Shown: piece by piece, positions 1-32,000 of the stretch | How positions within the stretch are numbered: the stretch's first letter is position 1 | How the letters are laid out: each line of letters begins with the position of its first letter | Assembly: GCA_044350425.1 (NCBI GenBank) | Contig: JBILHS010000031.1 | Coordinates: 13,637-45,636 of the forward strand | Direction: 5' to 3' | From: Saprospiraceae bacterium | Lineage (GTDB): Bacteria; Bacteroidota; Bacteroidia; Chitinophagales; Saprospiraceae | Length of the DNA: 32,000 nt | The notes under the pieces: model-generated | The model's input: the letters and a program-made list of their open reading frames with translations, nothing else | Database searches by the model: none | What the model was told of the DNA's origin: nothing | Position numbers and translations under genes: made by a program

Positions 1-2
1 GT

Positions 3-752
3 GAAAACGCATCCATTTATCTCGAGGAAGATTATCAGAAAAATTATGCCGGGTATGATCCGAACAGCCCGGAGGCGGAGATCTTCGCCAGCGTCTGGCA
101 AAGTGCTTATCTGGAGCAAAGTATCCTGCTTGCCAGTTATGTACAGCAGTTTGCAAATGCTGTAGCATTTCGGGAAGACCGCGGGGTGAAACAGGCAGGC
201 TTTCTAGTATTGCGGGAAACGGCGATGCCTTCTGTGCTTTTTGAGGCAGGTTATCTCACCAATGCCACCGAAGATGAGTATTTAGCTTCGGAGGCGGGAC
301 GTGAACAGTCGGCACTGGCTATTTTTCAGGCGTTTGAGGCTTACAAACGACATATGGAAATCGGTAAAGCCGCAGATCGTGTAGCAGAGGCTTCGGCACC
401 CAAGAAGCCCCTGCCAGCAAAAACGGTTTCTCAAAAGACCACACCGACGGCTGCCGGTAAACCGACCACGGATAAACCCAAAACTACCATCGTTAAACCT
501 ATGGTAGTAACCAAACCTAGTCCGCCGGTGGAACCGGCACCTAAATTTTTCACCATTTTTCTGCTGGCGTGGCCCAATAAGCTGGACCCGAATGTGGGAC
601 AGTTAAGCCTGCTGGCCAATGTAAAGGTTTTGAATAAGGAGGGCAAATACCACTATTATTCAGGCACTTATGCTACCAAAGCAGAGGCGGAGAGGGTGTT
701 GCCTGAAATCCAGAACATGGGTTTTAAGACGGCTAGTATTGTTCAGAATTAA
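3..752 (+). CDS. N-acetylmuramoyl-L-alanine amidase (Amidase_3 family), 5'-truncated by the window edge, with a Pro/Lys/Thr-rich linker and a SPOR-like C-terminal domain
   Basis: Frame 3 is open from base 3. Hand translation gives ENASIYLEEDYQKNYAGYDPNSPEAEIF...DRGVKQAGFLVLRETAMPSVLFEAGYLTN, the conserved C-terminal half of cell-wall amidases. The tail ...YYSGTYATKAEAERVLPEIQNMGFKTASIV resembles a SPOR fold. TAA at 750-752. Confidence 0.85.
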   Translation, partial: ENASIYLEEDYQKNYAGYDPNSPEAEIFASVWQSAYLEQSILLASYVQQFANAVAFREDRGVKQAGFLVLRETAMPSVLFEAGYLTNATEDEYLASEAGREQSALAIFQAFEAYKRHMEIGKAADRVAEASAPKKPLPAKTVSQKTTPTAAGKPTTDKPKTTIVKPMVVTKPSPPVEPAPKFFTIFLLAWPNKLDPNVGQLSLLANVKVLNKEGKYHYYSGTYATKAEAERVLPEIQNMGFKTASIVQN

Positions 753-872
753 GAAATTGGGATAAAGTAGCCAACGGGTAGTCCATAGATACTGAATACG
801 CTTATTTTCGCCCTTCAATTTCCAATAAACGGTACTATCCGAAACTAAGTATCCCAGCAACGTCCAATCAAA

Positions 873-1982
873 ATGTTCAAAATCAGAAACGAAGTCAAGA
901 TTGCTCTTCTCGCATTAGTTGCCCTTGGGCTTGGCTTTTGGGGCTTCAAATATCTTAAAGGTCAGAACGTACTCACCACCTCCAAAACACTTTACGTCAA
1001 ATATGAAAATGTAGATCAGCTGCGCCCCTCCAGCCCGATATTCATCAAGGGATTCCAGGTAGGTATGGTCAAGGACATGTACCTGGATAAAACCGACGAT
1101 AAAACGATCATCACGGTGTTGAGCATTGACGGAGGCGTGGATATTCCAAAGGATGCCATTGCCAGTATTATTGGCCTAAGTTTGATGGGAGGAAAGGCCA
1201 TTGAGATCATTATCACCAACCCCTGCGACGGAGATTGTGCTAAAAGTGGCGATTATCTGATCGCAGGAACCAAATCGCTCATTCAAAGTCTTTTGGGAGA
1301 TCCCTCTGGGTTTGATGCTTACACGGACCGCTTAAAAATGGGACTATCCATCAATATTGACTCCCTGGCAAAGGCCAATCCGAACGGTATGGCCGGTGCA
1401 TTGAACGCCTTGGATCATTCCCTGCTGAATATTGAGGTCATGACCAATCGCCTCAATCAGATCCTCGCGCTGAACGAACAGAGCATTCGCACCATTACGA
1501 GCAATTTTGCCTCGGTCAGCGGCACCATCAAAGCCAATGATAAAAATATCAGCGATGCCATTGCCAACCTGAGTGAGCTGAGTAAACAGCTCAAGGATGC
1601 TGGTCTGGACAAAACCTCCCAAAAAGCTTCCAGTGCCATTGATTCTGTCACTTTATCGCTGCGTGCCTTGCGTGGCACACTGGCAACCACTACCGGTACG
1701 CTCAGCCGCGTGGATACATTGGCTCAAAACCTCATTCGGGGTAAAGGCCTCATAGGCAAGACGCTCACGGATGAGGAACTGTATAATAATCTGGTCAGTA
1801 GTACCCACCACCTTCAATTGCTGCTTCAGGACCTTCGGATGCATCCCCAACGCTACAATACAGTGCGCGTCAAGCTCTTTGGTAAGAATAAAACAAAGTA
1901 TGAGAATCCTTTGGATGATCCGGCCTACCAATTGCTGATTGATAGTCTGGAGCGGGATTACAGCAAGAAGTTGAAGAATTGA
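873..1982 (+). CDS. MlaD/MCE-family protein (lipid-asymmetry ABC transporter substrate-binding component-like)
   Basis: ATG at 873. N-terminal TM helix (VKIALLALVALGLGFWGF) followed by an MCE core (LYVKYENVDQLRPSSPIFIKGFQVGMVKDMYL) and a long helical C-terminal region. TGA at 1980-1982. Confidence 0.8.
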   Translation: MFKIRNEVKIALLALVALGLGFWGFKYLKGQNVLTTSKTLYVKYENVDQLRPSSPIFIKGFQVGMVKDMYLDKTDDKTIITVLSIDGGVDIPKDAIASIIGLSLMGGKAIEIIITNPCDGDCAKSGDYLIAGTKSLIQSLLGDPSGFDAYTDRLKMGLSINIDSLAKANPNGMAGALNALDHSLLNIEVMTNRLNQILALNEQSIRTITSNFASVSGTIKANDKNISDAIANLSELSKQLKDAGLDKTSQKASSAIDSVTLSLRALRGTLATTTGTLSRVDTLAQNLIRGKGLIGKTLTDEELYNNLVSSTHHLQLLLQDLRMHPQRYNTVRVKLFGKNKTKYENPLDDPAYQLLIDSLERDYSKKLKN

Positions 1983-2527
1983 CCCAAAAGATCCGGCCAC
2001 TCTACGACGAGCACGGGGCAGAGGGCTACTATCGTGAATTTGCAGAAACGTACGAAAATCCGCATTTGCCCGAGATCTGTGCATTAATTGCGCGCAACTT
2101 CGACCGCATCGATTGCTCGGGCACGGTGCTGGATTTTGCCGCCGGAGGTGGTGAGGTAGCTACAGCACTTCAGCAACTGGGTGCTAAAAACATCCAGGGC
2201 TGCGACCCATTTACTTTTGCCTTGTTCGAACGCAAGACGGGTCTGCCCTGTCTGCAACTTTCATTCAAAGATGTGATTAGGGACGGGATTTCAGGGCAGT
2301 ATTCAACTATCATCAGCTCGTTTGCGCTCCACCTCTGTCCTTTAAAAGACCTCTTTTCGCTTTGTTGGAATCTATTCCAGGCAGGACCCGTGATCGTGAT
2401 CATCACACCTCATAAGCGCCCTGAATTGGAAAACATAGCTGGCATTCAATTGCTTTGGGAGGACGCTGTAGAAACAGTTCGCGGGAAAAAGGTACGGATG
2501 AAAGCATACGGACTTAACTCTCGTTAA
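1979..2527 (+). CDS. Small class I SAM-dependent methyltransferase
   Basis: SAM-binding motif I VLDFAAGGGEVATALQQLG. The only plausible start is TTG 1979, overlapping the upstream TGA (TTGA), so the start is uncertain. TAA stop. Confidence 0.65.
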   Translation: MTQKIRPLYDEHGAEGYYREFAETYENPHLPEICALIARNFDRIDCSGTVLDFAAGGGEVATALQQLGAKNIQGCDPFTFALFERKTGLPCLQLSFKDVIRDGISGQYSTIISSFALHLCPLKDLFSLCWNLFQAGPVIVIITPHKRPELENIAGIQLLWEDAVETVRGKKVRMKAYGLNSR

Positions 2528-2550
2528 GCCTTCTCTTGTTAGAAAAACAG

Positions 2551-2605
2551 CAAAAAAAATCTCTGAACCACCCCAATATAGGAGTGGATTCAGAGGTTTT
2601 TTTGC
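2551..2605. terminator. Bidirectional intrinsic terminator between convergent genes
   Basis: A-run, then an 11-bp stem with one bulge (ctctgaaccac / gtggattcagag), a 12-nt loop and a T-run. The A and T runs flank the stem, so it can work on either strand. Confidence 0.6.
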
Positions 2606-2634
2606 GCATTTTGCGCAGAAAATTGCCTAGGCGA

Positions 2635-2916
2635 TTACGCTGCGACAGCAAACATACGACCCTCTCCGGGTTGAACATTTGACTGCGGTCCCGCGAGGGA
2701 AGCAATCTGGTCTGGTGTGATCTGACGATTCATCAAATCATACACTTCAATTGCCTGGTCCCGCGTGATGGAAGGGAACTCGTTTAAAAACTCGTTCATA
2801 CTCACGCCAACCCGAAGGAAGTCGTAAAATGTCTCCACACGAACACGGGTCCCGCTAAAAACGGGTGCTCCATCCTGAATGTCAGGGTGTATGCTGATTG
2901 AGGAAAAAGGACTCAT
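2635..2916 (-). CDS. DUF433 domain protein (antitoxin-like HTH), no partner gene visible
   Basis: ISIHPDIQDGAPVFSGTRVRVETFYDFL...FPSITRDQAIEVYDL matches the DUF433 pattern. ATG at 2916 is preferred over the GTG at 2961 used by the ORF track. TAA stop. Confidence 0.6.
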   Translation of the reverse strand: MSPFSSISIHPDIQDGAPVFSGTRVRVETFYDFLRVGVSMNEFLNEFPSITRDQAIEVYDLMNRQITPDQIASLAGPQSNVQPGEGRMFAVAA

Positions 2917-3116
2917 CCGACACTGCTGTTTAAATTGTAATACTACGGGCCGGGACGACACAAATACAAGGGATTAAGAGAAACAGTGGATTAAAAACGA
3001 TTTAGTGGTGCGAAGTTAGAGAATGTTAACGCCGTTCAAAATTTTGCGTGATATTTTTTTAAAAAAATAGTACTTGCCCTGTTAAGGTTTGAAAGTACGG
3101 TAGGGTAAACCCTGAA

Positions 3117-4190
3117 TCAGAGGTGTTGGTCTCCGGATTTTTGCTTTACCAGTGCAGTGACTTGTTTTACTTCTTGTTCCTTTGATTTCGGATATATGAG
3201 TAATGCATCCGGGGTATCCACAATGATATAGTCATGCAGGTCTTTTACCACAGCAATTTTCCCTTTAGGAATTCTTACCAGCGTATCATGGGTGTCCAAT
3301 GCAATGATATTGCCTTGTAAGGCATTCCCGTTTTCATCTTTTGGGTACTCTGCGTGTAGACTTGCCCAGGTTCCGAGATCACTCCAACCAAATTCGGAAG
3401 GCAATGTATAGACGTTGGACGCATTTTCCATGATGGCAAAGTCCACCGATATATTGGGTGTAGTCGGGTAGGCCAGGTCAATAAAGGCTTGCTCCTCCGG
3501 GGTGTTGTAAACATTATTTCCTTTTTCCAGAATAGAATAGATCTCTGGCGCCAGTGCTTTGTAGGCACGAAGAATCGTCTCGGCACGCCAGATGAAAATA
3601 CCGGCATTCCAAAGATATTCGCCGGATTCCACATATTCCACGGCCGTTGGCAAACTGGGTTTTTCTGCAAACCGAAGTACTTTTCGAATGTCGACGTCTG
3701 CCTCTTCTCCAAATTGGATGTAGCCATAACCTGTGTCCGGGCGAGAAGGCTGGATCCCCAGTGTAAGCAATGCGTCATGCTTCGCTGAAAAATCCAGCGC
3801 GGTCTGGATCTTTTCAAGAAAAGCCTGTTCTTTTAAAACAATATGGTCAGAAGGGGCAATCACAAAATTTGCCTCTGGATCCAAGGCTGCCAGTTTAAAC
3901 GCCGTCCAGGCTACACAAGGCGCTGTGTTATTGCGACTGGGCTCACAAAGGATCTGGTTGGCGGTGATTTCCGGGATTTGCTCCAGGATAAGGTCCTTGT
4001 AAGCTGCATTGGTCACAATAAAAATATGGCTAGCGGGACAAATGGGCAAAAAACGCTCGAAGGTCAGCCGCAACAGGCTTTTGCCCACCCCCAGCATATC
4101 CAGGAATTGTTTGGGCCGTGCCTCGCGACTGCCCGGCCAGAATCGGCTGCCGACACCGCCGGCCATGATGGCTACATAGGTATGATTCAT
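3117..4190 (-). CDS. manC: Mannose-1-phosphate guanylyltransferase (GDP-mannose pyrophosphorylase)
   Basis: N-terminal AIMAGGVGSRFWPGSREARPKQF nucleotidyltransferase signature with full-length similarity to the ManC/CpsB N-terminal domain. 357 aa, TGA stop. Confidence 0.9.
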   Translation of the reverse strand: MNHTYVAIMAGGVGSRFWPGSREARPKQFLDMLGVGKSLLRLTFERFLPICPASHIFIVTNAAYKDLILEQIPEITANQILCEPSRNNTAPCVAWTAFKLAALDPEANFVIAPSDHIVLKEQAFLEKIQTALDFSAKHDALLTLGIQPSRPDTGYGYIQFGEEADVDIRKVLRFAEKPSLPTAVEYVESGEYLWNAGIFIWRAETILRAYKALAPEIYSILEKGNNVYNTPEEQAFIDLAYPTTPNISVDFAIMENASNVYTLPSEFGWSDLGTWASLHAEYPKDENGNALQGNIIALDTHDTLVRIPKGKIAVVKDLHDYIIVDTPDALLIYPKSKEQEVKQVTALVKQKSGDQHL

Positions 4191-4196
4191 GACTTT

Positions 4197-4266
4197 GATG
4201 TATGATGTATGATGTATGAACTATGATGTATGATGTATGAACTATGATGTATGATCTATGATGTAT
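4197..4266. repeat. Ten contiguous heptamers GATGTAT (variants GAACTAT, GATCTAT) with 21-bp higher-order periodicity, filling the fcl-manC junction
   Basis: Units counted by hand from 4197 to 4266. On the minus (mRNA) strand it reads ATACATC and ends 6 nt before the manC ATG (4190). Confidence 0.95.
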
Positions 4267-4273
4267 GGGGTGG

Positions 4274-5206
4274 TCAGGGATTCAGTTGAGCTTTTACTTC
4301 CTCGTAAACGGATTTTATGCCGTCTTCCAGATTGATTTTAGCCTTCCAGCCGAGTCCGGTCAATTTACTGACGTCCATTAGTTTACGCGGTGTTCCATCC
4401 GGCTTACTGAGATCATGCTGGATGGTTCCAGTGTAACCTACAATACGCTGAACAAGTTTAGCCAGATCTAAAATAGACAGATCCTGTCCTGTTCCGATGT
4501 TTACGAATCCCGGTTCATTATAATGCTGCATCAGGTAAAAACACGCGTCGGCCAGATCATCTACATGTAGAAATTCGCGGAGCGGCGTGCCGGTACCCCA
4601 CAAGGTAACGAAGGGCGCATGGTTGAGTTTTGCTTCGTGGAATTTGCGCAGCATCGCCGGAAGCACATGACTATTCTCCGGATGGTAATTATCGTTGGGG
4701 CCATAGAGGTTGGTGGGCATCACACTGACAAAATTGCAACCATATTGGGCCCGGTAAGCGTCGCAAAGTTTGATGCCTGCGATTTTTGCGATCGCATAGG
4801 GTTCGTTGGTCGGTTCGAGTAACCCGGTGAGCAAAGCCTCCTCTTTTAAGGGTTGCGGTGCAAGTTTTGGATAGATGCAGGAAGAGCCCAGGAACATCAA
4901 TTTTTCTACCTCGTGTCGGTACGCGGATTCAATGACGTTGGCTTCGATCATTAAATTGTCGTACAAAAATTCAGCTCGGTAGGTATTGTTCGCGAGGATT
5001 CCGCCGACTTTGGCCGCGGCAAGAAAAACATGAACAGGTTTTTCACGACGGAAAAACTCGCTGACCTCCTGCTGATTGCGAAGGTCCAGCTTGCGGGAAT
5101 CAGCCAGAGCAAAATTGGTGAAACCTGCTGCCTGAAGTTTTCGAAGAATGGCAGATCCGACCATTCCACGGTGGCCTGCTATGTATATTTTATCGGTTAC
5201 ATTCAT
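4274..5206 (-). CDS. fcl: GDP-L-fucose synthase (GDP-4-keto-6-deoxy-D-mannose 3,5-epimerase/4-reductase)
   Basis: [19 protein letters not shown] Rossmann motif and collinear SDR-type sequence ending ...[12 protein letters not shown]. 310 aa. Confidence 0.92.
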
Positions 5207-5239
5207 TTATAAGGTACTTCAATCAGAAAGGTTAAAGCA

Positions 5240-6346
5240 TTATTCAAACTCATTCCGGATCTCAAATCCACCTTGTTTTAAATACTCTTCCCTTTGAAAA
5301 AGTTTAAGATCGCTGGCGACCATTTCAGCCACCAATTCCTCCAGCGTGCGTTGGGCTGACCAGCCTAGTTTTTCCTTTGCCTTGCTGGCATCACCTACCA
5401 ATAGATCTACTTCTGCAGGCCTGAAATAGCGTGGGTCGATGGCGATAACTTCCTGCCCGGCTATTAAGTTCGGGTTGCTCGAATGCGCTATAAATCCACG
5501 TTCCTCTACGCCGCTGCCGCGAAATTCCAGGGTCACCCCCAGCTCATCGAAGGCCATCACACAGAATTCACGTACCGCAGTGGTCTTACCGGTCGCGATG
5601 ACAAAGTCTTCAGCTTCCGCTTGTTGCATCATAAGCCACATGGCTTCCACATAATCGCGCGCATGTCCCCAATCGCGTTGTGCGTCCAGGTTGCCCAGAA
5701 AAAGTTTGTCCTGTAAGCCAAGTGAAATTTTTGTGGCTGCCCGGGTGATCTTGCGCGTCACAAAGGTCTCACCCCGTGTGGGGCTTTCATGGTTGAACAA
5801 AATGCCATTGCATGCAAACATGCCATAGCTTTCCCTGTAATTCACCGTGATCCAGTAGGCATAAAGTTTGGCCACACCATAAGGAGAGCGTGGGTAAAAC
5901 GGCGTGCTCTCCCGTTGAGGCGTTTCCTGTACCAAACCGTAAAGCTCTGAGGTGCTGGCCTGATAAAATCGGGTCTTTTCGCTCAATCCCAATAAACGGA
6001 TCGCTTCTAAAAGGCGCAAAGCCCCCACAGCATCTGCATTGGCAGTATACTCCGGGGTTTCAAAACTCACTTGTACGTGACTTTGGGCGCCGAGATTGTA
6101 CACTTCATCCGGTTGTACCTGCTGCATGATCCGGATGATATTGGTCGAGTCGGTCAGATCGCCATAGTGCAGGATAAAACGTTGATTGTCAACATGTGGA
6201 TCCTGATAAAGGTGGTCTACCCGTTCTGTATTGAAGAGCGAGGAACGTCGTTTGACACCGTGGACTTCGTAGCCTTTTTTTAACAAAAGTTCGGCGAGAT
6301 ACGCGCCGTCCTGTCCAGTGATTCCGGTGATGAGGGCTTTTTTCAT
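5240..6346 (-). CDS. gmd: GDP-mannose 4,6-dehydratase
   Basis: [29 protein letters not shown]...[46 protein letters not shown] is the classic Gmd sequence. 368 aa. Confidence 0.95.
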
Positions 6347-6435
6347 AGTTGTATAGCGAACGATTTAGCTCGCTGTGTTGTAGAGACAAAGGTCTGATTT
6401 TGTTTTTAAATGGCGATTGGGTTTTGATCCTTCCG

Positions 6436-7011
6436 CTATATATAATGTAACAAGCCGCATATTCCCTCCTTTAAGGAATATTCCTCGCCGCCTTCCTCGC
6501 AAACAGCGCTTCCCGCCTTAAAGTGCAGACGATTTCCCCGTCGACTCACCCAACCCATTTGTCTGGCAGGCACCCCGGTCATGAGTGCGAAATCCGGCAC
6601 ATCCTTAGTGACTACAGCGCCTGCTCCAATCATGCAATATCGCCCCAAAGTGATCCCACACAACACCGTTGCATTGGCGCCAATACTTGCCCCCTGTTTT
6701 ACGAGGGTGGGGCGAAACTCATTTTTGCGTTCTATGAAACTTCGAGGATTGACCACATTGGTAAATACCATACTGGGCCCTAAAAACACATCATCCTCGC
6801 ACACCACTCCGGTGTACAGCGAGACATTGTTTTGCACTTTTACACCTTTACCCAGGCTTACACCATCTGCCACAAAGACATTTTGACCTAAAATGCAATT
6901 TTCGCCCAAAACAGCGCCAGCGGAGACATGGCAAAAATGCCAGATGCGAGCACCCTCGCCGATCCGGGCGCCGGGGTCAATGATCGCGGAAGGGTGAGCA
7001 AAGTAGGGCAT
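6436..7011 (-). CDS. Left-handed beta-helix (hexapeptide) N-acetyltransferase, WbpD/WlbB-like
   Basis: Hexapeptide repeats run throughout ([37 protein letters not shown]...). The ATG overlaps the upstream TAA (TAATG at 7009-7013). This is one of only two genes here ending in TAG. Confidence 0.8.
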
Positions 7012-7985
7012 TAGCGATACCGTTGACCACGCTGAAGTGGATGTTTACTCAATGGCAGACTAGCCATCGGATGGAAATGCCCTGCTAACCCGGAGGGTTC
7101 CAGGGTCCGAATGGCATGAGCGAGCTCAATGGCAGGCAAAATCGTTTGGATACCGAAGCCATGGCCAGCCAGGATTGCTTCGTAACTCCGGGTGTGAAGA
7201 TCGGTAAAACCTTCGCTGAATTCCACCTCCTGACCATCTACGGTGATAGATCGGTAGGTACGTTTGTCCGGGGCTCTGGCGGCTGCAGGCAAAGTGTCAG
7301 CGTTGATGCTTAAAAACCATCGCACCCGGGCTTTTTCCAACTGGAGGAATCCTGCTGCACGGTCATGGGTATGCAGGTGCACGATATTTTCCTGCACAGG
7401 ACCAAAGATCCAGATCAGCATATCAAAAAAGTGGATGCCTATATTGGTGGCGATGCCGCCGGATTTGGCCAGATCACCTTTCCAGCTGGTGTAGTACCAG
7501 TTGCCCCGGGAGGTGATGTAGCTCAAGTCCACCTCGTGTGGTCCTGCCGACTGATCGATCTTTTCTTTCAGCGCGATCAATGCAGGATGCAAACGCAATT
7601 GAAGAATGGTATTAACTTTTTTCCCTGTTTCAGCTTCATGTTCCAGCAGGGCTTCAGCGTTCCAGGGGTTTAGTACCAGGGGTTTTTCACAAATCACATG
7701 GGCGCCTGATCGCAATCCAAAACGGATGTGTGCGTCATGGAGGTAATTGGGAGAGCAAATGCTCAGATAATCCATGGGCTCACCCCTTCGCTTCAACTTG
7801 TCCAGGTGTCTGTCAAAGCGCTCAAATTCAGTGAAAAAGTCAGCTTCAGGGAAATAACTATCCATCACGCCCACGGAATCCTGAGGGTCAAAGGCTGCAA
7901 TCAGTCTGTGACCGGTGTCACGAATGGCTTTCATATGTCGTGGCGCTATATAGCCTGCTGCGCCGATGAGTGCAAAATTGGACAT
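7011..7985 (-). CDS. Gfo/Idh/MocA-family NAD-dependent oxidoreductase, WbpB-like (UDP-GlcNAcA 3-dehydrogenase-like)
   Basis: [21 protein letters not shown] Rossmann N-terminus. ATG at 7985 was chosen because the longer ORF-track start (8060) would overlap the upstream gene. Confidence 0.8.
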
Positions 7986-8046
7986 GTTGGACCTTTGATT
8001 TTTTTGGCTGACTCGGGTTGTTTTAAGTGCAAGCGCTAGCCCAAAC

Positions 8047-9192
8047 TTATCGGGCTTCAAAAAACGCTTTTACCGCCCCGGTGATGGTTGATAAAATTTC
8101 ATCCGTCATTTCAGAGTGCATCGGCAAGGAAAATACGGAAGCACAAAGGGATTCTGTAACAGGCAATTTCCCGCCTTTCCAAAAAGGAGCAAATGCGGGT
8201 TGATCATATAGGGGAACAGGGTAATAGATCATGCAGGGGATTCCTTTTTCCAATAAAAAAGCTTTCAAGGCGTCACGGGTTTCTACCGCATCCGGTGTGG
8301 TGATCTGTAGGGTATATTGGTGGAAGACGTGGGTTGAATTTGGTTCGCGGGCAGGGACCTTCAACTGTGGAATCTGTCCAAAAATACGGTCATAATAACC
8401 TGCGGCGCGATTCCGGGCGGCATTATATGTATCCAGATGTTTCAGTTTGGCATTGAGGACCACTGCCTGCATTGCATCCAGGCGGGAGTTTACCCCGATC
8501 TCATCATGGTAATACATTTTAGACTGCCCGTGGTTGGCGATCATCCTGGCTTTGGCGGCCAGGGCATCGTCGTTGGTCATCATGGCGCCACCGTCTCCGT
8601 AACAGCCCAGATTTTTGGATGGGAAAAAGGAGGTGCAGCCAAAATGTCCGATGGTTCCGGTCTTTTGAGTCCCGGCATCAGAGACACCAGGAGCGGTATA
8701 ATCTGCCCCAATGGCTTGTGCGTTGTCTTCTATCACAAATAAATCATGCTTTTTTGCCAAAGCCATGATGGGCGTCATATCGGCGGATTGTCCGAACAAA
8801 TGAACCGGGACAATGGCTTTGGTCCGAGGCGTGATCACGGCCTCCATATGCGCGGCTGTGATATTCATCGTGTCGGGGTCTACATCTGTCATAACAGGGG
8901 TGAGCCCCAGTAATCCGATCACTTCGGCGGTGGCCACGTAGGTAAACGCGGGTACAATAACCTCGTCTCCTGGTTTGAGTCCAAGCGCCATCATAGCGAT
9001 TTGAAGTGCATCTGTCCCGTTTGCGCAAGGAATCACGTGTTTTACGCCGAGATATTGTTCCAAACCTTCCCGAAAAGCGTTCACTTTGGGTCCTCCGATG
9101 AAAATACAGGAATCTAAGACCTCCTGCATTTCATGGTCTATCTCACTTTTGATGTGACCATATTGGGTTTTGAGGTCAACCATTTGTATCAT
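8047..9192 (-). CDS. DegT/DnrJ/EryC1/StrS-family PLP aminotransferase, WbpE-like
   Basis: MIQMVDLKTQY...; the PLP-lysine region is SFFPSKNLGCYGDGGA. First ATG at 9192 (alternatives are TTG 9201 and ATG 9183). TAA stop. Confidence 0.85.
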   Translation of the reverse strand: MIQMVDLKTQYGHIKSEIDHEMQEVLDSCIFIGGPKVNAFREGLEQYLGVKHVIPCANGTDALQIAMMALGLKPGDEVIVPAFTYVATAEVIGLLGLTPVMTDVDPDTMNITAAHMEAVITPRTKAIVPVHLFGQSADMTPIMALAKKHDLFVIEDNAQAIGADYTAPGVSDAGTQKTGTIGHFGCTSFFPSKNLGCYGDGGAMMTNDDALAAKARMIANHGQSKMYYHDEIGVNSRLDAMQAVVLNAKLKHLDTYNAARNRAAGYYDRIFGQIPQLKVPAREPNSTHVFHQYTLQITTPDAVETRDALKAFLLEKGIPCMIYYPVPLYDQPAFAPFWKGGKLPVTESLCASVFSLPMHSEMTDEILSTITGAVKAFFEAR

Positions 9193-9205
9193 AAAAATCA
9201 ATTTA

Positions 9206-9426
9206 AAATGTGGTCAATGTGTTAAATGTGGTCAATGTGTTAAATGTGGTCAATAAGTTAAATGTGGTCAATGTGTTTAATGTGGTCAATGTGATCAATG
9301 GATAAAAGCGGCCAATTTTACCTGGTCGAGCCCAAAACACATTGACCGCATTGACCACATTGACCACATTTAACTTATTGACCACATTTAACTTATTGAC
9401 CACATTTAACTTATTGACCACATTAA
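9206..9426. repeat. 221-bp inverted pair of tandem arrays filling the junction between the dehydrogenase and aminotransferase genes
   Basis: The left arm (9206-9301) is about five copies of the 18-mer AAATGTGGTCAATGTGTT. A spacer occupies 9302-9337. The right arm (9338-9426) consists of 9-mers CATTGACCA / CATTTAACT, the reverse complement of the left unit. Read directly. Confidence 0.95.
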
Positions 9427-10716
9427 TCAAAGTCTCCAATATTCAATTTCAGGGTCTAAGTGCTCGTAAAGGCCTTTCAGGTCCATTAAAATAGGGTTTT
9501 TGCCCATGATGGACTTGAAAAATGCGCTGTCAAAACTCCGGTAAACATCATGTGCGACGGCCACCACGACGGCATCGTAACCTGTGGATATTTGGTCGCG
9601 GAGTATTAAATTGTATTCCTGGGCGACCTCGTTTGCTTGGGCGTTTGAATCAACGATTTGTACCTCAATAGAAAAATCTTCGAGTTCGCGAATCAGGGCA
9701 GCGACTTTCGAGTTTCTGATATCTGATACGTTTTCTTTGAAGGTAATGCCAAGTACAAGCACTTTAGACTGGTGTGGGCTTTTGTCTTTTTTCAGGAGTA
9801 ATTGCACTAGTTTTTTAGCCACCCAGGCAGGCATTCCATCATTGACCCTGCGACCGCTCAGAATGACCTGAGGTTCGTAACCCATTTCGATGGATTTGTG
9901 CATCAGGTAATACGGATCAACTCCGATACAATGGCCGCCAACCAGTCCGGGGTAGAATTTCAGAAAATTCCATTTCGTACCGGCAGCTTTGATCACCTCT
10001 TGGGTATCGATGCCCATCCGGTCGAAGATGATGGCAAGTTCATTCATCAGCGAGATGTTGAGATCCCGCTGGGTATTCTCGATCACCTTCGCTGCTTCTG
10101 CCACTTTTATGTTGCTGGCACGATAAATTCCAGCCTTAATGATGTGACCATAAACCTGAGCAATTTCATTCAACGCTTCTTCGTCAGATCCACTTACAAT
10201 TTTTACGATTTGACTCAGGGGCTTGGTTTTGTCGCCCGGATTGATGCGTTCAGGGGAGTAGCCAAGTTTAAAATCCTGTCCAAGTCTTAGTCCGGATGAT
10301 TTTTCAAGAATGGGAAGGCAGTCCTCTTCCGTACATCCAGGATACACGGTGGATTCATACACCACGTAATCGCCTTTTTTTAGGACATTTCCGATGTGGG
10401 TCGAGGCTTTCTTTAGTGGATTTAGGTTGGGCACCTTGTATTCATCAATGTCGGTAGGAACCGCCACAACAAAAAAATGAGCTTCGGCCAGATCCTCCAG
10501 GCGATCAGAAAAAAGTATGTCCCGACCTGCGAATACGTCCGGCCCCAGTTCACGGCTGGGATCTTCTCCGCGTTGCATCATGGCAATGCGCTCACTATCA
10601 ATATCATAACCAATCACACGGAAATCCAACGCAAATTCTAATGCAATAGGCAGCCCTACGTACCCGAGGCCGATTACGGCAAGCGTTTTTTCCTTTTTTA
10701 GTAATGATTGGTACAT
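9427..10716 (-). CDS. UDP-N-acetyl-hexosamine 6-dehydrogenase (nucleotide-sugar dehydrogenase, WbpA/TviB family)
   Basis: MYQSLLKKEKTLAVIGLGYVGLPIALEF Rossmann start at ATG 10716. The ORF-track N-terminal extension to 10899 overlaps the NUDIX gene and has no family similarity. TGA stop. Confidence 0.88.
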   Translation of the reverse strand: MYQSLLKKEKTLAVIGLGYVGLPIALEFALDFRVIGYDIDSERIAMMQRGEDPSRELGPDVFAGRDILFSDRLEDLAEAHFFVVAVPTDIDEYKVPNLNPLKKASTHIGNVLKKGDYVVYESTVYPGCTEEDCLPILEKSSGLRLGQDFKLGYSPERINPGDKTKPLSQIVKIVSGSDEEALNEIAQVYGHIIKAGIYRASNIKVAEAAKVIENTQRDLNISLMNELAIIFDRMGIDTQEVIKAAGTKWNFLKFYPGLVGGHCIGVDPYYLMHKSIEMGYEPQVILSGRRVNDGMPAWVAKKLVQLLLKKDKSPHQSKVLVLGITFKENVSDIRNSKVAALIRELEDFSIEVQIVDSNAQANEVAQEYNLILRDQISTGYDAVVVAVAHDVYRSFDSAFFKSIMGKNPILMDLKGLYEHLDPEIEYWRL

Positions 10717-10772
10717 ACAAGGGCGTTCCTGATATTCGGCCGCAAAGTTACTCGATAGTGGATTGGTTTCAC

Positions 10773-11237
10773 TCACACATCCTGATGTCGGCCTAAATAA
10801 ACCACCCCGATGGTTCCATCCAGGGCTTCCCAAAATTCGGAGGTACCCAGCATTCGGCTCATGGGCACTTCCGAACCTTGAATATTGGAAGCTGACCACC
10901 AGGCTACCCCATGAATGTTGTCGTCTTCCATGATATTGTCCAGATGAATATTATCCGGGTGCTCATCCAGAGCCAGCTGACACTCAATAATGAGCGTTAC
11001 TGCAAACAGATCCGGCGCAAGGTATTCACTGATGAAACGAAGGTCACGCGCCTCCACCCTTAAACCAGTCTCCTCCCAGACCTCCCGCTCCACGCCACGA
11101 AAAATATCAGCGTCGGTAGGCTCCAGACGCCCACCCGGGATACTCCAACGTCGGACCCCATGACGGTTTTGCTGTTGGATGAGTAAGATCTCATCGCCCC
11201 TTCGGACCAGGCCTGCTACGCGGATTCTATGCACCAT
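10773..11237 (-). CDS. NUDIX hydrolase
   Basis: Nudix box GGRLEPTDADIFRGVEREVWEETGL. 154 aa, ATG at 11237. Confidence 0.85.
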   Translation of the reverse strand: MVHRIRVAGLVRRGDEILLIQQQNRHGVRRWSIPGGRLEPTDADIFRGVEREVWEETGLRVEARDLRFISEYLAPDLFAVTLIIECQLALDEHPDNIHLDNIMEDDNIHGVAWWSASNIQGSEVPMSRMLGTSEFWEALDGTIGVVYLGRHQDV

Positions 11238-11243
11238 GTTCTA

Positions 11244-11285
11244 GATGTATGAGGTATGATGTATGATGTATGATGTATGATGTGT
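11244..11285. repeat. Six heptamers GATGTAT (variants GAGGTAT, GATGTGT)
   Basis: Counted by hand. On the minus strand it reads ATACATC and ends 6 nt upstream of the NUDIX ATG. Confidence 0.95.
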
Positions 11286-11436
11286 TTTTGGGGTAGTTGG
11301 GGGCAAATTTGGGTAGCCTGTTTTTTGATCTGTATCAAACAACTATTTTTTTTCCAAAAAGATTCTCATCGGACTACTTTTGAGGCTCCTTGTGTGACCC
11401 AAGTCAGGCTTACAGTCCTAAAGCCAAGCCAGATTC

Positions 11437-11500
11437 CAACATCATACATCATACATCATACATCATACATCATAGTTCATACATCATACATCCCTACATC
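11437..11500. repeat. About nine heptamers ATACATC (variants CAACATC, ATAGTTC), the inverted partner of 11244-11285
   Basis: Counted by hand. It abuts the GTG start at 11501 with no gap. Confidence 0.95.
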
Positions 11501-13063
11501 GTGTCAAAAAAAGATTCTTTCGTCGCGGCCATTCAAGCTGGCTATACCTTTTCAGGGGCTAATATCGTGTTGGGTGGCGCAATGTTGGATGCTGAAGCAA
11601 TCCCAGGCCTCCAGATTAAAGTTCCGCTGCGCACCATGAACCGTCACGGCCTGATTGCCGGGGCTACAGGAACAGGAAAAACTAAAAGCCTGCAGGTGAT
11701 TGCGGAGCAACTTGCGGCCAACGGAGTGCCTTCACTGTTGATGGATATCAAAGGAGACCTGAGTGGTATCGCTATGCCAGGTACGGATAATCCGAAAATT
11801 ACGGAACGTGCCGGAAAAATCGGTATCACCTGGCATGGCACAGGTAATTCTGTAGAGTTTCTGAGTCTTTCAGGTGAAAAGGGCGTTCGGTTGCGCGCCA
11901 CGATCAGCGAATTTGGCCCGGTATTGTTTTCCCGTATTCTGGGGCTGAATGATACACAGGGTGGGGTAGTATCGGTCGTTTTTAAATATTGTGACGACCG
12001 GAGTCTTCCGCTCCTCGACCTGAAGGATTTTAAAAAAGTACTGCAGTTTCTAGGCAACGAAGGAAAGGCTGAGATGGAAGCAGAATTTGGACAGTTCTCC
12101 AGCGCTACAGCCGGCACGATTCTCCGTAAAGTGGTAGAACTAGAACAGCAAGGTGCGGAGACCTTTTTTGGTGAAGTTTCTTTTGATGTACATGATCTGG
12201 CACGAATGGATGAAAATGGCCGGGGTGTCATTAGTGTCGTTAGATTAACAGATATACAGGATCGCCCTAAGCTATTCAGTACTTTCATCCTGCAAATGCT
12301 GGCGGAGATTTATGCTTCCTTTCAGGAAAAGGGTGATGTGGAACAGCCAGAACTTTGCATTTTTATTGATGAGGCGCACCTGGTGTTTCAGGAAGCCAGT
12401 CCTGCTTTGATGCAGCAGATGGAGGCGATCATCAAACTGGTGCGCTCCAAAGGGGTAGGTATTTTCTTTATCACCCAAAACCCGATCGATATCCCGGAAA
12501 GCATCCTGGCGCAATTGGGTTTGAAGTTACAACACTCCCTCCGTGCTTTTACTGCCAAAGACCGAAAGGCGATCAAACTCGCTGCCGAAAACTATCCGAT
12601 TACAGATTATTACGACACTGAGGACCTGCTCACCAACCTGGGTATCGGTGAAGCCATCATTAGCGTACTCAATGAGAAAGGCATTCCCACGCCTCTGGCG
12701 CACACGCTCATGCGCCCACCCGAAAGCCGGATGGACATTCTCACCCCTACAGAAATTGACGGCATCATCAGCCGCTCTGCTCTGGTCCGAAAATACAATC
12801 AGGAGATAGATCGGGAGAGTGCCTATGAAATCCTGATGAGCAAAATAGCAGAAGTACAAGAGATACAAGCATCTCAACAACAGCAGGTTACGAGGGCAAA
12901 ACAGGAAAAAGAAGAGCCGGGTATGATAGAGACCATCGCCAAAGATCCGCTTGCCCGTCAGATCGGGCGAACAGTGGCTCGGGAACTCACCCGTGGTCTG
13001 CTGGGCGTCTTCGGATTGGGGGGCTCCAGTCGCTCCACCCGGAAGAAAACGGGCTGGTTTTAA
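11501..13063 (+). CDS. DUF853-family P-loop NTPase (HerA/YjgR-like ATPase)
   Basis: VSKKDSFVAAIQAGYTFSG... N-terminus typical of the family, and Walker A GLIAGATGTGKTKSLQ. GTG 11501 is the first start after the repeat-derived HTSYII pseudo-translation. TAA stop. Confidence 0.85.
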   Translation: MSKKDSFVAAIQAGYTFSGANIVLGGAMLDAEAIPGLQIKVPLRTMNRHGLIAGATGTGKTKSLQVIAEQLAANGVPSLLMDIKGDLSGIAMPGTDNPKITERAGKIGITWHGTGNSVEFLSLSGEKGVRLRATISEFGPVLFSRILGLNDTQGGVVSVVFKYCDDRSLPLLDLKDFKKVLQFLGNEGKAEMEAEFGQFSSATAGTILRKVVELEQQGAETFFGEVSFDVHDLARMDENGRGVISVVRLTDIQDRPKLFSTFILQMLAEIYASFQEKGDVEQPELCIFIDEAHLVFQEASPALMQQMEAIIKLVRSKGVGIFFITQNPIDIPESILAQLGLKLQHSLRAFTAKDRKAIKLAAENYPITDYYDTEDLLTNLGIGEAIISVLNEKGIPTPLAHTLMRPPESRMDILTPTEIDGIISRSALVRKYNQEIDRESAYEILMSKIAEVQEIQASQQQQVTRAKQEKEEPGMIETIAKDPLARQIGRTVARELTRGLLGVFGLGGSSRSTRKKTGWF

Positions 13064-13141
13064 TATAAAGCCAAAATAAACGGGAGTCATCCCGAATTTT
13101 GGGTTATGCCCGTCCCTCTGGGACGAGGGTAAACCAGTGCT

Positions 13142-13939
13142 TTAATTTACACTAAGTCGCCTGGTAAATACGCCCTCCGCTGTTTGTAAGATCACCTGGT
13201 ATATCCCTTTGGTATTCAGGGCACTCGATGGAATTTCAAACCTGTTTTCACCGACGGTCACCTGGATGTTTTGCTCCAATATTATTTGTCCAAGTGCGTT
13301 CGTAACCATGAGTTGCCGGGTTCCGGATTCGCTGGAATCAAGGATCAGTGTGCTTGCGGAAAGTGTCGGATTGGGGGATAACTGGAAGCTTTGAGGGCTT
13401 TTTATCGGTGTATTTAAATAGCTGCTTTTTGGCAGGATTTTGATGTATCCGGGTATGCAGCCGGCTTGCGACCAGACATCTACACTGGAACAATTATAGG
13501 CCTCCGCTAACCCAGCACTAGGAGGTATTCCATTTGAGCCTGCCATTATAATCGAAAAGCTTCCTTCCGTGCCAATTGCCTGGAAGCAAATTTCGTACAT
13601 GATCACGTCATCAGCTACGGTCACACAACTTCCAGTTGGGGACGCCCATGCTAGATACAAGGTGTTTTGAGATGTTTGTAACAAAAAAATATTTCCGCTC
13701 ATCCCGGGCACCTGGATATTTTGCACCCCGGAAAAGGTTAATATGGAGCCATCCCATTCGAGAGCATACTGAAAACTTACGATATCAACAAATCCCTTTG
13801 CTCTGACCGGAATGCATACGTTTGAACCGCTCTGAACCTCGGCGCTGTCAATCACAACACTGAAGCCCTGAGCATAGAGATCGATCGTAAACAAAGAAAG
13901 TAAACCAATCGTAAGGAGGGTAGTAAATCGGAATTTCAT
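13142..13939 (-). CDS. Secreted cohesin-like domain protein with a T9SS C-terminal sorting domain (paralog 1 of 3)
   Basis: Signal peptide MKFRFTTLLTIGLLSLFTIDLYAQ, a cohesin-like beta-sandwich (VCIPVRAKGFVDIVSFQYALEWDGSILTF) and a Por_Secre_tail-type C-terminus (FQLSPNPT...LMVTNALGQIILEQ...GIYQVILQT). Confidence 0.8.
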   Translation of the reverse strand: MKFRFTTLLTIGLLSLFTIDLYAQGFSVVIDSAEVQSGSNVCIPVRAKGFVDIVSFQYALEWDGSILTFSGVQNIQVPGMSGNIFLLQTSQNTLYLAWASPTGSCVTVADDVIMYEICFQAIGTEGSFSIIMAGSNGIPPSAGLAEAYNCSSVDVWSQAGCIPGYIKILPKSSYLNTPIKSPQSFQLSPNPTLSASTLILDSSESGTRQLMVTNALGQIILEQNIQVTVGENRFEIPSSALNTKGIYQVILQTAEGVFTRRLSVN

Positions 13940-14075
13940 GGTGAGATGGGTGGTTTAGTTAGATTATTATTGAAGGTCTGTAAATCAATGCGTTGGTTCT
14001 GCAGTACAATTTGAATTGCCAAAATGCAATGTAACAACCTAAATTAAGCCCATAGGGCATAGAAAGAGGCATGTT

Positions 14076-14879
14076 TTAGTTTCCGACATACAGCACCCGG
14101 GTTGTAACGCTTTCTTTAGTATACAAAGAAACCAGGTATAGCCCATTATTATTCAGGGCACTCGATGCGATCTCAAACCTGTTTTCACCGACGGTCACCT
14201 GGATGTTTTGCTCCAAAACAATTTGTCCAAGTGTATTTGTGACTACCAGATACTGGGTTCCGGCTTCAAGGGACTCCAGAATCAACGTTGATTCTGAATG
14301 AGTTGGGTTGGGGGATAACAGGAAGTTTTGATCTGCGTTTTGCGGCGCGATAGCACTGTTGGTCTTTGGCAGAATTTCAACGTGTCCGGGTACACAGCCT
14401 GCTTGCGACCAGATATCTTCAAATGAACAATTATAGGCCTCTGCTCCCCCAGCGCTAGGAGGTAGTCCAAGTGAGCCTGGTGTGATATTAGAAAAACTCC
14501 CTTCCGCGCCGATTGCCTGGAAGCAGACTTCATACATGATCGCATCATCTGTCATACTTCTGCAGCCTGAAAGTGAGTCAGACCATGCTATAATCAATGT
14601 GTTCGGCTTGCTTGGCGATAGTCCAAAATCATCTGCGTTCATCCCAGGGGCCTGAATATTTTGGACCCCGGAGAAAGCTAATACGGAGCCATTCCATTGG
14701 AGGGTATACTGAAAACTTGTGATATCAACAAACCCCTTTGCTCTAACTGGAACGCATACTGTGGAATCGGTCTGAACCTCGACGCTGTCAATCACAACAC
14801 TAAAACTCTGAGCGTAGAGGTTGATCGTAAACAAAGAAAAAAGTCCAACCGCGATAAGGGTAGAAAATCGGAAATTCAT
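14076..14879 (-). CDS. Secreted cohesin-like domain protein with a T9SS C-terminal sorting domain (paralog 2 of 3)
   Basis: Same architecture as 13142-13939, with roughly three-quarters identity by eye. Confidence 0.8.
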   Translation of the reverse strand: MNFRFSTLIAVGLFSLFTINLYAQSFSVVIDSVEVQTDSTVCVPVRAKGFVDITSFQYTLQWNGSVLAFSGVQNIQAPGMNADDFGLSPSKPNTLIIAWSDSLSGCRSMTDDAIMYEVCFQAIGAEGSFSNITPGSLGLPPSAGGAEAYNCSFEDIWSQAGCVPGHVEILPKTNSAIAPQNADQNFLLSPNPTHSESTLILESLEAGTQYLVVTNTLGQIVLEQNIQVTVGENRFEIASSALNNNGLYLVSLYTKESVTTRVLYVGN

Positions 14880-14957
14880 GATGAGATGGTGGTTAAAATT
14901 AGATTATTTATGAGTGGTCTGTAAAAACACTTATGGTCCTGGAATACATTCGAGTAT

Positions 14958-15001
14958 ACAAAAATGCCCTGCAATGGCATGATATAAACACTGCAGGGCA
15001 T
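14958..15001 (-). terminator. Intrinsic terminator downstream of paralog 3
   Basis: Perfect 10-bp stem (atgccctgca 14964-14973 / tgcagggcat 14992-15001) with an 18-nt loop. It is followed on the minus strand by TTTTTG and lies 19 nt after the stop codon. Confidence 0.65.
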
Positions 15002-15019
15002 GAATGGACACATTTTCAA

Positions 15020-15814
15020 TTACTGCACACTCAGCATTTGGGTAGAAACACCCTCCGCTGTTTGCAAAGAAACCTGATACATTCCTTTGGCGTGGATGGC
15101 CGTGGCAGGGATCTCAAATTTGTTCTCGCCAGCCTTAACGGATACTTTCTGTTCGAAAACTGAACGGCCAAGGGCATCGGTGACTGATAGCATTGCAGTT
15201 CCGGATTTGGAAGACTGTAAAATTACCTGAGAGGCGGCTGCAGTTGGATTTGGGTACAATTGGAAACCTGAATTGCCAGATTTGCCGGCATCTGAAGTGC
15301 TGGCAGGCAGGGTTACATCGATCAATCCGGGTACACTCAAATTTGGATTCCAGATATTTTCTAAAACGCTGTTGTAAGCCTCAGCACCGCCTGAGCCAGG
15401 AGGGAATCCTTCGGATCCCGGACTAACCAGGGTGTTGCTACCCAATGGACCGACCACTTTAAAGCACACTTCGTAAAGTGAAGTTCCATCTGGCCGGCTT
15501 CTTGGCAAGCCGTCAACGTCAGCCCAACCTACCAGTAGCAATCCGGGGGTATTGCCTCCAAAATCAGAAGGCATCCATCCCGGCAAATTGTAATTCTGGG
15601 TGTGGTCAAAAGTTAAAACCTGAGGGTTCCAAGTAAGCGAGTATTGAAGACTGATGATGTCAACAAAGCCCTTTGCCCGTACCGGAAGGCAGACCACCTC
15701 ACCCACTTTGGCAGTGGCACTGTCTACTAGTACGCCGAAGCCCTGTGCGGAAAGATTGAAAGAAAAGAGTGTAAATAAGGCTCCGAAGGCGGGAGCAGAA
15801 AATCGGAAGATCAT
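15020..15814 (-). CDS. Secreted cohesin-like domain protein with a T9SS C-terminal sorting domain (paralog 3 of 3, more divergent)
   Basis: MIFRFSAPAFGALFTLFSFNLSAQ signal peptide, VCLPVRAKGFVDIISLQYSLTWNPQVLTF, and a C-terminal FQLYPNPT...GMYQVSLQT sorting domain. Confidence 0.8.
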   Translation of the reverse strand: MIFRFSAPAFGALFTLFSFNLSAQGFGVLVDSATAKVGEVVCLPVRAKGFVDIISLQYSLTWNPQVLTFDHTQNYNLPGWMPSDFGGNTPGLLLVGWADVDGLPRSRPDGTSLYEVCFKVVGPLGSNTLVSPGSEGFPPGSGGAEAYNSVLENIWNPNLSVPGLIDVTLPASTSDAGKSGNSGFQLYPNPTAAASQVILQSSKSGTAMLSVTDALGRSVFEQKVSVKAGENKFEIPATAIHAKGMYQVSLQTAEGVSTQMLSVQ

Positions 15815-16138
15815 TGCGGGAATAAATTGGTTGATAAGATGAAAGAAGTCAAATAGGGCGCAAAGGAAATGCCAGAGATTCGAATTTGCCGCGAAAGTGT
15901 CAGATATAAGTTCATTATTTTTGTAGTATTGGACGCGCTTCTATTTGCATATGCCCCTCAGCATAGCGCTTTTGTCTAAACTTCCTGTTTTCAAAGCACA
16001 AGGCGGTACTTTTGCCGTTAATAAAGACGGTCGCTCATTCCATGTGGGTTGCTGATTGTTTTTTAAAATTGATAACCGCTCTTGTCCAAGAAGCTCCAGG
16101 TAGGAAGCAATGGATGGAGCAAAAACTTTTTCACTGAC

Positions 16139-17845
16139 ATGATATTCAAAAAAAGGCTTCTCGTCGCTATCGCCTGTCTTCCGGGCATGCTTTTGTCGGC
16201 GCAAAGCAAAGCACCTGACAACTGGTTTAACCTAGATCCAACAGCGGATAAAGTGAACGGAACGGGTGGCGATGCGGCGATTCAATTGCTGAAAAGTAAA
16301 AGTAAAAAAAGCCAAACGGTCATCGTGGCTGTTCTGGACTCTGGAGTAGAGGTTGACCATGAGGACCTAAAGGATGTGATCTGGACCAATCCGGGTGAAA
16401 TTCCGGGTAACAAAAAGGATGATGACAACAATGGCTATGTGGATGACATCCATGGTTGGAACTTCCTCGCAGGCCCCGGTGGCAATGTAAACCACGAGAC
16501 CCTCGAGCTTACCCGCGAATACGCGCGACTAAAAAAGCGCTTCGATGGCACGGACCCGAAAAATCTTCATGGCGACGCTGCGGCTGAGTACAAGACCTGG
16601 ATGAAGGTCAAAGAAGATTTTGAGGCCCAGCGTGCTGAAGCGGTGAGTGGAATGGAAAATGCAACCAAACAACTCAAACCCATCGAAGATGCTTTCAATG
16701 GAGTTGAAAAAGCGCTAGCAGGCAAAGAGCTCAATGCTGACAATGTTGCAGCCATCAATGTCACCGGAAACGATGACTTGAAAAAGTCTGTGGAAATCAT
16801 CAAAGCAGTCATGGGGCAGGGACTGTCTTCAAGAAAAGATCTGGATGATGCTAAAAAAGAGGCTTCTGAGTTCTTCTACAACCAGGTGGAGTTTCAGCTC
16901 AACCCGGACTACAATGCCCGTGCTATGGTCGGTGATGATCCAACTGACCTTAAAAATCGTTTTTACGGCACCAATGAATACGAAGGCCCGGATGCTTTCC
17001 ACGGCACACACGTGGCGGGTATCATCGCTGCCAATCGCAACAACAACATTGGCATTCGCGGTGTGGCGGACAACGTGCGTATCATGACCGTGCGTTGTGT
17101 ACCAGACGGTGACGAACGTGACAAGGACGTAGCCAACGCGATCTACTATGCCGTAGACAATGGTGCCAGTGTGATTAATATGTCCTTTGGCAAATCTTAC
17201 AGCCCTGATAAGTGGTATGTAGACCAGGCCATGCGTTATGCTGCGGAACATGACGTTCTGCTCGTTCATGCTGCTGGCAACAGTTCTGCCAACAACGATG
17301 CAGAAGGTAATTTCCCCAATGACGAGCTGCAAAAGCCTGTCAAAAAGGGTCTTTTCGGCAAAGAAAAGCGCATTTATACCTGGATGGAGATCGGTGCACT
17401 CGGCTGGAAATCTGGTGATAAGCGCGTAGCCAGCTTCTCGAACTATGGTAAAAAGAATGTAGACCTGTTCTCACCTGGCGTACAGCTTCAATCTACCATC
17501 CCTGATGGTAAATATGGTCCGGCCAGCGGTACTTCCATGGCGAGCCCTGCAGCAGCAGGTGTAGCTGCATTGATCCGCTCCTACTATCCTGACTTGTCTG
17601 CCGTACAGGTAAAGCATATCATGGAGACCTCTGTAGTGAAGCAAGATGGCGAGGTTATCAAACCTGGCACTACCGAAAAAGTGAAATTTACGGAACTCTG
17701 TGTGAGCGGCGGAACAGTTAGTGCAACCAACGCAGTGGCTTTGGCAGAAACAACCAAAGCAGCTAAGAAGTCTAAAAAAGCGATCTGGCGTGAAGCTGGT
17801 CTGGGAAAACCTAAAAAGGTCCTGGGCAAAGAGCCACGTGCTTAA
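16139..17845 (+). CDS. S8-family (subtilisin-like) serine peptidase, secreted
   Basis: Catalytic triad contexts VAVLDSGVEVDHEDL, HGTHVAGIIAA and GTSMASPAAAGVAALI. The signal peptide MIFKKRLLVAIACLPGMLLSAQ starts at ATG 16139. The TTG at 16082 in the ORF track is less likely. Confidence 0.9.
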   Translation: MIFKKRLLVAIACLPGMLLSAQSKAPDNWFNLDPTADKVNGTGGDAAIQLLKSKSKKSQTVIVAVLDSGVEVDHEDLKDVIWTNPGEIPGNKKDDDNNGYVDDIHGWNFLAGPGGNVNHETLELTREYARLKKRFDGTDPKNLHGDAAAEYKTWMKVKEDFEAQRAEAVSGMENATKQLKPIEDAFNGVEKALAGKELNADNVAAINVTGNDDLKKSVEIIKAVMGQGLSSRKDLDDAKKEASEFFYNQVEFQLNPDYNARAMVGDDPTDLKNRFYGTNEYEGPDAFHGTHVAGIIAANRNNNIGIRGVADNVRIMTVRCVPDGDERDKDVANAIYYAVDNGASVINMSFGKSYSPDKWYVDQAMRYAAEHDVLLVHAAGNSSANNDAEGNFPNDELQKPVKKGLFGKEKRIYTWMEIGALGWKSGDKRVASFSNYGKKNVDLFSPGVQLQSTIPDGKYGPASGTSMASPAAAGVAALIRSYYPDLSAVQVKHIMETSVVKQDGEVIKPGTTEKVKFTELCVSGGTVSATNAVALAETTKAAKKSKKAIWREAGLGKPKKVLGKEPRA

Positions 17846-17875
17846 TTACTGCGTAACGATAAATGCATGTTGACT

Positions 17876-17924
17876 ATAGCGCCCTTTTGATCAGCTGATC
17901 AAAAGGGCGCTATTTTATTTTTTT
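17876..17924. terminator. Perfect 38-bp palindrome plus T-tract, terminating the S8 peptidase gene and possibly the convergent lipoprotein gene
   Basis: atagcgcccttttgatcag|ctgatcaaaagggcgctat (17876-17913); all 19 pairs were checked by hand. It is followed by tttatttttttat on the + strand and touches the minus-strand stop codon at 17915-17917. Confidence 0.75.
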
Positions 17925-18409
17925 ATCAACTCATTCAAAGGCGACTGTCGTTTCATTTTGATCGTTCGTTCGAAATTGGGTTTTTTCTGAACGGAGGTCC
18001 ACTCATCTTTACTGTTTTGGGTCCATTGAATGTTGTTCCAACCATCCCGAATGGGGTCAAGCTGAAAGGATTTTTTATCCAGCAAGACAGCCACCCATTC
18101 GCCATTGGGTCCCAGATAGAGATGGTTGTTCCTCCAATATACCCTGGAAAGATTGGTGCCAAAAGTGTCCTTTCCGTCAAATTGGTAAGAAACCACTTCC
18201 AGCGTGCTGTCTGTTGGGAAATGATAAGTCTGATAATAACCCGGGCCGGACACCTCACTTTTCCAGTTGCCCTCGATCCATCGGAGTTTTTGAAGATCTG
18301 ATTTTTTATAGATGGGTGGGTTTTGGGCATTGCCAGGCAATACAGGGGTTTCTTTGCAGGCAATGAGCATGCAAATGGAAAGCCCCAGGATCCAGAATTT
18401 TGTTGTCAC
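17915..18409 (-). CDS. Hypothetical lipoprotein
   Basis: From GTG 18409 the N-terminus reads MTTKFWILGLSICMLIAC with a lipobox LIAC. The TTG at 18439 is an alternative start. No recognisable domain. Confidence 0.55.
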   Translation of the reverse strand: MTTKFWILGLSICMLIACKETPVLPGNAQNPPIYKKSDLQKLRWIEGNWKSEVSGPGYYQTYHFPTDSTLEVVSYQFDGKDTFGTNLSRVYWRNNHLYLGPNGEWVAVLLDKKSFQLDPIRDGWNNIQWTQNSKDEWTSVQKKPNFERTIKMKRQSPLNELIKK

Positions 18410-18503
18410 AGGTGTAAAAGTTGAAGGATGAAAGTGCAAAGTTCTTAAAAGTCCGATTGCATTCTTTTAATTTGGCTACCAGATTTTTGAATGGTCAGCC
18501 AGA

Positions 18504-19412
18504 CTAAAAGAGTACGCCTTGTTGACCGGGCACTGGCTTGGGGCCCCGAAGCGAAACTTCAGGAATTGCCTGGCTAAAGGTTTCGACGCAAAATGCGGTC
18601 AGCTCAGGCGAGAGCATATTGTCGGGTTCATGGGTAAAAAAATACGCCTCCTGCAAACCATTTTCAAACCAGTACTTCAACCTTTCGGCCCAATCCCTTA
18701 CTCGGCCATAATCACTGGGATGCAATCCATTTCCAACAAACCGAATGAGGGTTTTGGCATGGGTCAGATGCATGTGGCAAACATCCCTTCGACCGGCTAC
18801 ATCCGTAATCACCCCGGCCACACCATGCTTTTTTAATAATTCAAAAAAAGCTTCAGCGGCGTCTGTTTTCTGGAAAAAACCAGGGCTCCGCGCTTCAACT
18901 GAAAGCGGAATCTGCGGGGCGTAGATGGCCAGAAATCGTTCCAAAACGCTCAGATCCCGAAGTCCAAAATGAGGCGGAAGTTGAAGGAAACAACAGCCCA
19001 GTTTTTCCGAAAACTCCAATACTGTATCACAAAAGATCAAAAGATCATCGCCTGAAAGTCCCAGATCTTTAGCGTGACTGATGCTTTGAGGTACTTTAGG
19101 GCAAAAGCGAAAATCTTTGGGGACCGCTTCAAACCATCGGCGCACCATACTGGAGTCCGGTATCCGATAATGGGTTGTGTTGAACTCTATGGTATTGAAC
19201 TGCACGCCATAGTGCCGTAAAAAATCGGGCTCTTTGCTTCCTGCAGGGTACCATTTGCCTACCCAGGGTTTCATGTTATATCCGGTAGGCCCAATGTAGA
19301 GGGATTGCTGCGAAGGCTTTGAAAGCGATGCGAGCAGGTCTGTATTTTGTCTCGGTTCAGGGGGCAACTTAAAGTCAACCTGATCTACAGAAGAGAGCTT
19401 GCCAAAATCCAT
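18504..19412 (-). CDS. DUF72 (UPF0759) family protein
   Basis: LYIGPTGYNMKPWVGKWYPAG...FLRHYGVQFNTIEFNTTHYRIP is the DUF72 signature. It ends in TAG. Confidence 0.8.
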   Translation of the reverse strand: MDFGKLSSVDQVDFKLPPEPRQNTDLLASLSKPSQQSLYIGPTGYNMKPWVGKWYPAGSKEPDFLRHYGVQFNTIEFNTTHYRIPDSSMVRRWFEAVPKDFRFCPKVPQSISHAKDLGLSGDDLLIFCDTVLEFSEKLGCCFLQLPPHFGLRDLSVLERFLAIYAPQIPLSVEARSPGFFQKTDAAEAFFELLKKHGVAGVITDVAGRRDVCHMHLTHAKTLIRFVGNGLHPSDYGRVRDWAERLKYWFENGLQEAYFFTHEPDNMLSPELTAFCVETFSQAIPEVSLRGPKPVPGQQGVLF

Positions 19413-19419
19413 GTTGCGG

Positions 19420-21054
19420 TTATAGCTTTTTGTAAAAGTATATTTCTACGCGTCGGTTTAACTGGCGGTTTTCGCGGGTATCATTGGGTACCATGGGCTT
19501 TTGAGAACCATAACCTACAAAATTGAGACGCTTGGTATCTATGCCTTTGGATACCAGATAGTCAAGACATTTTTTAGCACGTTTTTCGGCCAGGAGGTCA
19601 TTGGCAGGTTCTTTGCCCGTATTGTCGGTATGTCCTTCGATCCGTGCAAACAAAACGGGATCCTAATTCAGAATAACAAGCACCTCATTCAGGGTAGTCA
19701 CGGAAGTACGGTGCCAATCCTGTAAGGTCGAACCAAAATAGACCGCTTTGTAAGGGACACCTACTGCTGCAGGCATTGCCTCTGGACAGCCTTTCAGTTC
19801 GGAGGTCCCGGGAAGGGTAGGGCACGCATCTGCTTTGTCTGCGATTCCGTCTCCATCAGTGTCCGGACATCCACGCAAAAGTTCAGGGCCCGCAATACCC
19901 GGACAATAGTCTGTGTTATCAGGAATTCCGTCGCCATCAGAATCCGGGCAGCCTTTCCATTGAAGTTTGCCGCTCATATCCGGACAAAGATCTTCAGCAT
20001 CTGCCACACCATCCTTGTCGCGGTCAATTGCCGGACAGCCTCTGTACGCAGCCACACCTTTCACTTCTGGGCAGTTGTCATCCTTGTCTGCGATTCCGTC
20101 AGCGTCCATGTCAGGACAGCCATTTAGTGCGTAAAGTCCGGTTGCTTCCGGGCACAGGTCGTCTTTGTCAGCTACGCCATCATGATCCTGATCAGGGCAG
20201 CCAAAGAGGCTCCGGATGCCGGGTTTGTCAGGGCATTCGTCTCTTTCATCGGGTATGCCATCTTCGTCCTGATCGGGATCGCTGGGTTTTTCATCCCCCT
20301 GGTTGACCGGGTGTTTATGCTGCGACTTTTTTCTGCCTGGTCCGAGCGTATAAGATGCACTGACCGGCGTGGAAACAAACCAGTCATTTTGATTGGGGTT
20401 GCCAGACACACTTATTCCATCCAGAAAATCGCCTACGGCTGGCCGCGCACAGGATTCTATCAATATCCCGATCCGCTTACTGAGGTTGAAACGGATTCCA
20501 ACGCCCACTGGAATGCTAAAATCAAGTTTTTGTGTGTGGTCTTTATCAAATTTGGCAAGCACGGGATCCAGGTATTCATTGGTATTTGCACCATTCCAAA
20601 ATACATTAGGGTTGGTAAAAGTGCCCCCGAGCCCGAAGGCCAGGAATGGATCTATCCGAGGTTTATTATGACGAGGCCCCCCGGAATTTTGTCGGTAATT
20701 TTTACCCGACCTCCGTGGATAAAACGCTGCCATACAAGATAGTTCAAGCAGAGGCGAAGAGAACGATATCCCACGGGTCTTATGCCATGCCGGTTCAATG
20801 AAATGGTCATCATTCCCGGAAAGCCTGGAGTAGAGCAGGTTTACACGGGCAGTAAAGGGTTTGCGCATGTTTTTGCGAAAATGAACGGAGAACGCCGGGT
20901 TGACACCCAAAACAGGCGCCTTTAATTGAACTTTATTGGTTTCGCCATTATACGCTGCTATGCCCATGCCGGCACCCATTTCCCAGGAAGTGGATGCCTG
21001 GGCGAATAGGCCAAAAGGCATCGTCAGCCACAGGCCTAGGATCATGTTTCTCAT
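19420..21054 (-). pseudogene. OmpA-family outer-membrane protein (N-terminal beta-barrel-like domain, six thrombospondin type-3 repeats, OmpA_C) interrupted by a single in-frame TAG at 19663-19665
   Basis: The ORFs 19663-21054 and 19420-19653 are in the same frame. Hand reading across the junction gives ...TTLNEVLVILN*DPVLFARIEGHTDNTG...NRRVEIYFYKKL, one continuous OmpA_C domain. There is no frameshift. Confidence 0.7.
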
Positions 21055-21189
21055 AGTAGGAGCAATGTTTTGAGTAAGCGTGGGTTTCCTTGTTTGGCAG
21101 AACTACCTAAAATAGGGCGACAAAATAGTAGGATTTAGCTAAAGCATGCTCAATCAAATAGGAAAACCACTTTCAGTCAGCAGGTTTCG

Positions 21190-21246
21190 CCACTTTCTCC
21201 CACAGTGAAAAGCAGTAGAAGCAGTGGTCTCCACTTCCTCCCACAG
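21190..21246. promoter_or_regulatory. Two copies of a 16-bp direct repeat CCACTTYCTCCCACAG, 41 bp apart, in the ompA-like/mraZ divergent region
   Basis: ccactttctcccacag at 21190-21205 and ccacttcctcccacag at 21231-21246, read directly. Function unknown. Confidence 0.35.
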
Positions 21247-21531
21247 ATTTACACTATATTTTGAAATCTGAAATTTTTAAGTGTTTTTTGGTCTGGTTTT
21301 AAGTTAAAAAATTATTTTATTGAATCTTTATGTTTGTTATATTGTGCGAAGCAGTGTAAAAAATTATTTCTTATTATATTTTTTATTTGAGCTTTAAGAT
21401 TTTAAAATATTGATTTTCAGTGTTTTAAAAATTAAATTAAAATTATTTTATAAAAAAATGAACATAATGTGTTAGTTTGTGGGAAAATATGGAGGTTGCA
21501 CTTACTTTTGTCCTTGTGAATTGGTGACCGA

Positions 21532-21576
21532 TCCCACATTTGTCCCGACTCATACTTAGCAGATTTACAGTCCCAC
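21532..21576. promoter_or_regulatory. Candidate MraZ operator: TCCCAC / GTCCCG / TCCCAC boxes just upstream of mraZ
   Basis: tcccac at 21532-21537, gtcccg at 21542-21547 and tcccac at 21571-21576. The complement GTGGGA contains the TGGGA-type pentamer reported for MraZ binding in E. coli. Assignment is by analogy only. Confidence 0.3.
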
Positions 21577-21582
21577 ACTACA

Positions 21583-22062
21583 ATGCAACTCATCGGTGAA
21601 TATCCGGTGTCCCTTGACGACAAGGGCCGCTTGCGCTTACCAACCGCGCTGCTCCGCCAATTACCTGCTTTAACCGCAGGATCCAATGGCGACGGAGCTG
21701 CTTATGAATTTGTAGTAAACCGGGGGTTTGAGAAGTGTCTCACACTTTACCCCAAACCGGTCTGGGACGGCATCGCTGCCAAGTTGAGCCGTCTCAATAG
21801 TTTCAATGACCGGAACCGCGCCTTTGTACGCTCTTTTCACTACGGAGCGTATCCACTGACCACCGACAGCGCGGACAGAATCCTTTTGCAGAAGCCTTTG
21901 ATGGATTATGCGGGTATCACCAAGGATGCAGTACTGCTTGCTATGAACGGCAAGGTTGAAATCTGGTCGCCAGAGCAATATGCTTCCACCGCCGCCTTTG
22001 ATCCGAATGAATTTGCTGATTTGGCAAATGACGTGATGGGCGGGGAGAACGATGATGTATAA
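21583..22062 (+). CDS. mraZ: Transcriptional regulator MraZ
   Basis: MQLIGEYPVSLDDKGRLRLPTALLRQL with a second half-domain ...TTDSADRILLQKPL. 159 aa. The TAA at 22060-22062 lies inside the first heptamer array. Confidence 0.93.
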   Translation: MQLIGEYPVSLDDKGRLRLPTALLRQLPALTAGSNGDGAAYEFVVNRGFEKCLTLYPKPVWDGIAAKLSRLNSFNDRNRAFVRSFHYGAYPLTTDSADRILLQKPLMDYAGITKDAVLLAMNGKVEIWSPEQYASTAAFDPNEFADLANDVMGGENDDV

Positions 22063-22095
22063 GGTATGAAGTATGATGTATGAAGTATGATGTAT
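22054..22095. repeat. Six heptamers GATGTAT (variants AAGGTAT, GAAGTAT) overlapping the mraZ stop codon
   Basis: Counted by hand. Confidence 0.95.
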
Positions 22096-22143
22096 GAAAG
22101 GCTTAAGCTGAATGCGAGAGTGCATTTTCAAGCTTAGTTTTTC

Positions 22144-22199
22144 ACACATCATACTTCATACATCATACATCATACATCATACATCATATATCATACATA
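22144..22199. repeat. Eight heptamers ATACATC (variants ACACATC, ATACTTC, ATATATC, ATACATA), the inverted partner of 22054-22095
   Basis: Counted by hand. It ends 2 nt before the rsmH ATG at 22202. Confidence 0.95.
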
Positions 22200-22201
22200 A
22201 T

Positions 22202-23146
22202 ATGGTGTACCACGAGTCTGTCCTATTACACGAAAGCATTGATCTACTAGGCATTACGCCTGGTGGGGTTTATGTAGATGCGACGTTTGGCGGCGGCGGT
22301 CACTCCAAATTGATACTCGAAAAAATGGGCGAAAAAGGTCGCCTGTTTGCCTTCGATCAGGATGAGGATGCTAAGCGAAACACGGAACAGCAGGCGTTTT
22401 CAAGCCATTCTGGCTTTGTTTTCATTCCATCGAATTTCAGGCATTTGAAACGGCAATTACGTGCAGAAGGCGTAAGACCAGGCACTGTAAATGGAATCCT
22501 TGCAGATCTGGGTGTAAGCAGCCACCAGCTGGATACAGCAGAAAGGGGATTCTCTTATCGATTCGAAGCAGCACTCGATATGCGGATGAGTCGCCTGGAT
22601 GGGGAAACAGCTGCGGACATACTCAATACACGAAGTGCAGAAGAACTGCAGCGCATTTTTAGCGAACTTGGGGAGTTGAGAAACTCTAAAACGCTGGCAC
22701 ATGCAGTGATACAGGAGCGGGAACGAAAGCGTTTTCGAACCACAGGCGACCTGCTGGAATTGGCTACCAAGAATCTGATGGGAGAACGTATGCGCTACCT
22801 CTCACAGGTTTTTCAGGCCTTGCGCATGGAAGCTAATGATGAACTCGGGGCGCTGGAAGATTTTATGAAGGATGCTTTGGAAATGCTGGCGCCGGGTGGA
22901 AAACTGGCAGTGATCACCTTTCATTCGCTGGAAGATCGAATGGTGAAGAATTATATGAAAGCGGGCAATGTAGCGGGAGAGCCGGACCAGGATTTTTATG
23001 GCAATATCACAAAGCCCTGGAAACTGGTAACCAAAAAGCCTGTAGAAGCAAGCCAGGCAGAAACCAAGCAAAATGCCCGCTCCAGAAGTGCAAAGCTTCG
23101 GGTCGCCGCAAAAAATGTAACTAACGAACAATTTAAAACGAAATAA
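22202..23146 (+). CDS. rsmH: 16S rRNA (cytosine1402-N4)-methyltransferase
   Basis: MVYHESVLLHESIDLL...YVDATFGGGGHSK...ITFHSLEDRMVKN. ATG 22202 was chosen because the upstream part of the ORF-track entry is a translation of the repeat. Confidence 0.93.
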   Translation: MVYHESVLLHESIDLLGITPGGVYVDATFGGGGHSKLILEKMGEKGRLFAFDQDEDAKRNTEQQAFSSHSGFVFIPSNFRHLKRQLRAEGVRPGTVNGILADLGVSSHQLDTAERGFSYRFEAALDMRMSRLDGETAADILNTRSAEELQRIFSELGELRNSKTLAHAVIQERERKRFRTTGDLLELATKNLMGERMRYLSQVFQALRMEANDELGALEDFMKDALEMLAPGGKLAVITFHSLEDRMVKNYMKAGNVAGEPDQDFYGNITKPWKLVTKKPVEASQAETKQNARSRSAKLRVAAKNVTNEQFKTK

Positions 23147-23176
23147 GAACTACGGGTTTAAAAAGCTCAAATACGC

Positions 23177-23485
23177 ATGGCTAATAAGTTGCTTAATGCC
23201 CTTAACGTAAGTCGCCACACCACAGATCTGGTGTTTGGTAATTTTCAATTTCTGCTCTTTATAGGCGGATTGGGTATTCTGTACATCGCCAATGCACATT
23301 ACTCTGAAAAAGGGGTGCGGCGTATTCAGTCGTTGCAGAAGGAAATAAAAGAGTTGAAATGGGAATATACCTCGATCAAAAGTGAAACGATGTATAAGAG
23401 TATGCAGAGTCAGATTGATGAGAGTCTGGAGCCTGTAGGGCTTGATTTGGAGAACAAAGGTCCTAAAGTGATAAGTGTTAAGTGA
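23177..23485 (+). CDS. ftsL: Bacteroidota-type cell-division protein FtsL
   Basis: 102 aa, with a single TM helix (FQFLLFIGGLGILYIANAHY) followed by a coiled coil (IQSLQKEIKELKWEY). It occupies the conserved position between rsmH and ftsI. The TGA lies inside the repeat array. Confidence 0.8.
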   Translation: MANKLLNALNVSRHTTDLVFGNFQFLLFIGGLGILYIANAHYSEKGVRRIQSLQKEIKELKWEYTSIKSETMYKSMQSQIDESLEPVGLDLENKGPKVISVK

Positions 23486-23498
23486 TAAGTGTTAAGTG
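23464..23498. repeat. Five heptamers of the type (A/T)TAAGTG, with a 14-bp higher-order unit ATAAGTGTTAAGTG, overlapping the ftsL stop
   Basis: Read directly: aaagtg ataagtg ttaagtg ataagtg ttaagtg. Confidence 0.9.
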
Positions 23499-23524
23499 GT
23501 GCACATGAATCAAGCTGCAAATGC

Positions 23525-23926
23525 ATGGAAAATCAACGACCTAATAAAGTGGTACTAAGAGAAAAGAGTTTTTTACGGGCCATTAGAATTGTCAGGCTCC
23601 GTAAGCATTTGCGCGAACAAAAAAAGGAGTATGAAATATCGAGGTAGTTGTTCAAGAGTGGTACAAATCCAGGCACAATGGTTAAGGAGTCAGAGTATGC
23701 GCAGTCGGGAGCTGATTTTATAAATAAGCTAAAAGTCGCCCAAAAGGAATTGAATGAAACCAGATATTGGATTGAACTGCTTTTTGCTACTGACTACCTC
23801 TCAGAATCTGAAAAAGTGTCCATTCTAAATGATGTGGATGAAGTAATGAGATTAACGACCAGTTCAATTAAAACTCGAAAAGCCAATCTCGAATCAAGTA
23901 AAAAGCACAGCTCTAAAACCACTTAA
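23525..23926 (+). pseudogene. Four-helix-bundle protein gene (23S rRNA intervening-sequence protein / Avd family, PF05635-like) with an in-frame TAG at 23645-23647
   Basis: Hand translation from ATG 23525 gives MENQRPNKVVLREKSFLRAIRIVRLRKHLREQKKEYEISR*LFKSGTNPGTMVKESEYAQSGADFINKLKVAQKELNETRYWIELL... It is collinear with the family pattern ...EKSF.F...I..L...L...KEY.LSKQLLRSGTSIGAN..EA...QS..DF..KL.IA.KE..ET.YWL.LL. The stop falls where the family has Gln (CAG to TAG). Confidence 0.75.
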
Positions 23927-23947
23927 TACTAACCACTTAACACTAAC
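23920..23947. repeat. Four heptamers CACTTAA / TACTAAC / CACTTAA / CACTAAC, the imperfect inverted partner of 23464-23498
   Basis: Read directly. It contains the TAA stop of the four-helix-bundle ORF and ends 3 nt before the ftsI GTG (23951). Confidence 0.9.
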
Positions 23948-23950
23948 AAA

Positions 23951-26116
23951 GTGCTAAACGTCAAAAACGAAGTCCTGATCCGCGTGTACTCGGTTGCTGC
24001 CGTAGTATTGGTGGTGGCTGTCGTGATCATGACGCGTTTGTTCCAATTGACAGTAACTGATGCACACAAGTGGGAAGCAAAAGCAGATAGTTTGTACGTG
24101 AAACTGGTGGATGTGCCCAGTCAGCGGGGGAATATTCTGGCGGACGATGGATCGCTGCTTGCTACCTCGCTTCCGTTCTTTGACATACATTTTGACGCAA
24201 AAGCCGAAGGACTTACCGCGGAGATCTTTAATGATCAGGCAGTGGATAGCCTGGCCTGGTTGCTCTCTACCTATATAGACCAGTCTTTTACCCAAGGAGC
24301 ATACCGCCAATGGCTGGATACTTTACGCGCGGCGGATCCAAAGACCAGGGGGATTCGGTATGTGCCGATCGCAAAGAACCTTCCGTACTCTAAGATGCTC
24401 CTGATCAAAACCTTCCCGATTTTCAGGGAAGGGCGCCATGCTGGTGGGTTTATTGCCGAGCAGACCAGTCGACGTGAACGTCCATTTAAAATCCTGGCGC
24501 AACGAACCATTGGTTATGCGCAACGGGAGGGTGCTTTGCCAGTTGGTATCGAAGGCAGTTTCAATACGATCCTCGAAGGTAAACGGGACAATGCACCCAA
24601 ACAACTCATGTTGCGCGTTCCCGGCGATATTTATATACCCATCAATGATCTGGCGGAAATTGAGCCCGCATCAGGCGACGATGTGGTGACAACCCTGGAT
24701 ATAAACATTCAGGACGCCGCAGAATCTGCCCTGCTCAATGCCTGTGAAACCCACAATGCAGACCATGGTTGCGCCATTGTGATGGAGGTAAAGACGGGTA
24801 AGATCCGTGCCATGGCAAATATCGGACGAGCGCAGTCTGAAGGGAAATCGGGCTACTGGGAAACATATAATTATGCAGTAGGAGAGCGGGTAGAGCCTGG
24901 TTCGATGTTCAAACTTGCCACTTTTATGGCCATGCTCGAAGCGGGCGAATTGGACGATTTCGATGAAAAAATACCTGTATTTGGCGGGAAAGTGAAGATC
25001 TACGATGAGGAACTTGTTGACGCGGTGCCGCATGGACTGGATTCAATGACGATCCGCCAAATCTTTGCACAATCATCCAATGTCGGTACGGCTACGCTTA
25101 CGATGAAGTATTTCAAGAGCAATCCGAATGCATTTGTAAAACAACTTCGTGACTTTAATCTGGACATGGCAACAGGGATTGAAATCGGCGGTGAAGAGAA
25201 CCCGATCGTGAAAAACCCGGACGACCCCAAAAGTGAATGGAGCGGCACTACACTACCCTGGATGAGCATCGGTTACGAACTGCTGCTCACCCCGATGCAG
25301 ATGCTGACCTTTTACAATGCAGTGGCAAACGACGGTCGTATGATGAAACCTTATCTCGTGCAGCGGACGGAGCATTACGGGGAGATCATGAAAGAATTCA
25401 AGCCCTATACCATCAAACGAAGCATTGCTTCAAACAACACGATCCGTAAGGCTAAGGAGCTATTGAGAGAAGTGGTCATCTCAGGTACGGCGCATAACAT
25501 CAACACAGACAATTATGCTATAGCTGGTAAAACAGGTACCGCACAGTTGAACTACCACAAGTTTCGCGCTTCGAAAGGCATTCGCCACCAAGCGGGTTTT
25601 TGTGGCTTTTTTCCTGCGGACAATCCGATTTACTCCTGTATCGTGGTCATCAGTGAGCCAGAGCGCGGTGGATATCATGGCGCAGAAGTGGCCGCTCCGG
25701 TGTTTCGCCAGATCGCTGACAAGTGTTTTGCGATGAAAGCAGAATTGCACAAACCGGTGAATGCAAATAAGCCGCTTGCCCTGAAAAATAGTCAGTTGCC
25801 CAGTTATGATGCTGGTTCACAGGAAGATATGAAAGAGAGTTTACGCTGGCTGGGACTTGATTTTAGCCCGGCCACTGACCTGGATGAATGGGGAGTGGTA
25901 GTTGCGAAAGATAGTATCGGACTCACGATGCAAAATCGGGTAGTAGGTGATAAGAACATTCCTTCTGTAGTAGGTATGGGCTTGAAGGATGCGATCTATT
26001 TGCTGGAGAATCGGGGGTGTCGGGTGCGTGTAGAAGGGGTAGGGAAAGTGCGGAGCCAGAGTCTGGCGCCAGGAACCCGGGCGAGTGGGCAGACATGTGT
26101 TTTATCCCTGGAATGA
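23951..26116 (+). CDS. ftsI: Peptidoglycan D,D-transpeptidase FtsI (class B PBP) with a C-terminal PASTA domain
   Basis: N-terminal TM anchor, then transpeptidase motifs GSMFK (SxxK), SSN and KTGTA, and a PASTA-like tail (VVGMGLKDAIYLLENRGCRVRVEG). GTG start at 23951. Confidence 0.92.
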   Translation: MLNVKNEVLIRVYSVAAVVLVVAVVIMTRLFQLTVTDAHKWEAKADSLYVKLVDVPSQRGNILADDGSLLATSLPFFDIHFDAKAEGLTAEIFNDQAVDSLAWLLSTYIDQSFTQGAYRQWLDTLRAADPKTRGIRYVPIAKNLPYSKMLLIKTFPIFREGRHAGGFIAEQTSRRERPFKILAQRTIGYAQREGALPVGIEGSFNTILEGKRDNAPKQLMLRVPGDIYIPINDLAEIEPASGDDVVTTLDINIQDAAESALLNACETHNADHGCAIVMEVKTGKIRAMANIGRAQSEGKSGYWETYNYAVGERVEPGSMFKLATFMAMLEAGELDDFDEKIPVFGGKVKIYDEELVDAVPHGLDSMTIRQIFAQSSNVGTATLTMKYFKSNPNAFVKQLRDFNLDMATGIEIGGEENPIVKNPDDPKSEWSGTTLPWMSIGYELLLTPMQMLTFYNAVANDGRMMKPYLVQRTEHYGEIMKEFKPYTIKRSIASNNTIRKAKELLREVVISGTAHNINTDNYAIAGKTGTAQLNYHKFRASKGIRHQAGFCGFFPADNPIYSCIVVISEPERGGYHGAEVAAPVFRQIADKCFAMKAELHKPVNANKPLALKNSQLPSYDAGSQEDMKESLRWLGLDFSPATDLDEWGVVVAKDSIGLTMQNRVVGDKNIPSVVGMGLKDAIYLLENRGCRVRVEGVGKVRSQSLAPGTRASGQTCVLSLE

Positions 26117-26119
26117 ATC

Positions 26120-26437
26120 ATGGAAATACTGATCCTGTTTGCACGGATCATTTTCTTTTATCTCATTTCCAGAATGTTATGGCTGTCCTATATGATTAGT
26201 CATTTAAGAGATGGGGAAACTGTTGAAAGCTTATCTAAATGGGATGTTTGGATGAATGTTGCGAGTAAAAGAATTAATAACCATCTCTGGCCTGGACCCT
26301 ATTTTAGTGAGTTTCATGATACGGATGAGATAAAGGAATGGATAAAGAAACGGAATTGGGTGGTAGCGTTTTTTTGGTCATTTGCCATTTTGGGAATTAT
26401 TGCTCAGATCATTTTTCACCCGGCTCCTTCAAAATAA
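26120..26437 (+). CDS. Hypothetical small membrane protein (two predicted TM helices) inserted between ftsI and murE
   Basis: The ATG lies 4 nt after the ftsI stop. Hydrophobic N-terminal (ILILFARIIFFYLISRMLWL) and C-terminal (VVAFFWSFAILGIIAQIIF) segments. A hand count gives 117 G+C in 318 nt (about 37%). No recognisable family. Confidence 0.5.
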   Translation: MEILILFARIIFFYLISRMLWLSYMISHLRDGETVESLSKWDVWMNVASKRINNHLWPGPYFSEFHDTDEIKEWIKKRNWVVAFFWSFAILGIIAQIIFHPAPSK

Positions 26438-26478
26438 CTGAAACGTAAAAATTACAAACTGAAAGTAAGCCAAAAAAT

Positions 26479-28035
26479 ATGCTTTTAACCTATCTCCTTC
26501 AAAACCTGCATGTGCTCGAAGCACAAGGCAATACAGACATCGAAATCGGACAGATCCGTTTCGATAGTCGTGCTGTGCAGTCTGGAGATGTGTTTGTGGC
26601 GGTACGTGGTGCAGCGGTAGATGGGCATCAGTTCATTGACAGGGCGATTGAAAATGGGGCGGTTGCGGTTGTTTGCGAACGTCCAAGTGATTTTTTGGTT
26701 GAAAGGGACCATACTGATAGTCTCACTTCAAGTGAGACTATCAGTATGGTCCCTTTCAACCAAAAAATCACTTGGATCAAAGTCGCCGATGCTACAGAAG
26801 CACTCGGACAAATAGCTTCCAACTTTTACGGCAATCCTTCTGCAGCCTTAACCCTGATCGGCATCACCGGAACCAATGGAAAAACAACCACGGCTACCTT
26901 GCTCTGGCAACTTTTTACGGCATTGGGCTACAAATGCGGTCTGATCGGAACCGTCGAAAACAGGGTAGGGGAAGAAGTATTGGTGAGTACCCACACTACA
27001 CCAGATGCGGTTCGGGTTCACGAACTGATCCGCAAAATGGCTGATGCTGGTTGTAGTCATGTGTTTATGGAAGTCAGCAGCCATGCGGTGCATCAACGTA
27101 GAATTGCAGGGGCGACGTTTGCCGGCGGGGTTTTTACCAACCTAACCCATGATCACCTCGACTATCATAAAACCTTTGCAGAATACCGGGATACCAAAAA
27201 GAAGTTCTTTGACGATTTGCCAAAAACGGCCTTTGCGCTGACCAATGCCGATGATAAAAACGGGGCGATCATGTTGCAAAACACCCGGGCTGACAAGAAA
27301 TCCTATGGTTTGAAAAAGCCGGCTGATTTCAAAGCAAAGATCATAGAAAATAGCCTGGAGGGGCTGCATTTGGAGTTGGATGGGGCGCAAATTCACGCCC
27401 GGATGATCGGTGAGTTCAATGCTTACAACCTGACTGCTGCCTATGGCGTGGCTATGTTGCTTGCTCAGAACCAGACCTCGGAGGTTTTAAAAACCTCCGA
27501 GGTCTACCAAACGACCCTCCTGACCGCACTCAGCAATCTCTCCGGCGCAGAAGGCCGGTTCGACTATATCAACCACTCGTCAAAACCCGGTTGTATCGGA
27601 ATCGTAGACTATGCCCACACCCCGGATGCGCTTGAAAAAGTACTGGAGACCATCGCCAAACTGAAAAAGAAAAACTCCCGCATTATCACGGTTACCGGTG
27701 CTGGCGGAGACCGGGACAAGACCAAACGACCCATCATGGCTCAGGTTTGTGCCAGATTAAGTGACCAGCTAGTTTTGACCAGCGACAACCCGAGGACGGA
27801 AGACCCGGCTGCAATTCTGAAAGATATGGAAGCCGGTTTGGATGCAGCAGGACTAAAGAAAACACTCACCATCCAGGACCGTGAACAAGCCATAAAAACA
27901 GCTATCCGGCTGGCCGGCCCGAACGATGTGATCCTGGTAGCTGGAAAAGGCCATGAGAAGTATCAGGATATACAAGGCGTAAAATATCCTTTTGATGACA
28001 AACAGATGTTGTCAAAGTTTTTTGAGGAAAAATGA
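26479..28035 (+). CDS. murE: UDP-N-acetylmuramoyl-L-alanyl-D-glutamate--2,6-diaminopimelate ligase, carrying two in-frame palindromic segments
   Basis: GITGTNGKTTTA P-loop, ...DYAHTPDALEKVL... and ...LTSDNPRTEDP... are canonical MurE blocks. 518 aa. Confidence 0.93.
   Translation: MLLTYLLQNLHVLEAQGNTDIEIGQIRFDSRAVQSGDVFVAVRGAAVDGHQFIDRAIENGAVAVVCERPSDFLVERDHTDSLTSSETISMVPFNQKITWIKVADATEALGQIASNFYGNPSAALTLIGITGTNGKTTTATLLWQLFTALGYKCGLIGTVENRVGEEVLVSTHTTPDAVRVHELIRKMADAGCSHVFMEVSSHAVHQRRIAGATFAGGVFTNLTHDHLDYHKTFAEYRDTKKKFFDDLPKTAFALTNADDKNGAIMLQNTRADKKSYGLKKPADFKAKIIENSLEGLHLELDGAQIHARMIGEFNAYNLTAAYGVAMLLAQNQTSEVLKTSEVYQTTLLTALSNLSGAEGRFDYINHSSKPGCIGIVDYAHTPDALEKVLETIAKLKKKNSRIITVTGAGGDRDKTKRPIMAQVCARLSDQLVLTSDNPRTEDPAAILKDMEAGLDAAGLKKTLTIQDREQAIKTAIRLAGPNDVILVAGKGHEKYQDIQGVKYPFDDKQMLSKFFEEK
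26682..26776. repeat. Perfect 95-bp palindrome (47-bp arms, central C at 26729) inside murE
   Basis: All 47 base pairs were verified by hand. The core GATAGTCTCACTTCAAGTGAGACTATC lies at 26716-26742. Confidence 0.97.
27473..27505. repeat. Perfect 33-bp palindrome (16-bp arms, central A at 27489) inside murE
   Basis: agacctcggaggtttt a aaaacctccgaggtct, verified by hand. It encodes (Q)TSEVLKTSEV(Y). Confidence 0.95.
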
Positions 28036-28136
28036 CCAGCCAAAGTTTGGCCATTTGTGAAATACAACCCGCCTTCGCTGAAGCTATGGCGGGTGAAGAT
28101 AAAATAGTGGAGGGACTACTATTTTGATTTTGAGCA

Positions 28137-28169
28137 GGTTTTGGGGCGATGAAATATCGCCCCAAAACC
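28137..28169 (+). other. Perfect 14-bp stem with a 5-nt loop in the 232-bp murE-mraY spacer (possible attenuator or processing site)
   Basis: ggttttggggcgat gaaat atcgccccaaaacc, read directly. There is no clear T-tract after it, so it is not called a terminator. Confidence 0.5.
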
Positions 28170-28267
28170 AATTTTGAAAACCGAATCACGAATTTAAAAG
28201 AACGAAATCAATCCTTTGCACTCCAAATCACTAAAGCCCCAAATAGCCAGATCAACATTAATATACC

Positions 28268-29527
28268 ATGCTTGTCCATCTATTTGAATATCTGAAAGAA
28301 CATTACGACCTGCCAGGAGCAGGTCTGTTCAAATTCATCTCGTTCCGGGCTGGGGTTGCGATGCTGTTGTCGCTTTTGATTTCGATGATTATTGGGAAGC
28401 GGATCATTGACTGGCTTCAGAAACTGCAGATTGGTGAAACTGTGCGCGATCTCGGACTTGCAGGACAGACATCCAAAGCAGGTACGCCCACCATGGGAGG
28501 GATTATCATCGTAGCAGCTACGTTGATCCCTTGTTTGCTGCTGGCCCGATTGGACAATGTGTATATCCTGCTCATGCTTTTTAGCACGGTTTGGATGTTC
28601 GCGATCGGTTTTTTGGATGATTACATCAAGGTGTTCAAAAAGGATAAACAAGGACTGAAGGGTAAGTTTAAGATCATGGGACAGGTTGGTTTGGGCTTGA
28701 TCGTAGGCATTACGATGTTGATGAATGACGAGGTGGTGGTACGGATGGATCCTGAAGTAGCCAATCAAAAAGGCTATGAGATCATGGAGACGCTTTTTGT
28801 AAAAGATCCATCTGCACCCAATACCTACAAGGAGATGGTGTATGTAAAAGCAGCCATCACAAACGTCCCGTTTTTCAAAAATAACGAACTGGATTACTCC
28901 CGTTTCTTATGGTTTTTGGGTGATAATATTGGAAATCTGAGCTCGATCTTCTTTGTATTGATGGTCATTCTCGTCATCACTGCAGTAAGCAATGGGGCGA
29001 ACCTGACAGATGGTCTGGATGGGCAGGCGGCCGGTGTTTCCGCAATAATTATTGCAACGCTTGGAATCCTGGCCTACCTGAGCGGCAACTCAGTTGCAGC
29101 AGATTTTTTGAAGATATTTTATATCCCATACAGCAGCGAGTTGGTGATTTTTTCCGCCTGCTTGCTGGGTGGATGTATCGGTTTCTTGTGGTACAATGTG
29201 TTTCCCGCACGGGTATTTATGGGTGATACAGGAAGTTTGACGTTGGGTGGAATCATTGCTGCATTGGCGATTGTAACACGGAAAGAACTGTTGATCCCGC
29301 TTTTATGCGGGGTATTCCTGGTTGAGAACCTTTCGGTGATCGTTCAGGTATGGTATTTCAAATATACCAAAAGGAAATATGGGGAAGGGCGACGGGTGTT
29401 TCTTATGGCGCCACTGCATCACCATTATCAGAAGAAAGGCTACCATGAGGTAACCATTTCGGTTCGGTTCTGGATCGTACAGATTTTACTGGCAGTAGCG
29501 ACGATCATTACATTGAAGATCAGATAA
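28268..29527 (+). CDS. mraY: Phospho-N-acetylmuramoyl-pentapeptide transferase
   Basis: ...[10 protein letters not shown]..., ...[11 protein letters not shown]..., ...[12 protein letters not shown]... and ...APLHHHY... are conserved MraY blocks. 419 aa. Confidence 0.95.
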
Positions 29528-29531
29528 AAAC

Positions 29532-30914
29532 ATGAAAAAGCGAATCGTCATATTAGGCTCCGGAGAATCCGGTACAGGAGCGGCCCTACTGGCCCGACAC
29601 CTGGGCTATGACGTATTCGTATCGGATAAAGGCGCGATCAAAGCACAATATCAGGCAGAATTGAACGAAGCAGGTATTGCCTGGGAAGAAAACCAGCATA
29701 CGCTGGATCAGATATTGAATGCTCAGGAGATTATAAAAAGTCCGGGTATTCCTGAAAAAAGTGAAGTGATGAAAGCCGTGCGGGAAAAAGGTATCAACGT
29801 GATCGGTGAAATTGAATTTGGATATCGTCATGCCGGCAAGTGCCAGATCGTTGCTATTACCGGCTCCAATGGTAAAACGACGACTACCGAGTTGACATAT
29901 CACCTGATGAAAACCGCCGGATTGGATGTCCGTAAAGGTGGAAATGTGGGCAATTCATTTGCCCGAATGGCGCTGGAAGATCTGAAATCGAAGAGAACAA
30001 AAGCCGCTGAACGGATTTTTGTTTTGGAGGTTTCAAGCTTTCAATTGGATGATATTCAGCAGTTTAGACCTAAAATAGCGATGCTGTTAAATATTACTCC
30101 GGACCATTTGGACCGCTACGATTATAAATTGGAAAACTATGCGGCGTCTAAGTTTCGGGTGACTATGAATCAAGGCCGCGGCGATAAGTTCATTTACAAT
30201 GGGTTTGATCCGATCCTGAAAGTTCATCTTGATAGTCTCACTTCAAGTGAGACTATCAAGATGAACTTTCAGGATCGGATCAAACCCAAACAAATCGCCA
30301 TTCGAAAAGGCTTTTTCAAAAACGGCCAGATCAAAGTAGGAAAAGATTTCTACGACATGACAAAAAGTGCCCTTCGGGGCCCGCACAATATGTTCAATGC
30401 AGTGTGTGCCATTCGGGCATCCTTGTTGTTGGGTGCAGCTGCGGACAAAATTCAGGAAGGTTTGAACACATTTACACCACCCCCTCACCGCTTGGAAAAG
30501 GTGGCTGAGATCGGTGGCGTAACGTGGATCAACGATTCGAAAGCAACCAATGTAGACTCAGTTTTCTACGCCCTGCAGGCGATGGATGTGCCGACGGTGT
30601 GGATCGTTGGCGGCCAGGACAAGGGGAACGATTATTCGCCACTCTTGAAATTGGTGAAAAAAAAGGTGAAGGCCATCGTTTGCATGGGTGTAGATAATTC
30701 AAAGATAATCAGTGTGTTCGGCGGAATTAAGAAGCCAATGGTAGAAACAGGAAGTGCCCAGGAAGCTGTAAAGGCAGCGGCAAATTTTGCCAAATCCGGA
30801 GATGTCATATTGCTCAGCCCGGCTTGTGCGAGTTTTGATTTGTTCAAAAATTATGAGGATCGAGGAGCGCAGTTTCGGGAAGCTGTTTTACAAATCACCC
30901 ACTCACCAAAATAA
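29532..30914 (+). CDS. murD: UDP-N-acetylmuramoylalanine--D-glutamate ligase, carrying one in-frame palindromic segment
   Basis: KKRIVILGSGESGTGAALLA Rossmann-like start, the AITGSNGKTTTT P-loop and ...SPACASFDLFKNYEDRG. 460 aa. Confidence 0.93.
   Translation: MKKRIVILGSGESGTGAALLARHLGYDVFVSDKGAIKAQYQAELNEAGIAWEENQHTLDQILNAQEIIKSPGIPEKSEVMKAVREKGINVIGEIEFGYRHAGKCQIVAITGSNGKTTTTELTYHLMKTAGLDVRKGGNVGNSFARMALEDLKSKRTKAAERIFVLEVSSFQLDDIQQFRPKIAMLLNITPDHLDRYDYKLENYAASKFRVTMNQGRGDKFIYNGFDPILKVHLDSLTSSETIKMNFQDRIKPKQIAIRKGFFKNGQIKVGKDFYDMTKSALRGPHNMFNAVCAIRASLLLGAAADKIQEGLNTFTPPPHRLEKVAEIGGVTWINDSKATNVDSVFYALQAMDVPTVWIVGGQDKGNDYSPLLKLVKKKVKAIVCMGVDNSKIISVFGGIKKPMVETGSAQEAVKAAANFAKSGDVILLSPACASFDLFKNYEDRGAQFREAVLQITHSPK
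30200..30288. repeat. Perfect 89-bp palindrome (44-bp arms, central C at 30244) inside murD
   Basis: All 44 pairs were verified by hand. The same core GATAGTCTCACTTCAAGTGAGACTATC lies at 30231-30257. Confidence 0.97.
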
Positions 30915-30929
30915 ACAAATAAACAACGA

Positions 30930-32000
30930 ATGCCAACCATCGCGCTAGAAATGGAACGCTTAAGAAACCCGTACTCCGGTCTGGGGCAATACTGCCTCCA
31001 ACTGGGTCGTGCGTTTGCAGCCGAGGGATCGGATGCAGGCCTGGGTTTTGCTTGCCTCGTTCCTGCCGAGCGTAAAGGCGAGTTTGGTCATGAAATGACT
31101 TATAAATCCGTGAAACCCTGGCACAAGATCATCGGACCGTCTTTTGGAGAGTCTCTATGGCACTGCATGCATCAGGATTCGGAATATATGCCACGCAGTC
31201 GCAGAACACCGCTGGTAATCACGATTCACGACCTGAATTTTCTAGATCGCCCGGATTATTCGGAAACCCAAAAGAGCCATAAACGGGCTGTCATTCAGCG
31301 TAAGATCGACCAGGCAAAAGGCCTGGTGTATATATCAGAGTACGTGCAGGATTGGGTGCGGCAGCATTTGAACGTGCCGGCCGGAATGGTGGAGCAAGTG
31401 ATTTACAACGGAGGGAGTATCAAGTTTCAAGATTCAAGTAAAAAGTTTCAAGGTGCCAGGAGCGAGAAACCTTTTCTTTTTTCAATTGGCATTCATCCGA
31501 AGAAGAACTACCATGTTTTGATGCCACTTTTGGCAGAATTAAAAGCTTATAAATGGATCATTGCAGGTCCAGATAGTAGAGGATATCGCGCAAAAATTGA
31601 GCAGGAGGCCGCGAGATTTGGTGTGTCTGATCGAATTGAATTTTGTGGACCGGTAGGAGAGGAAGCGAAAATGGAATATTACCGGAACTGTACAGCACTG
31701 CTTTTTCCTTCACTATCCGAAGGATTCGGGTTGCCGGTAATTGAAGCCATGTCGTTTGGGAAACCGGTTTTCCTTTCAAATCTCACCAGCCTCCCGGAGA
31801 TCGGAGGTGGAGAAGCATATTATTTCAGTGATTTTGAGCCTAATACTTTAATAGAGGCTTTTGCCAACGGTATGAAACAGTTTGAAAATAGCCCTGGCAA
31901 AGGCGAAAAATTAAAGTCCTGGGCTGCCCAATTCACCTGGGAAAAATCAGCTAAACAATACTTTGAGTTTTACCAAAAAGTACTAGCCACTCCAAACTAA
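30930..32000 (+). CDS. GT4-family (GT-B fold) glycosyltransferase
   Basis: C-terminal ...LLFPSLSEGFGLPVIEAMSFGKPVFLSN... (EX7E-type region). It is complete, with TAA at 31998-32000. It sits where ftsW usually follows murD. Confidence 0.8.
   Translation: MPTIALEMERLRNPYSGLGQYCLQLGRAFAAEGSDAGLGFACLVPAERKGEFGHEMTYKSVKPWHKIIGPSFGESLWHCMHQDSEYMPRSRRTPLVITIHDLNFLDRPDYSETQKSHKRAVIQRKIDQAKGLVYISEYVQDWVRQHLNVPAGMVEQVIYNGGSIKFQDSSKKFQGARSEKPFLFSIGIHPKKNYHVLMPLLAELKAYKWIIAGPDSRGYRAKIEQEAARFGVSDRIEFCGPVGEEAKMEYYRNCTALLFPSLSEGFGLPVIEAMSFGKPVFLSNLTSLPEIGGGEAYYFSDFEPNTLIEAFANGMKQFENSPGKGEKLKSWAAQFTWEKSAKQYFEFYQKVLATPN

Follow-up and report, generated by a model that had tools for sequence, protein, structure and literature searches.

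Polarized tandem-repeat arrays at gene junctions of a Saprospiraceae bacterium and their association with PF05635 genes

Tandem arrays and their partner arms in the window

The window, a stretch of 32,000 nt from a Saprospiraceae bacterium (contig JBILHS010000031.1), was searched for arrays with TRF, and gene identities were taken from Pfam. Six of its genes are directly preceded by tandem arrays with little or no G in the sense of the gene; an initial annotation had placed all six correctly, as judged from the TRF calls and the sequence. Five are arms of four inverted pairs and the manC array is single. The arrays, their partners and the gene inside one pair are:

4197..4267, minus strand: manC array (TRF), unpaired; (GATGTAT)x10 on the plus strand, that is, (ATACATC)x10 in manC sense
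9206..9293, minus strand: array of the DegT/WbpE-like gene, forming the 3′ arm; 18-mer array, G-poor in mRNA sense
9341..9424, minus strand: 5′ arm of the WbpA-WbpE hairpin; 18-mer array, G-containing in mRNA sense
11244..11283, minus strand: NUDIX arm; (ATACATC)n in NUDIX sense, 5.7 copies, separated by 6 nt from the ATG (11237)
11439..11500, plus strand: HerA_C/DUF853 arm; (ACATCAT)n in gene sense, about 9 units, 0 nt to the GTG (11501)
22052..22098, plus strand: mraZ-rsmH 5′ arm; ATGAAGT/ATGATGT units, C-less, with the mraZ stop (22060-22062) inside
22142..22202, plus strand: mraZ-rsmH 3′ arm; (TCATACA)n, G-less, its end being the rsmH ATG (22202)
23466..23498, plus strand: ftsL-ftsI 5′ arm; AAGTGAT/AAGTGTT, C-less, with the ftsL stop (23483-23485) inside
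23525..23926, plus strand: PF05635/TIGR02436 four-helix-bundle gene (‘23S rRNA intervening-sequence protein’), from Pfam, NCBIfam and the translation
23917..23947, plus strand: ftsL-ftsI 3′ arm; CACTTAA/CACTAAC, G-less, 3 nt before the ftsI GTG (23951)

The manC array fills the 83-nt gap between the stop of the upstream epimerase gene (4274) and the manC ATG (4190), lying 6 nt from each; it is a unit shorter in one strain, and two contigs are broken within it. At the WbpA-WbpE junction, arm 9341-9424 starts 2 nt past the stop of the UDP-glucose/GDP-mannose dehydrogenase gene (9427) and is 92% complementary to 9207-9293, and arm 9206-9293 ends 13 nt ahead of the ATG (9192) of the DegT-family aminotransferase (WbpE-like). 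The NUDIX arm forms the left side of the inverted pair around a 155-nt divergent spacer and is 95-97% complementary to 11439-11485; the HerA_C/DUF853 product, read from the GTG at 11501, has the N-terminus VSKKDSFVAAIQAGY. Transcripts of this divergent pair probably start within the spacer, so that no hairpin is expected there. At mraZ-rsmH, ftsL-ftsI and WbpA-WbpE the coordinates place the complementary arms at or after the upstream stops, as had been claimed.

The PF05635 gene enclosed by the ftsL-ftsI pair was missed by the initial annotation. In this genome an in-frame amber codon (23645-23647) makes it a pseudogene, and its own stop codon falls inside the 3′ arm. The allele between ftsL and ftsI is intact (130 aa) in strain L118 and 5′-deleted, with half of it lost, in L116; in L146 the gene sits in the mraZ>rsmH hairpin. 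The enclosed gene is thus undergoing decay between strains.

The proposed pairing of the arms agrees with the folds, which predict long and very stable hairpins at mraZ-rsmH (-81.7 kcal/mol, z -12.8) and for the WbpA-WbpE 18-mers (-130 kcal/mol, z -17); the ftsL-ftsI arms show long-range pairing in the minimum-energy fold. The comparison of copy number among strains, suggested earlier, shows array lengths differing in 7-nt steps. The mraZ-rsmH variants of 154, 168 and 210 nt each fold with z of about -13, and the arms co-vary, strain-specific variant units appearing mirrored in both.

Polarity and distribution beyond the window

On either strand, an inverted pair reads from 5′ to 3′ as a G-containing, C-less arm followed by a G-less arm. 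Because a palindrome has the same reading on both strands, the orientation of a pair relative to a gene is automatic and uninformative, and the underlying rule is a built-in polarity of pairs rather than an orientation toward a gene. With each pair counted once, the window alone offers four pairs and the single manC array as independent elements, five in all, which gives p of about 0.03 under a 50:50 null.

A search with (ATACATC)x3 yielded 114 loci, nearly all from Bacteroidota, and a census of them gave 371 arrays, 216 of period 7 and 167 of these G-less or C-less; its gene calls come from a crude in-house caller and its related genomes are non-independent samples. The orientation rule put forward in the initial annotation is real in this census: complementary pairs have the polarity of the window in 31 cases and the reverse in 3 (p = 8e-7), and arrays touching starts are G-poor in sense by 28 to 8 (p = 0.001). 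Arrays touching stops are G-containing in sense by 70 to 15 (p = 1e-9), and the unpaired ones among them by 40 to 14. Unpaired G-rich-in-sense arrays concentrate from -17 to +17 nt around the upstream stop, and unpaired G-poor-in-sense arrays in many cases finish 0-12 nt short of the downstream start. None of the three reversed pairs abuts a start codon. One reversed Bacteroidota hairpin lies where a gene ends, with a T-run behind it.

Start codons are depleted in the sense strand of arrays that abut a 5′ end, at 2.9 per 100 nt against 13.5 in antisense for all such arrays and 2.6 against 8.2 for those with both G and C. Since the latter also show the deficit, the avoidance targets start codons and not merely G. 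AUG is rarer than expected in Bacteroidetes translation-initiation regions generally (PMC6847099).

Relatives picked only by RsmH homology (74-89% RsmH identity) carry hairpins at the mraZ>rsmH, rsmH>ftsL and ftsL>ftsI junctions, with differing unit sequences. The G-richer arm comes first at all 15 junctions with two arrays, three of which have weak or no G/C asymmetry. At these junctions the 5′ arm overlaps the upstream stop (-1 to -36 nt), and the 3′ arm stops 1-11 nt short of the start at 13 and overlaps it by 2-5 nt at two. The ftsL>ftsI hairpin of relative L133 is reversed, close to a start. At the orthologous junctions of more distant relatives the arrays are absent.

Inverted arrays of short tandem repeats flank every one of the 27 PF05635 genes examined, which come from six phyla; an automated tally assigns 17 of these cassettes the polarity of the window, 2 (both Nostoc) the reverse and 8 a mixed one. 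The layout is the same in all five Saprospiraceae/Lewinellaceae homologues, Xanthomonas homologues lie between accB and accC inside GGGAATC…CATTCCC arrays, and the 14 plasmid-borne homologues, from five phyla, are without exception flanked by such arrays. In Treponema and Monoglobus, the 40 kb around the PF05635 gene contain no sizeable heptamer arrays other than those touching it.

Origin of the arrays and maintenance of their polarity

The elements are probably palindromic inserts with polarity kept by selection, arms that form an RNA duplex, and gene-less forms derived from PF05635 cassettes. They occupy junctions of neighbouring genes, mostly co-transcribed ones, with exact placement from stop to start. 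A complete insert comprises a 5′ tandem-heptamer arm with G and no C, a loop, and a complementary G-less 3′ arm, the loop being short or holding a promoterless PF05635 four-helix-bundle gene. As the design is the same on both strands, the G-less arm comes to lie by the downstream start and the G-containing arm by the upstream stop.

Selection on translation signals may maintain this polarity. A G-less arm is unable to create false starts because ATG, GTG and TTG all contain G, and avoiding them would be most important in Bacteroidota, as their ribosomes pay no regard to Shine-Dalgarno sequences; in a C-less arm the unit length of 7, which 3 does not divide, brings stop codons into every frame. 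In a read-through transcript the arms are predicted to form a duplex of 40-90 bp, which would place the stop of the upstream gene next to the start of the downstream one, at the foot of the stem, and so make an insert tolerable between coupled cistrons. RNase III may take this duplex as a substrate, as with the homologous intervening sequences (IVS) of 23S rRNA; the RNase III site envisaged in the initial annotation stands as plausible by precedent (Coxiella IVS, PMC4990558; hmw1A, PMC12721329), and for this organism as a putative site only. Gene-less hairpins may be decayed or non-autonomous kin of PF05635 cassettes; against this derivation, those in the window have unit sequences other than the cassette's. 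Start-codon avoidance covers the start side only and leaves the G-containing unpaired arrays at stops unexplained. Another factor must also act, because Xanthomonas GGGAATC, devoid of start and stop codons whichever strand is read, obeys the same rule (PMC4692102).

It is unlikely that the G-less arrays are instead positive translation elements that serve as unstructured standby or enhancer sites where ribosomes do without Shine-Dalgarno pairing, with the upstream arm as an occluding switch. The arrays do end 0-13 nt from the six starts and 1-11 nt from those of relatives, a short A-rich spacer always comes after them, G-less RNA self-pairs by A-U only, the last 6-17 nt before the AUG are unpaired in minimum-energy folds, the 3′ arm is the longer in 19 pairs against 10 (not significant), and initiation in Bacteroidetes relies on weak structure and upstream adenines (PMC6847099). 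However, arrays abutting stops outnumber those abutting starts by 85 to 36 in the census, so that they are not primarily leaders, and unpaired arrays between co-directional genes show no general preference for being G-poor in sense (30 G-poor, 48 G-rich). The polarity also holds in users of Shine-Dalgarno sequences (Xanthomonas, Monoglobus), so that a standby function specific to Bacteroidota is not required. The lack of arrays at orthologous junctions of more distant relatives, and the behaviour of the elements as inserts with a decaying gene, likewise speak against enhancers.

Rho-dependent termination, which we think quite unlikely to set the polarity, would act on a C-rich, G-poor first arm that, if unpaired, would load Rho on the untranslated intergenic RNA and cause polar effects; a G-containing arm emerging first would capture the C-rich arm into a duplex once it is made. 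This would account for the stop-side bias of unpaired arrays and for the polarity of Xanthomonas GGGAATC. It would also fit the two clear reversals in Nostoc, cyanobacteria being without Rho (PMC12642595), and the reversed Bacteroidota hairpin at a gene end with its T-run. The proposal is purely inferential, however, operons do contain unpaired, G-less 70-nt arrays in sense (manC), and start-codon avoidance in arrays with both G and C is not predicted by it.

Contingency loci, in which slipped-strand changes of copy number would switch or tune downstream genes as in the phase variation of pathogens, are very unlikely. Strains with identical flanking proteins do differ by 7-nt indels, and the expression of H. 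influenzae hmw1A has been shown to depend on heptamer copy number and on RNase III (PMC12721329). Yet the genes involved are housekeeping ones (the mraZ-rsmH-ftsL-ftsI division cluster; accB-accC in Xanthomonas), the arrays lie outside ORFs, the co-variation of the arms indicates conserved pairing and not switching, and Rehm et al. concluded likewise for the Xanthomonas and Nostoc repeats (PMC4692102).

Least credible of all is a role at the DNA level, with the arrays as PF05635 binding sites or substrates, or as sites of recombination or cruciform formation by which the cassette moves, and the RNA features as by-products: the strict and specific link seen in six phyla between PF05635 and inverted arrays, the different junctions occupied in related lineages and the resemblance of PF05635 to Avd, an accessory protein that binds nucleic acid and reverse transcriptase (PMC10053308), would suit it, but the arms persist while the gene decays, here and in Coxiella (PMC4990558). 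The gene-less hairpins of the window also differ in units from the cassette, and the window proteins scanned included no reverse transcriptase, transposase or integrase. To our knowledge the PF05635 family has no catalytic activity, which counts further against such a role.

Comparison with known systems

Like the inserts proposed here, REPIN/REP, Correia and ERIC elements are short intergenic palindromes that fold within mRNA; RNase III acts on some of them, and they are present as many non-autonomous copies per genome. Their arms are unique sequences, unlike the tandem short repeats of the window, and they are moved by known transposases (RAYT for REPIN), none of which was seen among the window proteins scanned. 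The STRR heptamers of heterocyst-forming cyanobacteria, to which the arrays had been likened, are tandem and intergenic, with unit sequences unlike those of the window; we know of no classical STRR unit that is G-less. STRRs are defined by sequence and taxon and not by a paired architecture as here. The cyanobacterial link nevertheless goes beyond analogy: Nostocales have PF05635 genes in inverted heptamer arrays, and the genes of Nostoc, Anabaena and Planktothrix lie in arrays of the same kind as in the window.

The (ATCTTTC)n hairpin in the 5′-UTR of H. influenzae hmw1A is cut by RNase III, and copy number tunes expression (Rapun-Araiz et al. 2025, PMC12721329). As here, G-less heptamers of variable copy number stand in sense upstream of a gene and form a long hairpin with a G-rich arm; there, however, the G-less array is the 5′ arm, its partner is not a repeat array, and the hairpin belongs to one virulence locus, for which phase variation has been demonstrated (PMC12721329).

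MacGregor (2015) described TAACTGA heptamer direct repeats in some Bacteroidetes and cyanobacteria (PMC4679880). Like our arrays, these keep one ‘forward’ orientation, end a few nt before start codons, often overlap the upstream stop, have no Shine-Dalgarno sequence between array and start, and differ by 7-nt indels between strains (PMC4679880). They depart from ours in being almost all direct (one inverted among about 170), in a unit with one G and stop codons in forward orientation, and in that no enclosed gene was reported (PMC4679880).

The 23S rRNA IVS of Coxiella burnetii and Leptospira share with the window cassette a PF05635 (S23p) ORF, in reductive evolution, in the loop of a terminal-inverted-repeat stem long enough for RNase III, and 5′ tandem heptamers whose copy number depends on the strain (PMC4990558). 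These IVS lie in helix 45 (or 25) of 23S rRNA and the window cassette between the ftsL and ftsI cistrons, where, unlike theirs, its arms overlap a stop codon and end at a start codon; RNase III cleavage was demonstrated in vitro for the Coxiella IVS and would apply to the cassette by homology (PMC4990558).

The positional rule itself had already been reported by Rehm et al. (2015) for the heptamers GGGAATC (Xanthomonas) and GGGGAYT (Nostoc), whose G-rich strand lies, as here, in sense within 50 bp past a stop or in antisense within 50 bp upstream of an ORF (PMC4692102). These repeats, too, are mostly found between co-directional ORFs with no tie to phase-variable genes, and Xanthomonas has 70-75 inverted ‘convergent’ pairs per genome (PMC4692102). 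They were read as G-quadruplex formers (PMC4692102), whereas GATGTAT and AAGTGAT of the window cannot form quadruplexes. A link to PF05635 was not reported by Rehm et al. (PMC4692102); here, Xanthomonas PF05635 genes are flanked by exactly those repeats.

Arrays and inverted pairs in the window

Tandem Repeats Finder located nine substantial arrays in the window, all of them intergenic or overlapping gene ends only, as judged from the ORF list and Pfam. Six adjoin a start codon, and each of these has little or no G when read in the direction of the adjoining gene; their positions and G-poor sense are as the initial annotation had claimed.

Start-adjacent arrays (coordinates, adjoining gene, distance to its start codon)
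4197-4267, manC, 6 nt to the ATG at 4190
9206-9293, DegT-family gene, 13 nt to the ATG at 9192
11244-11283, NUDIX gene, 6 nt to the ATG at 11237
11439-11500, HerA_C/DUF853 gene, directly adjoining the GTG at 11501
22142-22202, rsmH, array end at the ATG at 22202
23917-23947, ftsI, 3 nt to the GTG at 23951

The complementary G-containing arms lie at or just after upstream stop codons, also as claimed: the partners of the rsmH and ftsI arrays overlap the stop codons of mraZ and ftsL, respectively, and the third begins 2 nt past the dehydrogenase stop. In all, eight of the nine arrays are halves of four inverted pairs.

Inverted pairs (coordinates of the two arms, description)
9206-9293 / 9341-9424, 92% complementarity, arms 44 nt apart
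11244-11283 / 11439-11500, 95-97% complementarity, arms 155 nt apart
22052-22098 / 22142-22202, mraZ-rsmH junction
23466-23498 / 23917-23947, ftsL-ftsI junction, arms about 420 nt apart

We term a pair type A when it runs 5'-[G-containing, C-less]…[G-less]-3', and type B when this polarity is reversed. A type A pair reads identically on both strands, so that adjoining gene starts meet its G-less arm and gene ends its G-containing arm. Since the pairs are palindromic, the six orientations relative to the gene do not count as separate observations; the independent elements in the window number five, namely four type A pairs and one oriented single array (p about 0.03). The consistent orientation claimed for six cases is thus real, and general, but those cases are not independent, and the arrays are not primarily ‘leaders’: the rule is the fixed polarity of a palindromic stop-to-start insert. 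The question shifts to why type A occurs and type B does not.

Rfam identified zero known RNA families in the whole window. The 18-mer unit (CATTGACCACATTTAAC-type) of the dehydrogenase-DegT hairpin (9206-9424) recurs, 83-86% identical, at 834-907 of L041, a locus in a Saprospiraceae genome bin; this was the sole nucleotide-level match between window repeats and the census loci described below, among the matches listed. Separately, two perfect palindromes of 95 nt (26682-26776) and 89 nt (30200-30288) lie inside the open MurE ORF and the next-but-one mur ORF, sharing a 29-nt core, TGATAGTCTCACTT-C-AAGTGAGACTATCA. Eight contigs from independent metagenomes encode an identical MurE, whose alignment to PDB 4bub has an in-frame insertion of about 23 aa exactly at the palindrome, resembling the in-frame palindromic elements of Rickettsia.

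Polarity in strains, relatives and other genomes

Folding was evaluated at three junctions. The mraZ-rsmH RNA is predicted to fold at -81.7 kcal/mol (shuffles -35.4; z -12.8) and the dehydrogenase-DegT RNA at -130 (shuffles -55.6; z -17), while the ftsL-ftsI arms pair across 420 nt in the predicted minimum-energy fold. On contigs from independent freshwater metagenomes that encode identical MraZ, the mraZ-rsmH spacer measures 154, 168 or 210 nt, in steps that are multiples of 7, and all three variants fold at z of about -13. Variant units peculiar to a strain turn up in both of its arms, in mirrored form: ATGAAGT / ACTTCAT in the window, ATGAACT / AGTTCAT in two other fetched contigs (L116 and L118), and ATGATGG / CCATCAT in L118. 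The manC array has one unit fewer in one strain, and two contigs stop inside it. The comparison of copy number among strains that the initial annotation suggested therefore does reveal differences, both in the 7-nt steps at mraZ-rsmH and in the single manC unit. Assembly artefact and planted sequence are both rejected, as the same junctions and arrays appear in many independent metagenome assemblies.

Relatives were picked by RsmH homology alone. Their junction geometry was taken from array coordinates; RNAfold stem edges were dropped because coding flanks gave spurious outer pairs. Close relatives (74-89% RsmH identity) have hairpins at mraZ>rsmH, rsmH>ftsL and ftsL>ftsI, built from units unlike those of the window (AGTGATA/CACTTAA, TATGAGT/ACTCATA, GATGAAC/GTTCATA and others). 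The G-richer arm comes first in 15 of 15 non-redundant two-array junctions, with G/C asymmetry weak or absent in three of them. Counted from the last base of the stop codon, the 5' arm sets in at -1 to -36 nt, and the 3' arm ends 1-11 nt before the start in 13 junctions, usually past a short A-rich spacer, and overlaps the start by 2-5 nt in the remaining two. In distant relatives (47-56% RsmH identity) the junctions are mostly short and plain. The pairs behave as conserved hairpins with sequence turnover. In one relative (L143, 3416-4368), rsmH and ftsL are separated by an additional ORF-containing segment of 950 nt, after which comes a plain inverted repeat, not heptamers.

A census outside the window used an exact search for (ATACATC)x3 with one genome per species and returned at least 114 loci. 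Among the matches listed, the source species is absent and almost all loci are from Bacteroidota (Saprospiraceae, Chitinophagaceae, Ferruginibacter, Spirosoma, Paludibacteraceae, Prevotellaceae). Genes were called with our own codon-usage caller, which replaced an ORF-length ranking that mis-called mraZ and NUDIX. The matches listed contain 371 arrays of at least 28 nt, of which 216 have period 7, and 167 of these 216 are G-less or C-less. Among the same matches, complementary pairs comprise 31 of type A and three of type B (p = 8e-7), arrays located between -20 and +15 nt of a gene start have their G-poor strand in sense in 28 cases and their G-rich strand in 8 (p = 0.001), those at gene ends have the G-rich strand in sense in 70 and the G-poor strand in 15 (p = 1e-9), and the 3' arm of pairs shows no significant excess in length over the 5' arm (p = 0.16); these p-values are indicative only, given that we used a gene caller of our own and sampled related genomes.

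Unpaired arrays between co-directional genes have no overall sense preference (30 G-poor, 48 G-rich, among the matches listed). Those that are G-rich in sense concentrate at -17 to +17 nt of the upstream stop, and those that are G-poor in sense frequently end 0-12 nt from the downstream start, again among the matches listed. A strand census with a statistical test, which the initial annotation had proposed, thus bears out G-poor sense at starts (28 versus 8) but not among unpaired arrays as a whole (30 versus 48), for the matches listed. None of the three type B pairs listed adjoins a start codon, and one (5824-5930 of census locus L010), located at a gene end, has a T-run after it. This hairpin and another at L214 (2442-2480) sit at transcription-unit ends with a T-run next, and look like intrinsic terminators with heptamer arms.

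ATG, GTG and TTG each contain G, so a G-less strand is devoid of start codons; (GATGTAT)n carries ATG, plus TGA in all three frames.

Start codons per 100 nt of array, among the matches listed
All arrays adjoining a 5' end (n = 69): sense 2.9, antisense 13.5
Arrays with G and C both at least 5% (n = 24): sense 2.6, antisense 8.2

Arrays entirely free of start codons number 48 of 69 in sense and 14 of 69 in antisense, among the matches listed. Because the sense deficit is found also in arrays with both bases, the thing avoided is start codons, not merely G. Ribosomes of Flavobacterium johnsoniae work without Shine-Dalgarno pairing, and real starts there have a deficit of AUG over positions -21 to -1 (PMC6847099). 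For the start side of the polarity, and for that side only, avoidance of start codons has the best support as a reason; the stop-side bias of unpaired arrays is unexplained by it. Nor can it explain the same rule in Xanthomonas, whose GGGAATC unit contains no start or stop codon on either strand. A second factor may be that Rho loading onto a C-rich first arm is avoided. The positive standby or enhancer role proposed in the initial annotation is not needed for the rule.

PF05635 genes between inverted arrays

The ftsL-ftsI pair encloses a gene, overlooked by the initial annotation, of the PF05635 / TIGR02436 family (‘23S rRNA intervening-sequence protein’, a four-helix-bundle protein). The window copy matches Pfam in its C-terminal part (E = 1.5e-12) and has an in-frame amber codon at 23645-23647. 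The L116 allele has lost its 5' half, and the L118 allele is intact at 130 aa, matching TIGR02436 at 5.6e-23 and PDB 2RLD at 2.8e-30. In a relative (L146) the gene is placed in the mraZ>rsmH hairpin, not at ftsL>ftsI. The layout of stop, C-less heptamers, gene, G-less heptamers and start holds for five of five Saprospiraceae/Lewinellaceae homologues. Our HMM search of the census loci found only two more PF05635 genes, with the same layout, in Bacteroidales loci (L037 and L019), and most census hairpins are gene-less, both among the matches listed. A Pfam scan of 20 window proteins found no transposase, integrase or reverse transcriptase, about ten ORFs lying outside that scan.

Beyond Bacteroidota, the gene for the Xanthomonas homologue, whose structure is PDB 2GSC, occupies the accB-accC junction in the operon for acetyl-CoA carboxylase, which is essential (1124-1572 and 1184-1632 of fetched loci L219 and L221), with GGGAATC-type repeats after the accB stop and CATTCCC-type repeats reaching the accC ATG. 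These GGGAATC repeats are the ones investigated previously as G-quadruplex formers. A tblastn survey of plasmids with the B. thetaiotaomicron homologue found copies in Nostoc, Anabaena, Planktothrix, Dolichospermum, Pseudanabaena, Gloeocapsa, Euhalothece, Leptolyngbya, Bernardetia, Chondrinema, Treponema, Monoglobus and Chlorohelix. Inverted short tandem arrays flank both sides in 14 of 14 plasmid contexts fetched, several with one complete hairpin per side. An automatic tally of 27 cassettes, each a PF05635 gene between such arrays, gave 17 type A, two type B (both Nostoc) and eight mixed, five of the latter being type A by eye. Within 40 kb around the Treponema and Monoglobus genes, every heptamer array exceeding 3.5 copies touches the gene. 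Repeats accompany PF05635 genes in every case examined, in six phyla.

Most copies are co-directional with both neighbours, as expected of promoterless operon inserts; this is seen, for instance, at accB-accC, at hsdS-hsdR, in an RND adaptor-permease pair, and where a HEPN-domain gene comes after a DUF1156-domain gene. Many cassettes are within defence-type operons (L229, Monoglobus; L225, Anabaena; L233, Pseudanabaena; L230/L234, Chlorohelix and Gloeocapsa; L213). Positions there include hsdS/hsdR, cas2/cas1 or beside cas1, DUF1156-domain / Swt1-family HEPN-domain genes, and DUF3780- / DUF1156-domain genes.

Significance and comparison with known systems

Among the long simple repeats of bacteria, heptamers are, to our knowledge, the most common kind; their bias in position and strand has been remarked on repeatedly, and we know of no explanation offered. 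We trace this bias to a palindromic element of fixed G-first polarity that fills the stop-to-start gap exactly. It has a testable candidate selective reason, a downstream arm without start codons beside the real start, which is especially relevant to Bacteroidota, where Shine-Dalgarno sequences are ignored. The arrays could serve as strain markers. They also affect genome data: short-read contigs often end in them (L129, L130, L120, L121 and several census loci), so that assemblies are broken and metagenome bins will contain too few of the arrays. They shift predicted start sites, with ORFs running through G-less arms: these lack TGA and TAG, and often any stop, so mechanical ORF lists overextend rsmH (22112-22201) and the DUF853 gene (11390-11500) upstream. 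Automatic annotation of some contigs has an equally over-long call (344 aa versus 314 aa).

The link between PF05635 and heptamers across six phyla, and an IVS-like (intervening sequence) cassette in operon-junction form, appear to be new; a literature search for four-helix-bundle/IVS proteins linked to operon-junction heptamers found only the Coxiella rRNA case (PMC4990558). We tentatively raise a broader idea, which we consider rather unlikely as it stands: PF05635 genes and inverted heptamers may be one widespread, unrecognised selfish cassette that inserts in rRNA helix tips and operon stop-to-start junctions (ftsL-ftsI, mraZ-rsmH, accB-accC, hsdS-hsdR, DUF1156-domain/HEPN-domain genes) and hides by folding out of the transcript. 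The gene-less hairpins and arrays, abundant in Saprospiraceae, Xanthomonas and cyanobacteria, would descend from it as non-autonomous or decayed forms, and the protein would act on the repeats, e.g. by binding heptamer RNA or DNA. If true, three old puzzles would share a single origin: the IVSs in rRNA, the heptamer repeats of bacteria, and a large protein family whose function is unknown.

Several known systems resemble the window arrays. The G-rich heptamers of Xanthomonas and of Nostoc follow the same positional rule, with 70-75 convergent inverted pairs per Xanthomonas genome, and were read as quadruplex formers (Rehm et al. 2015, PMC4692102). The window arrays and the census share the stop/start strand rule (70 versus 15 and 28 versus 8, among the matches listed) and the convergent pairs (four of five window elements; 31 versus 3 in the census, among the matches listed), but G-tracts are absent: GATGTAT, AAGTGAT and the 18-mer have no G-runs. 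As these units are unable to form quadruplexes, quadruplexes are not required for the rule. TAACTGA repeats of Beggiatoaceae, cyanobacteria and five Bacteroidetes occur in a single orientation just upstream of starts, often across stops (MacGregor 2015, PMC4679880). At H. influenzae hmw1A, the transcript contains an (ATCTTTC)n array that base-pairs with a G-rich arm; the resulting hairpin is cut by RNase III, and expression is tuned by copy number (PMC12721329). PF05635 also resembles Avd, the accessory protein of diversity-generating retroelements (PMC10053308).

A phase-variable contingency locus carries its repeat in an ORF or promoter of a surface or virulence gene, with length changes that switch expression. 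In the arrays studied here length varies between strains; however, they occupy stop-to-start gaps next to housekeeping genes. The window arrays do not belong to the STRR repeats of heterocystous cyanobacteria, the analogue first proposed: the host is Bacteroidota (T9SS sorting domains, FtsL_2; closest PF05635 homologues in Saprospiraceae/Lewinellaceae), and the STRR heptamer units differ from those of the window.

The 23S rRNA IVS of Coxiella has a decaying ORF for S23p (PF05635), a 28-bp terminal-inverted-repeat stem, tandem GACAGAT repeats in strain-variable number and demonstrated RNase III cleavage (PMC4990558). The window cassette likewise has a PF05635/TIGR02436 four-helix-bundle ORF, a terminal inverted-repeat stem around it (23466-23498 and 23917-23947 pair in the predicted fold; ORF-enclosing inverted repeats are also found in its relatives and homologues), and flanking heptamer arms (AAGTGAT/AAGTGTT and CACTTAA/CACTAAC) whose lengths vary among L136, L137, L118 and the window. 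The observation relevant to RNase III here is the predicted duplex length and stability; by homology and geometry, the insert would form a hairpin and be processed by RNase III with coupling preserved. IVSs of this type sit in helix 25 or 45 of the 23S rRNA gene, whereas the cassette lies between ftsL and ftsI in a window without rRNA. Every testable IVS feature is thus shared save location, in mRNA rather than rRNA; we file the cassette as IVS-like in its working, not as an IVS member. The classical rRNA IVS then looks like a special case of a general cassette able to inhabit essential operons.

Follow-up and report, generated by a model that had tools for sequence, protein, structure and literature searches.

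The junction between ftsL and ftsI in the 32,000-nucleotide stretch of Saprospiraceae DNA analyzed here (the window) is occupied by a gene of the four-helix-bundle (4HB) family PF05635 enclosed by two inverted tandem arrays of heptamers, and the feature is probably one copy of a widespread, optional gene-in-hairpin module whose transcript would be looped out and cut by RNase III. To our knowledge, the ORF carried by long 23S rRNA intervening sequences (IVSs), the very abundant 4HB protein genes of Cyanobacteria and Bacteroidota and the tandem heptamer arrays found between genes in these same groups have gone unexplained for decades; the module would tie all three into a single architecture. 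A literature search of journals readable without subscription returned no paper that connects PF05635 with inverted heptamer arrays lying between protein genes.

Anatomy of the ftsL-ftsI insert

The insert lies between two genes on the plus strand. The upstream gene, ftsL of the Bacteroidota type (23177-23485), is present in the ORF list, scores 91.3 bits against PF19579 (FtsL_2) and has orthologs in more than 40 loci. The downstream gene, ftsI (PBP3; 23951-26116), is likewise in the ORF list and in 61 related loci, and its GTG start at 23951 aligns with the ATG or GTG start position of its relatives. The original prediction, made from the letters of the window, described an array containing the ftsL stop, a complementary array preceding the ftsI GTG and a single 4HB ORF ending in the latter; all of this is present, with coordinates that required correction by 2-3 nt at most.

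The 5' arm is a G/T-rich tandem array of GTGATAA/GTGTTAA units at 23466-23500 of the plus strand, evident from direct repeats and from TRF, which delimits it as 23466-23498 and reads it either as period 7 with 4.7 copies or as the 14-mer AAGTGATAAGTGTT with 2.4 copies and a 100% match. This array encodes the final codons of ftsL and includes its TGA stop (23483-23485). The 3' arm, a C/A-rich complementary array of CACTTAA/TACTAAC/CACTAAC units at 23917-23947 of the same strand, was found both as an inverted repeat and by TRF (14-mer AACCACTTAACACT, 2.2 copies); it holds the TAA stop of the 4HB gene (23924-23926), and the ftsI GTG follows 4 nt after its end.

The paired parts of the arms, 23474-23500 and 23918-23944, are 27 nt each and 417 nt apart, with 24 of the 27 positions paired (89% complementary). 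The arm-against-arm duplex has a computed energy of −34.1 kcal/mol, as compared with −12.8 ± 3.1 for shuffled arms (z = −7), and in the minimum-free-energy fold of 23440-23970 the two arrays pair with each other. The fold of this whole 531-nt region is unexceptional (z = −1.6), a value that is uninformative because the loop dominates the fold, and for the same reason the duplex energy was chosen as the measure. Like IVSs, the insert has complementary termini that can pair over at least about 20 bp, and its stem (27 bp with 3 mismatches) is the weakest among the stems of such modules. An Rfam search of the window yielded no match to rRNA or to any other family.

The gene in the loop (23525-23926, plus strand) comprises 133 codons, and its intact orthologs (P0001-P0020) are 133 aa long. 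With the TAG at codon 41 read through as Gln, the ORF scores 66.1 bits against PF05635 (cut-off 33.8) and 74.9 bits against TIGR02436 (cut-off 24), which bears out the proposed family membership; by sequence match, the solved structure PDB 2rld_A aligns to residues 10-121 (E = 3e-28). The predicted frame was right, and the start is the ATG at 23525, 24 nt from the 5' arm; the GTG at 23489 given by the mechanical ORF call differs from the start of the intact orthologs.

The suspicion that the ORF is decaying was also well founded. Protein and DNA alignments, together with the codon table, place the TAG (23645-23647, plus strand) at the position of a nearly invariant Gln41, for which the sister strain L073 has CAG. 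Four substitutions found only in the window copy (G9V, A51T, R54K, and E70K) fall at positions otherwise invariant among the orthologs, and the copy differs from that of L073 by 8 non-synonymous and 2 synonymous changes. In the intact orthologs dN/dS is 0.03-0.09, and the intact protein is under purifying selection. The window copy lacks the intact reading frame of the family and, because L073 has CAG at the TAG codon and the four changes strike invariant residues, it is a fresh pseudogene of PF05635.

Recurrence in related genomes, other phyla and 23S rRNA

Comparison of the same junction among related genomes, which the original prediction had proposed, revealed polymorphism: presence, replacement, remnant and absence. 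An insert with the heptamer family of the window is present at ftsL-ftsI in six loci (L001, L005, L006, L008, L025, and L073). In L003 the junction carries a different 4HB gene (55% identity) and a different heptamer (GAATGAT), though FtsI is 91% identical, while in L014 the module has shrunk to a remnant with internal deletions. The insert is missing from about 25 other ftsL-ftsI loci; the spacing of the two genes in relatives is 19-60 nt, and spacers as short as 19 nt occur among the loci that lack it. Array copy number is unequal among orthologous ftsL-ftsI loci, differs between L062/L064 and L063 despite an identical 4HB protein, and stems reach 85-95 pairs in the modules of L025 and L062. 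As judged from these genomes, the module seems dispensable for the host, having been gained, swapped and lost across related species.

Other junctions carry the module too, each with a unit of its own, namely mreB-mreC (TAATGGT), rsmH-ftsL (GGCTGTT, with a canonical PF05635 gene scoring 126 bits) and three further sites. Genes of the canonical subfamily in L031 and L039 escape an HMM made from close homologs and were identified through ORF inspection and Pfam. Among independent metagenomic 4HB loci, 55 of 61 score higher for inverted arrays than 95% of 192 shifted controls (median score 19 as against 8), with period 7 nearly throughout. In 49 of these 55 modules a G-rich array comes first and a C-rich array second; the upstream gene has the orientation of the 4HB gene in 46 of 48 cases, and the 5' arm starts about 10 nt or less from the upstream stop codon. 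The inverted-array pattern is also present around 16 of 18 plasmid-borne 4HB genes from Cyanobacteriota, Gemmatimonadota, and Alphaproteobacteria, so that the association of arrays and 4HB gene spans four phyla and about 90% of independent loci. Two Nostoc plasmids carry the 4HB gene at different junctions within one series of genes. Besides rRNA and housekeeping operons (dcw, mre), the design is found in cas operons, and PF05635 genes residing in operons, including those for which a link to CRISPR has been reported, may be passengers there and not functional partners. Phage was considered as a vector and rejected, given that only 2 viral contigs carry this 4HB subfamily, as against at least 498 metagenome stretches.

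The closest parallel is provided by the ORF-bearing IVSs of 23S rRNA, and the IVS-like character proposed in the original prediction gains support from two of them. In Azospirillum lipoferum AZO_p2, a PF05635 copy lies inside the 23S rRNA gene as a bona fide ORF-bearing IVS, in which 36-nt arms of G-rich heptamers and their C-rich complement enclose a 397-nt loop consisting of the PF05635 ORF. The array flanking this gene is the sole period-7 array in 50 kb; there the arrays belong to the module. The IVS of Coxiella, which has been shown experimentally to be excised by RNase III, has a 28-bp stem, a length of 428-444 nt, a decaying ORF and, 5' of this ORF, 3-4 GACAGAT heptamers whose number varies among strains (PMC4990558).

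The window element shares with the helix-45 IVSs of Coxiella burnetii, Leptospira, and others, and with the IVS of Azospirillum, an inverted-repeat stem of about 27-36 bp, a total length of about 430-480 nt, a loop formed by a single PF05635 gene in sense to the host transcript (the mark of the long IVS class), a 5' arm of purine- or G-rich heptamers in strain-variable number, and an ORF prone to decay through substitutions or internal deletion. Unlike them, it is located between two protein genes of an mRNA operon (ftsL-ftsI) rather than in helix 9, 25 or 45 of 23S rRNA, and its tandem arrays are longer and overt, with a unit that changes from site to site. With copies at numerous operon junctions across several phyla and one inside a 23S rRNA gene, the gene in a hairpin looks like one widespread, optional element.

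Inverted arrays without a gene

Inverted arrays are not private to the 4HB gene. The window contains three further inverted pairs and one lone array, all without a gene. One pair (22052-22202, plus strand; TRF) spans the mraZ-rsmH spacer, with ATGAAGT/ATGATGT in 6.7 copies at 22052-22098, TCATACA in 8.7 copies at 22142-22202, a 43-nt loop and a duplex energy of −60.3 kcal/mol (z = −9.4). A second (9206-9424; TRF) spans the spacer between the minus-strand genes for a DegT aminotransferase and UDP-glucose dehydrogenase; its arms, 9206-9300 and 9338-9424, are 9/18-mer arrays of about 10 copies each around a 37-nt loop, with a duplex energy of −133 kcal/mol. The third (11244-11500) separates divergent NUDIX and HerA-like genes and consists of GATGTAT in 5.7 copies (11244-11283) and ACATCAT in 8.9 copies (11439-11500) around a 155-nt loop, placing the C-rich version of the array immediately 5' of each start codon. 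Each transcript of this divergent pair can include one arm at most, and an RNA hairpin is therefore not the whole story. The lone array (4196-4267, minus strand; TRF), TACATCA in gene sense repeated 10 times, makes up the entire spacer between two co-directional sugar-nucleotide genes.

The same is observed throughout the clade: its loci contain 62 inverted pairs, with arrays at a density of 0.44 per kb, as compared with 4 pairs and a density of 0.11 per kb among outgroup Bacteroidota. Period 7 accounts for 127 of the 208 clade arrays with periods of 5-10, and in period and variable copy number these are heptamer simple-sequence arrays of the STRR, LSSR or TAACTGA type. Most clade pairs enclose no gene and have loops of 1-160 nt, and gene-less pairs far outnumber 4HB modules. 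An origin of the gene-less hairpins as remnants of lost 4HB modules was rejected as a general account: searches with blastn and six-frame HMM of 25 loops (those of 24 gene-less pairs and the L014 spacer) revealed a 4HB remnant in L014 only. Because gene-less pairs are the commoner form and lack such remnants, the arrays may be primarily a host feature.

Proposed transcript processing and competing explanations

In the reading we prefer, a PF05635 gene of about 400 nt occupies the loop of a long stem. Tandem arrays in inverted orientation, most often with a 7-nt unit, make up the arms of the stem, the G-rich 5' arm beginning within the end of ftsL and the C-rich 3' arm stopping at the start of ftsI. 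The gene would be transcribed within the dcw operon, since the 24 nt that precede it are too few to hold a separate promoter. Pairing of the arms in the transcript would loop out the insert, and RNase III, whose excision of rRNA IVSs has been demonstrated, would by analogy cut the stem, freeing a short 4HB message and parting the ftsL and ftsI messages from each other. The window module has been inactivated recently, by the CAG-to-TAG change and the substitutions at conserved residues. The sense strand of the Bacteroidota modules has no excess of G.U (50 G.U and 93 A.C arm mismatches), and a second test of strand asymmetry in the same clade gave the same answer (37 and 67), the opposite of the bias expected if a helix in the sense RNA were under selection; the plasmid set (26 G.U and 15 A.C) and the rRNA IVS (3 and 1) lean in the expected direction.

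A lesser possibility is that inverted arrays serve the host as an intergenic device throughout the clade and the 4HB gene is mere cargo, landing in or recombining into hairpin loops that were already there, the stem having no element-specific function; a C-rich, G-poor array might, for example, provide an unstructured translation leader 5' of start codons, and a G-rich array after stop codons might serve coupling or protection of mRNA ends. The density of arrays in the clade and the preponderance of gene-less pairs described above agree with this account, as do the arrays of unrelated units in the ftsL-ftsI spacer of relatives without a 4HB gene, the lone C-rich arrays adjoining start codons (4196-4267 of the window; L012, L013, and L022) and the polarity relative to stop and start codons, kept in 57 of 68 pairs. 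The A.C excess suggests, moreover, that the 3' arm is selected for composition and not for pairing, and MacGregor 2015 reports, for Beggiatoaceae, Cyanobacteria, and Bacteroidetes, heptamer arrays that immediately precede start codons. A host device does not, however, accommodate Azospirillum, where the only such array flanks the 4HB gene, nor the strength of the association across four phyla; and other inserted small genes (Uma2, DUF4377, a membrane ORF) were never found enclosed by arrays in our census.

Distinctly unlikely, in our estimate, is a cassette operating at the DNA level, in which the arrays act as homology arms or as slipped or cruciform structures, RNA structure is incidental, and recombination between arrays of one unit family lets different loci and genomes exchange the 4HB gene. 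Such exchange fits the different gene and arrays at ftsL-ftsI in L003, the different junctions in the Nostoc plasmids, the variation in copy number beside an identical 4HB protein in L062/L064 and L063, and the lack of a G.U signature in Bacteroidota modules. Among modules at different sites, the units resemble each other more the closer the 4HB proteins are (rho = −0.24; none of 300 permutations was as extreme), but host relatedness confounds this correlation, which is therefore only suggestive. The window module differs from that of L073 by only 2 synonymous changes, while dS is 0.40 in ftsL and 0.27 in ftsI; mraZ, however, is likewise of low divergence between these strains. An inverted array pair is identical on both strands, and a purely DNA-level process should therefore ignore orientation, contrary to the co-orientation with the upstream neighbor in 46 of 48 cases. 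It is very improbable that the gene is an Avd accessory gene of a diversity-generating retroelement (DGR) bereft of its reverse transcriptase (RT) and template repeat. The Avd fold is common to PF05635 proteins (PMC10053308), and Avd, a small basic protein like that of the window, acts with nucleic acid in DGRs; the match to the bAvd/Avd model is weak, though (NF033474, 13.8 bits with a cut-off of 80), no RT, template repeat, variable repeat or other DGR part is found among the 20 annotated window ORFs or in related loci, and the gene recurs alone at housekeeping junctions. Assembly of tandem repeats is difficult and may yield unreliable copy numbers, but chance repeats or mis-assembly of metagenome bins are a practically negligible explanation for an architecture that finished plasmids share with dozens of independent assemblies, with an arm duplex at z = −7 relative to shuffled arms.

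Several known repeat systems resemble the module in part. A MITE or IS element was rejected: there is no transposase and no flanking target-site duplication, and the arms are multi-copy and variable in length. REP/REPIN sequences with RAYT genes are similar in having hairpin-forming repeats in intergenic spacers and one gene flanked by inverted copies; their repeats, however, are single imperfect palindromes of 20-40 nt and not tandem arrays. The module, in turn, has many different unit sequences per genome and encloses a small helical bundle in place of a Y1 (IS200/IS605-like) transposase. We know of no catalytic activity of the 4HB protein. The cyanobacterial STRR-type arrays, the TAACTGA arrays of Beggiatoaceae, Cyanobacteria, and Bacteroidetes, and the Xanthomonas GGGAATC arrays are also intergenic tandem 7-nt units that often adjoin start codons, occur in reverse orientation after stop codons, vary in copy number and can form convergent (inverted) pairs; the available portions of these reports describe neither a PF05635 link nor a gene-enclosing inverted pair (PMC4679880, PMC4692102).

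A broader conjecture, which we regard as unlikely, is that PF05635 genes belong together with short-period inverted arrays in a single self-propagating system across bacteria, the protein acting on its flanking repeats as RNA or DNA. Were this so, the 4HB protein would help both the module and gene-less hairpins to be copied to further intergenic sites in the manner of RAYT and REPINs, the system would include the ORF-bearing rRNA IVSs as its members resident in rRNA, and it would leave as a by-product the heptamer arrays of cyanobacteria, Saprospiraceae, Xanthomonas, and others. The arrays also matter for annotation: long hairpins punctuate operons in these clades, and translated arrays give rise to false N-terminal extensions, as in the rsmH of the window.

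The module at the ftsL-ftsI junction

The ftsL gene of the window's source, an uncultured Saprospiraceae/Lewinellaceae bacterium whose FtsI is 94% identical to that of the closest species representatives, spans 23177-23485 (PF19579, 91 bits), and its 3' end falls within a tandem array at 23466-23498 with a period of 7 (x4.7), equivalently the 14-mer AAGTGATAAGTGTT x2.4. A distal array at 23917-23947 (AACCACTTAACACT x2.2) ends 4 nt short of the ftsI GTG start at 23951. Their complementary parts, the arms (23474-23500 and 23918-23944), match at 24 of 27 positions, with a duplex energy of -34.1 kcal/mol versus -12.8 +/- 3.1 for shuffled arms, and the two arrays are paired with each other in the minimum-energy fold of the region. 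The sole gene between the arms (23525-23926) has an in-frame TAG at 23645-23647 and a stop codon within the distal array. With the TAG read through, it belongs to the four-helix-bundle (4HB) "23S rRNA IVS protein" family (PF05635, 66 bits; TIGR02436, 75 bits) and matches 2rld, a four-helix-bundle protein of solved structure (E = 3e-28). These results confirm that the feature is real and that the original observation of a foldable pair of arrays, overlapping the ftsL stop, preceding the ftsI GTG and enclosing a single 4HB gene, was correct in all details.

The suspicion that this gene is decaying was borne out by its relatives. Intact orthologs encode 133 aa (top identity 95%), and the TAG stands where a nearly invariant Gln is expected; a sister-strain contig (L073), 98% identical over the module, has CAG at this codon. 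The two copies differ by eight non-synonymous and two synonymous changes, and the window allele deviates at otherwise invariant residues (G9V, A51T, R54K, E70K). Since dN/dS among intact orthologs is 0.03-0.09, near the ftsL and ftsI values, the protein is under selection where retained, and its loss in the window genome is recent: the family is a selected one, and the copy in the window is a newly formed pseudogene and a decaying instance of a general module.

Turnover of the insert was followed over 61 FtsI-anchored loci, with L073 obtained separately through an intact ortholog (P0001). The 4HB gene is present at the junction in six of the 61 (L001, L003, L005, L006, L008, L025) and in L073; five of the six carriers and L073 share a common heptamer family at widely different copy numbers. 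In L003, FtsI is 91% identical, yet the 4HB gene is a different one (55% identity) with a different heptamer, GAATGAT. L014 (FtsI 94% identical) retains both arrays, with the gene reduced to two fragments. Most other relatives lack the gene, arrays of unrelated units persisting in many of them; the spacer is 19 nt in L015 and short in outgroup Bacteroidota. Related genomes are thus polymorphic for the insert, which is dispensable at this junction and subject to turnover. In L007 and L009 the spacer holds no arrays and contains a long imperfect palindrome (…GATGTAATGGCACACGGATAG…CCGTGTGCCATTACATC…), REP- or MITE-like. Between the window module (23466-23947) and that of L073 (4942-5423), divergence is 2.5%, with only the two synonymous changes, while dS is 0.40 for ftsL and 0.27 for ftsI; mraZ is also unusually similar, and the two genomes may form a recombination mosaic here.

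Recurrence of the gene and its arms

All 4HB genes examined within the clade have a G/T-rich array on one side and the C/A-rich complement of that array on the other. Further sites are mreB-mreC, rsmH-ftsL (a canonical subfamily member, 126 bits) and three more positions. Every site has a distinct unit, and loops measure 389-492 nt. The expectation that such genes are always bracketed by arrays held for those examined in the clade and for most, not all, loci of an independent metagenomic sample: measured against 192 shifted controls, flanking inverted complementarity exceeded their 95th percentile in 55 of 61 (median score 19 versus 8 in controls), nearly always with period 7 and with the G-rich arm on the 5' side in 49 of the 55 modules. 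The gene and its upstream neighbour share orientation in 46 of 48 metagenomic loci, the 5' arm typically starting no more than ~10 nt from the neighbour's stop codon. Because an inverted array pair reads alike on both strands, this bias points to a role for transcription that starts from the upstream gene.

The same flanks were found in 16 of 18 plasmid-borne PF05635 genes (from Nostoc, Calothrix, Anabaena, Pseudanabaena, Stanieria, Geminocystis, Picosynechococcus, Leptolyngbya, Gemmatirosa and Azospirillum), which also lie within operons, for example in the gap between the RNR subunit genes. Cyanobacterial plasmid type I-D and III-B cas operons hold such array-flanked genes (cas6|4HB|cas4 in L074 and L077; cas10|4HB|cmr3 in L166), and this may explain the "23S rRNA IVP" listed among CRISPR-associated domains (PMC10910872). 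The Pseudanabaena locus L074 departs from the heptamer and inverted rule: its arrays are mainly hexamers in direct orientation (AAAGCT x17 upstream, 1313-1500; AAAGCC x10 downstream, 1860-1944), with only a short inverted segment. In a homologous gene series of two Nostoc plasmids (L167, L169), the module precedes the 288-nt gene WP_104899637 in one and follows it in the other, which suggests independent insertions.

An Azospirillum copy lies within a 23S rRNA gene, ~1,150 nt from the gene start, roughly the expected position of helix 45. Its 36-nt arms consist of GGAGGAC-type heptamers and their complement around a 397-nt loop, with no other period-7 array across 50 kb. The Coxiella intervening sequence (IVS; 428-444 nt) has a 28-bp stem and three or four GACAGAT heptamers, variable in number among strains, ahead of a decaying S23p ORF, and RNase III excises it, making its 5' cut at the first heptamer (PMC4990558); in its stem, its variable heptamers before the ORF and its decaying gene it resembles the module. 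With these two matches, the "IVS-like" reading is well founded. Heptamer arrays, solitary "four helix bundle protein" genes and the rRNA IVSs that contain an ORF are thereby brought together in one general gene-in-a-hairpin module that crosses phyla, a generalisation both strong and testable.

Arrays without a gene and the proposed mechanism

Arrays are not private to the 4HB gene. The window also has three inverted pairs that enclose no gene and a single unpaired array, all of them taking up the full spacer between a stop codon and the next start codon. Clade loci contain 62 inverted pairs (0.44 arrays per kb) and outgroup loci four (0.11 per kb); in 57 of 68 pairs the G-rich arm follows a stop codon and the C-rich arm precedes a start codon. 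Loops fall into two classes, gene-less at <=160 nt and ~390-490 nt with a 4HB gene, and a search of the gene-less loops for 4HB traces found none. Heptamer arrays adjoining start codons and convergent heptamer pairs are known in other bacteria (PMC4679880, PMC4692102); our literature search found no report tying arrays to PF05635 genes between protein-coding genes. The mechanical rsmH ORF from ATG 22112 translates a heptamer array (22112-22201) as "HTSYIIHHTSYIIH", whereas relatives align from ATG 22202; gene callers are likely to create such false N-terminal extensions wherever arrays adjoin start codons. Inverted pairs without a gene, built of 9-mer x3 arrays with the G-rich arm leading, recur with loops of ~20-70 nt on a 50-kb Gemmatirosa plasmid (L175; for example 2403/2449, 10600/10648, 11186/11235, 18974/19015 and 20526/20591), and one pair of the same type lies in an Azospirillum prophage region (L174, 25615-25735).

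In the best-supported reading, drawn by analogy with rRNA IVSs, the module would be co-transcribed with the host operon, its arms would pair in the transcript and loop out the insert, and the stem would be a substrate for RNase III, whose cleavage would yield a short 4HB message and separate the flanking messages. Arm mismatches lean the expected way in the plasmid set (26 G.U vs 15 A.C) and the rRNA IVS (3 vs 1). Against a purely RNA-based view count the lack of G.U excess in Bacteroidota modules (50 G.U vs 93 A.C), the abundance of gene-less arrays, and an inverted pair at 11244-11500 between divergent NUDIX and HerA-like genes, where the C-rich version directly precedes each start codon; its 155-nt loop must contain both promoters, so neither mRNA can have both arms. 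The arrays may primarily be a host leader or coupling device, or may serve as recombination arms, and both roles are compatible with looping and cleavage in the transcript. Recombination arms are hinted at by the swapped module in L003, by the module's mere two synonymous differences next to flanking genes whose dS is 0.27-0.40, and by a correlation of protein similarity with unit similarity across sites that is confounded with host relatedness.

Other inserts in the dcw cluster

The dcw junctions of the clade take several kinds of small inserts. The ftsI-murE spacer of the window is occupied by an ORF for a 105-aa predicted membrane protein (26120-26437) with no flanking arrays and no Pfam match; L011 and L012 have homologous ORFs in the corresponding spacer, and it is another optional small gene within the cluster. 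Antisense genes for Uma2-family (PF05685) putative endonucleases are inserted in this spacer in the relatives L009, L027, L029, L034 and L059, the L027 copy being broken into fragments, and the rsmH-ftsL spacer holds a DUF4377 lipoprotein gene in L024 (5217-5564) and L027 (4718-5506).

Follow-up and report, generated by a model that had tools for sequence, protein, structure and literature searches.

Two genes of the window (the whole 32-kb stretch of DNA that was analysed) carry perfect palindromes within their reading frames. The features of this part of the window are listed below.

26479–28035, plus strand: murE (UDP-MurNAc-tripeptide synthetase), 518 aa, matching the NCBIfam equivalog NF001126 at 591 bits
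26682–26776, unstranded: 95-bp perfect palindrome (47+1+47) in murE, translated as PSDFLVERDHTDSLTSSETISMVPFNQKITW
26692–26718, unstranded: lineage-specific 27-nt segment in the left arm of the murE palindrome, from DNA comparison of the window with L056, L057, L072 and L073
26713–26745, unstranded: 33-bp REP core ACTGATAGTCTCACTT-C-AAGTGAGACTATCAGT in murE, 11 codons (TDSLTSSETIS), matching the family consensus
26740–26766, unstranded: mirror copy of the 27-nt segment in the right arm, from DNA comparison
27473–27505, unstranded: third perfect palindrome, 16+1+16 = 33 bp, AGACCTCGGAGGTTTT-a-AAAACCTCCGAGGTCT, in frame in a second MurE loop
29532–30914, plus strand: murD, a 460-aa ORF that hosts the sister palindrome
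30200–30288, unstranded: 89-bp perfect palindrome (44+1+44), in frame in murD, peptide GFDPILKVHLDSLTSSETIKMNFQDRIKP, core at 30228–30260

Palindromes in murE and murD

A repeat search resolved the murE palindrome into two 47-nt arms (26682–26728 and 26730–26776) that are 100% complementary around a single centre base, C26729. None of 100 shuffled controls yielded any match to the arm. The earlier note had described a perfect palindrome lying in frame in murE, and both points held: the search returned no mismatch, and the palindrome sits within the 518-aa ORF. The mirrored ORFs that it reported at 26621–26815 (plus) and 26628–26822 (minus), said to share VIFWLKGTILIVSL, both contain the peptide. 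The exact 518-aa MurE protein was found on at least eight contigs from separate samples. Contigs L058 (JGI) and L059 (ENA) show 1 SNP in 10.5 kb relative to the window, with identical palindromes, and an indel downstream separates the two from each other. The 95-bp murE palindrome is a confirmed, real feature.

MurE hosts two in-frame palindromic inserts, at 26682–26776 and 27473–27505. Its orthologues measure 484–515 aa, and 518 aa is the longest among the matches listed. Alignment agrees with the suggestion that this MurE carries extra sequence, as basal MurE orthologues are without the segment. Structure modelling, proposed as a check for a loop, gave a matching picture: AlphaFold2 predicted residues 67–97 as coil, with a confident strand on either side and pLDDT below 50 for residues 73–94. 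Folded as RNA, the hairpins are predicted at −87 kcal/mol for murE (z = −18) and −79 kcal/mol for murD (z = −20).

The murD palindrome and the second one in murE were overlooked in the first reading of the sequence. Pfam MurD_N, Mur_ligase_M and Mur_ligase_C were matched on the identical murD gene of L058. MurD orthologues range from 442 to 483 aa, with basal insert-free forms at 443–446 aa. The murD and murE palindromes have an identical 29-bp centre, while the palindrome at 27473–27505 differs in sequence family from the 33-bp core and encodes QTSEVLKTSEVY; it is also present in L057. In this second MurE loop, basal orthologues are insert-free and other Saprospiraceae bear other palindrome-like peptides. 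The insert-region peptide reads DHTDSLTSSETISMVPFNQK in MurE, and its MurD counterpart reads VHLDSLTSSETIK.

The 33-bp repeat family and an associated RAYT-like transposase

By definition REPs are extragenic, and nearly all work on them concerns Proteobacteria. The family to which the murE and murD cores belong has a unit of 33 bp (11 codons), ACTGATAGTCTCACTT-N-AAGTGAGACTATCAGT. In GTDB genomes the core was found at 55 loci, almost exclusively in Bacteroidota and with isolates included, and a scan of viral contigs for it returned no match. Alignment of 61 distinct copies gave a 16+1+16 consensus, with conservation stopping 16–17 positions from the centre. The family is a short repeat in the 20–40 bp range with many dispersed copies per genome: the exact 21-nt core occurs at 10 loci in the MAG JBJXGZ and as six copies at five loci in DATGYU, and the 32-kb window, only part of its host genome, holds two copies of the unit. 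Most copies are intergenic, on either strand. The two in the window are not extragenic but lie within murE and murD, and no intergenic copy of this type was found in the 32 kb. No Rfam family was matched over the window at gathering thresholds. The earlier note had called such a palindrome unexpected inside an essential gene. The palindrome does not stand alone: it belongs to a dispersed 33-bp REP family that is linked to a RAYT-like transposase.

The genic copies elsewhere are in frame in Pfam-confirmed hosts: UvrD, kynureninase, a DAO oxidoreductase, a beta-helix/PA14 protein, a DHQ synthase and a methyltransferase. The reading frame is the same in all genic copies. The stop-free frame of the unit, available with C or T at the centre, encodes the hydrophilic peptide T-D-S-L-T-S/L-S-E-T-I-S. 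The foot of the hairpin is GTAG...CTAC in the GGTAG variants (L001, L022, L047, L049 and L053), and the majority have ATAG...CTAT or AGAG...CTCT. Comparison of orthologues gave ancient presence or absence of the unit, with no recent pair of an empty and a filled site. From its family membership, we infer that the 33-bp unit may be mobile.

An ORF of ~200 aa lies within 30–70 bp of a core copy at L011, L017, L029, L036, L044 and L048. The core flanks it on both sides at L017, L036, L044 and L048, and the RAYT-like ORF of L062 has its own cognate 33-bp palindrome, of different sequence, on either side. These five loci, all in genomes other than the window's, have the REPtron arrangement, in which copies flank a Y1 (HUH) transposase gene; adjacency of repeat and RAYT-like gene is one-sided at L011, L029 and L061. 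The sole family match of the ORF was the NCBIfam REP-associated tyrosine transposase (E = 1e-10 to 1e-12). The RAYT-like proteins score 41–48 bits against NF047646, under its curated cutoff of 80, and are distant relatives of the curated RAYTs, not equivalogs. A Pfam search of these ORFs gave no match, and the best match in a PDB sequence search was TnpA-REP 4er8, at a marginal E = 0.55.

The motifs of these proteins point to a described group. In their alignment NHFH never varies, nor do Y, I, N and P in the tyrosine motif, which reads YIHxNP in 10 of 11 sequences and YIHNNP in several. Lengths run from 190 to 260 aa, mostly ~200. RAYT subclass 2.4 of Quentin et al. 2018 (PMC6006769), from Bacteroidetes and Cyanobacteria, is defined by NH[IFV]H, YIxNNP and ~194 aa, motifs that the proteins here share, and it carries in-frame REP copies inside the transposase gene. 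We observed the same in L036 (TESITLSETLS), L048 (DTDSLTQSETIS) and L062 (two copies), where the REP-coded peptides directly follow the HuH motif. The earlier note was aware of no equivalent in Bacteroidota. REP/RAYT systems have in fact been described in Bacteroidetes (PMC6006769), but for copies inside Bacteroidetes housekeeping genes the statement stands, since no description was found in the literature. A tblastn search of the 32-kb window found no RAYT gene, and the window's own genome is at most a candidate for an active REP system.

History of the inserts and probable growth of their arms

The core insertions in MurE and MurD are old, because basal orthologues of both are insert-free while many Saprospiraceae share decayed or variant forms of them. 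Related peptides (SD-SLT-x-SETIT-W) occur at the same MurE position in many Saprospiraceae. It had been proposed that distant orthologues might encode such a peptide with non-palindromic DNA, which would make it an ancestral loop. This was not borne out: in the orthologues that have the peptide (L057, L072 and L073), the DNA is palindromic too. At the murE site, perfect palindromes with the same core and differing outer arms measure 41 bp (L073), 61 bp (L072) and 95 bp (window). L057 has a 39-bp version in which the 27-nt arm segment is missing, and its single-arm mismatch is symmetric in L072. These 39-, 41- and 61-bp versions speak against a single 95-bp insertion of the kind implied by the earlier note, and suggest that the extra length came from later arm growth. 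The unusual length and perfection of the window palindromes appear to be secondary and recent.

The growth can be followed most closely in murD, where three further features matter.

30200–30221, plus strand: ancestral MurD coding sequence TGGGTTTGATCCGATCCTGAAA (N-G-F-D-P-I-L-K), putative template of the arm extension, recognised by orthologue conservation
30267–30281, plus strand: apparently newly templated 15 nt TTTCAGGATCGGATC (F-Q-D-R-I), from alignment of the window with L056
30282–30288, plus strand: pre-existing AAACCCA (K-P codons), complementary to TGGGTTT at 30200–30206

The segment coding for NGFDPILK is present in L056 and L057 as well, and FIYNGFDP(I/V)(L/V) is kept in nearly all of 120 MurD orthologues, palindrome-free ones included. 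Positions 30267–30281 are the exact reverse complement of 30207–30221, and the closest relative, L056, has CCG there. The resulting peptide FQDRI was found in the window lineage only (P0121 and P0122) among the 120 orthologues. AAACCCA and TGGGTTT are both already in L056, which has no extension, and KPKQ or xPKQ is common in the orthologues. A cluster of changes that is the reverse complement of the opposite flank, a polarity supported by outgroups and a microhomology for the return are all found in murD, the polarity by parsimony with one close relative. The murD right arm repeats conserved upstream MurD codons exactly in inverted form, a copy that L056 does not have, and this pattern is the signature of template-switch (fold-back) copying.

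The same tendency is visible across the family. At positions 17–24 from the centre, arm complementarity is 64, 52, 57, 48, 33, 36, 43 and 31%, with sequence conservation about zero and a complementarity background of ~25%. Two variable positions show covariation between the arms, position 11 in 98% of copies and position 15 in 92%. Perfect arms of at least 22 nt were found in 11 of 60 copies, and the longest lie next to RAYT genes or in the window. Template switching is reported to homogenise and expand inverted repeats (PMC8794818, PMC8604942, PMC13100816, PMC7202029).

For murE, we infer that the window state may be the 39-bp state plus 54 bp, possibly a second 33-bp unit and a 21-bp extension. 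A single inverted copy of one flank added to the core was rejected: the 62 or 64 bp that it would add is not a multiple of 3, and the outer arm ends are common to relatives, so that the two steps of 33 and 21 bp are preferred. Also rejected was a second unit placed precisely in the middle of an older one, as the predicted sequence differs from that observed. A blastn-short search for a donor or an asymmetric intermediate of the 27-nt arm segment in the window and all loci returned self matches only, and a metagenome scan with an 18-mer from it gave nine unrelated chance matches and no donor.

RAYTs are HUH/Y1 single-strand DNA transposases thought to mobilise hairpins via single-stranded DNA. 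We consider it likely that the murE palindrome is a REP-type copy from a Bacteroidota REP/RAYT system, tolerated as an in-frame loop, whose arms grew by inverted copying. The unit would be the 33-bp "double-foot" hairpin of that system, spread by a RAYT resembling subclass 2.4, as its family membership suggests. Copies landing in flexible surface loops could survive because the unit is 11 codons long, one frame is stop-free and its peptide is hydrophilic. MurE (two loops, two REP families), MurD, UvrD, kynureninase, AroB and others would be such survivors. An existing hairpin would then provoke a polymerase template switch during replication or repair, by nascent-strand fold-back or strand switch; the flank of one arm would be copied inverted onto the other side until a short complementary stretch allowed return, with the AAACCCA microhomology (30282–30288) as a possible return point to the normal template. 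Such copying would both lengthen the arms and remove mismatches. The element is most likely selfish or neutral, and it would burden the host with an additional disordered loop and a highly stable hairpin in the mRNA.

A bolder reading, to which we give a small but real chance, is that a RAYT lineage and its 33-bp hairpins have adapted to coding loops, and that element-linked fold-back, possibly nick-primed, actively grows the hairpins from reversed copies of host codons. REPs would then be a recurrent source of new peptides in essential enzymes, each translated from the antisense of its own gene. This would explain why four unrelated REP sequence families are all 33 bp, why all genic copies use a single frame, why many Saprospiraceae show renewed colonisation of the same loops in MurE and MurD, and why 3 of 3 window copies are perfect. 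A narrower version keeps the REP origin and assigns only the lengthening to the transposase: the RAYT would nick at the hairpin foot, and the folded-back 3'-OH would prime synthesis. HUH/Y1 enzymes leave a free 3'-OH adjacent to the hairpin, arms beyond the consensus are common in the family, and the longest of them have the locations given above. We regard this version as unlikely, since the window holds no RAYT and template switching at quasi-palindromes explains the same pattern without a special enzyme; sequence alone does not distinguish the two routes.

Quite unlikely is a selected nucleic-acid structure serving the dcw operon, be it an RNase III processing site, a signal that pauses translation or stabilises the mRNA, or a DNA feature such as a cruciform or a site for protein binding. 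Two such extreme perfect hairpins only 3.5 kb apart in one operon would fit it, and parts of the literature on E. coli REPs describe effects on mRNA decay and 3'UTR regulation. Yet the long arms show no conservation: in the closest relatives, murD has arms of 22 nt or none at all, and murE carries a decayed or 39-bp version. The arm sequences are lineage-specific, and the structures match no Rfam family.

It is very unlikely that the long arms of murE came first and that the 33-bp unit entered the tip of an older, longer hairpin. Hairpin tips are single-stranded targets, and in L046 the core does lie inside a terminator-like hairpin with flanking T/A runs. Such nesting requires, however, an unexplained prior 62-bp perfect palindrome inside murE; relatives have the core without those arms, and in murD the short-armed state precedes the long-armed one. 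No outer 62-bp palindrome without the core was seen among the best 120 MurE matches listed, of which the first 60 were aligned.

Hardly credible is the reading of the segment as an ordinary ancestral loop of MurE and MurD, kept by selection and only incidentally palindromic. The shared SD-SLT-x-SETIT-W peptides would suit it, but the segment is absent from basal orthologues and predicted to be disordered, the orthologue DNA is palindromic too, and identical 33-bp DNA is found on either strand in unrelated genes and, for the most part, in intergenic positions; these intergenic copies contradict the reading. An assembly or fold-back artefact, with palindromes absent from cells, has practically no chance: fold-back chimeras classically yield perfect palindromes and the evidence here is from metagenome assemblies throughout, but the sequence recurs on at least eight contigs from separate samples and pipelines (JGI, ENA), 95 bp is below typical read length, neither of the two essential genes loses its open frame, shorter versions occupy the same sites in relatives, and the core is also in isolates and long-read MAGs. 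A sequencing-adapter or linker origin of the core was rejected on its presence in isolates and in assemblies made by different methods; to our knowledge, it resembles no hairpin or linker adapter.

Relation to known systems

Under the preferred reading, REP dispersal and template-switch mutation are joined, so that selfish hairpins could become long coding palindromes and new protein segments. Essential cell-wall genes here contain in-frame members of a Bacteroidota REP family, which turn up repeatedly in the same protein loops throughout Saprospiraceae, with hairpins apparently caught growing by inverted copying of host codons. Intragenic REPs and palindrome growth are known processes, combined here in a new form. 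The palindromes raise the questions of how mRNAs with 43–46-bp perfect stems are translated and escape RNase III, and how 90-bp perfect palindromes survive hairpin nucleases. In practice, inserts of this kind make proteins longer and can be taken for MAG assembly errors.

The closest known system is REP/REPIN with RAYT subclass 2.4 (PMC6006769; Bertels' RAYT group 4). Shared with it are dispersed palindromes that bracket a single ~200-aa HUH/Y1 gene, the NH[IFV]H and YIxNNP-like motifs, the "double-foot" hairpin, the occurrence in Bacteroidetes and the co-variation of REP sequence with RAYT lineage. Unlike subclass 2.4 REPs, those of the window lie inside essential housekeeping genes, most copies have ATAG or AGAG as the foot in place of GT[AG]G, and the window arms reach 44–47 nt, apparently grown by copying host sequence. 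The RAYT-like proteins also differ in falling under the curated NCBIfam RAYT cutoff.

Rickettsia palindromic elements (RPEs), the analogy offered in the earlier note, are apt in kind. RPE-4 and RPE-6 have been equated with CGTC REPs, and many intragenic REPs are listed in the same work (Di Nocera et al. 2013, PMC3733652). Like these, the window-type inserts are in-frame palindromic repeats that add 10–30 residues and whose peptide is tolerated, with UvrD-type DNA repair proteins among the hosts. They differ in phylum (Saprospiraceae, Bacteroidota) and are apparently unrelated in sequence, and RPE membership is not claimed; arm growth from inverted host codons is not described in that work. RPE-1 elements are longer (about 100–150 bp) and imperfect palindromes.

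The putative growth step resembles quasi-palindrome template switching, as described in E. coli (PMC7202029) and in evolutionary comparisons (PMC8794818, PMC8604942, PMC13100816). In both, a clustered change perfects and lengthens the repeat, the new bases are the reverse complement of the opposite flank, return occurs at a microhomology and several adjacent amino acids are rewritten together. The usual switches involve a few nucleotides, whereas here a REP seed, a 15-nt templated tract and 89–95-bp palindromes are found in essential bacterial genes. Long perfect in-frame inverted repeats are also known from the mitochondrial coding sequences of Nematomorpha (Mikhailov et al. 2019, PMC6649704); there, both arms code for conserved protein regions of animal mitochondrial genes and no mobile element is implicated, whereas the loop here appears dispensable, disordered and REP-seeded.

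The likeness to other small mobile repeats is looser. DDE-type MITEs such as Correia and Nezha are small non-autonomous repeats with inverted symmetry and are sometimes in frame. Unlike them, the whole unit here is one hairpin, not a body between terminal inverted repeats, and the associated gene is a Y1 and not a DDE transposase. Among 61 units, one is flanked by direct repeats of 3 bp, one by repeats of 4 bp and none by repeats of 5 bp, a chance-level outcome that gives no sign of a target-site duplication of at least 3 bp. An AT..AT pair flanks 16 of the 61 units; it is self-complementary and hence ambiguous.

Perfect palindromes in murE and murD

Bases 26682-26776 had been described in the earlier note as a perfect palindrome lying in frame inside murE, and this description stood. 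The arms are 47 nt long with 100% complementarity around a single central C at 26729, the frame stays open through the 518-aa ORF 26479-28035, and both of the mirrored short ORFs reported over the palindrome are present. The ORF is unambiguously MurE, scoring 591 bits against the NCBIfam equivalog NF001126, and the palindrome is translated as PSDFLVERDHTDSLTSSETISMVPFNQKITW. Shuffles of the window produced nothing comparable, and the murE palindrome is a real feature. The interpretation was incomplete, as it lacked the additional palindromes, a dispersed family of small palindromic repeats (REPs), and the link to REP-associated tyrosine transposases (RAYTs). Two further perfect palindromes were identified in mur genes:

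Further perfect palindromes in the mur genes of the window
30200-30288: second perfect palindrome, in murD; arms 44 nt, central C (window-wide scan)
27473-27505: third perfect palindrome, in the second MurE loop; 33 bp, 16+1+16 (shorter-palindrome scan)

The murD palindrome lies in frame within ORF 29532-30914, encodes GFDPILKVHLDSLTSSETIKMNFQDRIKP, and has its central 29 bp, TGATAGTCTCACTT-C-AAGTGAGACTATCA, in common with the 95-bp murE palindrome. The third has the layout of the 33-bp core of these elements, yet belongs to another sequence family (AGACCTCGGAGGTTTT-a-AAAACCTCCGAGGTCT, in-frame peptide QTSEVLKTSEVY). The window contains six perfect palindromes whose arms reach at least 10 nt; the shuffle expectation is 0.2. 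A loopless, terminator-like 38-bp perfect palindrome was also observed between convergent ORFs at 17876-17913, and the murE-mraY spacer holds a hairpin (arms 14 nt) at 28137-28169.

An assembly artifact is very unlikely, because the exact 518-aa MurE occurs on at least eight contigs from different samples, and two near-identical contigs, L058 (JGI) and L059 (ENA), carry identical palindromes despite 1 SNP in 10.5 kb relative to the window and an indel between the two further downstream.

A dispersed 33-bp repeat and its RAYT-like genes

The 21-nt centre AGTCTCACTTNAAGTGAGACT was found at 55 loci in GTDB data (one genome per species), nearly all in Bacteroidota and in assemblies produced by differing methods. 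The hosts are Saprospiraceae, Lewinellaceae, Prolixibacteraceae, Sunxiuqinia, Chitinophagales, a Labilibaculum isolate, and a Pedobacter isolate. Derived from 61 distinct copies, the consensus unit is 33 bp, ACTGATAGTCTCACTT-N-AAGTGAGACTATCAGT, and sequence information is ~0 past position 16-17 from the centre. The majority of copies are intergenic, often with degenerate half-sites nearby, and ~10 sit in frame within real genes (UvrD helicase, kynureninase, DAO-type oxidoreductase, at an identical site in two genomes, beta-helix/PA14 protein, 3-dehydroquinate synthase, and methyltransferase). All genic copies share one reading frame, T-D-S-L-T-(S/L)-S-E-T-I-S; as read from the sequence, the second frame is open (LIVSLxVRLSV) and the third contains TGA and TAG stops. 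For the element, we found no target-site duplication reaching 3 bp, no copies of the core in a scan of viral contigs, and no Rfam match for the palindromic element.

An AT dinucleotide was observed on both sides of the unit in 16/61 copies (L001-L057 plus the window), including both window copies; these flanks may represent a duplicated 2-bp target or may simply belong to the palindrome. At locus L046 (~6076-6156), a REP core has perfect 40-nt arms whose outer part resembles a bidirectional terminator, with T/A runs around a GC-rich stem, and the REP may have entered a pre-existing hairpin at its tip.

At six loci in two orders, an ORF of ~200 aa lies 30-70 bp from a copy. Copies bracket it on both sides at L017, L036, L044, and L048, the last with a further copy within the gene. 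The sole family match, NCBIfam "REP-associated tyrosine transposase" (E = 1e-10 to 1e-12), falls below the curated cutoff, so these RAYT-like proteins are distant relatives; Pfam returned nothing for them, and the best PDB sequence match was E. coli TnpA-REP with a marginal E-value. In an 11-member alignment, NHFH (HuH) is invariant and the tyrosine motif is YIHxNP (several YIHNNP, one YILNNP), while REP-encoded peptides, among them DTDSLTQSETIS, TESITLSETLS, and AVTSSHRLT, occupy the variable stretch directly after HuH. The family comprises 276 homologues (E <1e-10) across Bacteroidota, and those with names are labelled "transposase" or "Transposase IS200-like domain". Around the Saprospiraceae members lie 33-bp palindromes of differing sequence and the same design; at L062, two copies of ATTCAGGCGGTGACTT-C-AAGTCACCGCCTGAAT occur upstream of the gene, two within it, and two downstream.

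RAYT-like genes with their own REP in frame between the HuH and tyrosine motifs
L036 4674-5285
L048 2648-3313
L062 1501-2145

Subclass 2.4 of TnpA-Y1 has a mean length of 194 aa and motifs NH[IFV]H and YIxNNP (Quentin et al. [quoted passage not shown] Because this picture matches the RAYT-like loci, the element is filed, from sequence features, as the putative REP of a subclass-2.4-like RAYT system, although its foot is usually ATAG or AGAG, not GT[AG]G. No RAYT lies within the window.

Bacteroidetes REP/RAYT systems are already documented (PMC6006769), as are in-frame intragenic REPs in other phyla, UvrD included, and Rickettsia RPE-4 and RPE-6 are REPs (Di Nocera et al. 2013, PMC3733652). 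Nematomorph mitochondria have long coding palindromes (PMC6649704). In the literature, we found no description of this 33-bp family, of repeated REP colonisation of Saprospiraceae Mur ligase loops, or of a REP hairpin that lengthens to a perfect coding palindrome of ~90 bp as host codons are copied onto it in inverted orientation.

Insertion into Mur ligase loops and growth of the arms

An insertion had been set against an ancestral loop whose peptide would be encoded by non-palindromic DNA in orthologues; the DNA of relatives proved to be palindromic too, which counts against the ancestral loop. At the first MurE site, a short loop without insert joins the AVV strand to the following strand in basal orthologues, and many Saprospiraceae carry SD-SLT-x-SETIT-W variants at the exact same position. 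The core insertion here is old, since relatives hold a 39-bp palindrome with one mismatch (L057), perfect palindromes of 41 bp (L073) and 61 bp (L072), or a decayed copy (L056). Basal MurD orthologues (443-446 aa) are likewise without an insert, and close relatives have this or other palindrome-type peptides in the loop (RVTSSHPV, LTTQSRQT, DSLTMSETIT). The second MurE site follows the same pattern, basal orthologues having no insert and other Saprospiraceae having other palindrome-like peptides; its 27473-27505 palindrome is common to the window and L057. From these comparisons, the MurD and MurE loops appear to be recurrent landing or retention sites.

In an AlphaFold2 model of the window MurE (mean pLDDT 77.6), residues 67-97 are coil, with pLDDT <50 for 73-94, between confident strands 63-66 and 98-102. 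As modelled, the insert behaves as a tolerated loop.

In other Saprospiraceae, the loops of MurD/MurE orthologues P0124-P0151, P0185, and P0187 were also seen to hold peptides of the kind that other palindromes encode (RVTSSHPV, TVTSSHRLT, LTTQSRQT repeated). The L057 murD DNA reads GGGTGACTT-C-AAGTCAC, with a centre as in the L062-type REP.

In the closest relative, L056 (MurD 94% identical), the arms of the murD palindrome are 22 nt, followed by CCG-AAACCCA. In the window, this CCG is replaced by TTTCAGGATCGGATC (30267-30281), which matches exactly the reverse complement of the left-flank sequence GATCCGATCCTGAAA, and the templated tract stops at AAACCCA, which is already complementary to the left-side TGGGTTT in L056. 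The change adds 12 nt (4 codons) and doubles the arm length. The left flank encodes N-G-F-D-P-I-L-K, and FIYNGFDP(I/V)(L/V) is conserved in nearly all 120 MurD orthologues, palindrome-free ones included, while the right-arm peptide FQDRI occurs in the window lineage only; host codons were therefore copied in reverse across the hairpin. To judge from the sequence, this is the probable signature of a template-switch (quasi-palindrome) event, a process which homogenises and expands inverted repeats (PMC7202029, PMC8794818, PMC8604942, PMC13100816).

Arm growth is general, as three other observations show. The outer arms of perfect palindromes at the first MurE site differ between lineages, and where L057 has a mismatch in one arm (CTCGCTT/AAGTGAG), L072 has the symmetric form (CTCGCTT/AAGCGAG). 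Family-wide, positions 17-24 have no sequence conservation and an arm complementarity of 64-31% (background ~25%), and the arms covary at variable position 11 in 98% of copies and at variable position 15 in 92%. The window murE palindrome equals the L057 state plus 27 nt per arm. A second 33-bp unit followed by a 21-nt templated extension up to the older outer arm ends, CCAAGTGAT/ATCACTTGG, would fit this arithmetic; we infer these two steps, since no source was found for the 21-nt segment in the window, the loci compared, or one metagenome scan.

Most likely, the palindrome does nothing useful for the host and is a selfish or neutral hairpin, tolerated because the added loop is hydrophilic and disordered. 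The predicted RNA stems of the two long copies are 46 and 43 bp (-87 and -79 kcal/mol), but a selected structural role for such long hairpins is disfavoured, given that even the closest relatives do not conserve the long arms.

Other repeats and genes in the window

Two mutually inverted arrays of ~5 units of 18 nt (AAATGTGGTCAATGTGTT) were observed at 9206-9300 and 9338-9424, within the spacer that separates a DegT-type aminotransferase gene from a UDP-glucose-dehydrogenase-like gene; they are possibly protein-binding iterons or another repeat element. Tandem arrays of TGATGTA-type heptamers at 4196-4267, 11244-11283 with 11439-11492, and 22052-22098 with 22142-22202 look like another small repeat-element family. 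Two form inverted pairs that enclose short unique segments; one of these pairs separates mraZ from rsmH, at the dcw cluster's head.

Between ftsL and ftsI, a small PF05635 (23S-rRNA-intervening-sequence / four-helix-bundle) gene at ~23678-23926 is bracketed by inverted AAGTGAT/AAGTGTT heptamer arrays (23466-23498 and 23917-23947), and looks like an insertion because L056 has no such gene there. A group-1 glycosyltransferase gene, unusual in the dcw order, lies between murD and ftsW (30930-32000) and is also present in L056 and L057.

Follow-up and report, generated by a model that had tools for sequence, protein, structure and literature searches.

Arms of REP-like palindromes in two mur genes of an uncultured Saprospiraceae bacterium, probably lengthened by backward copying of neighbouring sequence

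In murE and murD of an uncultured Saprospiraceae bacterium, the arms of REP-like palindromes have been lengthened to 44–47 bases by backward copying of neighbouring sequence. The explanation that we consider probable is that a REP-like core came first and that its arms grew later by intramolecular template switching.

Two perfect palindromes with a common core

The window, i.e. the whole stretch of 32,000 nt that was analysed, carries murE (UDP-MurNAc-tripeptide synthetase, 518 aa; 26479–28035, plus strand), which has two in-frame palindromic inserts, and murD (UDP-MurNAc-L-Ala–D-Glu ligase, 460 aa; 29532–30914, plus strand). Both were assigned from ORF and translation, murD together with Pfam Mur_ligase domains and murE with Mur_ligase, Mur_ligase_M and Mur_ligase_C recorded on the identical gene of L037; orthologs measure 484–515 aa for MurE and 443–444 aa for uninterrupted MurD. 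A previous sequence-only reading had described two perfect palindromes with an identical centre, and the repeat finder and a reading of the sequence agree with it. The murE palindrome (26682–26776, 95 nt, encoding PSDFLVERDHTDSLTSSETISMVPFNQKITW) has arms of 47 nt each at 26682–26728 and 26730–26776, 100% complementary around a 1-nt centre, C at 26729, and the murD palindrome (30200–30288, 89 nt, encoding GFDPILKVHLDSLTSSETIKMNFQDRIKP) has arms of 44 nt each at 30200–30243 and 30245–30288, likewise 100% complementary, with centre C at 30244. No wobble pair was found by the repeat finder in these 44–47 bp stems, and single-strand folding gave −54.3 and −51.6 kcal/mol for murE and murD, respectively (z = −19 versus shuffles).

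Both palindromes share the 27-nt core GATAGTCTCACTTCAAGTGAGACTATC (26716–26742 in murE and 30231–30257 in murD; none expected from 100 shuffles), or 29 nt, TGATAGTCTCACTT-C-AAGTGAGACTATCA, once the flanking T/A is added. The offsets of the core from the ORF starts (26716 − 26479 = 237 and 30231 − 29532 = 699) are multiples of 3, thus it is translated as DSLTSSETI in both genes, in the common frame that had been claimed; reading of both loci confirmed also that the murE and murD arms differ outside the core. In AlphaFold models that are confident elsewhere, both inserts fall in low-confidence loops, residues 77–92 of MurE (pLDDT <50, between strands 63–66 and 98–102) and residues 239–248 of MurD (pLDDT <50, between strands 219–223 and 253–257). 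Hence the murE insert is predicted to be a loop. Both insertion sites are hypervariable across orthologs.

A dispersed REP-like family and its association with RAYT-like genes

The core is a copy of a ~33-nt (11-codon) ‘double-foot’ REP-like palindrome of a dispersed Bacteroidota family. Core copies in relatives, to which the sequence-only reading had pointed as a check, amount to 63 distinct ones on contigs of Saprospiraceae, Lewinellaceae, Prolixibacteraceae and other Bacteroidota, and the exact 23-nt centre occurs at 36 loci in genomes and at 23 in metagenomes. Flanks are unrelated from locus to locus, and arm length has its mode at 16 nt (14–24 nt in 59 of the 63); the modal 33-mer, ACTGATAGTCTCACTT-C-AAGTGAGACTATCAGT (TDSLTSSETIS), lies at 26713–26745 in murE. 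The foot is ATAG in most copies, not the canonical GTAG, and asymmetric half-site arrays are frequent (e.g. [L][L][R] or [L][R][R]), with a symmetric [L][L][R][R] in L061. Long perfect palindromes around the same core are found elsewhere too, with 37-nt arms in L056 and L061; that of L067 has 30-nt arms and occupies the same site in murE. Of the 63 copies, 22 lie within open spans that reach 180 aa or more, and 17 of these 22 are read in the DSLT(S/L)SETI frame; this is the only core frame both stop-free and hydrophilic, therefore selection would keep that frame in genes.

RAYTs are REP-associated tyrosine transposases of the HUH/Y1 type in the IS200/IS605 superfamily. That an IS200/IS605-type TnpA might co-occur with the core had been anticipated, and in loci of other genomes the DNA indeed shows the family associated with RAYT-like Y1 genes, which are directly flanked by the core in six cases. 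In L014 the gene (234–839) sits between hairpins centred at 174 and 854; in L030 (2648–3313, minus strand) it sits between hairpin arrays, and a single hairpin lies in frame inside the gene itself, between the HUH and Tyr motifs; and in L010, L064, L056 and L044 a hairpin lies ~30–110 nt away. The encoded proteins match NCBIfam REP_Tyr_transpos with E-values of 1e-12 to 2e-10 (40–48 bits, below the curated cut-off of 80) and Pfam Y1_Tnp with E 0.017, also below the curated cut-off. Moreover, their LMPNHFH and YIHxNP motifs are invariant, and the sole PDB match of their profile is E. coli TnpA-REP (4er8), to which both motifs align. Mobility of the core would accordingly be provided by RAYT; neither the 32-kb window nor L037, L038, L042 or L043 was found to contain a RAYT gene.

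Extension of the arms in murD, murE and aroB

The outer left arm in murD, GGGTTTGATCCGATCCTGAAA (GFDPILK; 30201–30221, plus strand), is native: NGFDP(I/V)(L/V) is conserved in 120 of 120 MurD orthologs, uninterrupted ones such as P0042 included, and L042 and L041 have the same DNA here. It is followed by a 45-nt palindrome with 22-nt arms (30222–30266), composed of GTTCATCT, the 29-nt REP core (30230–30258) and AGATGAAC, which is identical in the window, L042 and L041; in the sister lineage L042 the palindrome of the same core and arm length is centred at 6705. The next 15 nt, TTTCAGGATCGGATC (FQDRI; 30267–30281, plus strand), are the exact reverse complement of 30207–30221 (codons DPILK). In an alignment of the window with L042, L041 and L043, they replace the CCG (P) of L042 and L041, a net change of +12 nt between sequences of 92% nt identity at murD, and FQDRI is in no other MurD ortholog among the 120 compared. 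Then comes AAACCC (KP; 30282–30287, plus strand), a microhomology complementary to GGGTTT at 30201–30206 and the probable return point; L042 and L041 have it, i.e. it was there before extension, and orthologs conserve KPKQ or xPKQ. The new copy is thereby bounded by the 22-nt stem and by AAACCC/GGGTTT, and a CCG exchanged for a 15-nt inverted copy with microhomology return is the mark that a template switch of the quasi-palindrome type leaves. The direction of the change is presumed from one sister lineage and mechanistic parsimony, because distant orthologs carry other hairpins at this site.

For murE, the outer right arm ATCACTTGGA (ITW-I; 26767–26776, plus strand) is native, since (I/V/L)TW is conserved in uninterrupted orthologs (e.g. 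P0207 and P0221), and native sequence in this arm is limited to the outermost ~9 nt (ATCACTTGG, ITW). Its inverted match on the left, TCCAAGTGAT (PSD; 26682–26691), is already in L043. The right mid-arm segment GTATGGTCCCTTTCAACCAAAAA (MVPFNQK; 26744–26766, plus strand) is the older copy and not native Mur sequence, and the left one, TTTTTGGTTGAAAGGGACCATAC (FLVERDH; 26692–26714, plus strand), is its exact reverse complement; neither 23-nt segment has a counterpart in uninterrupted MurE orthologs. At the same place L042 has a homologous shorter segment, AGTTTGAACAAGTCG (SLNKS), while L043 and other orthologs are without the right mid-arm, and the left mid-arm is absent from both L042 and L043. 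Compared with the L043 hairpin, CCAAGTGATAGTCTCgCTT-C-AAGtGAGACTATCACTTGG, the window has gained 54 nt (18 aa), symmetrically 27 nt per arm. These comparisons identify the murE event as the apparent mirroring of a 27-nt segment of one arm into the other, and no other source of the mid-arm segment was found among the sequences compared. The murE hairpin of L042 has decayed (14 of 19 positions paired), thus perfecting is not constant.

A third extension event shows in aroB of a relative, where three clustered substitutions (TCGCTA to CAGTTA, L027 versus L068) render the right flank complementary to native AACTG, and the arms grow from 16 to 21 nt. The second murE palindrome, AGACCTCGGAGGTTTT-A-AAAACCTCCGAGGTCT (TSEVLKTSEV; 27473–27505, perfect, 33 nt), belongs to a different REP-like family, and partial copies of it occur at two unrelated loci, L011 and L020. 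Uninterrupted murE orthologs lack this insert, whose counterparts at the same site in L042 and L043 are perfect palindromes too: the two L042 arms differ by a complementary G/C swap, and the L043 centre is T.

The sequence-only reading had proposed that a flank was copied by fold-back when the core inserted and that one arm at each locus is native. Copying of host flank holds for murD 30267–30281; its timing does not, as L042 has the core without the extension. One whole native arm is not supported either: native sequence amounts to the outer left arm, 30201–30221, in murD and to the ~9 nt given above in murE, where the mirrored one-arm insert takes the place of the proposed unit of core plus one arm.

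Template switching and its alternatives

In the mechanism that we favour, REP-like copies would land in intergenic DNA or, in frame, at protein surface loops that tolerate them, and the resident hairpin would be a nucleus for intramolecular template switching in DNA synthesis, by the quasi-palindrome mechanism reportedly due to Ripley and Lovett. The nascent strand would fold back onto the REP stem, copy its own opposite flank or arm and rejoin the template at a complementary patch further out; every such event would convert a quasi-palindrome with interruptions into a perfect and longer palindrome. One event would suffice at each locus: in murD, CCG gave way to 15 nt made as a backward copy of the native codons for DPILK, with return at AAACCC, and in murE a 27-nt stretch found in one arm only was mirrored. 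As the mur genes are essential, only changes by multiples of three would survive. With the core family and the before-and-after sequences at hand, we infer replicative template switching, as treated in the literature (PMC5941160, PMC6649704), as the mode of copying.

It is possible, at rather long odds, that the element's own enzyme lengthened the arms as a by-product, without ordinary replication errors: the HUH transposase would nick the foot of the REP hairpin, and fold-back would prime synthesis on the opposite flank from the freed 3′ end or at a fork blocked by the covalent protein–DNA complex. The core is tied to RAYT genes, long palindromes and half-site arrays cluster around it (e.g. 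L056, whose 37-nt arms adjoin a RAYT gene), and protein–DNA crosslinks reportedly stimulate quasi-palindrome template switching in E. coli (PMC6357072). However, no RAYT was found in the window or close relatives, and the different REP-like palindrome at 27473–27505 is still 33 nt in three lineages; the sequence outcome would be the same as for plain replicative template switching, from which these data cannot separate it.

Less probable still is that a stem function in mRNA or DNA (translation pausing, mRNA stability, a protein binding site) keeps the hairpins, with arm perfection as the product of purifying and compensatory selection. REP cores are identical between the window and L043 at 28/29 and 32/33 positions, compared with only 54% of third-codon positions in the neighbouring mraY, and conservation so far above synonymous expectation hints that selection or conversion acts in addition to plain template switching. 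Compensatory changes point the same way, namely a G·T half-step in L043, a fully compensated G–C pair in L067 and the G/C swap of L042 at 27473–27505. Yet the arms are locus-specific, that of murD being antisense to neighbouring codons, and the closest lineage has 22-nt murD arms and a decayed murE stem. Moreover, selection on structure would have to account for 44–47 bp without any wobble pair, no Rfam family was matched, a T run of terminator type is absent, and other lineages carry hairpins of unrelated families in the same loops.

Diverged copies of a ~90-bp MITE-like element with arms equalized by hairpin-templated repair, the other option of the sequence-only reading, would explain two perfect palindromes of similar length and the weak TGAAAG...CAT likeness of their arms, but we rejected this as highly improbable: the conserved unit is ~33 nt among 63 copies with unrelated flanks, the left arm in murD is the gene's own conserved coding sequence, where TGAAA encodes the conserved LK, and in the sister lineage the core is present but the outer arm is not. 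Fold-back chimeras of assembly or amplification, for which palindromes are known trouble spots, are just as improbable, since the same sequence recurs across independent assemblies from different samples and pipelines: the exact 460-aa MurD was called on at least 7 contigs (JGI 3300037516, 3300059473, 3300043465 and 3300034357; ENA ERZ27272076), the murD palindrome is base-identical in L037–L040 and that of murE is also in L037 and L038, both sit inside long contigs and not at ends, both preserve an essential reading frame, and their junctions to unique flanks would require real reads. We therefore regard the palindromes as genuine.

For Cyanobacteria and Bacteroidetes, both double-foot REPs and REPs inserted in frame are on record in connection with TnpA-REP subclass 2.4 (PMC6006769), and in-frame intragenic REPs are known from other phyla (PMC3733652); to call the core undescribed for the phylum was thus too strong. 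None of REP/RAYT elements, in-frame REPs or template switching is new by itself, and it is their combination here that is new. The two mur genes, both essential for the cell wall, would offer a clear example from nature of a mutation process already known, and not a new kind of element.

A shared core and its dispersed family

Two long palindromes with an identical centre lie in different genes, as the sequence-only reading had claimed and as repeat finding and reading of the sequence bear out; both genes belong to a dcw cell-wall cluster. The first is a perfect palindrome of 95 nt in murE (gene 26479-28035; palindrome 26682-26776, 47-nt arms, centre C at 26729), and the second a perfect palindrome of 89 nt in murD (gene 29532-30914; palindrome 30200-30288, 44-nt arms, centre C at 30244). 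Both contain the 27-nt core GATAGTCTCACTTCAAGTGAGACTATC (26716-26742 in murE and 30231-30257 in murD), of which zero occurrences are expected by chance and which is read as DSLTSSETI in both genes. Single-strand folding gave -54 and -52 kcal/mol for the two palindromes, with z about -19. The murD palindrome recurs base for base in the contigs L037-L040, and the murE palindrome also in L037 and L038, while at least seven contigs from several independent metagenome assemblies encode the exact MurD protein; the nearest named relatives are uncultured Saprospiraceae. Since the same palindromes recur across independent assemblies, an assembly artefact is excluded. A reading as terminators was also rejected, because no T run follows either palindrome and a consensus scan flags neither.

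The query TAGTCTCACTTNAAGTGAGACTA was found at 36 loci in MAGs of Saprospiraceae, Lewinellaceae, Prolixibacteraceae, Paludibacteraceae and Mariniphaga in a genome scan that took one genome per species, and a metagenome scan added 23 further loci. On Bacteroidota contigs we counted 63 distinct core copies; 16 nt is the modal length of their perfect arms, and 59 of them fall in the range 14-24 nt. Thus the family unit is not an element of 90 bp but a 33-nt palindrome, A-N-TGATAGTCTCACTT-N-AAGTGAGACTATCA-N'-T, i.e. 11 codons with a 1-nt centre. Two copies lie in the window, at least seven in DATGYU and at least ten in MAG JBJXGZ (Saprospiraceae F1F2.bin.152), and the sequence flanking the copies shows no relation from locus to locus. 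This disposes of the alternative that both loci are diverged copies of a MITE-type element of ~90 bp: the unit is 33 nt, the arms past ~16-18 nt are locus-specific, and one murD arm is native gene sequence (see below). No target-site duplication was seen flanking the 33-nt unit, and the TGAAAG shared by both arms was judged coincidental, as in murD it encodes a conserved native L-K.

Most copies, including both in the window, carry an ATAG...CTAT foot, and TGGTAGTCTCAC...GTGAGACTACCA is restricted to a minority subfamily (L001, L019, L029, L031, L034 and other loci). Arm-length excess was dropped as a statistic, because extension beyond 16 nt is confounded by the longer consensus half-site (TTACTGATAG...) of some subfamilies. 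Intergenic copies often form half-site arrays of the types [L][L][R], [L][R][R] and [L][R][R][R]. Of the 63 copies, 22 fall within an open span of 180 aa or more, and 17 of these 22 use the DSLT(S/L)SETI frame, a bias explained by the other two frames, one of which contains TGA and TAG and the other of which reads as hydrophobic LIVSLxVRLS. At one locus (L004, centre 1657) a copy with centre A provides the TAA stop of a 336-aa open span, so that these repeats may also reshape C-termini.

The copies are associated with genes resembling REP-associated tyrosine transposases (RAYTs). In L030, hairpin arrays flank both ends of a 221-aa ORF (2648-3313, minus strand) that is only 36% identical to Lewinellaceae RAYT-like proteins; within this ORF, one hairpin and partial half-sites are inserted in frame, separating the HUH motif from the Tyr motif (EEDTDSLTQSETISKTISTPSKTIS). 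A RAYT homolog in L014 is bracketed by two hairpins, and in L010, L064, L056 and L044 a hairpin adjoins a RAYT homolog on the one side covered by the sequence. NHFH (the HUH motif) and YIHxNP are invariant across six homologs, and a PDB profile search had E. coli TnpA-REP (4er8) as its sole match, with both motifs aligned. Matches to curated families fall under their cut-offs (NCBIfam REP_Tyr_transpos, E 1e-12 to 2e-10, 40-48 bits against a cut-off of 80; Pfam Y1_Tnp, E 0.017). A Pfam search of the L030 protein gave no match because the in-frame REP splits the domain, a case resolved by NCBIfam and the intact homologs. Querying with the L030 and L014 proteins, tblastn found no RAYT gene in the window or in L037, L038, L042 and L043, contigs of its close relatives. 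Thus, in other genomes, putative RAYT genes are flanked by what appear to be their cognate REPs, and the core appears to be a further member of the already known REP/RAYT kind.

Extension of the palindrome arms

In murD, one arm can be assigned to the gene itself. All of the 120 MurD orthologs conserve NGFDP(I/V)(L/V), among them forms of 443 aa without an interruption (...FIYNGFDPILKEN--MVETKAKKVVIRKGFF), and therefore the left outer arm (30201-30221, GFDPILK) is native. In the sister lineage (L042 and L041, 92% nucleotide identity in murD), the same core and inner arms are present with perfect arms of only 22 nt, in the layout ...GGGTTTGATCCGATCCTGAAA|GTTCATCT-core-AGATGAAC|CCG|AAACCC..., whereas in the window CCG is replaced by TTTCAGGATCGGATC (30267-30281), a net change of +12 nt that converts P to FQDRI. 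The replacing 15-mer is the exact reverse complement of 30207-30221, and the change is bounded by the 22-bp stem on its inside and by AAACCC, complementary to GGGTTT, on its outside, both of which are already present in L042 and L041. Judged from the aligned loci, the change has the form classically expected of intramolecular template switching at a quasi-palindrome, a process in which the nascent strand would fold back onto the stem, copy its own flank and return at the outer microhomology. With one sister lineage (L042/L041) compared, gain in the window lineage would be the simpler direction, because FQDRI occurs in no other MurD ortholog and CCG is not derivable from the 15-mer by a single deletion.

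The change in murE is larger. In L043, a contig of a more distant Saprospiraceae MAG (~82% nucleotide identity), the site holds CCAAGTGATAGTCTCgCTT-C-AAGtGAGACTATCACTTGG, a palindrome with 19-nt arms and one mismatch that reads PSDSLASSETITW. The outer 9-10 nt of the arms are retained in the window as in L043, and each window arm is longer internally by 27 nt, made of 23 new nt and a repeated TGAT/ATCA, with 26692-26714 being the reverse complement of 26744-26766. The total of +54 nt equals 18 aa, agreeing with protein lengths of 518 and 500 residues. As in murD, the bounds of the event pre-exist, since a 14-nt core stem and CCAAG(TGAT)/(ATCA)CTTGG are already found in L043. The murE of L042 has a shorter homologous segment on the right side only (SLNKS vs SMVPFNQK), its left arm being decayed, and therefore the right-arm segment is older and the left-arm segment is its mirror copy, made in the window lineage. 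For the source of the 23-nt mid-arm, short-word BLAST with the segment and its flank against all sequence collected matched only itself and its mirror. ITW in the murE arm is native, as uninterrupted orthologs have VTW or LTW. Hence the earlier proposal that each locus consists of the core plus one native arm and its fold-back copy stands in part for murD, and fails for murE except for the last ~9 nt.

Similar steps were found at other sites. In aroB of L068, canonical 16-nt arms are followed by TCGCTA; in its relative L027 this reads CAGTTA, three clustered substitutions that bring the arms to 21 nt; AACTG (E-L), whose reverse complement is CAGTT, is native and conserved. At the same murE site, L067 carries a perfect palindrome of 61 nt that adjoins a relic right half-site, and a G.T half-step in L043 corresponds to a full G-C pair in L067, i.e. 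a compensated change. In L056 and L061, 37-nt arms are assembled from mirrored half-sites. Taken across these loci, the process of arm growth appears to be recurrent.

Host loops, core conservation and neighbouring repeats

In-frame inserts are present in murE (two), murD, aroB and about 15 other long ORFs. Alignments of Saprospiraceae orthologs place the sites in murD, murE (two sites) and aroB in hypervariable loops, and AlphaFold models of the Mur proteins, with overall pLDDT of 89 and 85, fall below 50 exactly at the inserts. Elsewhere the same loops carry palindrome-like peptides (RVTSSHPV, AVTSSHRLT, LTTQSRPTT, KFTKPSRFSK), and the palindrome-encoding families of the MurD, MurE and AroB loops vary from one Saprospiraceae lineage to another, DSLTSSETI, (R/A/G)VTSSH(P/R)(V/L), LTTQSRPTT and KFTKPSRF, some of them doubled. 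L043 13668-13685 is among the sites where different hairpin families are seen in the same loops. From this distribution, sites may have been re-used, or one hairpin family may have displaced another.

The second murE insert is a 33-nt perfect palindrome of a different family (27473-27505, AGACCTCGGAGGTTTT-A-AAAACCTCCGAGGTCT), whose in-frame reading is TSEVLKTSEV. L042 has it in perfect form at this site, with a complementary G/C swap in both arms that is synonymous in both, as does L043, with centre T; other murE orthologs have KFTKPSRFSK or RLSKSSRLGK there, and partial copies of the family lie at unrelated loci (L011 2793-2829 and L020 187-215). Between the window and L043, this palindrome is identical at 32 of 33 positions and the murE core (26715-26743) at 28 of 29, compared with 54% at third-codon positions of neighbouring mraY. 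REP cores are thus conserved far above synonymous expectation, for which selection, conversion or re-insertion are possible causes.

This conservation is also what favours the view that selection for a structured RNA or DNA keeps the hairpins, which retains some residual plausibility. However, selected structure leaves unexplained both the arms that are antisense of neighbouring codons and the short or decayed stems of the closest lineage; moreover, neither palindrome has a terminator-like tail or an Rfam match, and scans at Rfam gathering thresholds found no family in the whole window or in six repeat-rich loci. A less likely variant of the template-switch reading would have the RAYT promote the same fold-back copying; protein-DNA crosslinks are reported to stimulate such template switches in E. 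coli (PMC6357072). In a more far-reaching reading, to which we give little credence, REP hairpins of Saprospiraceae would not be mere passengers: together with their RAYT, by covalent nicking at the hairpin foot, they would act as an active palindrome builder that time and again colonises the same surface loops of housekeeping proteins, overwrites earlier hairpin families there and writes the antisense of neighbouring codons into proteins. If true, new peptide segments would arise by a dedicated route driven by the element, as would long perfect palindromes, whose presence the host has to tolerate.

The window contains further repeats. A 38-nt perfect palindrome, ATAGCGCCCTTTTGATCAG|CTGATCAAAAGGGCGCTAT (17876-17913), lies between the convergent ORFs 16082-17845 (+) and 17915-18439 (-) and looks like a bidirectional terminator; no further copy was found in the sequences compared. 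Intergenic arrays of 7-nt units (TGATGTA / ATGATGT) occur at 4196-4267, at 11244-11283 with 11439-11492, and at 22052-22098 with 22142-22202, forming inverted pairs, and hence long imperfect hairpins, at two places. An 18-nt unit (AAATGTGGTCAATGTGTT) is repeated about five times in each of two inverted arrays (9206-9293 and 9341-9424), which sit 45-50 nt apart between ORFs 8047-9201 (-) and 9427-10899 (-). Inverted 14-nt tandem arrays (AAGTGATAAGTGTT / AACCACTTAACACT; 23466-23498 and 23917-23947) bracket a small gene (about 23678-23926) between ftsL and the PBP gene, which matches Pfam 23S_rRNA_IVP (PF05635, a four-helix bundle). The gene is missing at the corresponding place in the sister contig L042 and may therefore be a mobile cassette.

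Relation to known systems and significance

The components are already known in kind, i.e. REP/RAYT systems, in-frame REPs, template-switch perfecting of palindromes and the coding palindromes of Nematomorpha. [quoted passage not shown] 2018, PMC6006769). The present family resembles such systems as a short, dispersed, multicopy palindrome with a (G/A)TAG foot and its complement, with copies flanking a single HUH/Y1 gene, unit clusters and arrays, in-frame copies in other genes, and in-frame copies that separate the HuH motif of the RAYT gene from its Tyr motif, a layout of PMC6006769 that L030 appears to match exactly. It departs from them in several respects: the foot is mostly ATAG and not GT[AG]G, the 33 nt of the unit are perfectly palindromic about a single centre nucleotide, the RAYT proteins fall under the curated cut-offs of NCBIfam and Pfam, the window shows no RAYT, and arm growth into host coding sequence is absent from published descriptions within the literature searched.

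Di Nocera et al. 2013 (PMC3733652) reported in-frame REPs within other genes. Like Rickettsia palindromic elements (RPEs) and the intragenic REPs of Opitutus terrae, Thauera and others (PMC3733652), the present copies are in-frame inserts in housekeeping genes, and by description those elements likewise add a peptide to a protein that stays functional, with several inserts per gene possible. RPEs, however, belong to a different phylum, have a longer unit than 33 nt and, according to the discussion in PMC6649704, lose repeat identity over time, whereas the stems here are perfect and lengthened. MITEs and IS200/IS605-derived palindrome-associated elements are also small non-autonomous hairpin repeats with the transposase encoded elsewhere, but the present unit of only 33 nt is without terminal inverted repeats round a distinct internal sequence and without target-site duplication, and its long arms are locus-specific and lie outside the element.

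Template switching at quasi-palindromes, with perfecting and expansion of inverted repeats, is known from the Ripley model, from the E. coli work of Lovett, from comparative evidence in Proteobacteria (PMC5941160) and from yeast (PMC8604942 and PMC13100816). The present loci share with those cases that a templated change of several nucleotides, exactly complementary to the opposite arm, turns an imperfect inverted repeat into a perfect one, that complementarity already present bounds the change on both sides, and that arms are homogenised and expanded. Most of the known cases span only a few nt to ~20 nt, whereas here a mobile REP is the nucleating stem and 12-27 nt of coding sequence are added in essential genes, yielding perfect palindromes of 89-95 nt. 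Nematomorpha mitochondria (PMC6649704) have long perfect inverted repeats in functional coding genes; the repeats are either perfect or absent, have been gained and lost among lineages, and are proposed to stem from template switching or conversion. There, the two arms code for conserved regions of the protein, no mobile core being known, in contrast to the REP-seeded inserts in variable loops of a bacterial chromosome described here. Our literature search turned up no account of palindromes seeded by a REP and growing into host coding sequence, none of this repeat family in Saprospiraceae, and nothing specific on Saprospiraceae palindromes or on REPs combined with quasi-palindrome template switching.

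murD, murE and aroB provide three dated before/after pairs for probable template-switch mutations, a class otherwise mostly inferred statistically. They indicate that a mobile REP hairpin can nucleate palindrome growth within essential genes, and that the process adds protein sequence which is the antisense translation of adjacent native codons, as with FQDRI from DPILK. Given SbcCD and palindrome instability in E. coli, fragility is expected of perfect palindromes of 89-95 bp, and therefore their fixation in murE and murD informs on palindrome tolerance in this lineage. The Saprospiraceae clade, in which several hairpin families compete for the same loops, is a natural system for studying the spread of REPs, and is also suited to the study of core conservation beyond synonymous expectation and of any promotion of such events by RAYTs.

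Follow-up and report, generated by a model that had tools for sequence, protein, structure and literature searches.

A perfect palindrome of 89 bp lies in frame within murD in the Saprospiraceae DNA analysed here (a stretch of 32,000 nucleotides, referred to as the window, whose placement was based on named relatives of 83-85% identity), and it was probably founded by a REP-type hairpin that entered a permissive surface loop of MurD in frame and has since grown. The two arms (30200-30243 and 30245-30288) were 100% complementary around C30244, and an arm pair of 44 nt would arise by chance at about 4^-44 per position. Six hairpins with stems of at least 10 were observed in the window, versus 0-1 in window shuffles. 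The host ORF matched the Pfam families MurD_N, Mur_ligase_M and Mur_ligase_C, and the palindrome centre falls on codon position 2 of the murD frame, so that the arms are codon-aligned (Table 1). The perfect symmetry and the in-frame position asserted by the initial annotation were thus both confirmed (arm complementarity and ORF 29532-30914, respectively), as were the encoded peptide, GFDPILKVHLDSLTSSETIKMNFQDRIKP, and a minus-strand ORF (30243-30488) that terminates in GFDPILKVHLDSLT. Segments within the MurD insert peptide include VHLDSLTSSETIK and MNFQDR. The antisense ORF is an automatic by-product of the symmetry and does not count as evidence for a gene.

Table 1. Palindromes in murD and murE and the parts into which they were resolved (positions in the window)
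Feature	Position	Strand	Basis
Second perfect palindrome, 47 + C26729 + 47	26682-26776		In frame, murE ORF 26479-28035
Third in-frame perfect palindrome, 16 + 1 + 16, absent from the initial annotation	27473-27505		Second hypervariable murE loop
murD (UDP-N-acetylmuramoylalanine--D-glutamate ligase), palindrome host	29532-30914	+	Intact 460-aa ORF
Perfect palindrome, 44 + C30244 + 44, residues 224-252 of MurD	30200-30288		Arm complementarity
GGGTTT (native G-F codons), left arm outer end	30201-30206	+	Ortholog comparison
Native codons GAT CCG ATC CTG AAA (D-P-I-L-K), putative template	30207-30221	+	Conserved across orthologs
Left arm positions 17-22, GTTCAT, paired with 30261-30266	30222-30227		Common to sister lineage L040/L041
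REP core, 16 + 1 + 16 nt, CTTGATAGTCTCACTT C AAGTGAGACTATCAAG	30228-30260		Family consensus, RAYT adjacency elsewhere
Right arm positions 17-22, ATGAAC	30261-30266		Common to sister lineage L040/L041
Window-specific 15 nt, TTTCAGGATCGGATC (F-Q-D-R-I)	30267-30281	+	Exact reverse complement of 30207-30221
AAACCC (K-P codons), native right flank, putative return microhomology	30282-30287	+	Complementary to GGGTTT 30201-30206

The core hairpin, its dispersed family and a RAYT-like transposase

The core, with the in-frame reading (L)DSLTSSETI(K), was the only part of the palindrome common to a dispersed hairpin family, of which 59 distinct copies were collected from at least 10 Bacteroidota MAGs and metagenomes (host groups Saprospiraceae, Lewinellaceae and Prolixibacteraceae). 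The consensus of these 59 copies is 16+1+16 nt, extending only some 16 nt to either side of the centre; arm positions 17-20 were paired in 46-59% of copies without sequence consensus, and stem position 15 covaried, being variable yet paired in 93% of copies. Arm lengths peaked at 16-17 nt, the window's 44 and 47 nt being the longest, and perfect arms of 37 nt were found at two other loci (L053 and L057). Copies were intergenic in about 29 of 38 cases. The best-sampled MAG contained at least 11 loci with the core (exact-match search), a UvrD-like helicase gene (L003; helicase named by eye) also held it, and displaced half-sites and arrays were seen at other loci of the family. GATAG is borne within both arms of the consensus (GGTAG in variants L019, L029 and L034) and a tetranucleotide head (GT(A/G)G or CGTC) confined to one end was not seen; GTAG-headed repeats accompanied the RAYT homolog of locus L066. 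Two copies of the core are present in the window, and a near-match at 1336-1348 was discarded as not being a palindromic copy. Literature searches on the core motif and on palindromic repeats of Saprospiraceae found nothing specific, and the hairpin is a new sequence family of REP type in Saprospiraceae and related Bacteroidota.

Among loci from other genomes, fetched for the hairpin alone, six carried a homologous gene of about 200 aa at 18-110 nt from the hairpin (L014, L059, L053, L043, L010 and L030); in four of these loci the gene had a hairpin on either side. All 22 members of this clade matched NCBIfam REP_Tyr_transpos (NF047646; best E = 2.3e-16), at 48 bits against a curated cutoff of 80 bits. 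The HUH motif and catalytic Tyr were invariant. The sole PDB match was E. coli TnpA-REP (4er8); Pfam gave no match for the query ORF, and PF01797 was present in two homologs. By these features the clade is a divergent, RAYT-like one of HUH/Y1 (IS200/IS605-like) type, sub-threshold to NCBIfam. The core hairpin directly adjoins the RAYT-like gene at six other loci, and on this association it was classified as a REP element, the RAYT-like HUH/Y1 transposase being its cognate enzyme. The 32-kb window itself contained no RAYT gene. At one further locus (L004) two hairpins 745 bp apart were considered as a RAYT enclosure and rejected, the ORF between them (177 aa) being unrelated. The strangeness implied by the initial annotation is lessened by the cognate RAYT-like transposase, and by the fact that in-frame intragenic REPs have been described before (PMC3733652).

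Host loops and growth of the arms

In an AF2 model of MurD (mean pLDDT 91.4) the main stretch of low pLDDT comprised residues ~239-250, and the REP copy was located in the loop after helix 227-238; the model suggests that the insert site is a permissive surface loop. The loop was hypervariable, with hairpin types distributed patchily over the MurD tree and basal orthologs lacking an insert. In related species, REPs of other RAYT families occupied the same MurD/MurE loops, and one 'type B' loop peptide, QAVTSSHRL, corresponded to the in-frame reading of REPs flanking another RAYT (L068). The alignment of MurD orthologs, proposed in the initial annotation as a check, gave different answers for parts of the palindrome: the left arm proved native, and the insert had no counterpart in an ortholog with an empty site (L069). 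All orthologs, the empty-site one among them, conserved the left outer arm codons (G-F-D-P-I-L-K), D226 being invariant and P227 nearly invariant. Of the ~28 nt that each arm has outside the core, those on the left were native coding sequence, those on the right its inverted duplicate.

The same hairpin was present in a sister lineage (L040/L041, 92% nucleotide identity) with arms of 22 nt, and CCG stood there in place of the window's 15 nt, a net difference of +12 nt (4 codons). The window-specific segment is contiguous and in register with the 22-nt arms of the sister lineage, in which the D-P-I-L-K template was single and in this orientation only (the 21-mer occurred once there vs twice in the window). 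Arm positions 17-22 would then be an older extension, predating the window-specific one. AAACCC was found in L040 too, and AAACCT in an outgroup (L061) that has a different hairpin; AAACC(C/T) was considered native because the outgroup shares the sequence. The right outer arm is, in sequence, an inverted copy of the native flank, a pattern that is the signature of a fold-back template switch. The ortholog L062 (P0014) has a different core variant with arms of 31 nt and 2 mismatches, its right arm containing AACGATCGG, the reverse complement of native CCGATCGTT. Because both the core variant and the inner arm sequence differ, this extension is, as far as the sequences go, independent of the one in the window.

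That the murD palindrome was not a one-off, as the initial annotation had argued, is borne out by the related palindrome in murE, 3.5 kb away. The further claim that both Mur ligases carry such an element holds for the central 29-33 bp, which are common to the two palindromes, and not for the 89 bp as a shared unit, the outer arms being unrelated. The murE palindrome is nested: its inner REP core (26713-26745) is separated by a spacer of 23 nt to either side from an outer truncated half-site (CCAAGTGAT at 26683-26691, pairing with ATCACTTGG at 26767-26775; native I-T-W codons). The palindrome was identical in the two contigs spanning it (L037 and L063), had arms of only 19 nt in an outgroup (L042), and was decayed in the sister lineage (L041; 5 mismatches, partly deleted). 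No donor for the 27-nt segments in its arms was found in the window (at most 3 mismatches) or by blastn-short against all collected loci, and the history of this palindrome is only partly explained. The third palindrome belongs to a different hairpin family (loop peptide QTSEVLKTSEV); its orthologs in L041 and L042 had kept perfect arms, a single G/C swap at synonymous sites being compensatory, and this persistence across lineages 10-18% diverged could also reflect selection on structure.

As to origin, we propose that the RAYT-like enzyme mobilised the core as single-stranded hairpin DNA. The copy in murD is read in the only frame whose peptide is polar and free of stops (DSLTSSETI); copies that entered other frames, or other parts of the gene, were presumably purged by selection. 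The arms would subsequently have been lengthened outwards by intrastrand (fold-back) template switching, a mechanism suggested by the sequence pattern and for which there are precedents (PMC8794818, PMC7202029, PMC3820800, PMC8604942). A nascent or resected 3' end carrying the right arm would snap back onto the left arm and copy the native D-P-I-L-K codons in reverse complement for 15 nt, after which synthesis would rejoin the original template at the pre-existing 6-nt AAACCC/GGGTTT microhomology, with CCG skipped; the net change being +12 nt, murD would stay in frame. Arm positions 17-22 probably stem from a previous round of this process, which would likewise account for the perfectly symmetrical arms in murE, compensatory double stem changes, the independent extension in P0014, and the displaced half-sites and arrays in the family. 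The added MurD peptide is most likely a tolerated passenger without required function. A more active role for intragenic REPs in Saprospiraceae seems doubtful, though conceivable: arm-to-arm template switching might continually homogenise and lengthen the hairpins, so that native codons become reverse-complement 'mirror' codons and new loop peptides arise time and again in essential enzymes; RAYTs might carry out targeted, hairpin-directed insertion or replacement at the same three MurD/MurE loops, rather than these being merely tolerant; or the hairpins might have acquired a role in the dcw operon, as signals for processing or pausing.

Alternative explanations

All data were short-read metagenome assemblies judged from contigs, which leaves room for an assembly or sequencing artefact (for example, a chimeric or hairpin artefact), as the initial annotation had allowed. 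However, the murD palindrome was identical across six contigs, each from a JGI metagenome sample with its own assembly, which together represent two SNP haplotypes (L037-L039 and L063-L065; located by exact-protein look-ups and compared at the level of assembled contigs), the murD reading frame runs on at both sides, and the hairpin family occurs in long-read ('tig') assemblies too. The JGI samples were 3300037516, 3300034022, 3300034357, 3300035438, 3300042481 and 3300043465. With a shorter version of the same structure in the diverged sister lineage, the question was effectively answered, and an artefact is extremely improbable. Insertion of the whole 89 bp (95 bp in murE) in one piece, as a long RPE-like mobile element, would fit two perfect, in-frame palindromes with a common core so close together, but is very improbable: their outer arms are unrelated and neither was found elsewhere in any collected sequence, and a single mobile unit is already contradicted by the end of the family consensus at 16 nt and by the murD left outer arm, which consists of native conserved codons present in the empty-site ortholog. 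A MITE (terminal inverted repeats, target-site duplication, 50-500 bp) was rejected on the size of the conserved unit, only ~33 bp; no direct target duplication was visible at the murD site relative to the empty-site ortholog, and TGAT repeats in murE lie within the arms. Transposon excision footprints were also considered, as were protelomerase or hairpin-telomere sites; both were set aside given that the core is conserved, present in many copies and partnered by a RAYT.

Selection on the structure itself, with perfect arms maintained because long hairpins serve as RNA or DNA signals in the dcw operon (RNase III/processing sites, mRNA stability, translation pausing), would agree with the very stable fold of the murD palindrome (-79.1 kcal/mol as RNA, z = -19.8; -52.3 kcal/mol as DNA), with two adjacent essential genes holding three hairpins in frame, with the hairpins that most close relatives have in the same loops, and with the third palindrome (the second hairpin of murE), perfect in three lineages with its compensatory swap. 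Compensatory changes can, however, arise from template switching alone (PMC8794818), the insert is missing from basal orthologs, hairpin families interchange freely at one site, arm length differs two-fold between lineages of 92% identity, and the murE hairpin of L041 has decayed through mismatches and deletions. A scan of the window against Rfam at gathering thresholds matched no family, and most copies of the core lie between genes, some of them flanking a transposase-like gene; selection of this kind is therefore unlikely. The short-to-long polarity of the arms was derived by parsimony with one sister lineage, and the reverse order, in which arms of ~44 nt were ancestral to both lineages and the sister's 22-nt form resulted from partial deletion, would still involve an inverted flank copy made by fold-back copying, only earlier. 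Palindromes are deletion-prone, and deletions do happen, as in the murE hairpin of L041; moreover, the AAACCC/GGGTTT complementarity exists in both lineages, and GATCGG occurs also in the right arm of L062. The extension in L062 is, however, independent, and 88 paired bases without mismatch would be unlikely after ~8% divergence unless the arms were homogenised. CCG cannot be obtained from the window's 15 nt by any one contiguous deletion of 12 nt (our enumeration; four possible remainders), so the short form is more simply ancestral, which makes the reversed order quite unlikely.

Significance and relation to known systems

In-frame intragenic REPs are already known; what is new is a sequence family with unusual arm growth. 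A selfish hairpin and a template-switch error of replication or repair would together write in-frame sequence into essential cell-wall enzymes, an intermediate state of arm growth being preserved in the sister lineage. REP-RAYT systems and intragenic REPs are hereby extended past Proteobacteria to Saprospiraceae and related Bacteroidota, where several REP families use the same insertion-tolerant loops, and perfect palindromes of ~90 bp are tolerated within essential genes of this lineage. In practical terms, such loops inflate apparent protein divergence and give spurious antisense ORFs, and cruciform-prone sequence may hamper cloning, assembly and annotation.

Rickettsia palindromic elements (RPE-1 and others) were reportedly described by Ogata et al. 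in 2000. RPE-1 (summarised in PMC10969869) resembles the present case in being palindromic selfish DNA that enters housekeeping genes in frame, where the protein fold can accommodate it; it differs in that units of ~100-150 bp are conserved over their full length, whereas ~33 bp are conserved here, the remainder being taken over from the host gene. Intragenic (codogenic) REPs, including Rickettsia RPE-4 and RPE-6, were catalogued by Di Nocera et al. (2013; PMC3733652) and are a documented minority, most REPs being intergenic. Like the hairpins described here, they are short and palindromic, are read in frame in known genes (DNA-repair genes among them), add ~10-30 aa without inactivating the host protein, and occur as singles, dimers and clusters. 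Unlike them, the present family seems to carry (G/A)TAG within each arm of the stem and no GTAG or CGTC head on one side, its window copies are perfect over 89-95 bp of mostly host-derived sequence (not reported in PMC3733652), and different REP families occupy the same MurD/MurE loops of sister species.

With REP/REPIN-RAYT systems (Nunvar 2010, PMC2817692; Bertels and Rainey 2011, PMC3116915) the family shares a hairpin repeat of ~33 bp with covarying stems and a cognate HUH/Y1 gene flanked by inverted repeats, sometimes in arrays. It differs from them in its divergent RAYT-like clade (sub-threshold to NCBIfam, no Pfam match), its host phylum, Bacteroidota, its modest copy number and its intragenic copies; REPs are as a rule extragenic, and the window copies lie in frame within murD and murE. 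Quasipalindrome template switching (Ripley/Lovett: PMC7202029, PMC3820800; footprints: PMC8794818, PMC8604942) has several features in common with the arms: the new segment repeats adjacent sequence in exact reverse complement, a pre-existing inverted repeat nucleates the event, arm identity is extended, the return is at a microhomology, and coding novelty and compensatory stem changes are possible in one event. Such switching, however, usually amounts to a few-nucleotide correction of imperfect palindromes, or concerns rRNA and yeast genes, whereas here a 15-nt extension would have been seeded by a mobile REP in an essential bacterial gene, and apparently repeatedly.

Structure of the murD palindrome

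The perfect palindrome reported in murD by the initial annotation was confirmed, bases 30200-30243 being exactly complementary to 30245-30288 around C30244, as were its codon alignment and its peptide. The host gene product is a MurD of 460 aa that has every Mur-ligase domain and shows clear homology to MurD structures already solved. With the middle base of a TCA codon at the centre, right-arm codons are the reverse complements of left-arm codons; the antisense ORF does end with the mirrored peptide, an automatic consequence of palindrome symmetry. A custom scan (perfect stem of at least 10, loop of at most 7) found six perfect hairpins in the window versus 0-1 in shuffled sequences, and the palindrome region folded as a single strand with -79.1 kcal/mol (RNA) and -52.3 kcal/mol (DNA), each about 20 standard deviations beyond shuffles.

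Contigs from six separate JGI metagenome samples, comprising two haplotypes (SNP at 29980), encoded an identical MurD protein, and the murD palindrome was identical in all six; that of murE was identical in both contigs spanning murE (L037 and L063). Since the same palindrome occurred in the contigs of six samples, a one-off assembly artefact is very unlikely on the basis of these assemblies, and the murD palindrome is almost certainly real.

Genes, palindromes and repeat arrays in the window
Feature	Position	Structure	Context or peptide
murD	29532-30914		
murD palindrome	30200-30288	44+C+44	in frame in murD
REP core of murD palindrome	30228-30260		DSLTSSETI
Antisense ORF	30243-30488		minus strand
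murE	26479-28035		
Second perfect palindrome	26682-26776	47+C+47	murE
Third in-frame perfect palindrome	27473-27505	16+1+16; AGACCTCGGAGGTTTT A AAAACCTCCGAGGTCT	murE; QTSEVLKTSEV
Perfect 38-bp palindrome	17876-17913	19+19; ATAGCGCCCTTTTGATCAG / CTGATCAAAAGGGCGCTAT	69-bp gap between convergent ORFs 16082-17845 (+) and 17915-18439 (-)
Hairpin	28137-28169	14+5+14; GGTTTTGGGGCGAT GAAAT ATCGCCCCAAAACC	murE-mraY spacer
Inverted arrays	9206-9424, 11244-11500, 22052-22202, 4196-4267	short tandem units	intergenic
Small 23S_rRNA_IVP-like (PF05635) gene with inverted tandem arrays on either side	23466-23947		between ftsL and ftsI
Array beside PF05635 gene	23466-23498	AAGTGATAAGTGTT x2.4	
Array beside PF05635 gene	23917-23947	AACCACTTAACACT x2.2	

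Other repeats were present in the window. The 38-bp palindrome may act as a terminator in both directions or represent a different type of REP. The intergenic inverted arrays (for example, AAATGTGGTCAATGTGTT x5 versus its reverse complement x5, and GATGTAT x6 versus ACATCAT x8) form long imperfect hairpins, a repeat class distinct from the REP core. The PF05635 gene with its bracketing arrays looks like an inserted cassette; in related dcw clusters (L042 and L061), small PDDEXK_3 (PF13366) genes were inserted at other positions.

A shared core and its probable transposase partner

The claim that a second Mur ligase carries such an element held for the murE palindrome itself, but only the core TGATAGTCTCACTT-C-AAGTGAGACTATCA was common to murD and murE, the outer arms being unrelated. 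In exact-pattern scans, genome assemblies (MAGs of Saprospiraceae, Lewinellaceae, Prolixibacteraceae, Paludibacteraceae and Mariniphaga, some of them long-read) yielded 36 loci with the core, and metagenome contigs 18. Among 59 distinct copies, the sequence consensus ended about 16 nt from the centre and arm length peaked at 16-17 nt; position 15 was variable, yet paired in 93% of copies, and positions 17-20, without consensus, were paired in 46-59% (versus approximately 25% by chance). Two copies had 37-nt arms, and the longest arms were those of the window (44 and 47 nt). About three quarters of the copies were intergenic, often arrayed or with additional half-sites, while about one quarter lay within long ORFs, nearly always in the frame DSLT(S/L)SETI.

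Further in-frame cores (DSLTxSETI) were observed in housekeeping-type ORFs at L003, L005/L049/L051, L008/L017, L023, L027, L036, L044 (two copies in tandem) and L055; hosts named by eye were UvrD-like helicase, kynureninase-like, FAD oxidoreductase, AroB-like, methyltransferase, IcmF-like mutase, beta-helix and amidohydrolase-like proteins. The perfect 37-nt arms at L053 (centre 725) and L057 (centre 14281, plus a nested second half-site), the regularly spaced hairpin arrays around the RAYT-like gene at L043 (3927-4938) and the left half-sites in triple tandem at L056 (4062-4185) are consistent with repeated re-synthesis of arms.

At locus L014, a 201-aa ORF between two hairpin copies matched the NCBIfam model 'REP-associated tyrosine transposase' (E = 1e-12, under the curated cutoff) and had zero matches in a Pfam search. 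Homologs were found by tblastn against all fetched loci, which had been selected solely for containing the hairpin, at five more (L059, L053, L043, L010 and L030). At each of the six, the RAYT-like gene ended 18-110 nt from a hairpin, and in four, hairpins or arrays stood on both sides, a rayt gene with its inverted repeats on both sides being the defining arrangement of REP/RAYT systems (PMC2817692). All 22 aligned members of the clade matched the same model (best E 2e-16), with the HUH motif and catalytic tyrosine invariant, and the sole PDB match was E. coli TnpA-REP (4er8), aligned across the catalytic-tyrosine motif. No RAYT gene lay within the 32-kb window; the core is very probably a REP whose RAYT partner was seen at other loci. 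At L068, two REP hairpins (1414-1446 and 1460-1492) were apparently in frame within a RAYT-like ORF (1201-1845).

Proposed growth of the palindrome arms

In the proposed alignment around the FIYN motif (120 MurD orthologs), FIYNGFDP(I/V)(L/V) was conserved throughout and followed by a hypervariable loop. An insert-free ortholog (L069) reads IYNGFDPILK-ENMVETKA-KKVVIRKG (DNA GGT TTC GAT CCC ATT TTG AAA), from which it follows that the left outer arm (30201-30221, GGG TTT GAT CCG ATC CTG AAA) is native murD sequence. The same hairpin, with 22-nt arms, occurs in the sister lineage (L040/L041, 92% nucleotide identity); after ...AAGATGAAC the sister continues CCG AAACCC AAACAA, and the window TTTCAGGATCGGATC AAACCC AAACAA. 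AAACC(C/T)AAACAA is native, being common to outgroup L061 despite its different hairpin. The 15 window-specific nucleotides are the exact reverse complement of native GATCCGATCCTGAAA, and the sister has a single occurrence of the 21-mer TTTCAGGATCGGATCAAACCC (native template, other strand), against two in the window population.

An inverted repeat was already in place, the new segment matches the neighbouring flank as its in-register reverse complement, the return falls at a 6-nt microhomology, three bases are skipped, and the net gain of 12 nt keeps the murD frame. This combination is the textbook signature of intrastrand (fold-back) template switching (PMC7202029, PMC3820800, PMC8794818). 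Such a switch would have extended the right arm by copying the native left flank in reverse complement. Parsimony would favour a change from short to long arms, and no single contiguous deletion converting the window sequence to CCG was found among the four possible remainders, enumerated by hand. Extension by fold-back switching in this direction is judged likely, and 88 paired bases without mismatch suggest a recent event. The process appears to recur in the MurD ortholog P0014 (L062), which has a different core variant, 31-nt arms with two mismatches, and, in the right arm, AACGATCGG, which is its native CCGATCGTT in reverse complement. By-eye alignment of the L008 and L017 flanks indicated an apparent gain of 18 nt in one copy, with longer arms and a displaced half-site left behind, a type of gain that would also account for half-site arrays elsewhere in the core family. 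Template switching is known to create or perfect hairpins and to change coding sequence (PMC8794818, PMC8604942).

In murE, outgroup L042 carries CCAAGTGATAGTCTCGCTT-C-AAGTGAGACTATCACTTGG, in which ATCACTTGG represents native I-T-W codons and CCAAGTGAT their mirror. The window has a further 27 nt per arm in perfect mirror symmetry, nested as a truncated half-site outside, a spacer and a full REP inside, the layout also seen in the 37-nt-arm copy at L057. Sister L041 partly kept the right-arm segment and had lost 36 nt on the left, with five stem mismatches. No donor of the 27-nt segment was found in the window (up to 3 mismatches) or by blastn-short against all fetched loci; the perfect symmetry would fit whole-arm fold-back copying. 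The third palindrome, a member of another hairpin family, occupies a second hypervariable loop of murE. The orthologous hairpins of L041 and L042 were likewise perfect, L041 differing from the window by a compensatory G/C swap in both arms at synonymous sites. Other orthologs had other hairpin-like peptides in this loop (RLSKSSRL, RFSKPTRF).

Hypervariable loops and known systems

AlphaFold modelled the window MurD with confidence (mean pLDDT 91.4), the lowest-confidence stretch being residues ~239-250 (only 240-245 below 50), with smaller dips near 361-370 and 431-440 still above 70. In the model, native helix 227-238 is the part encoded by the left arm, and the added residues form an excursion ahead of strand 253-257. 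A MurD tree built without loop residues placed the short loop in basal clades, and relatives at a distance of at most 0.15 carried at least three hairpin-peptide types, whose patchy distribution indicates repeated insertion or replacement at this loop. The other loop hairpin types are REPs too: arrays of ATTCAGGCGGTGACTTCAAGTCACCGCCTGAAT, in frame QAVTSSHRL and so exactly the 'type B' MurD loop peptide, flank the RAYT homolog at L068, and L067 and L066 contained more variants. REP families in the murD loops of L042 and L061 and at L068 (1048-1941) had different stems and a common 9-nt tip ACTTCAAGT (T-S-S in frame; contexts ...CTCACTTCAAGTGAG... versus ...GGTGACTTCAAGTCACC...), which could stem from a shared ancestor, from recognition of the loop by RAYT or from constraint on the coding sequence.

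We infer that selection filters REP insertions to tolerant loops and to a polar, stop-free frame; targeted insertion into the MurD/MurE loops is a possibility as well. The insert is somewhat more plausibly a neutral passenger than a selected structure.

A published catalogue of intragenic REPs read in frame spans several phyla; these repeats lengthen known proteins, frequently ones that act in repair, by 20-30 aa, and Rickettsia RPE-4 and RPE-6 are counted among them (PMC3733652), RPEs generally being the classic case of in-frame palindromic insertion (PMC10969869). New here are this REP family with its divergent RAYT-like clade, the hot-spot loops for several REP families in two adjacent essential Mur ligases, and how extensively host codons have been drawn into a REP to build perfect palindromes of about 90 bp, with the intermediate state preserved.
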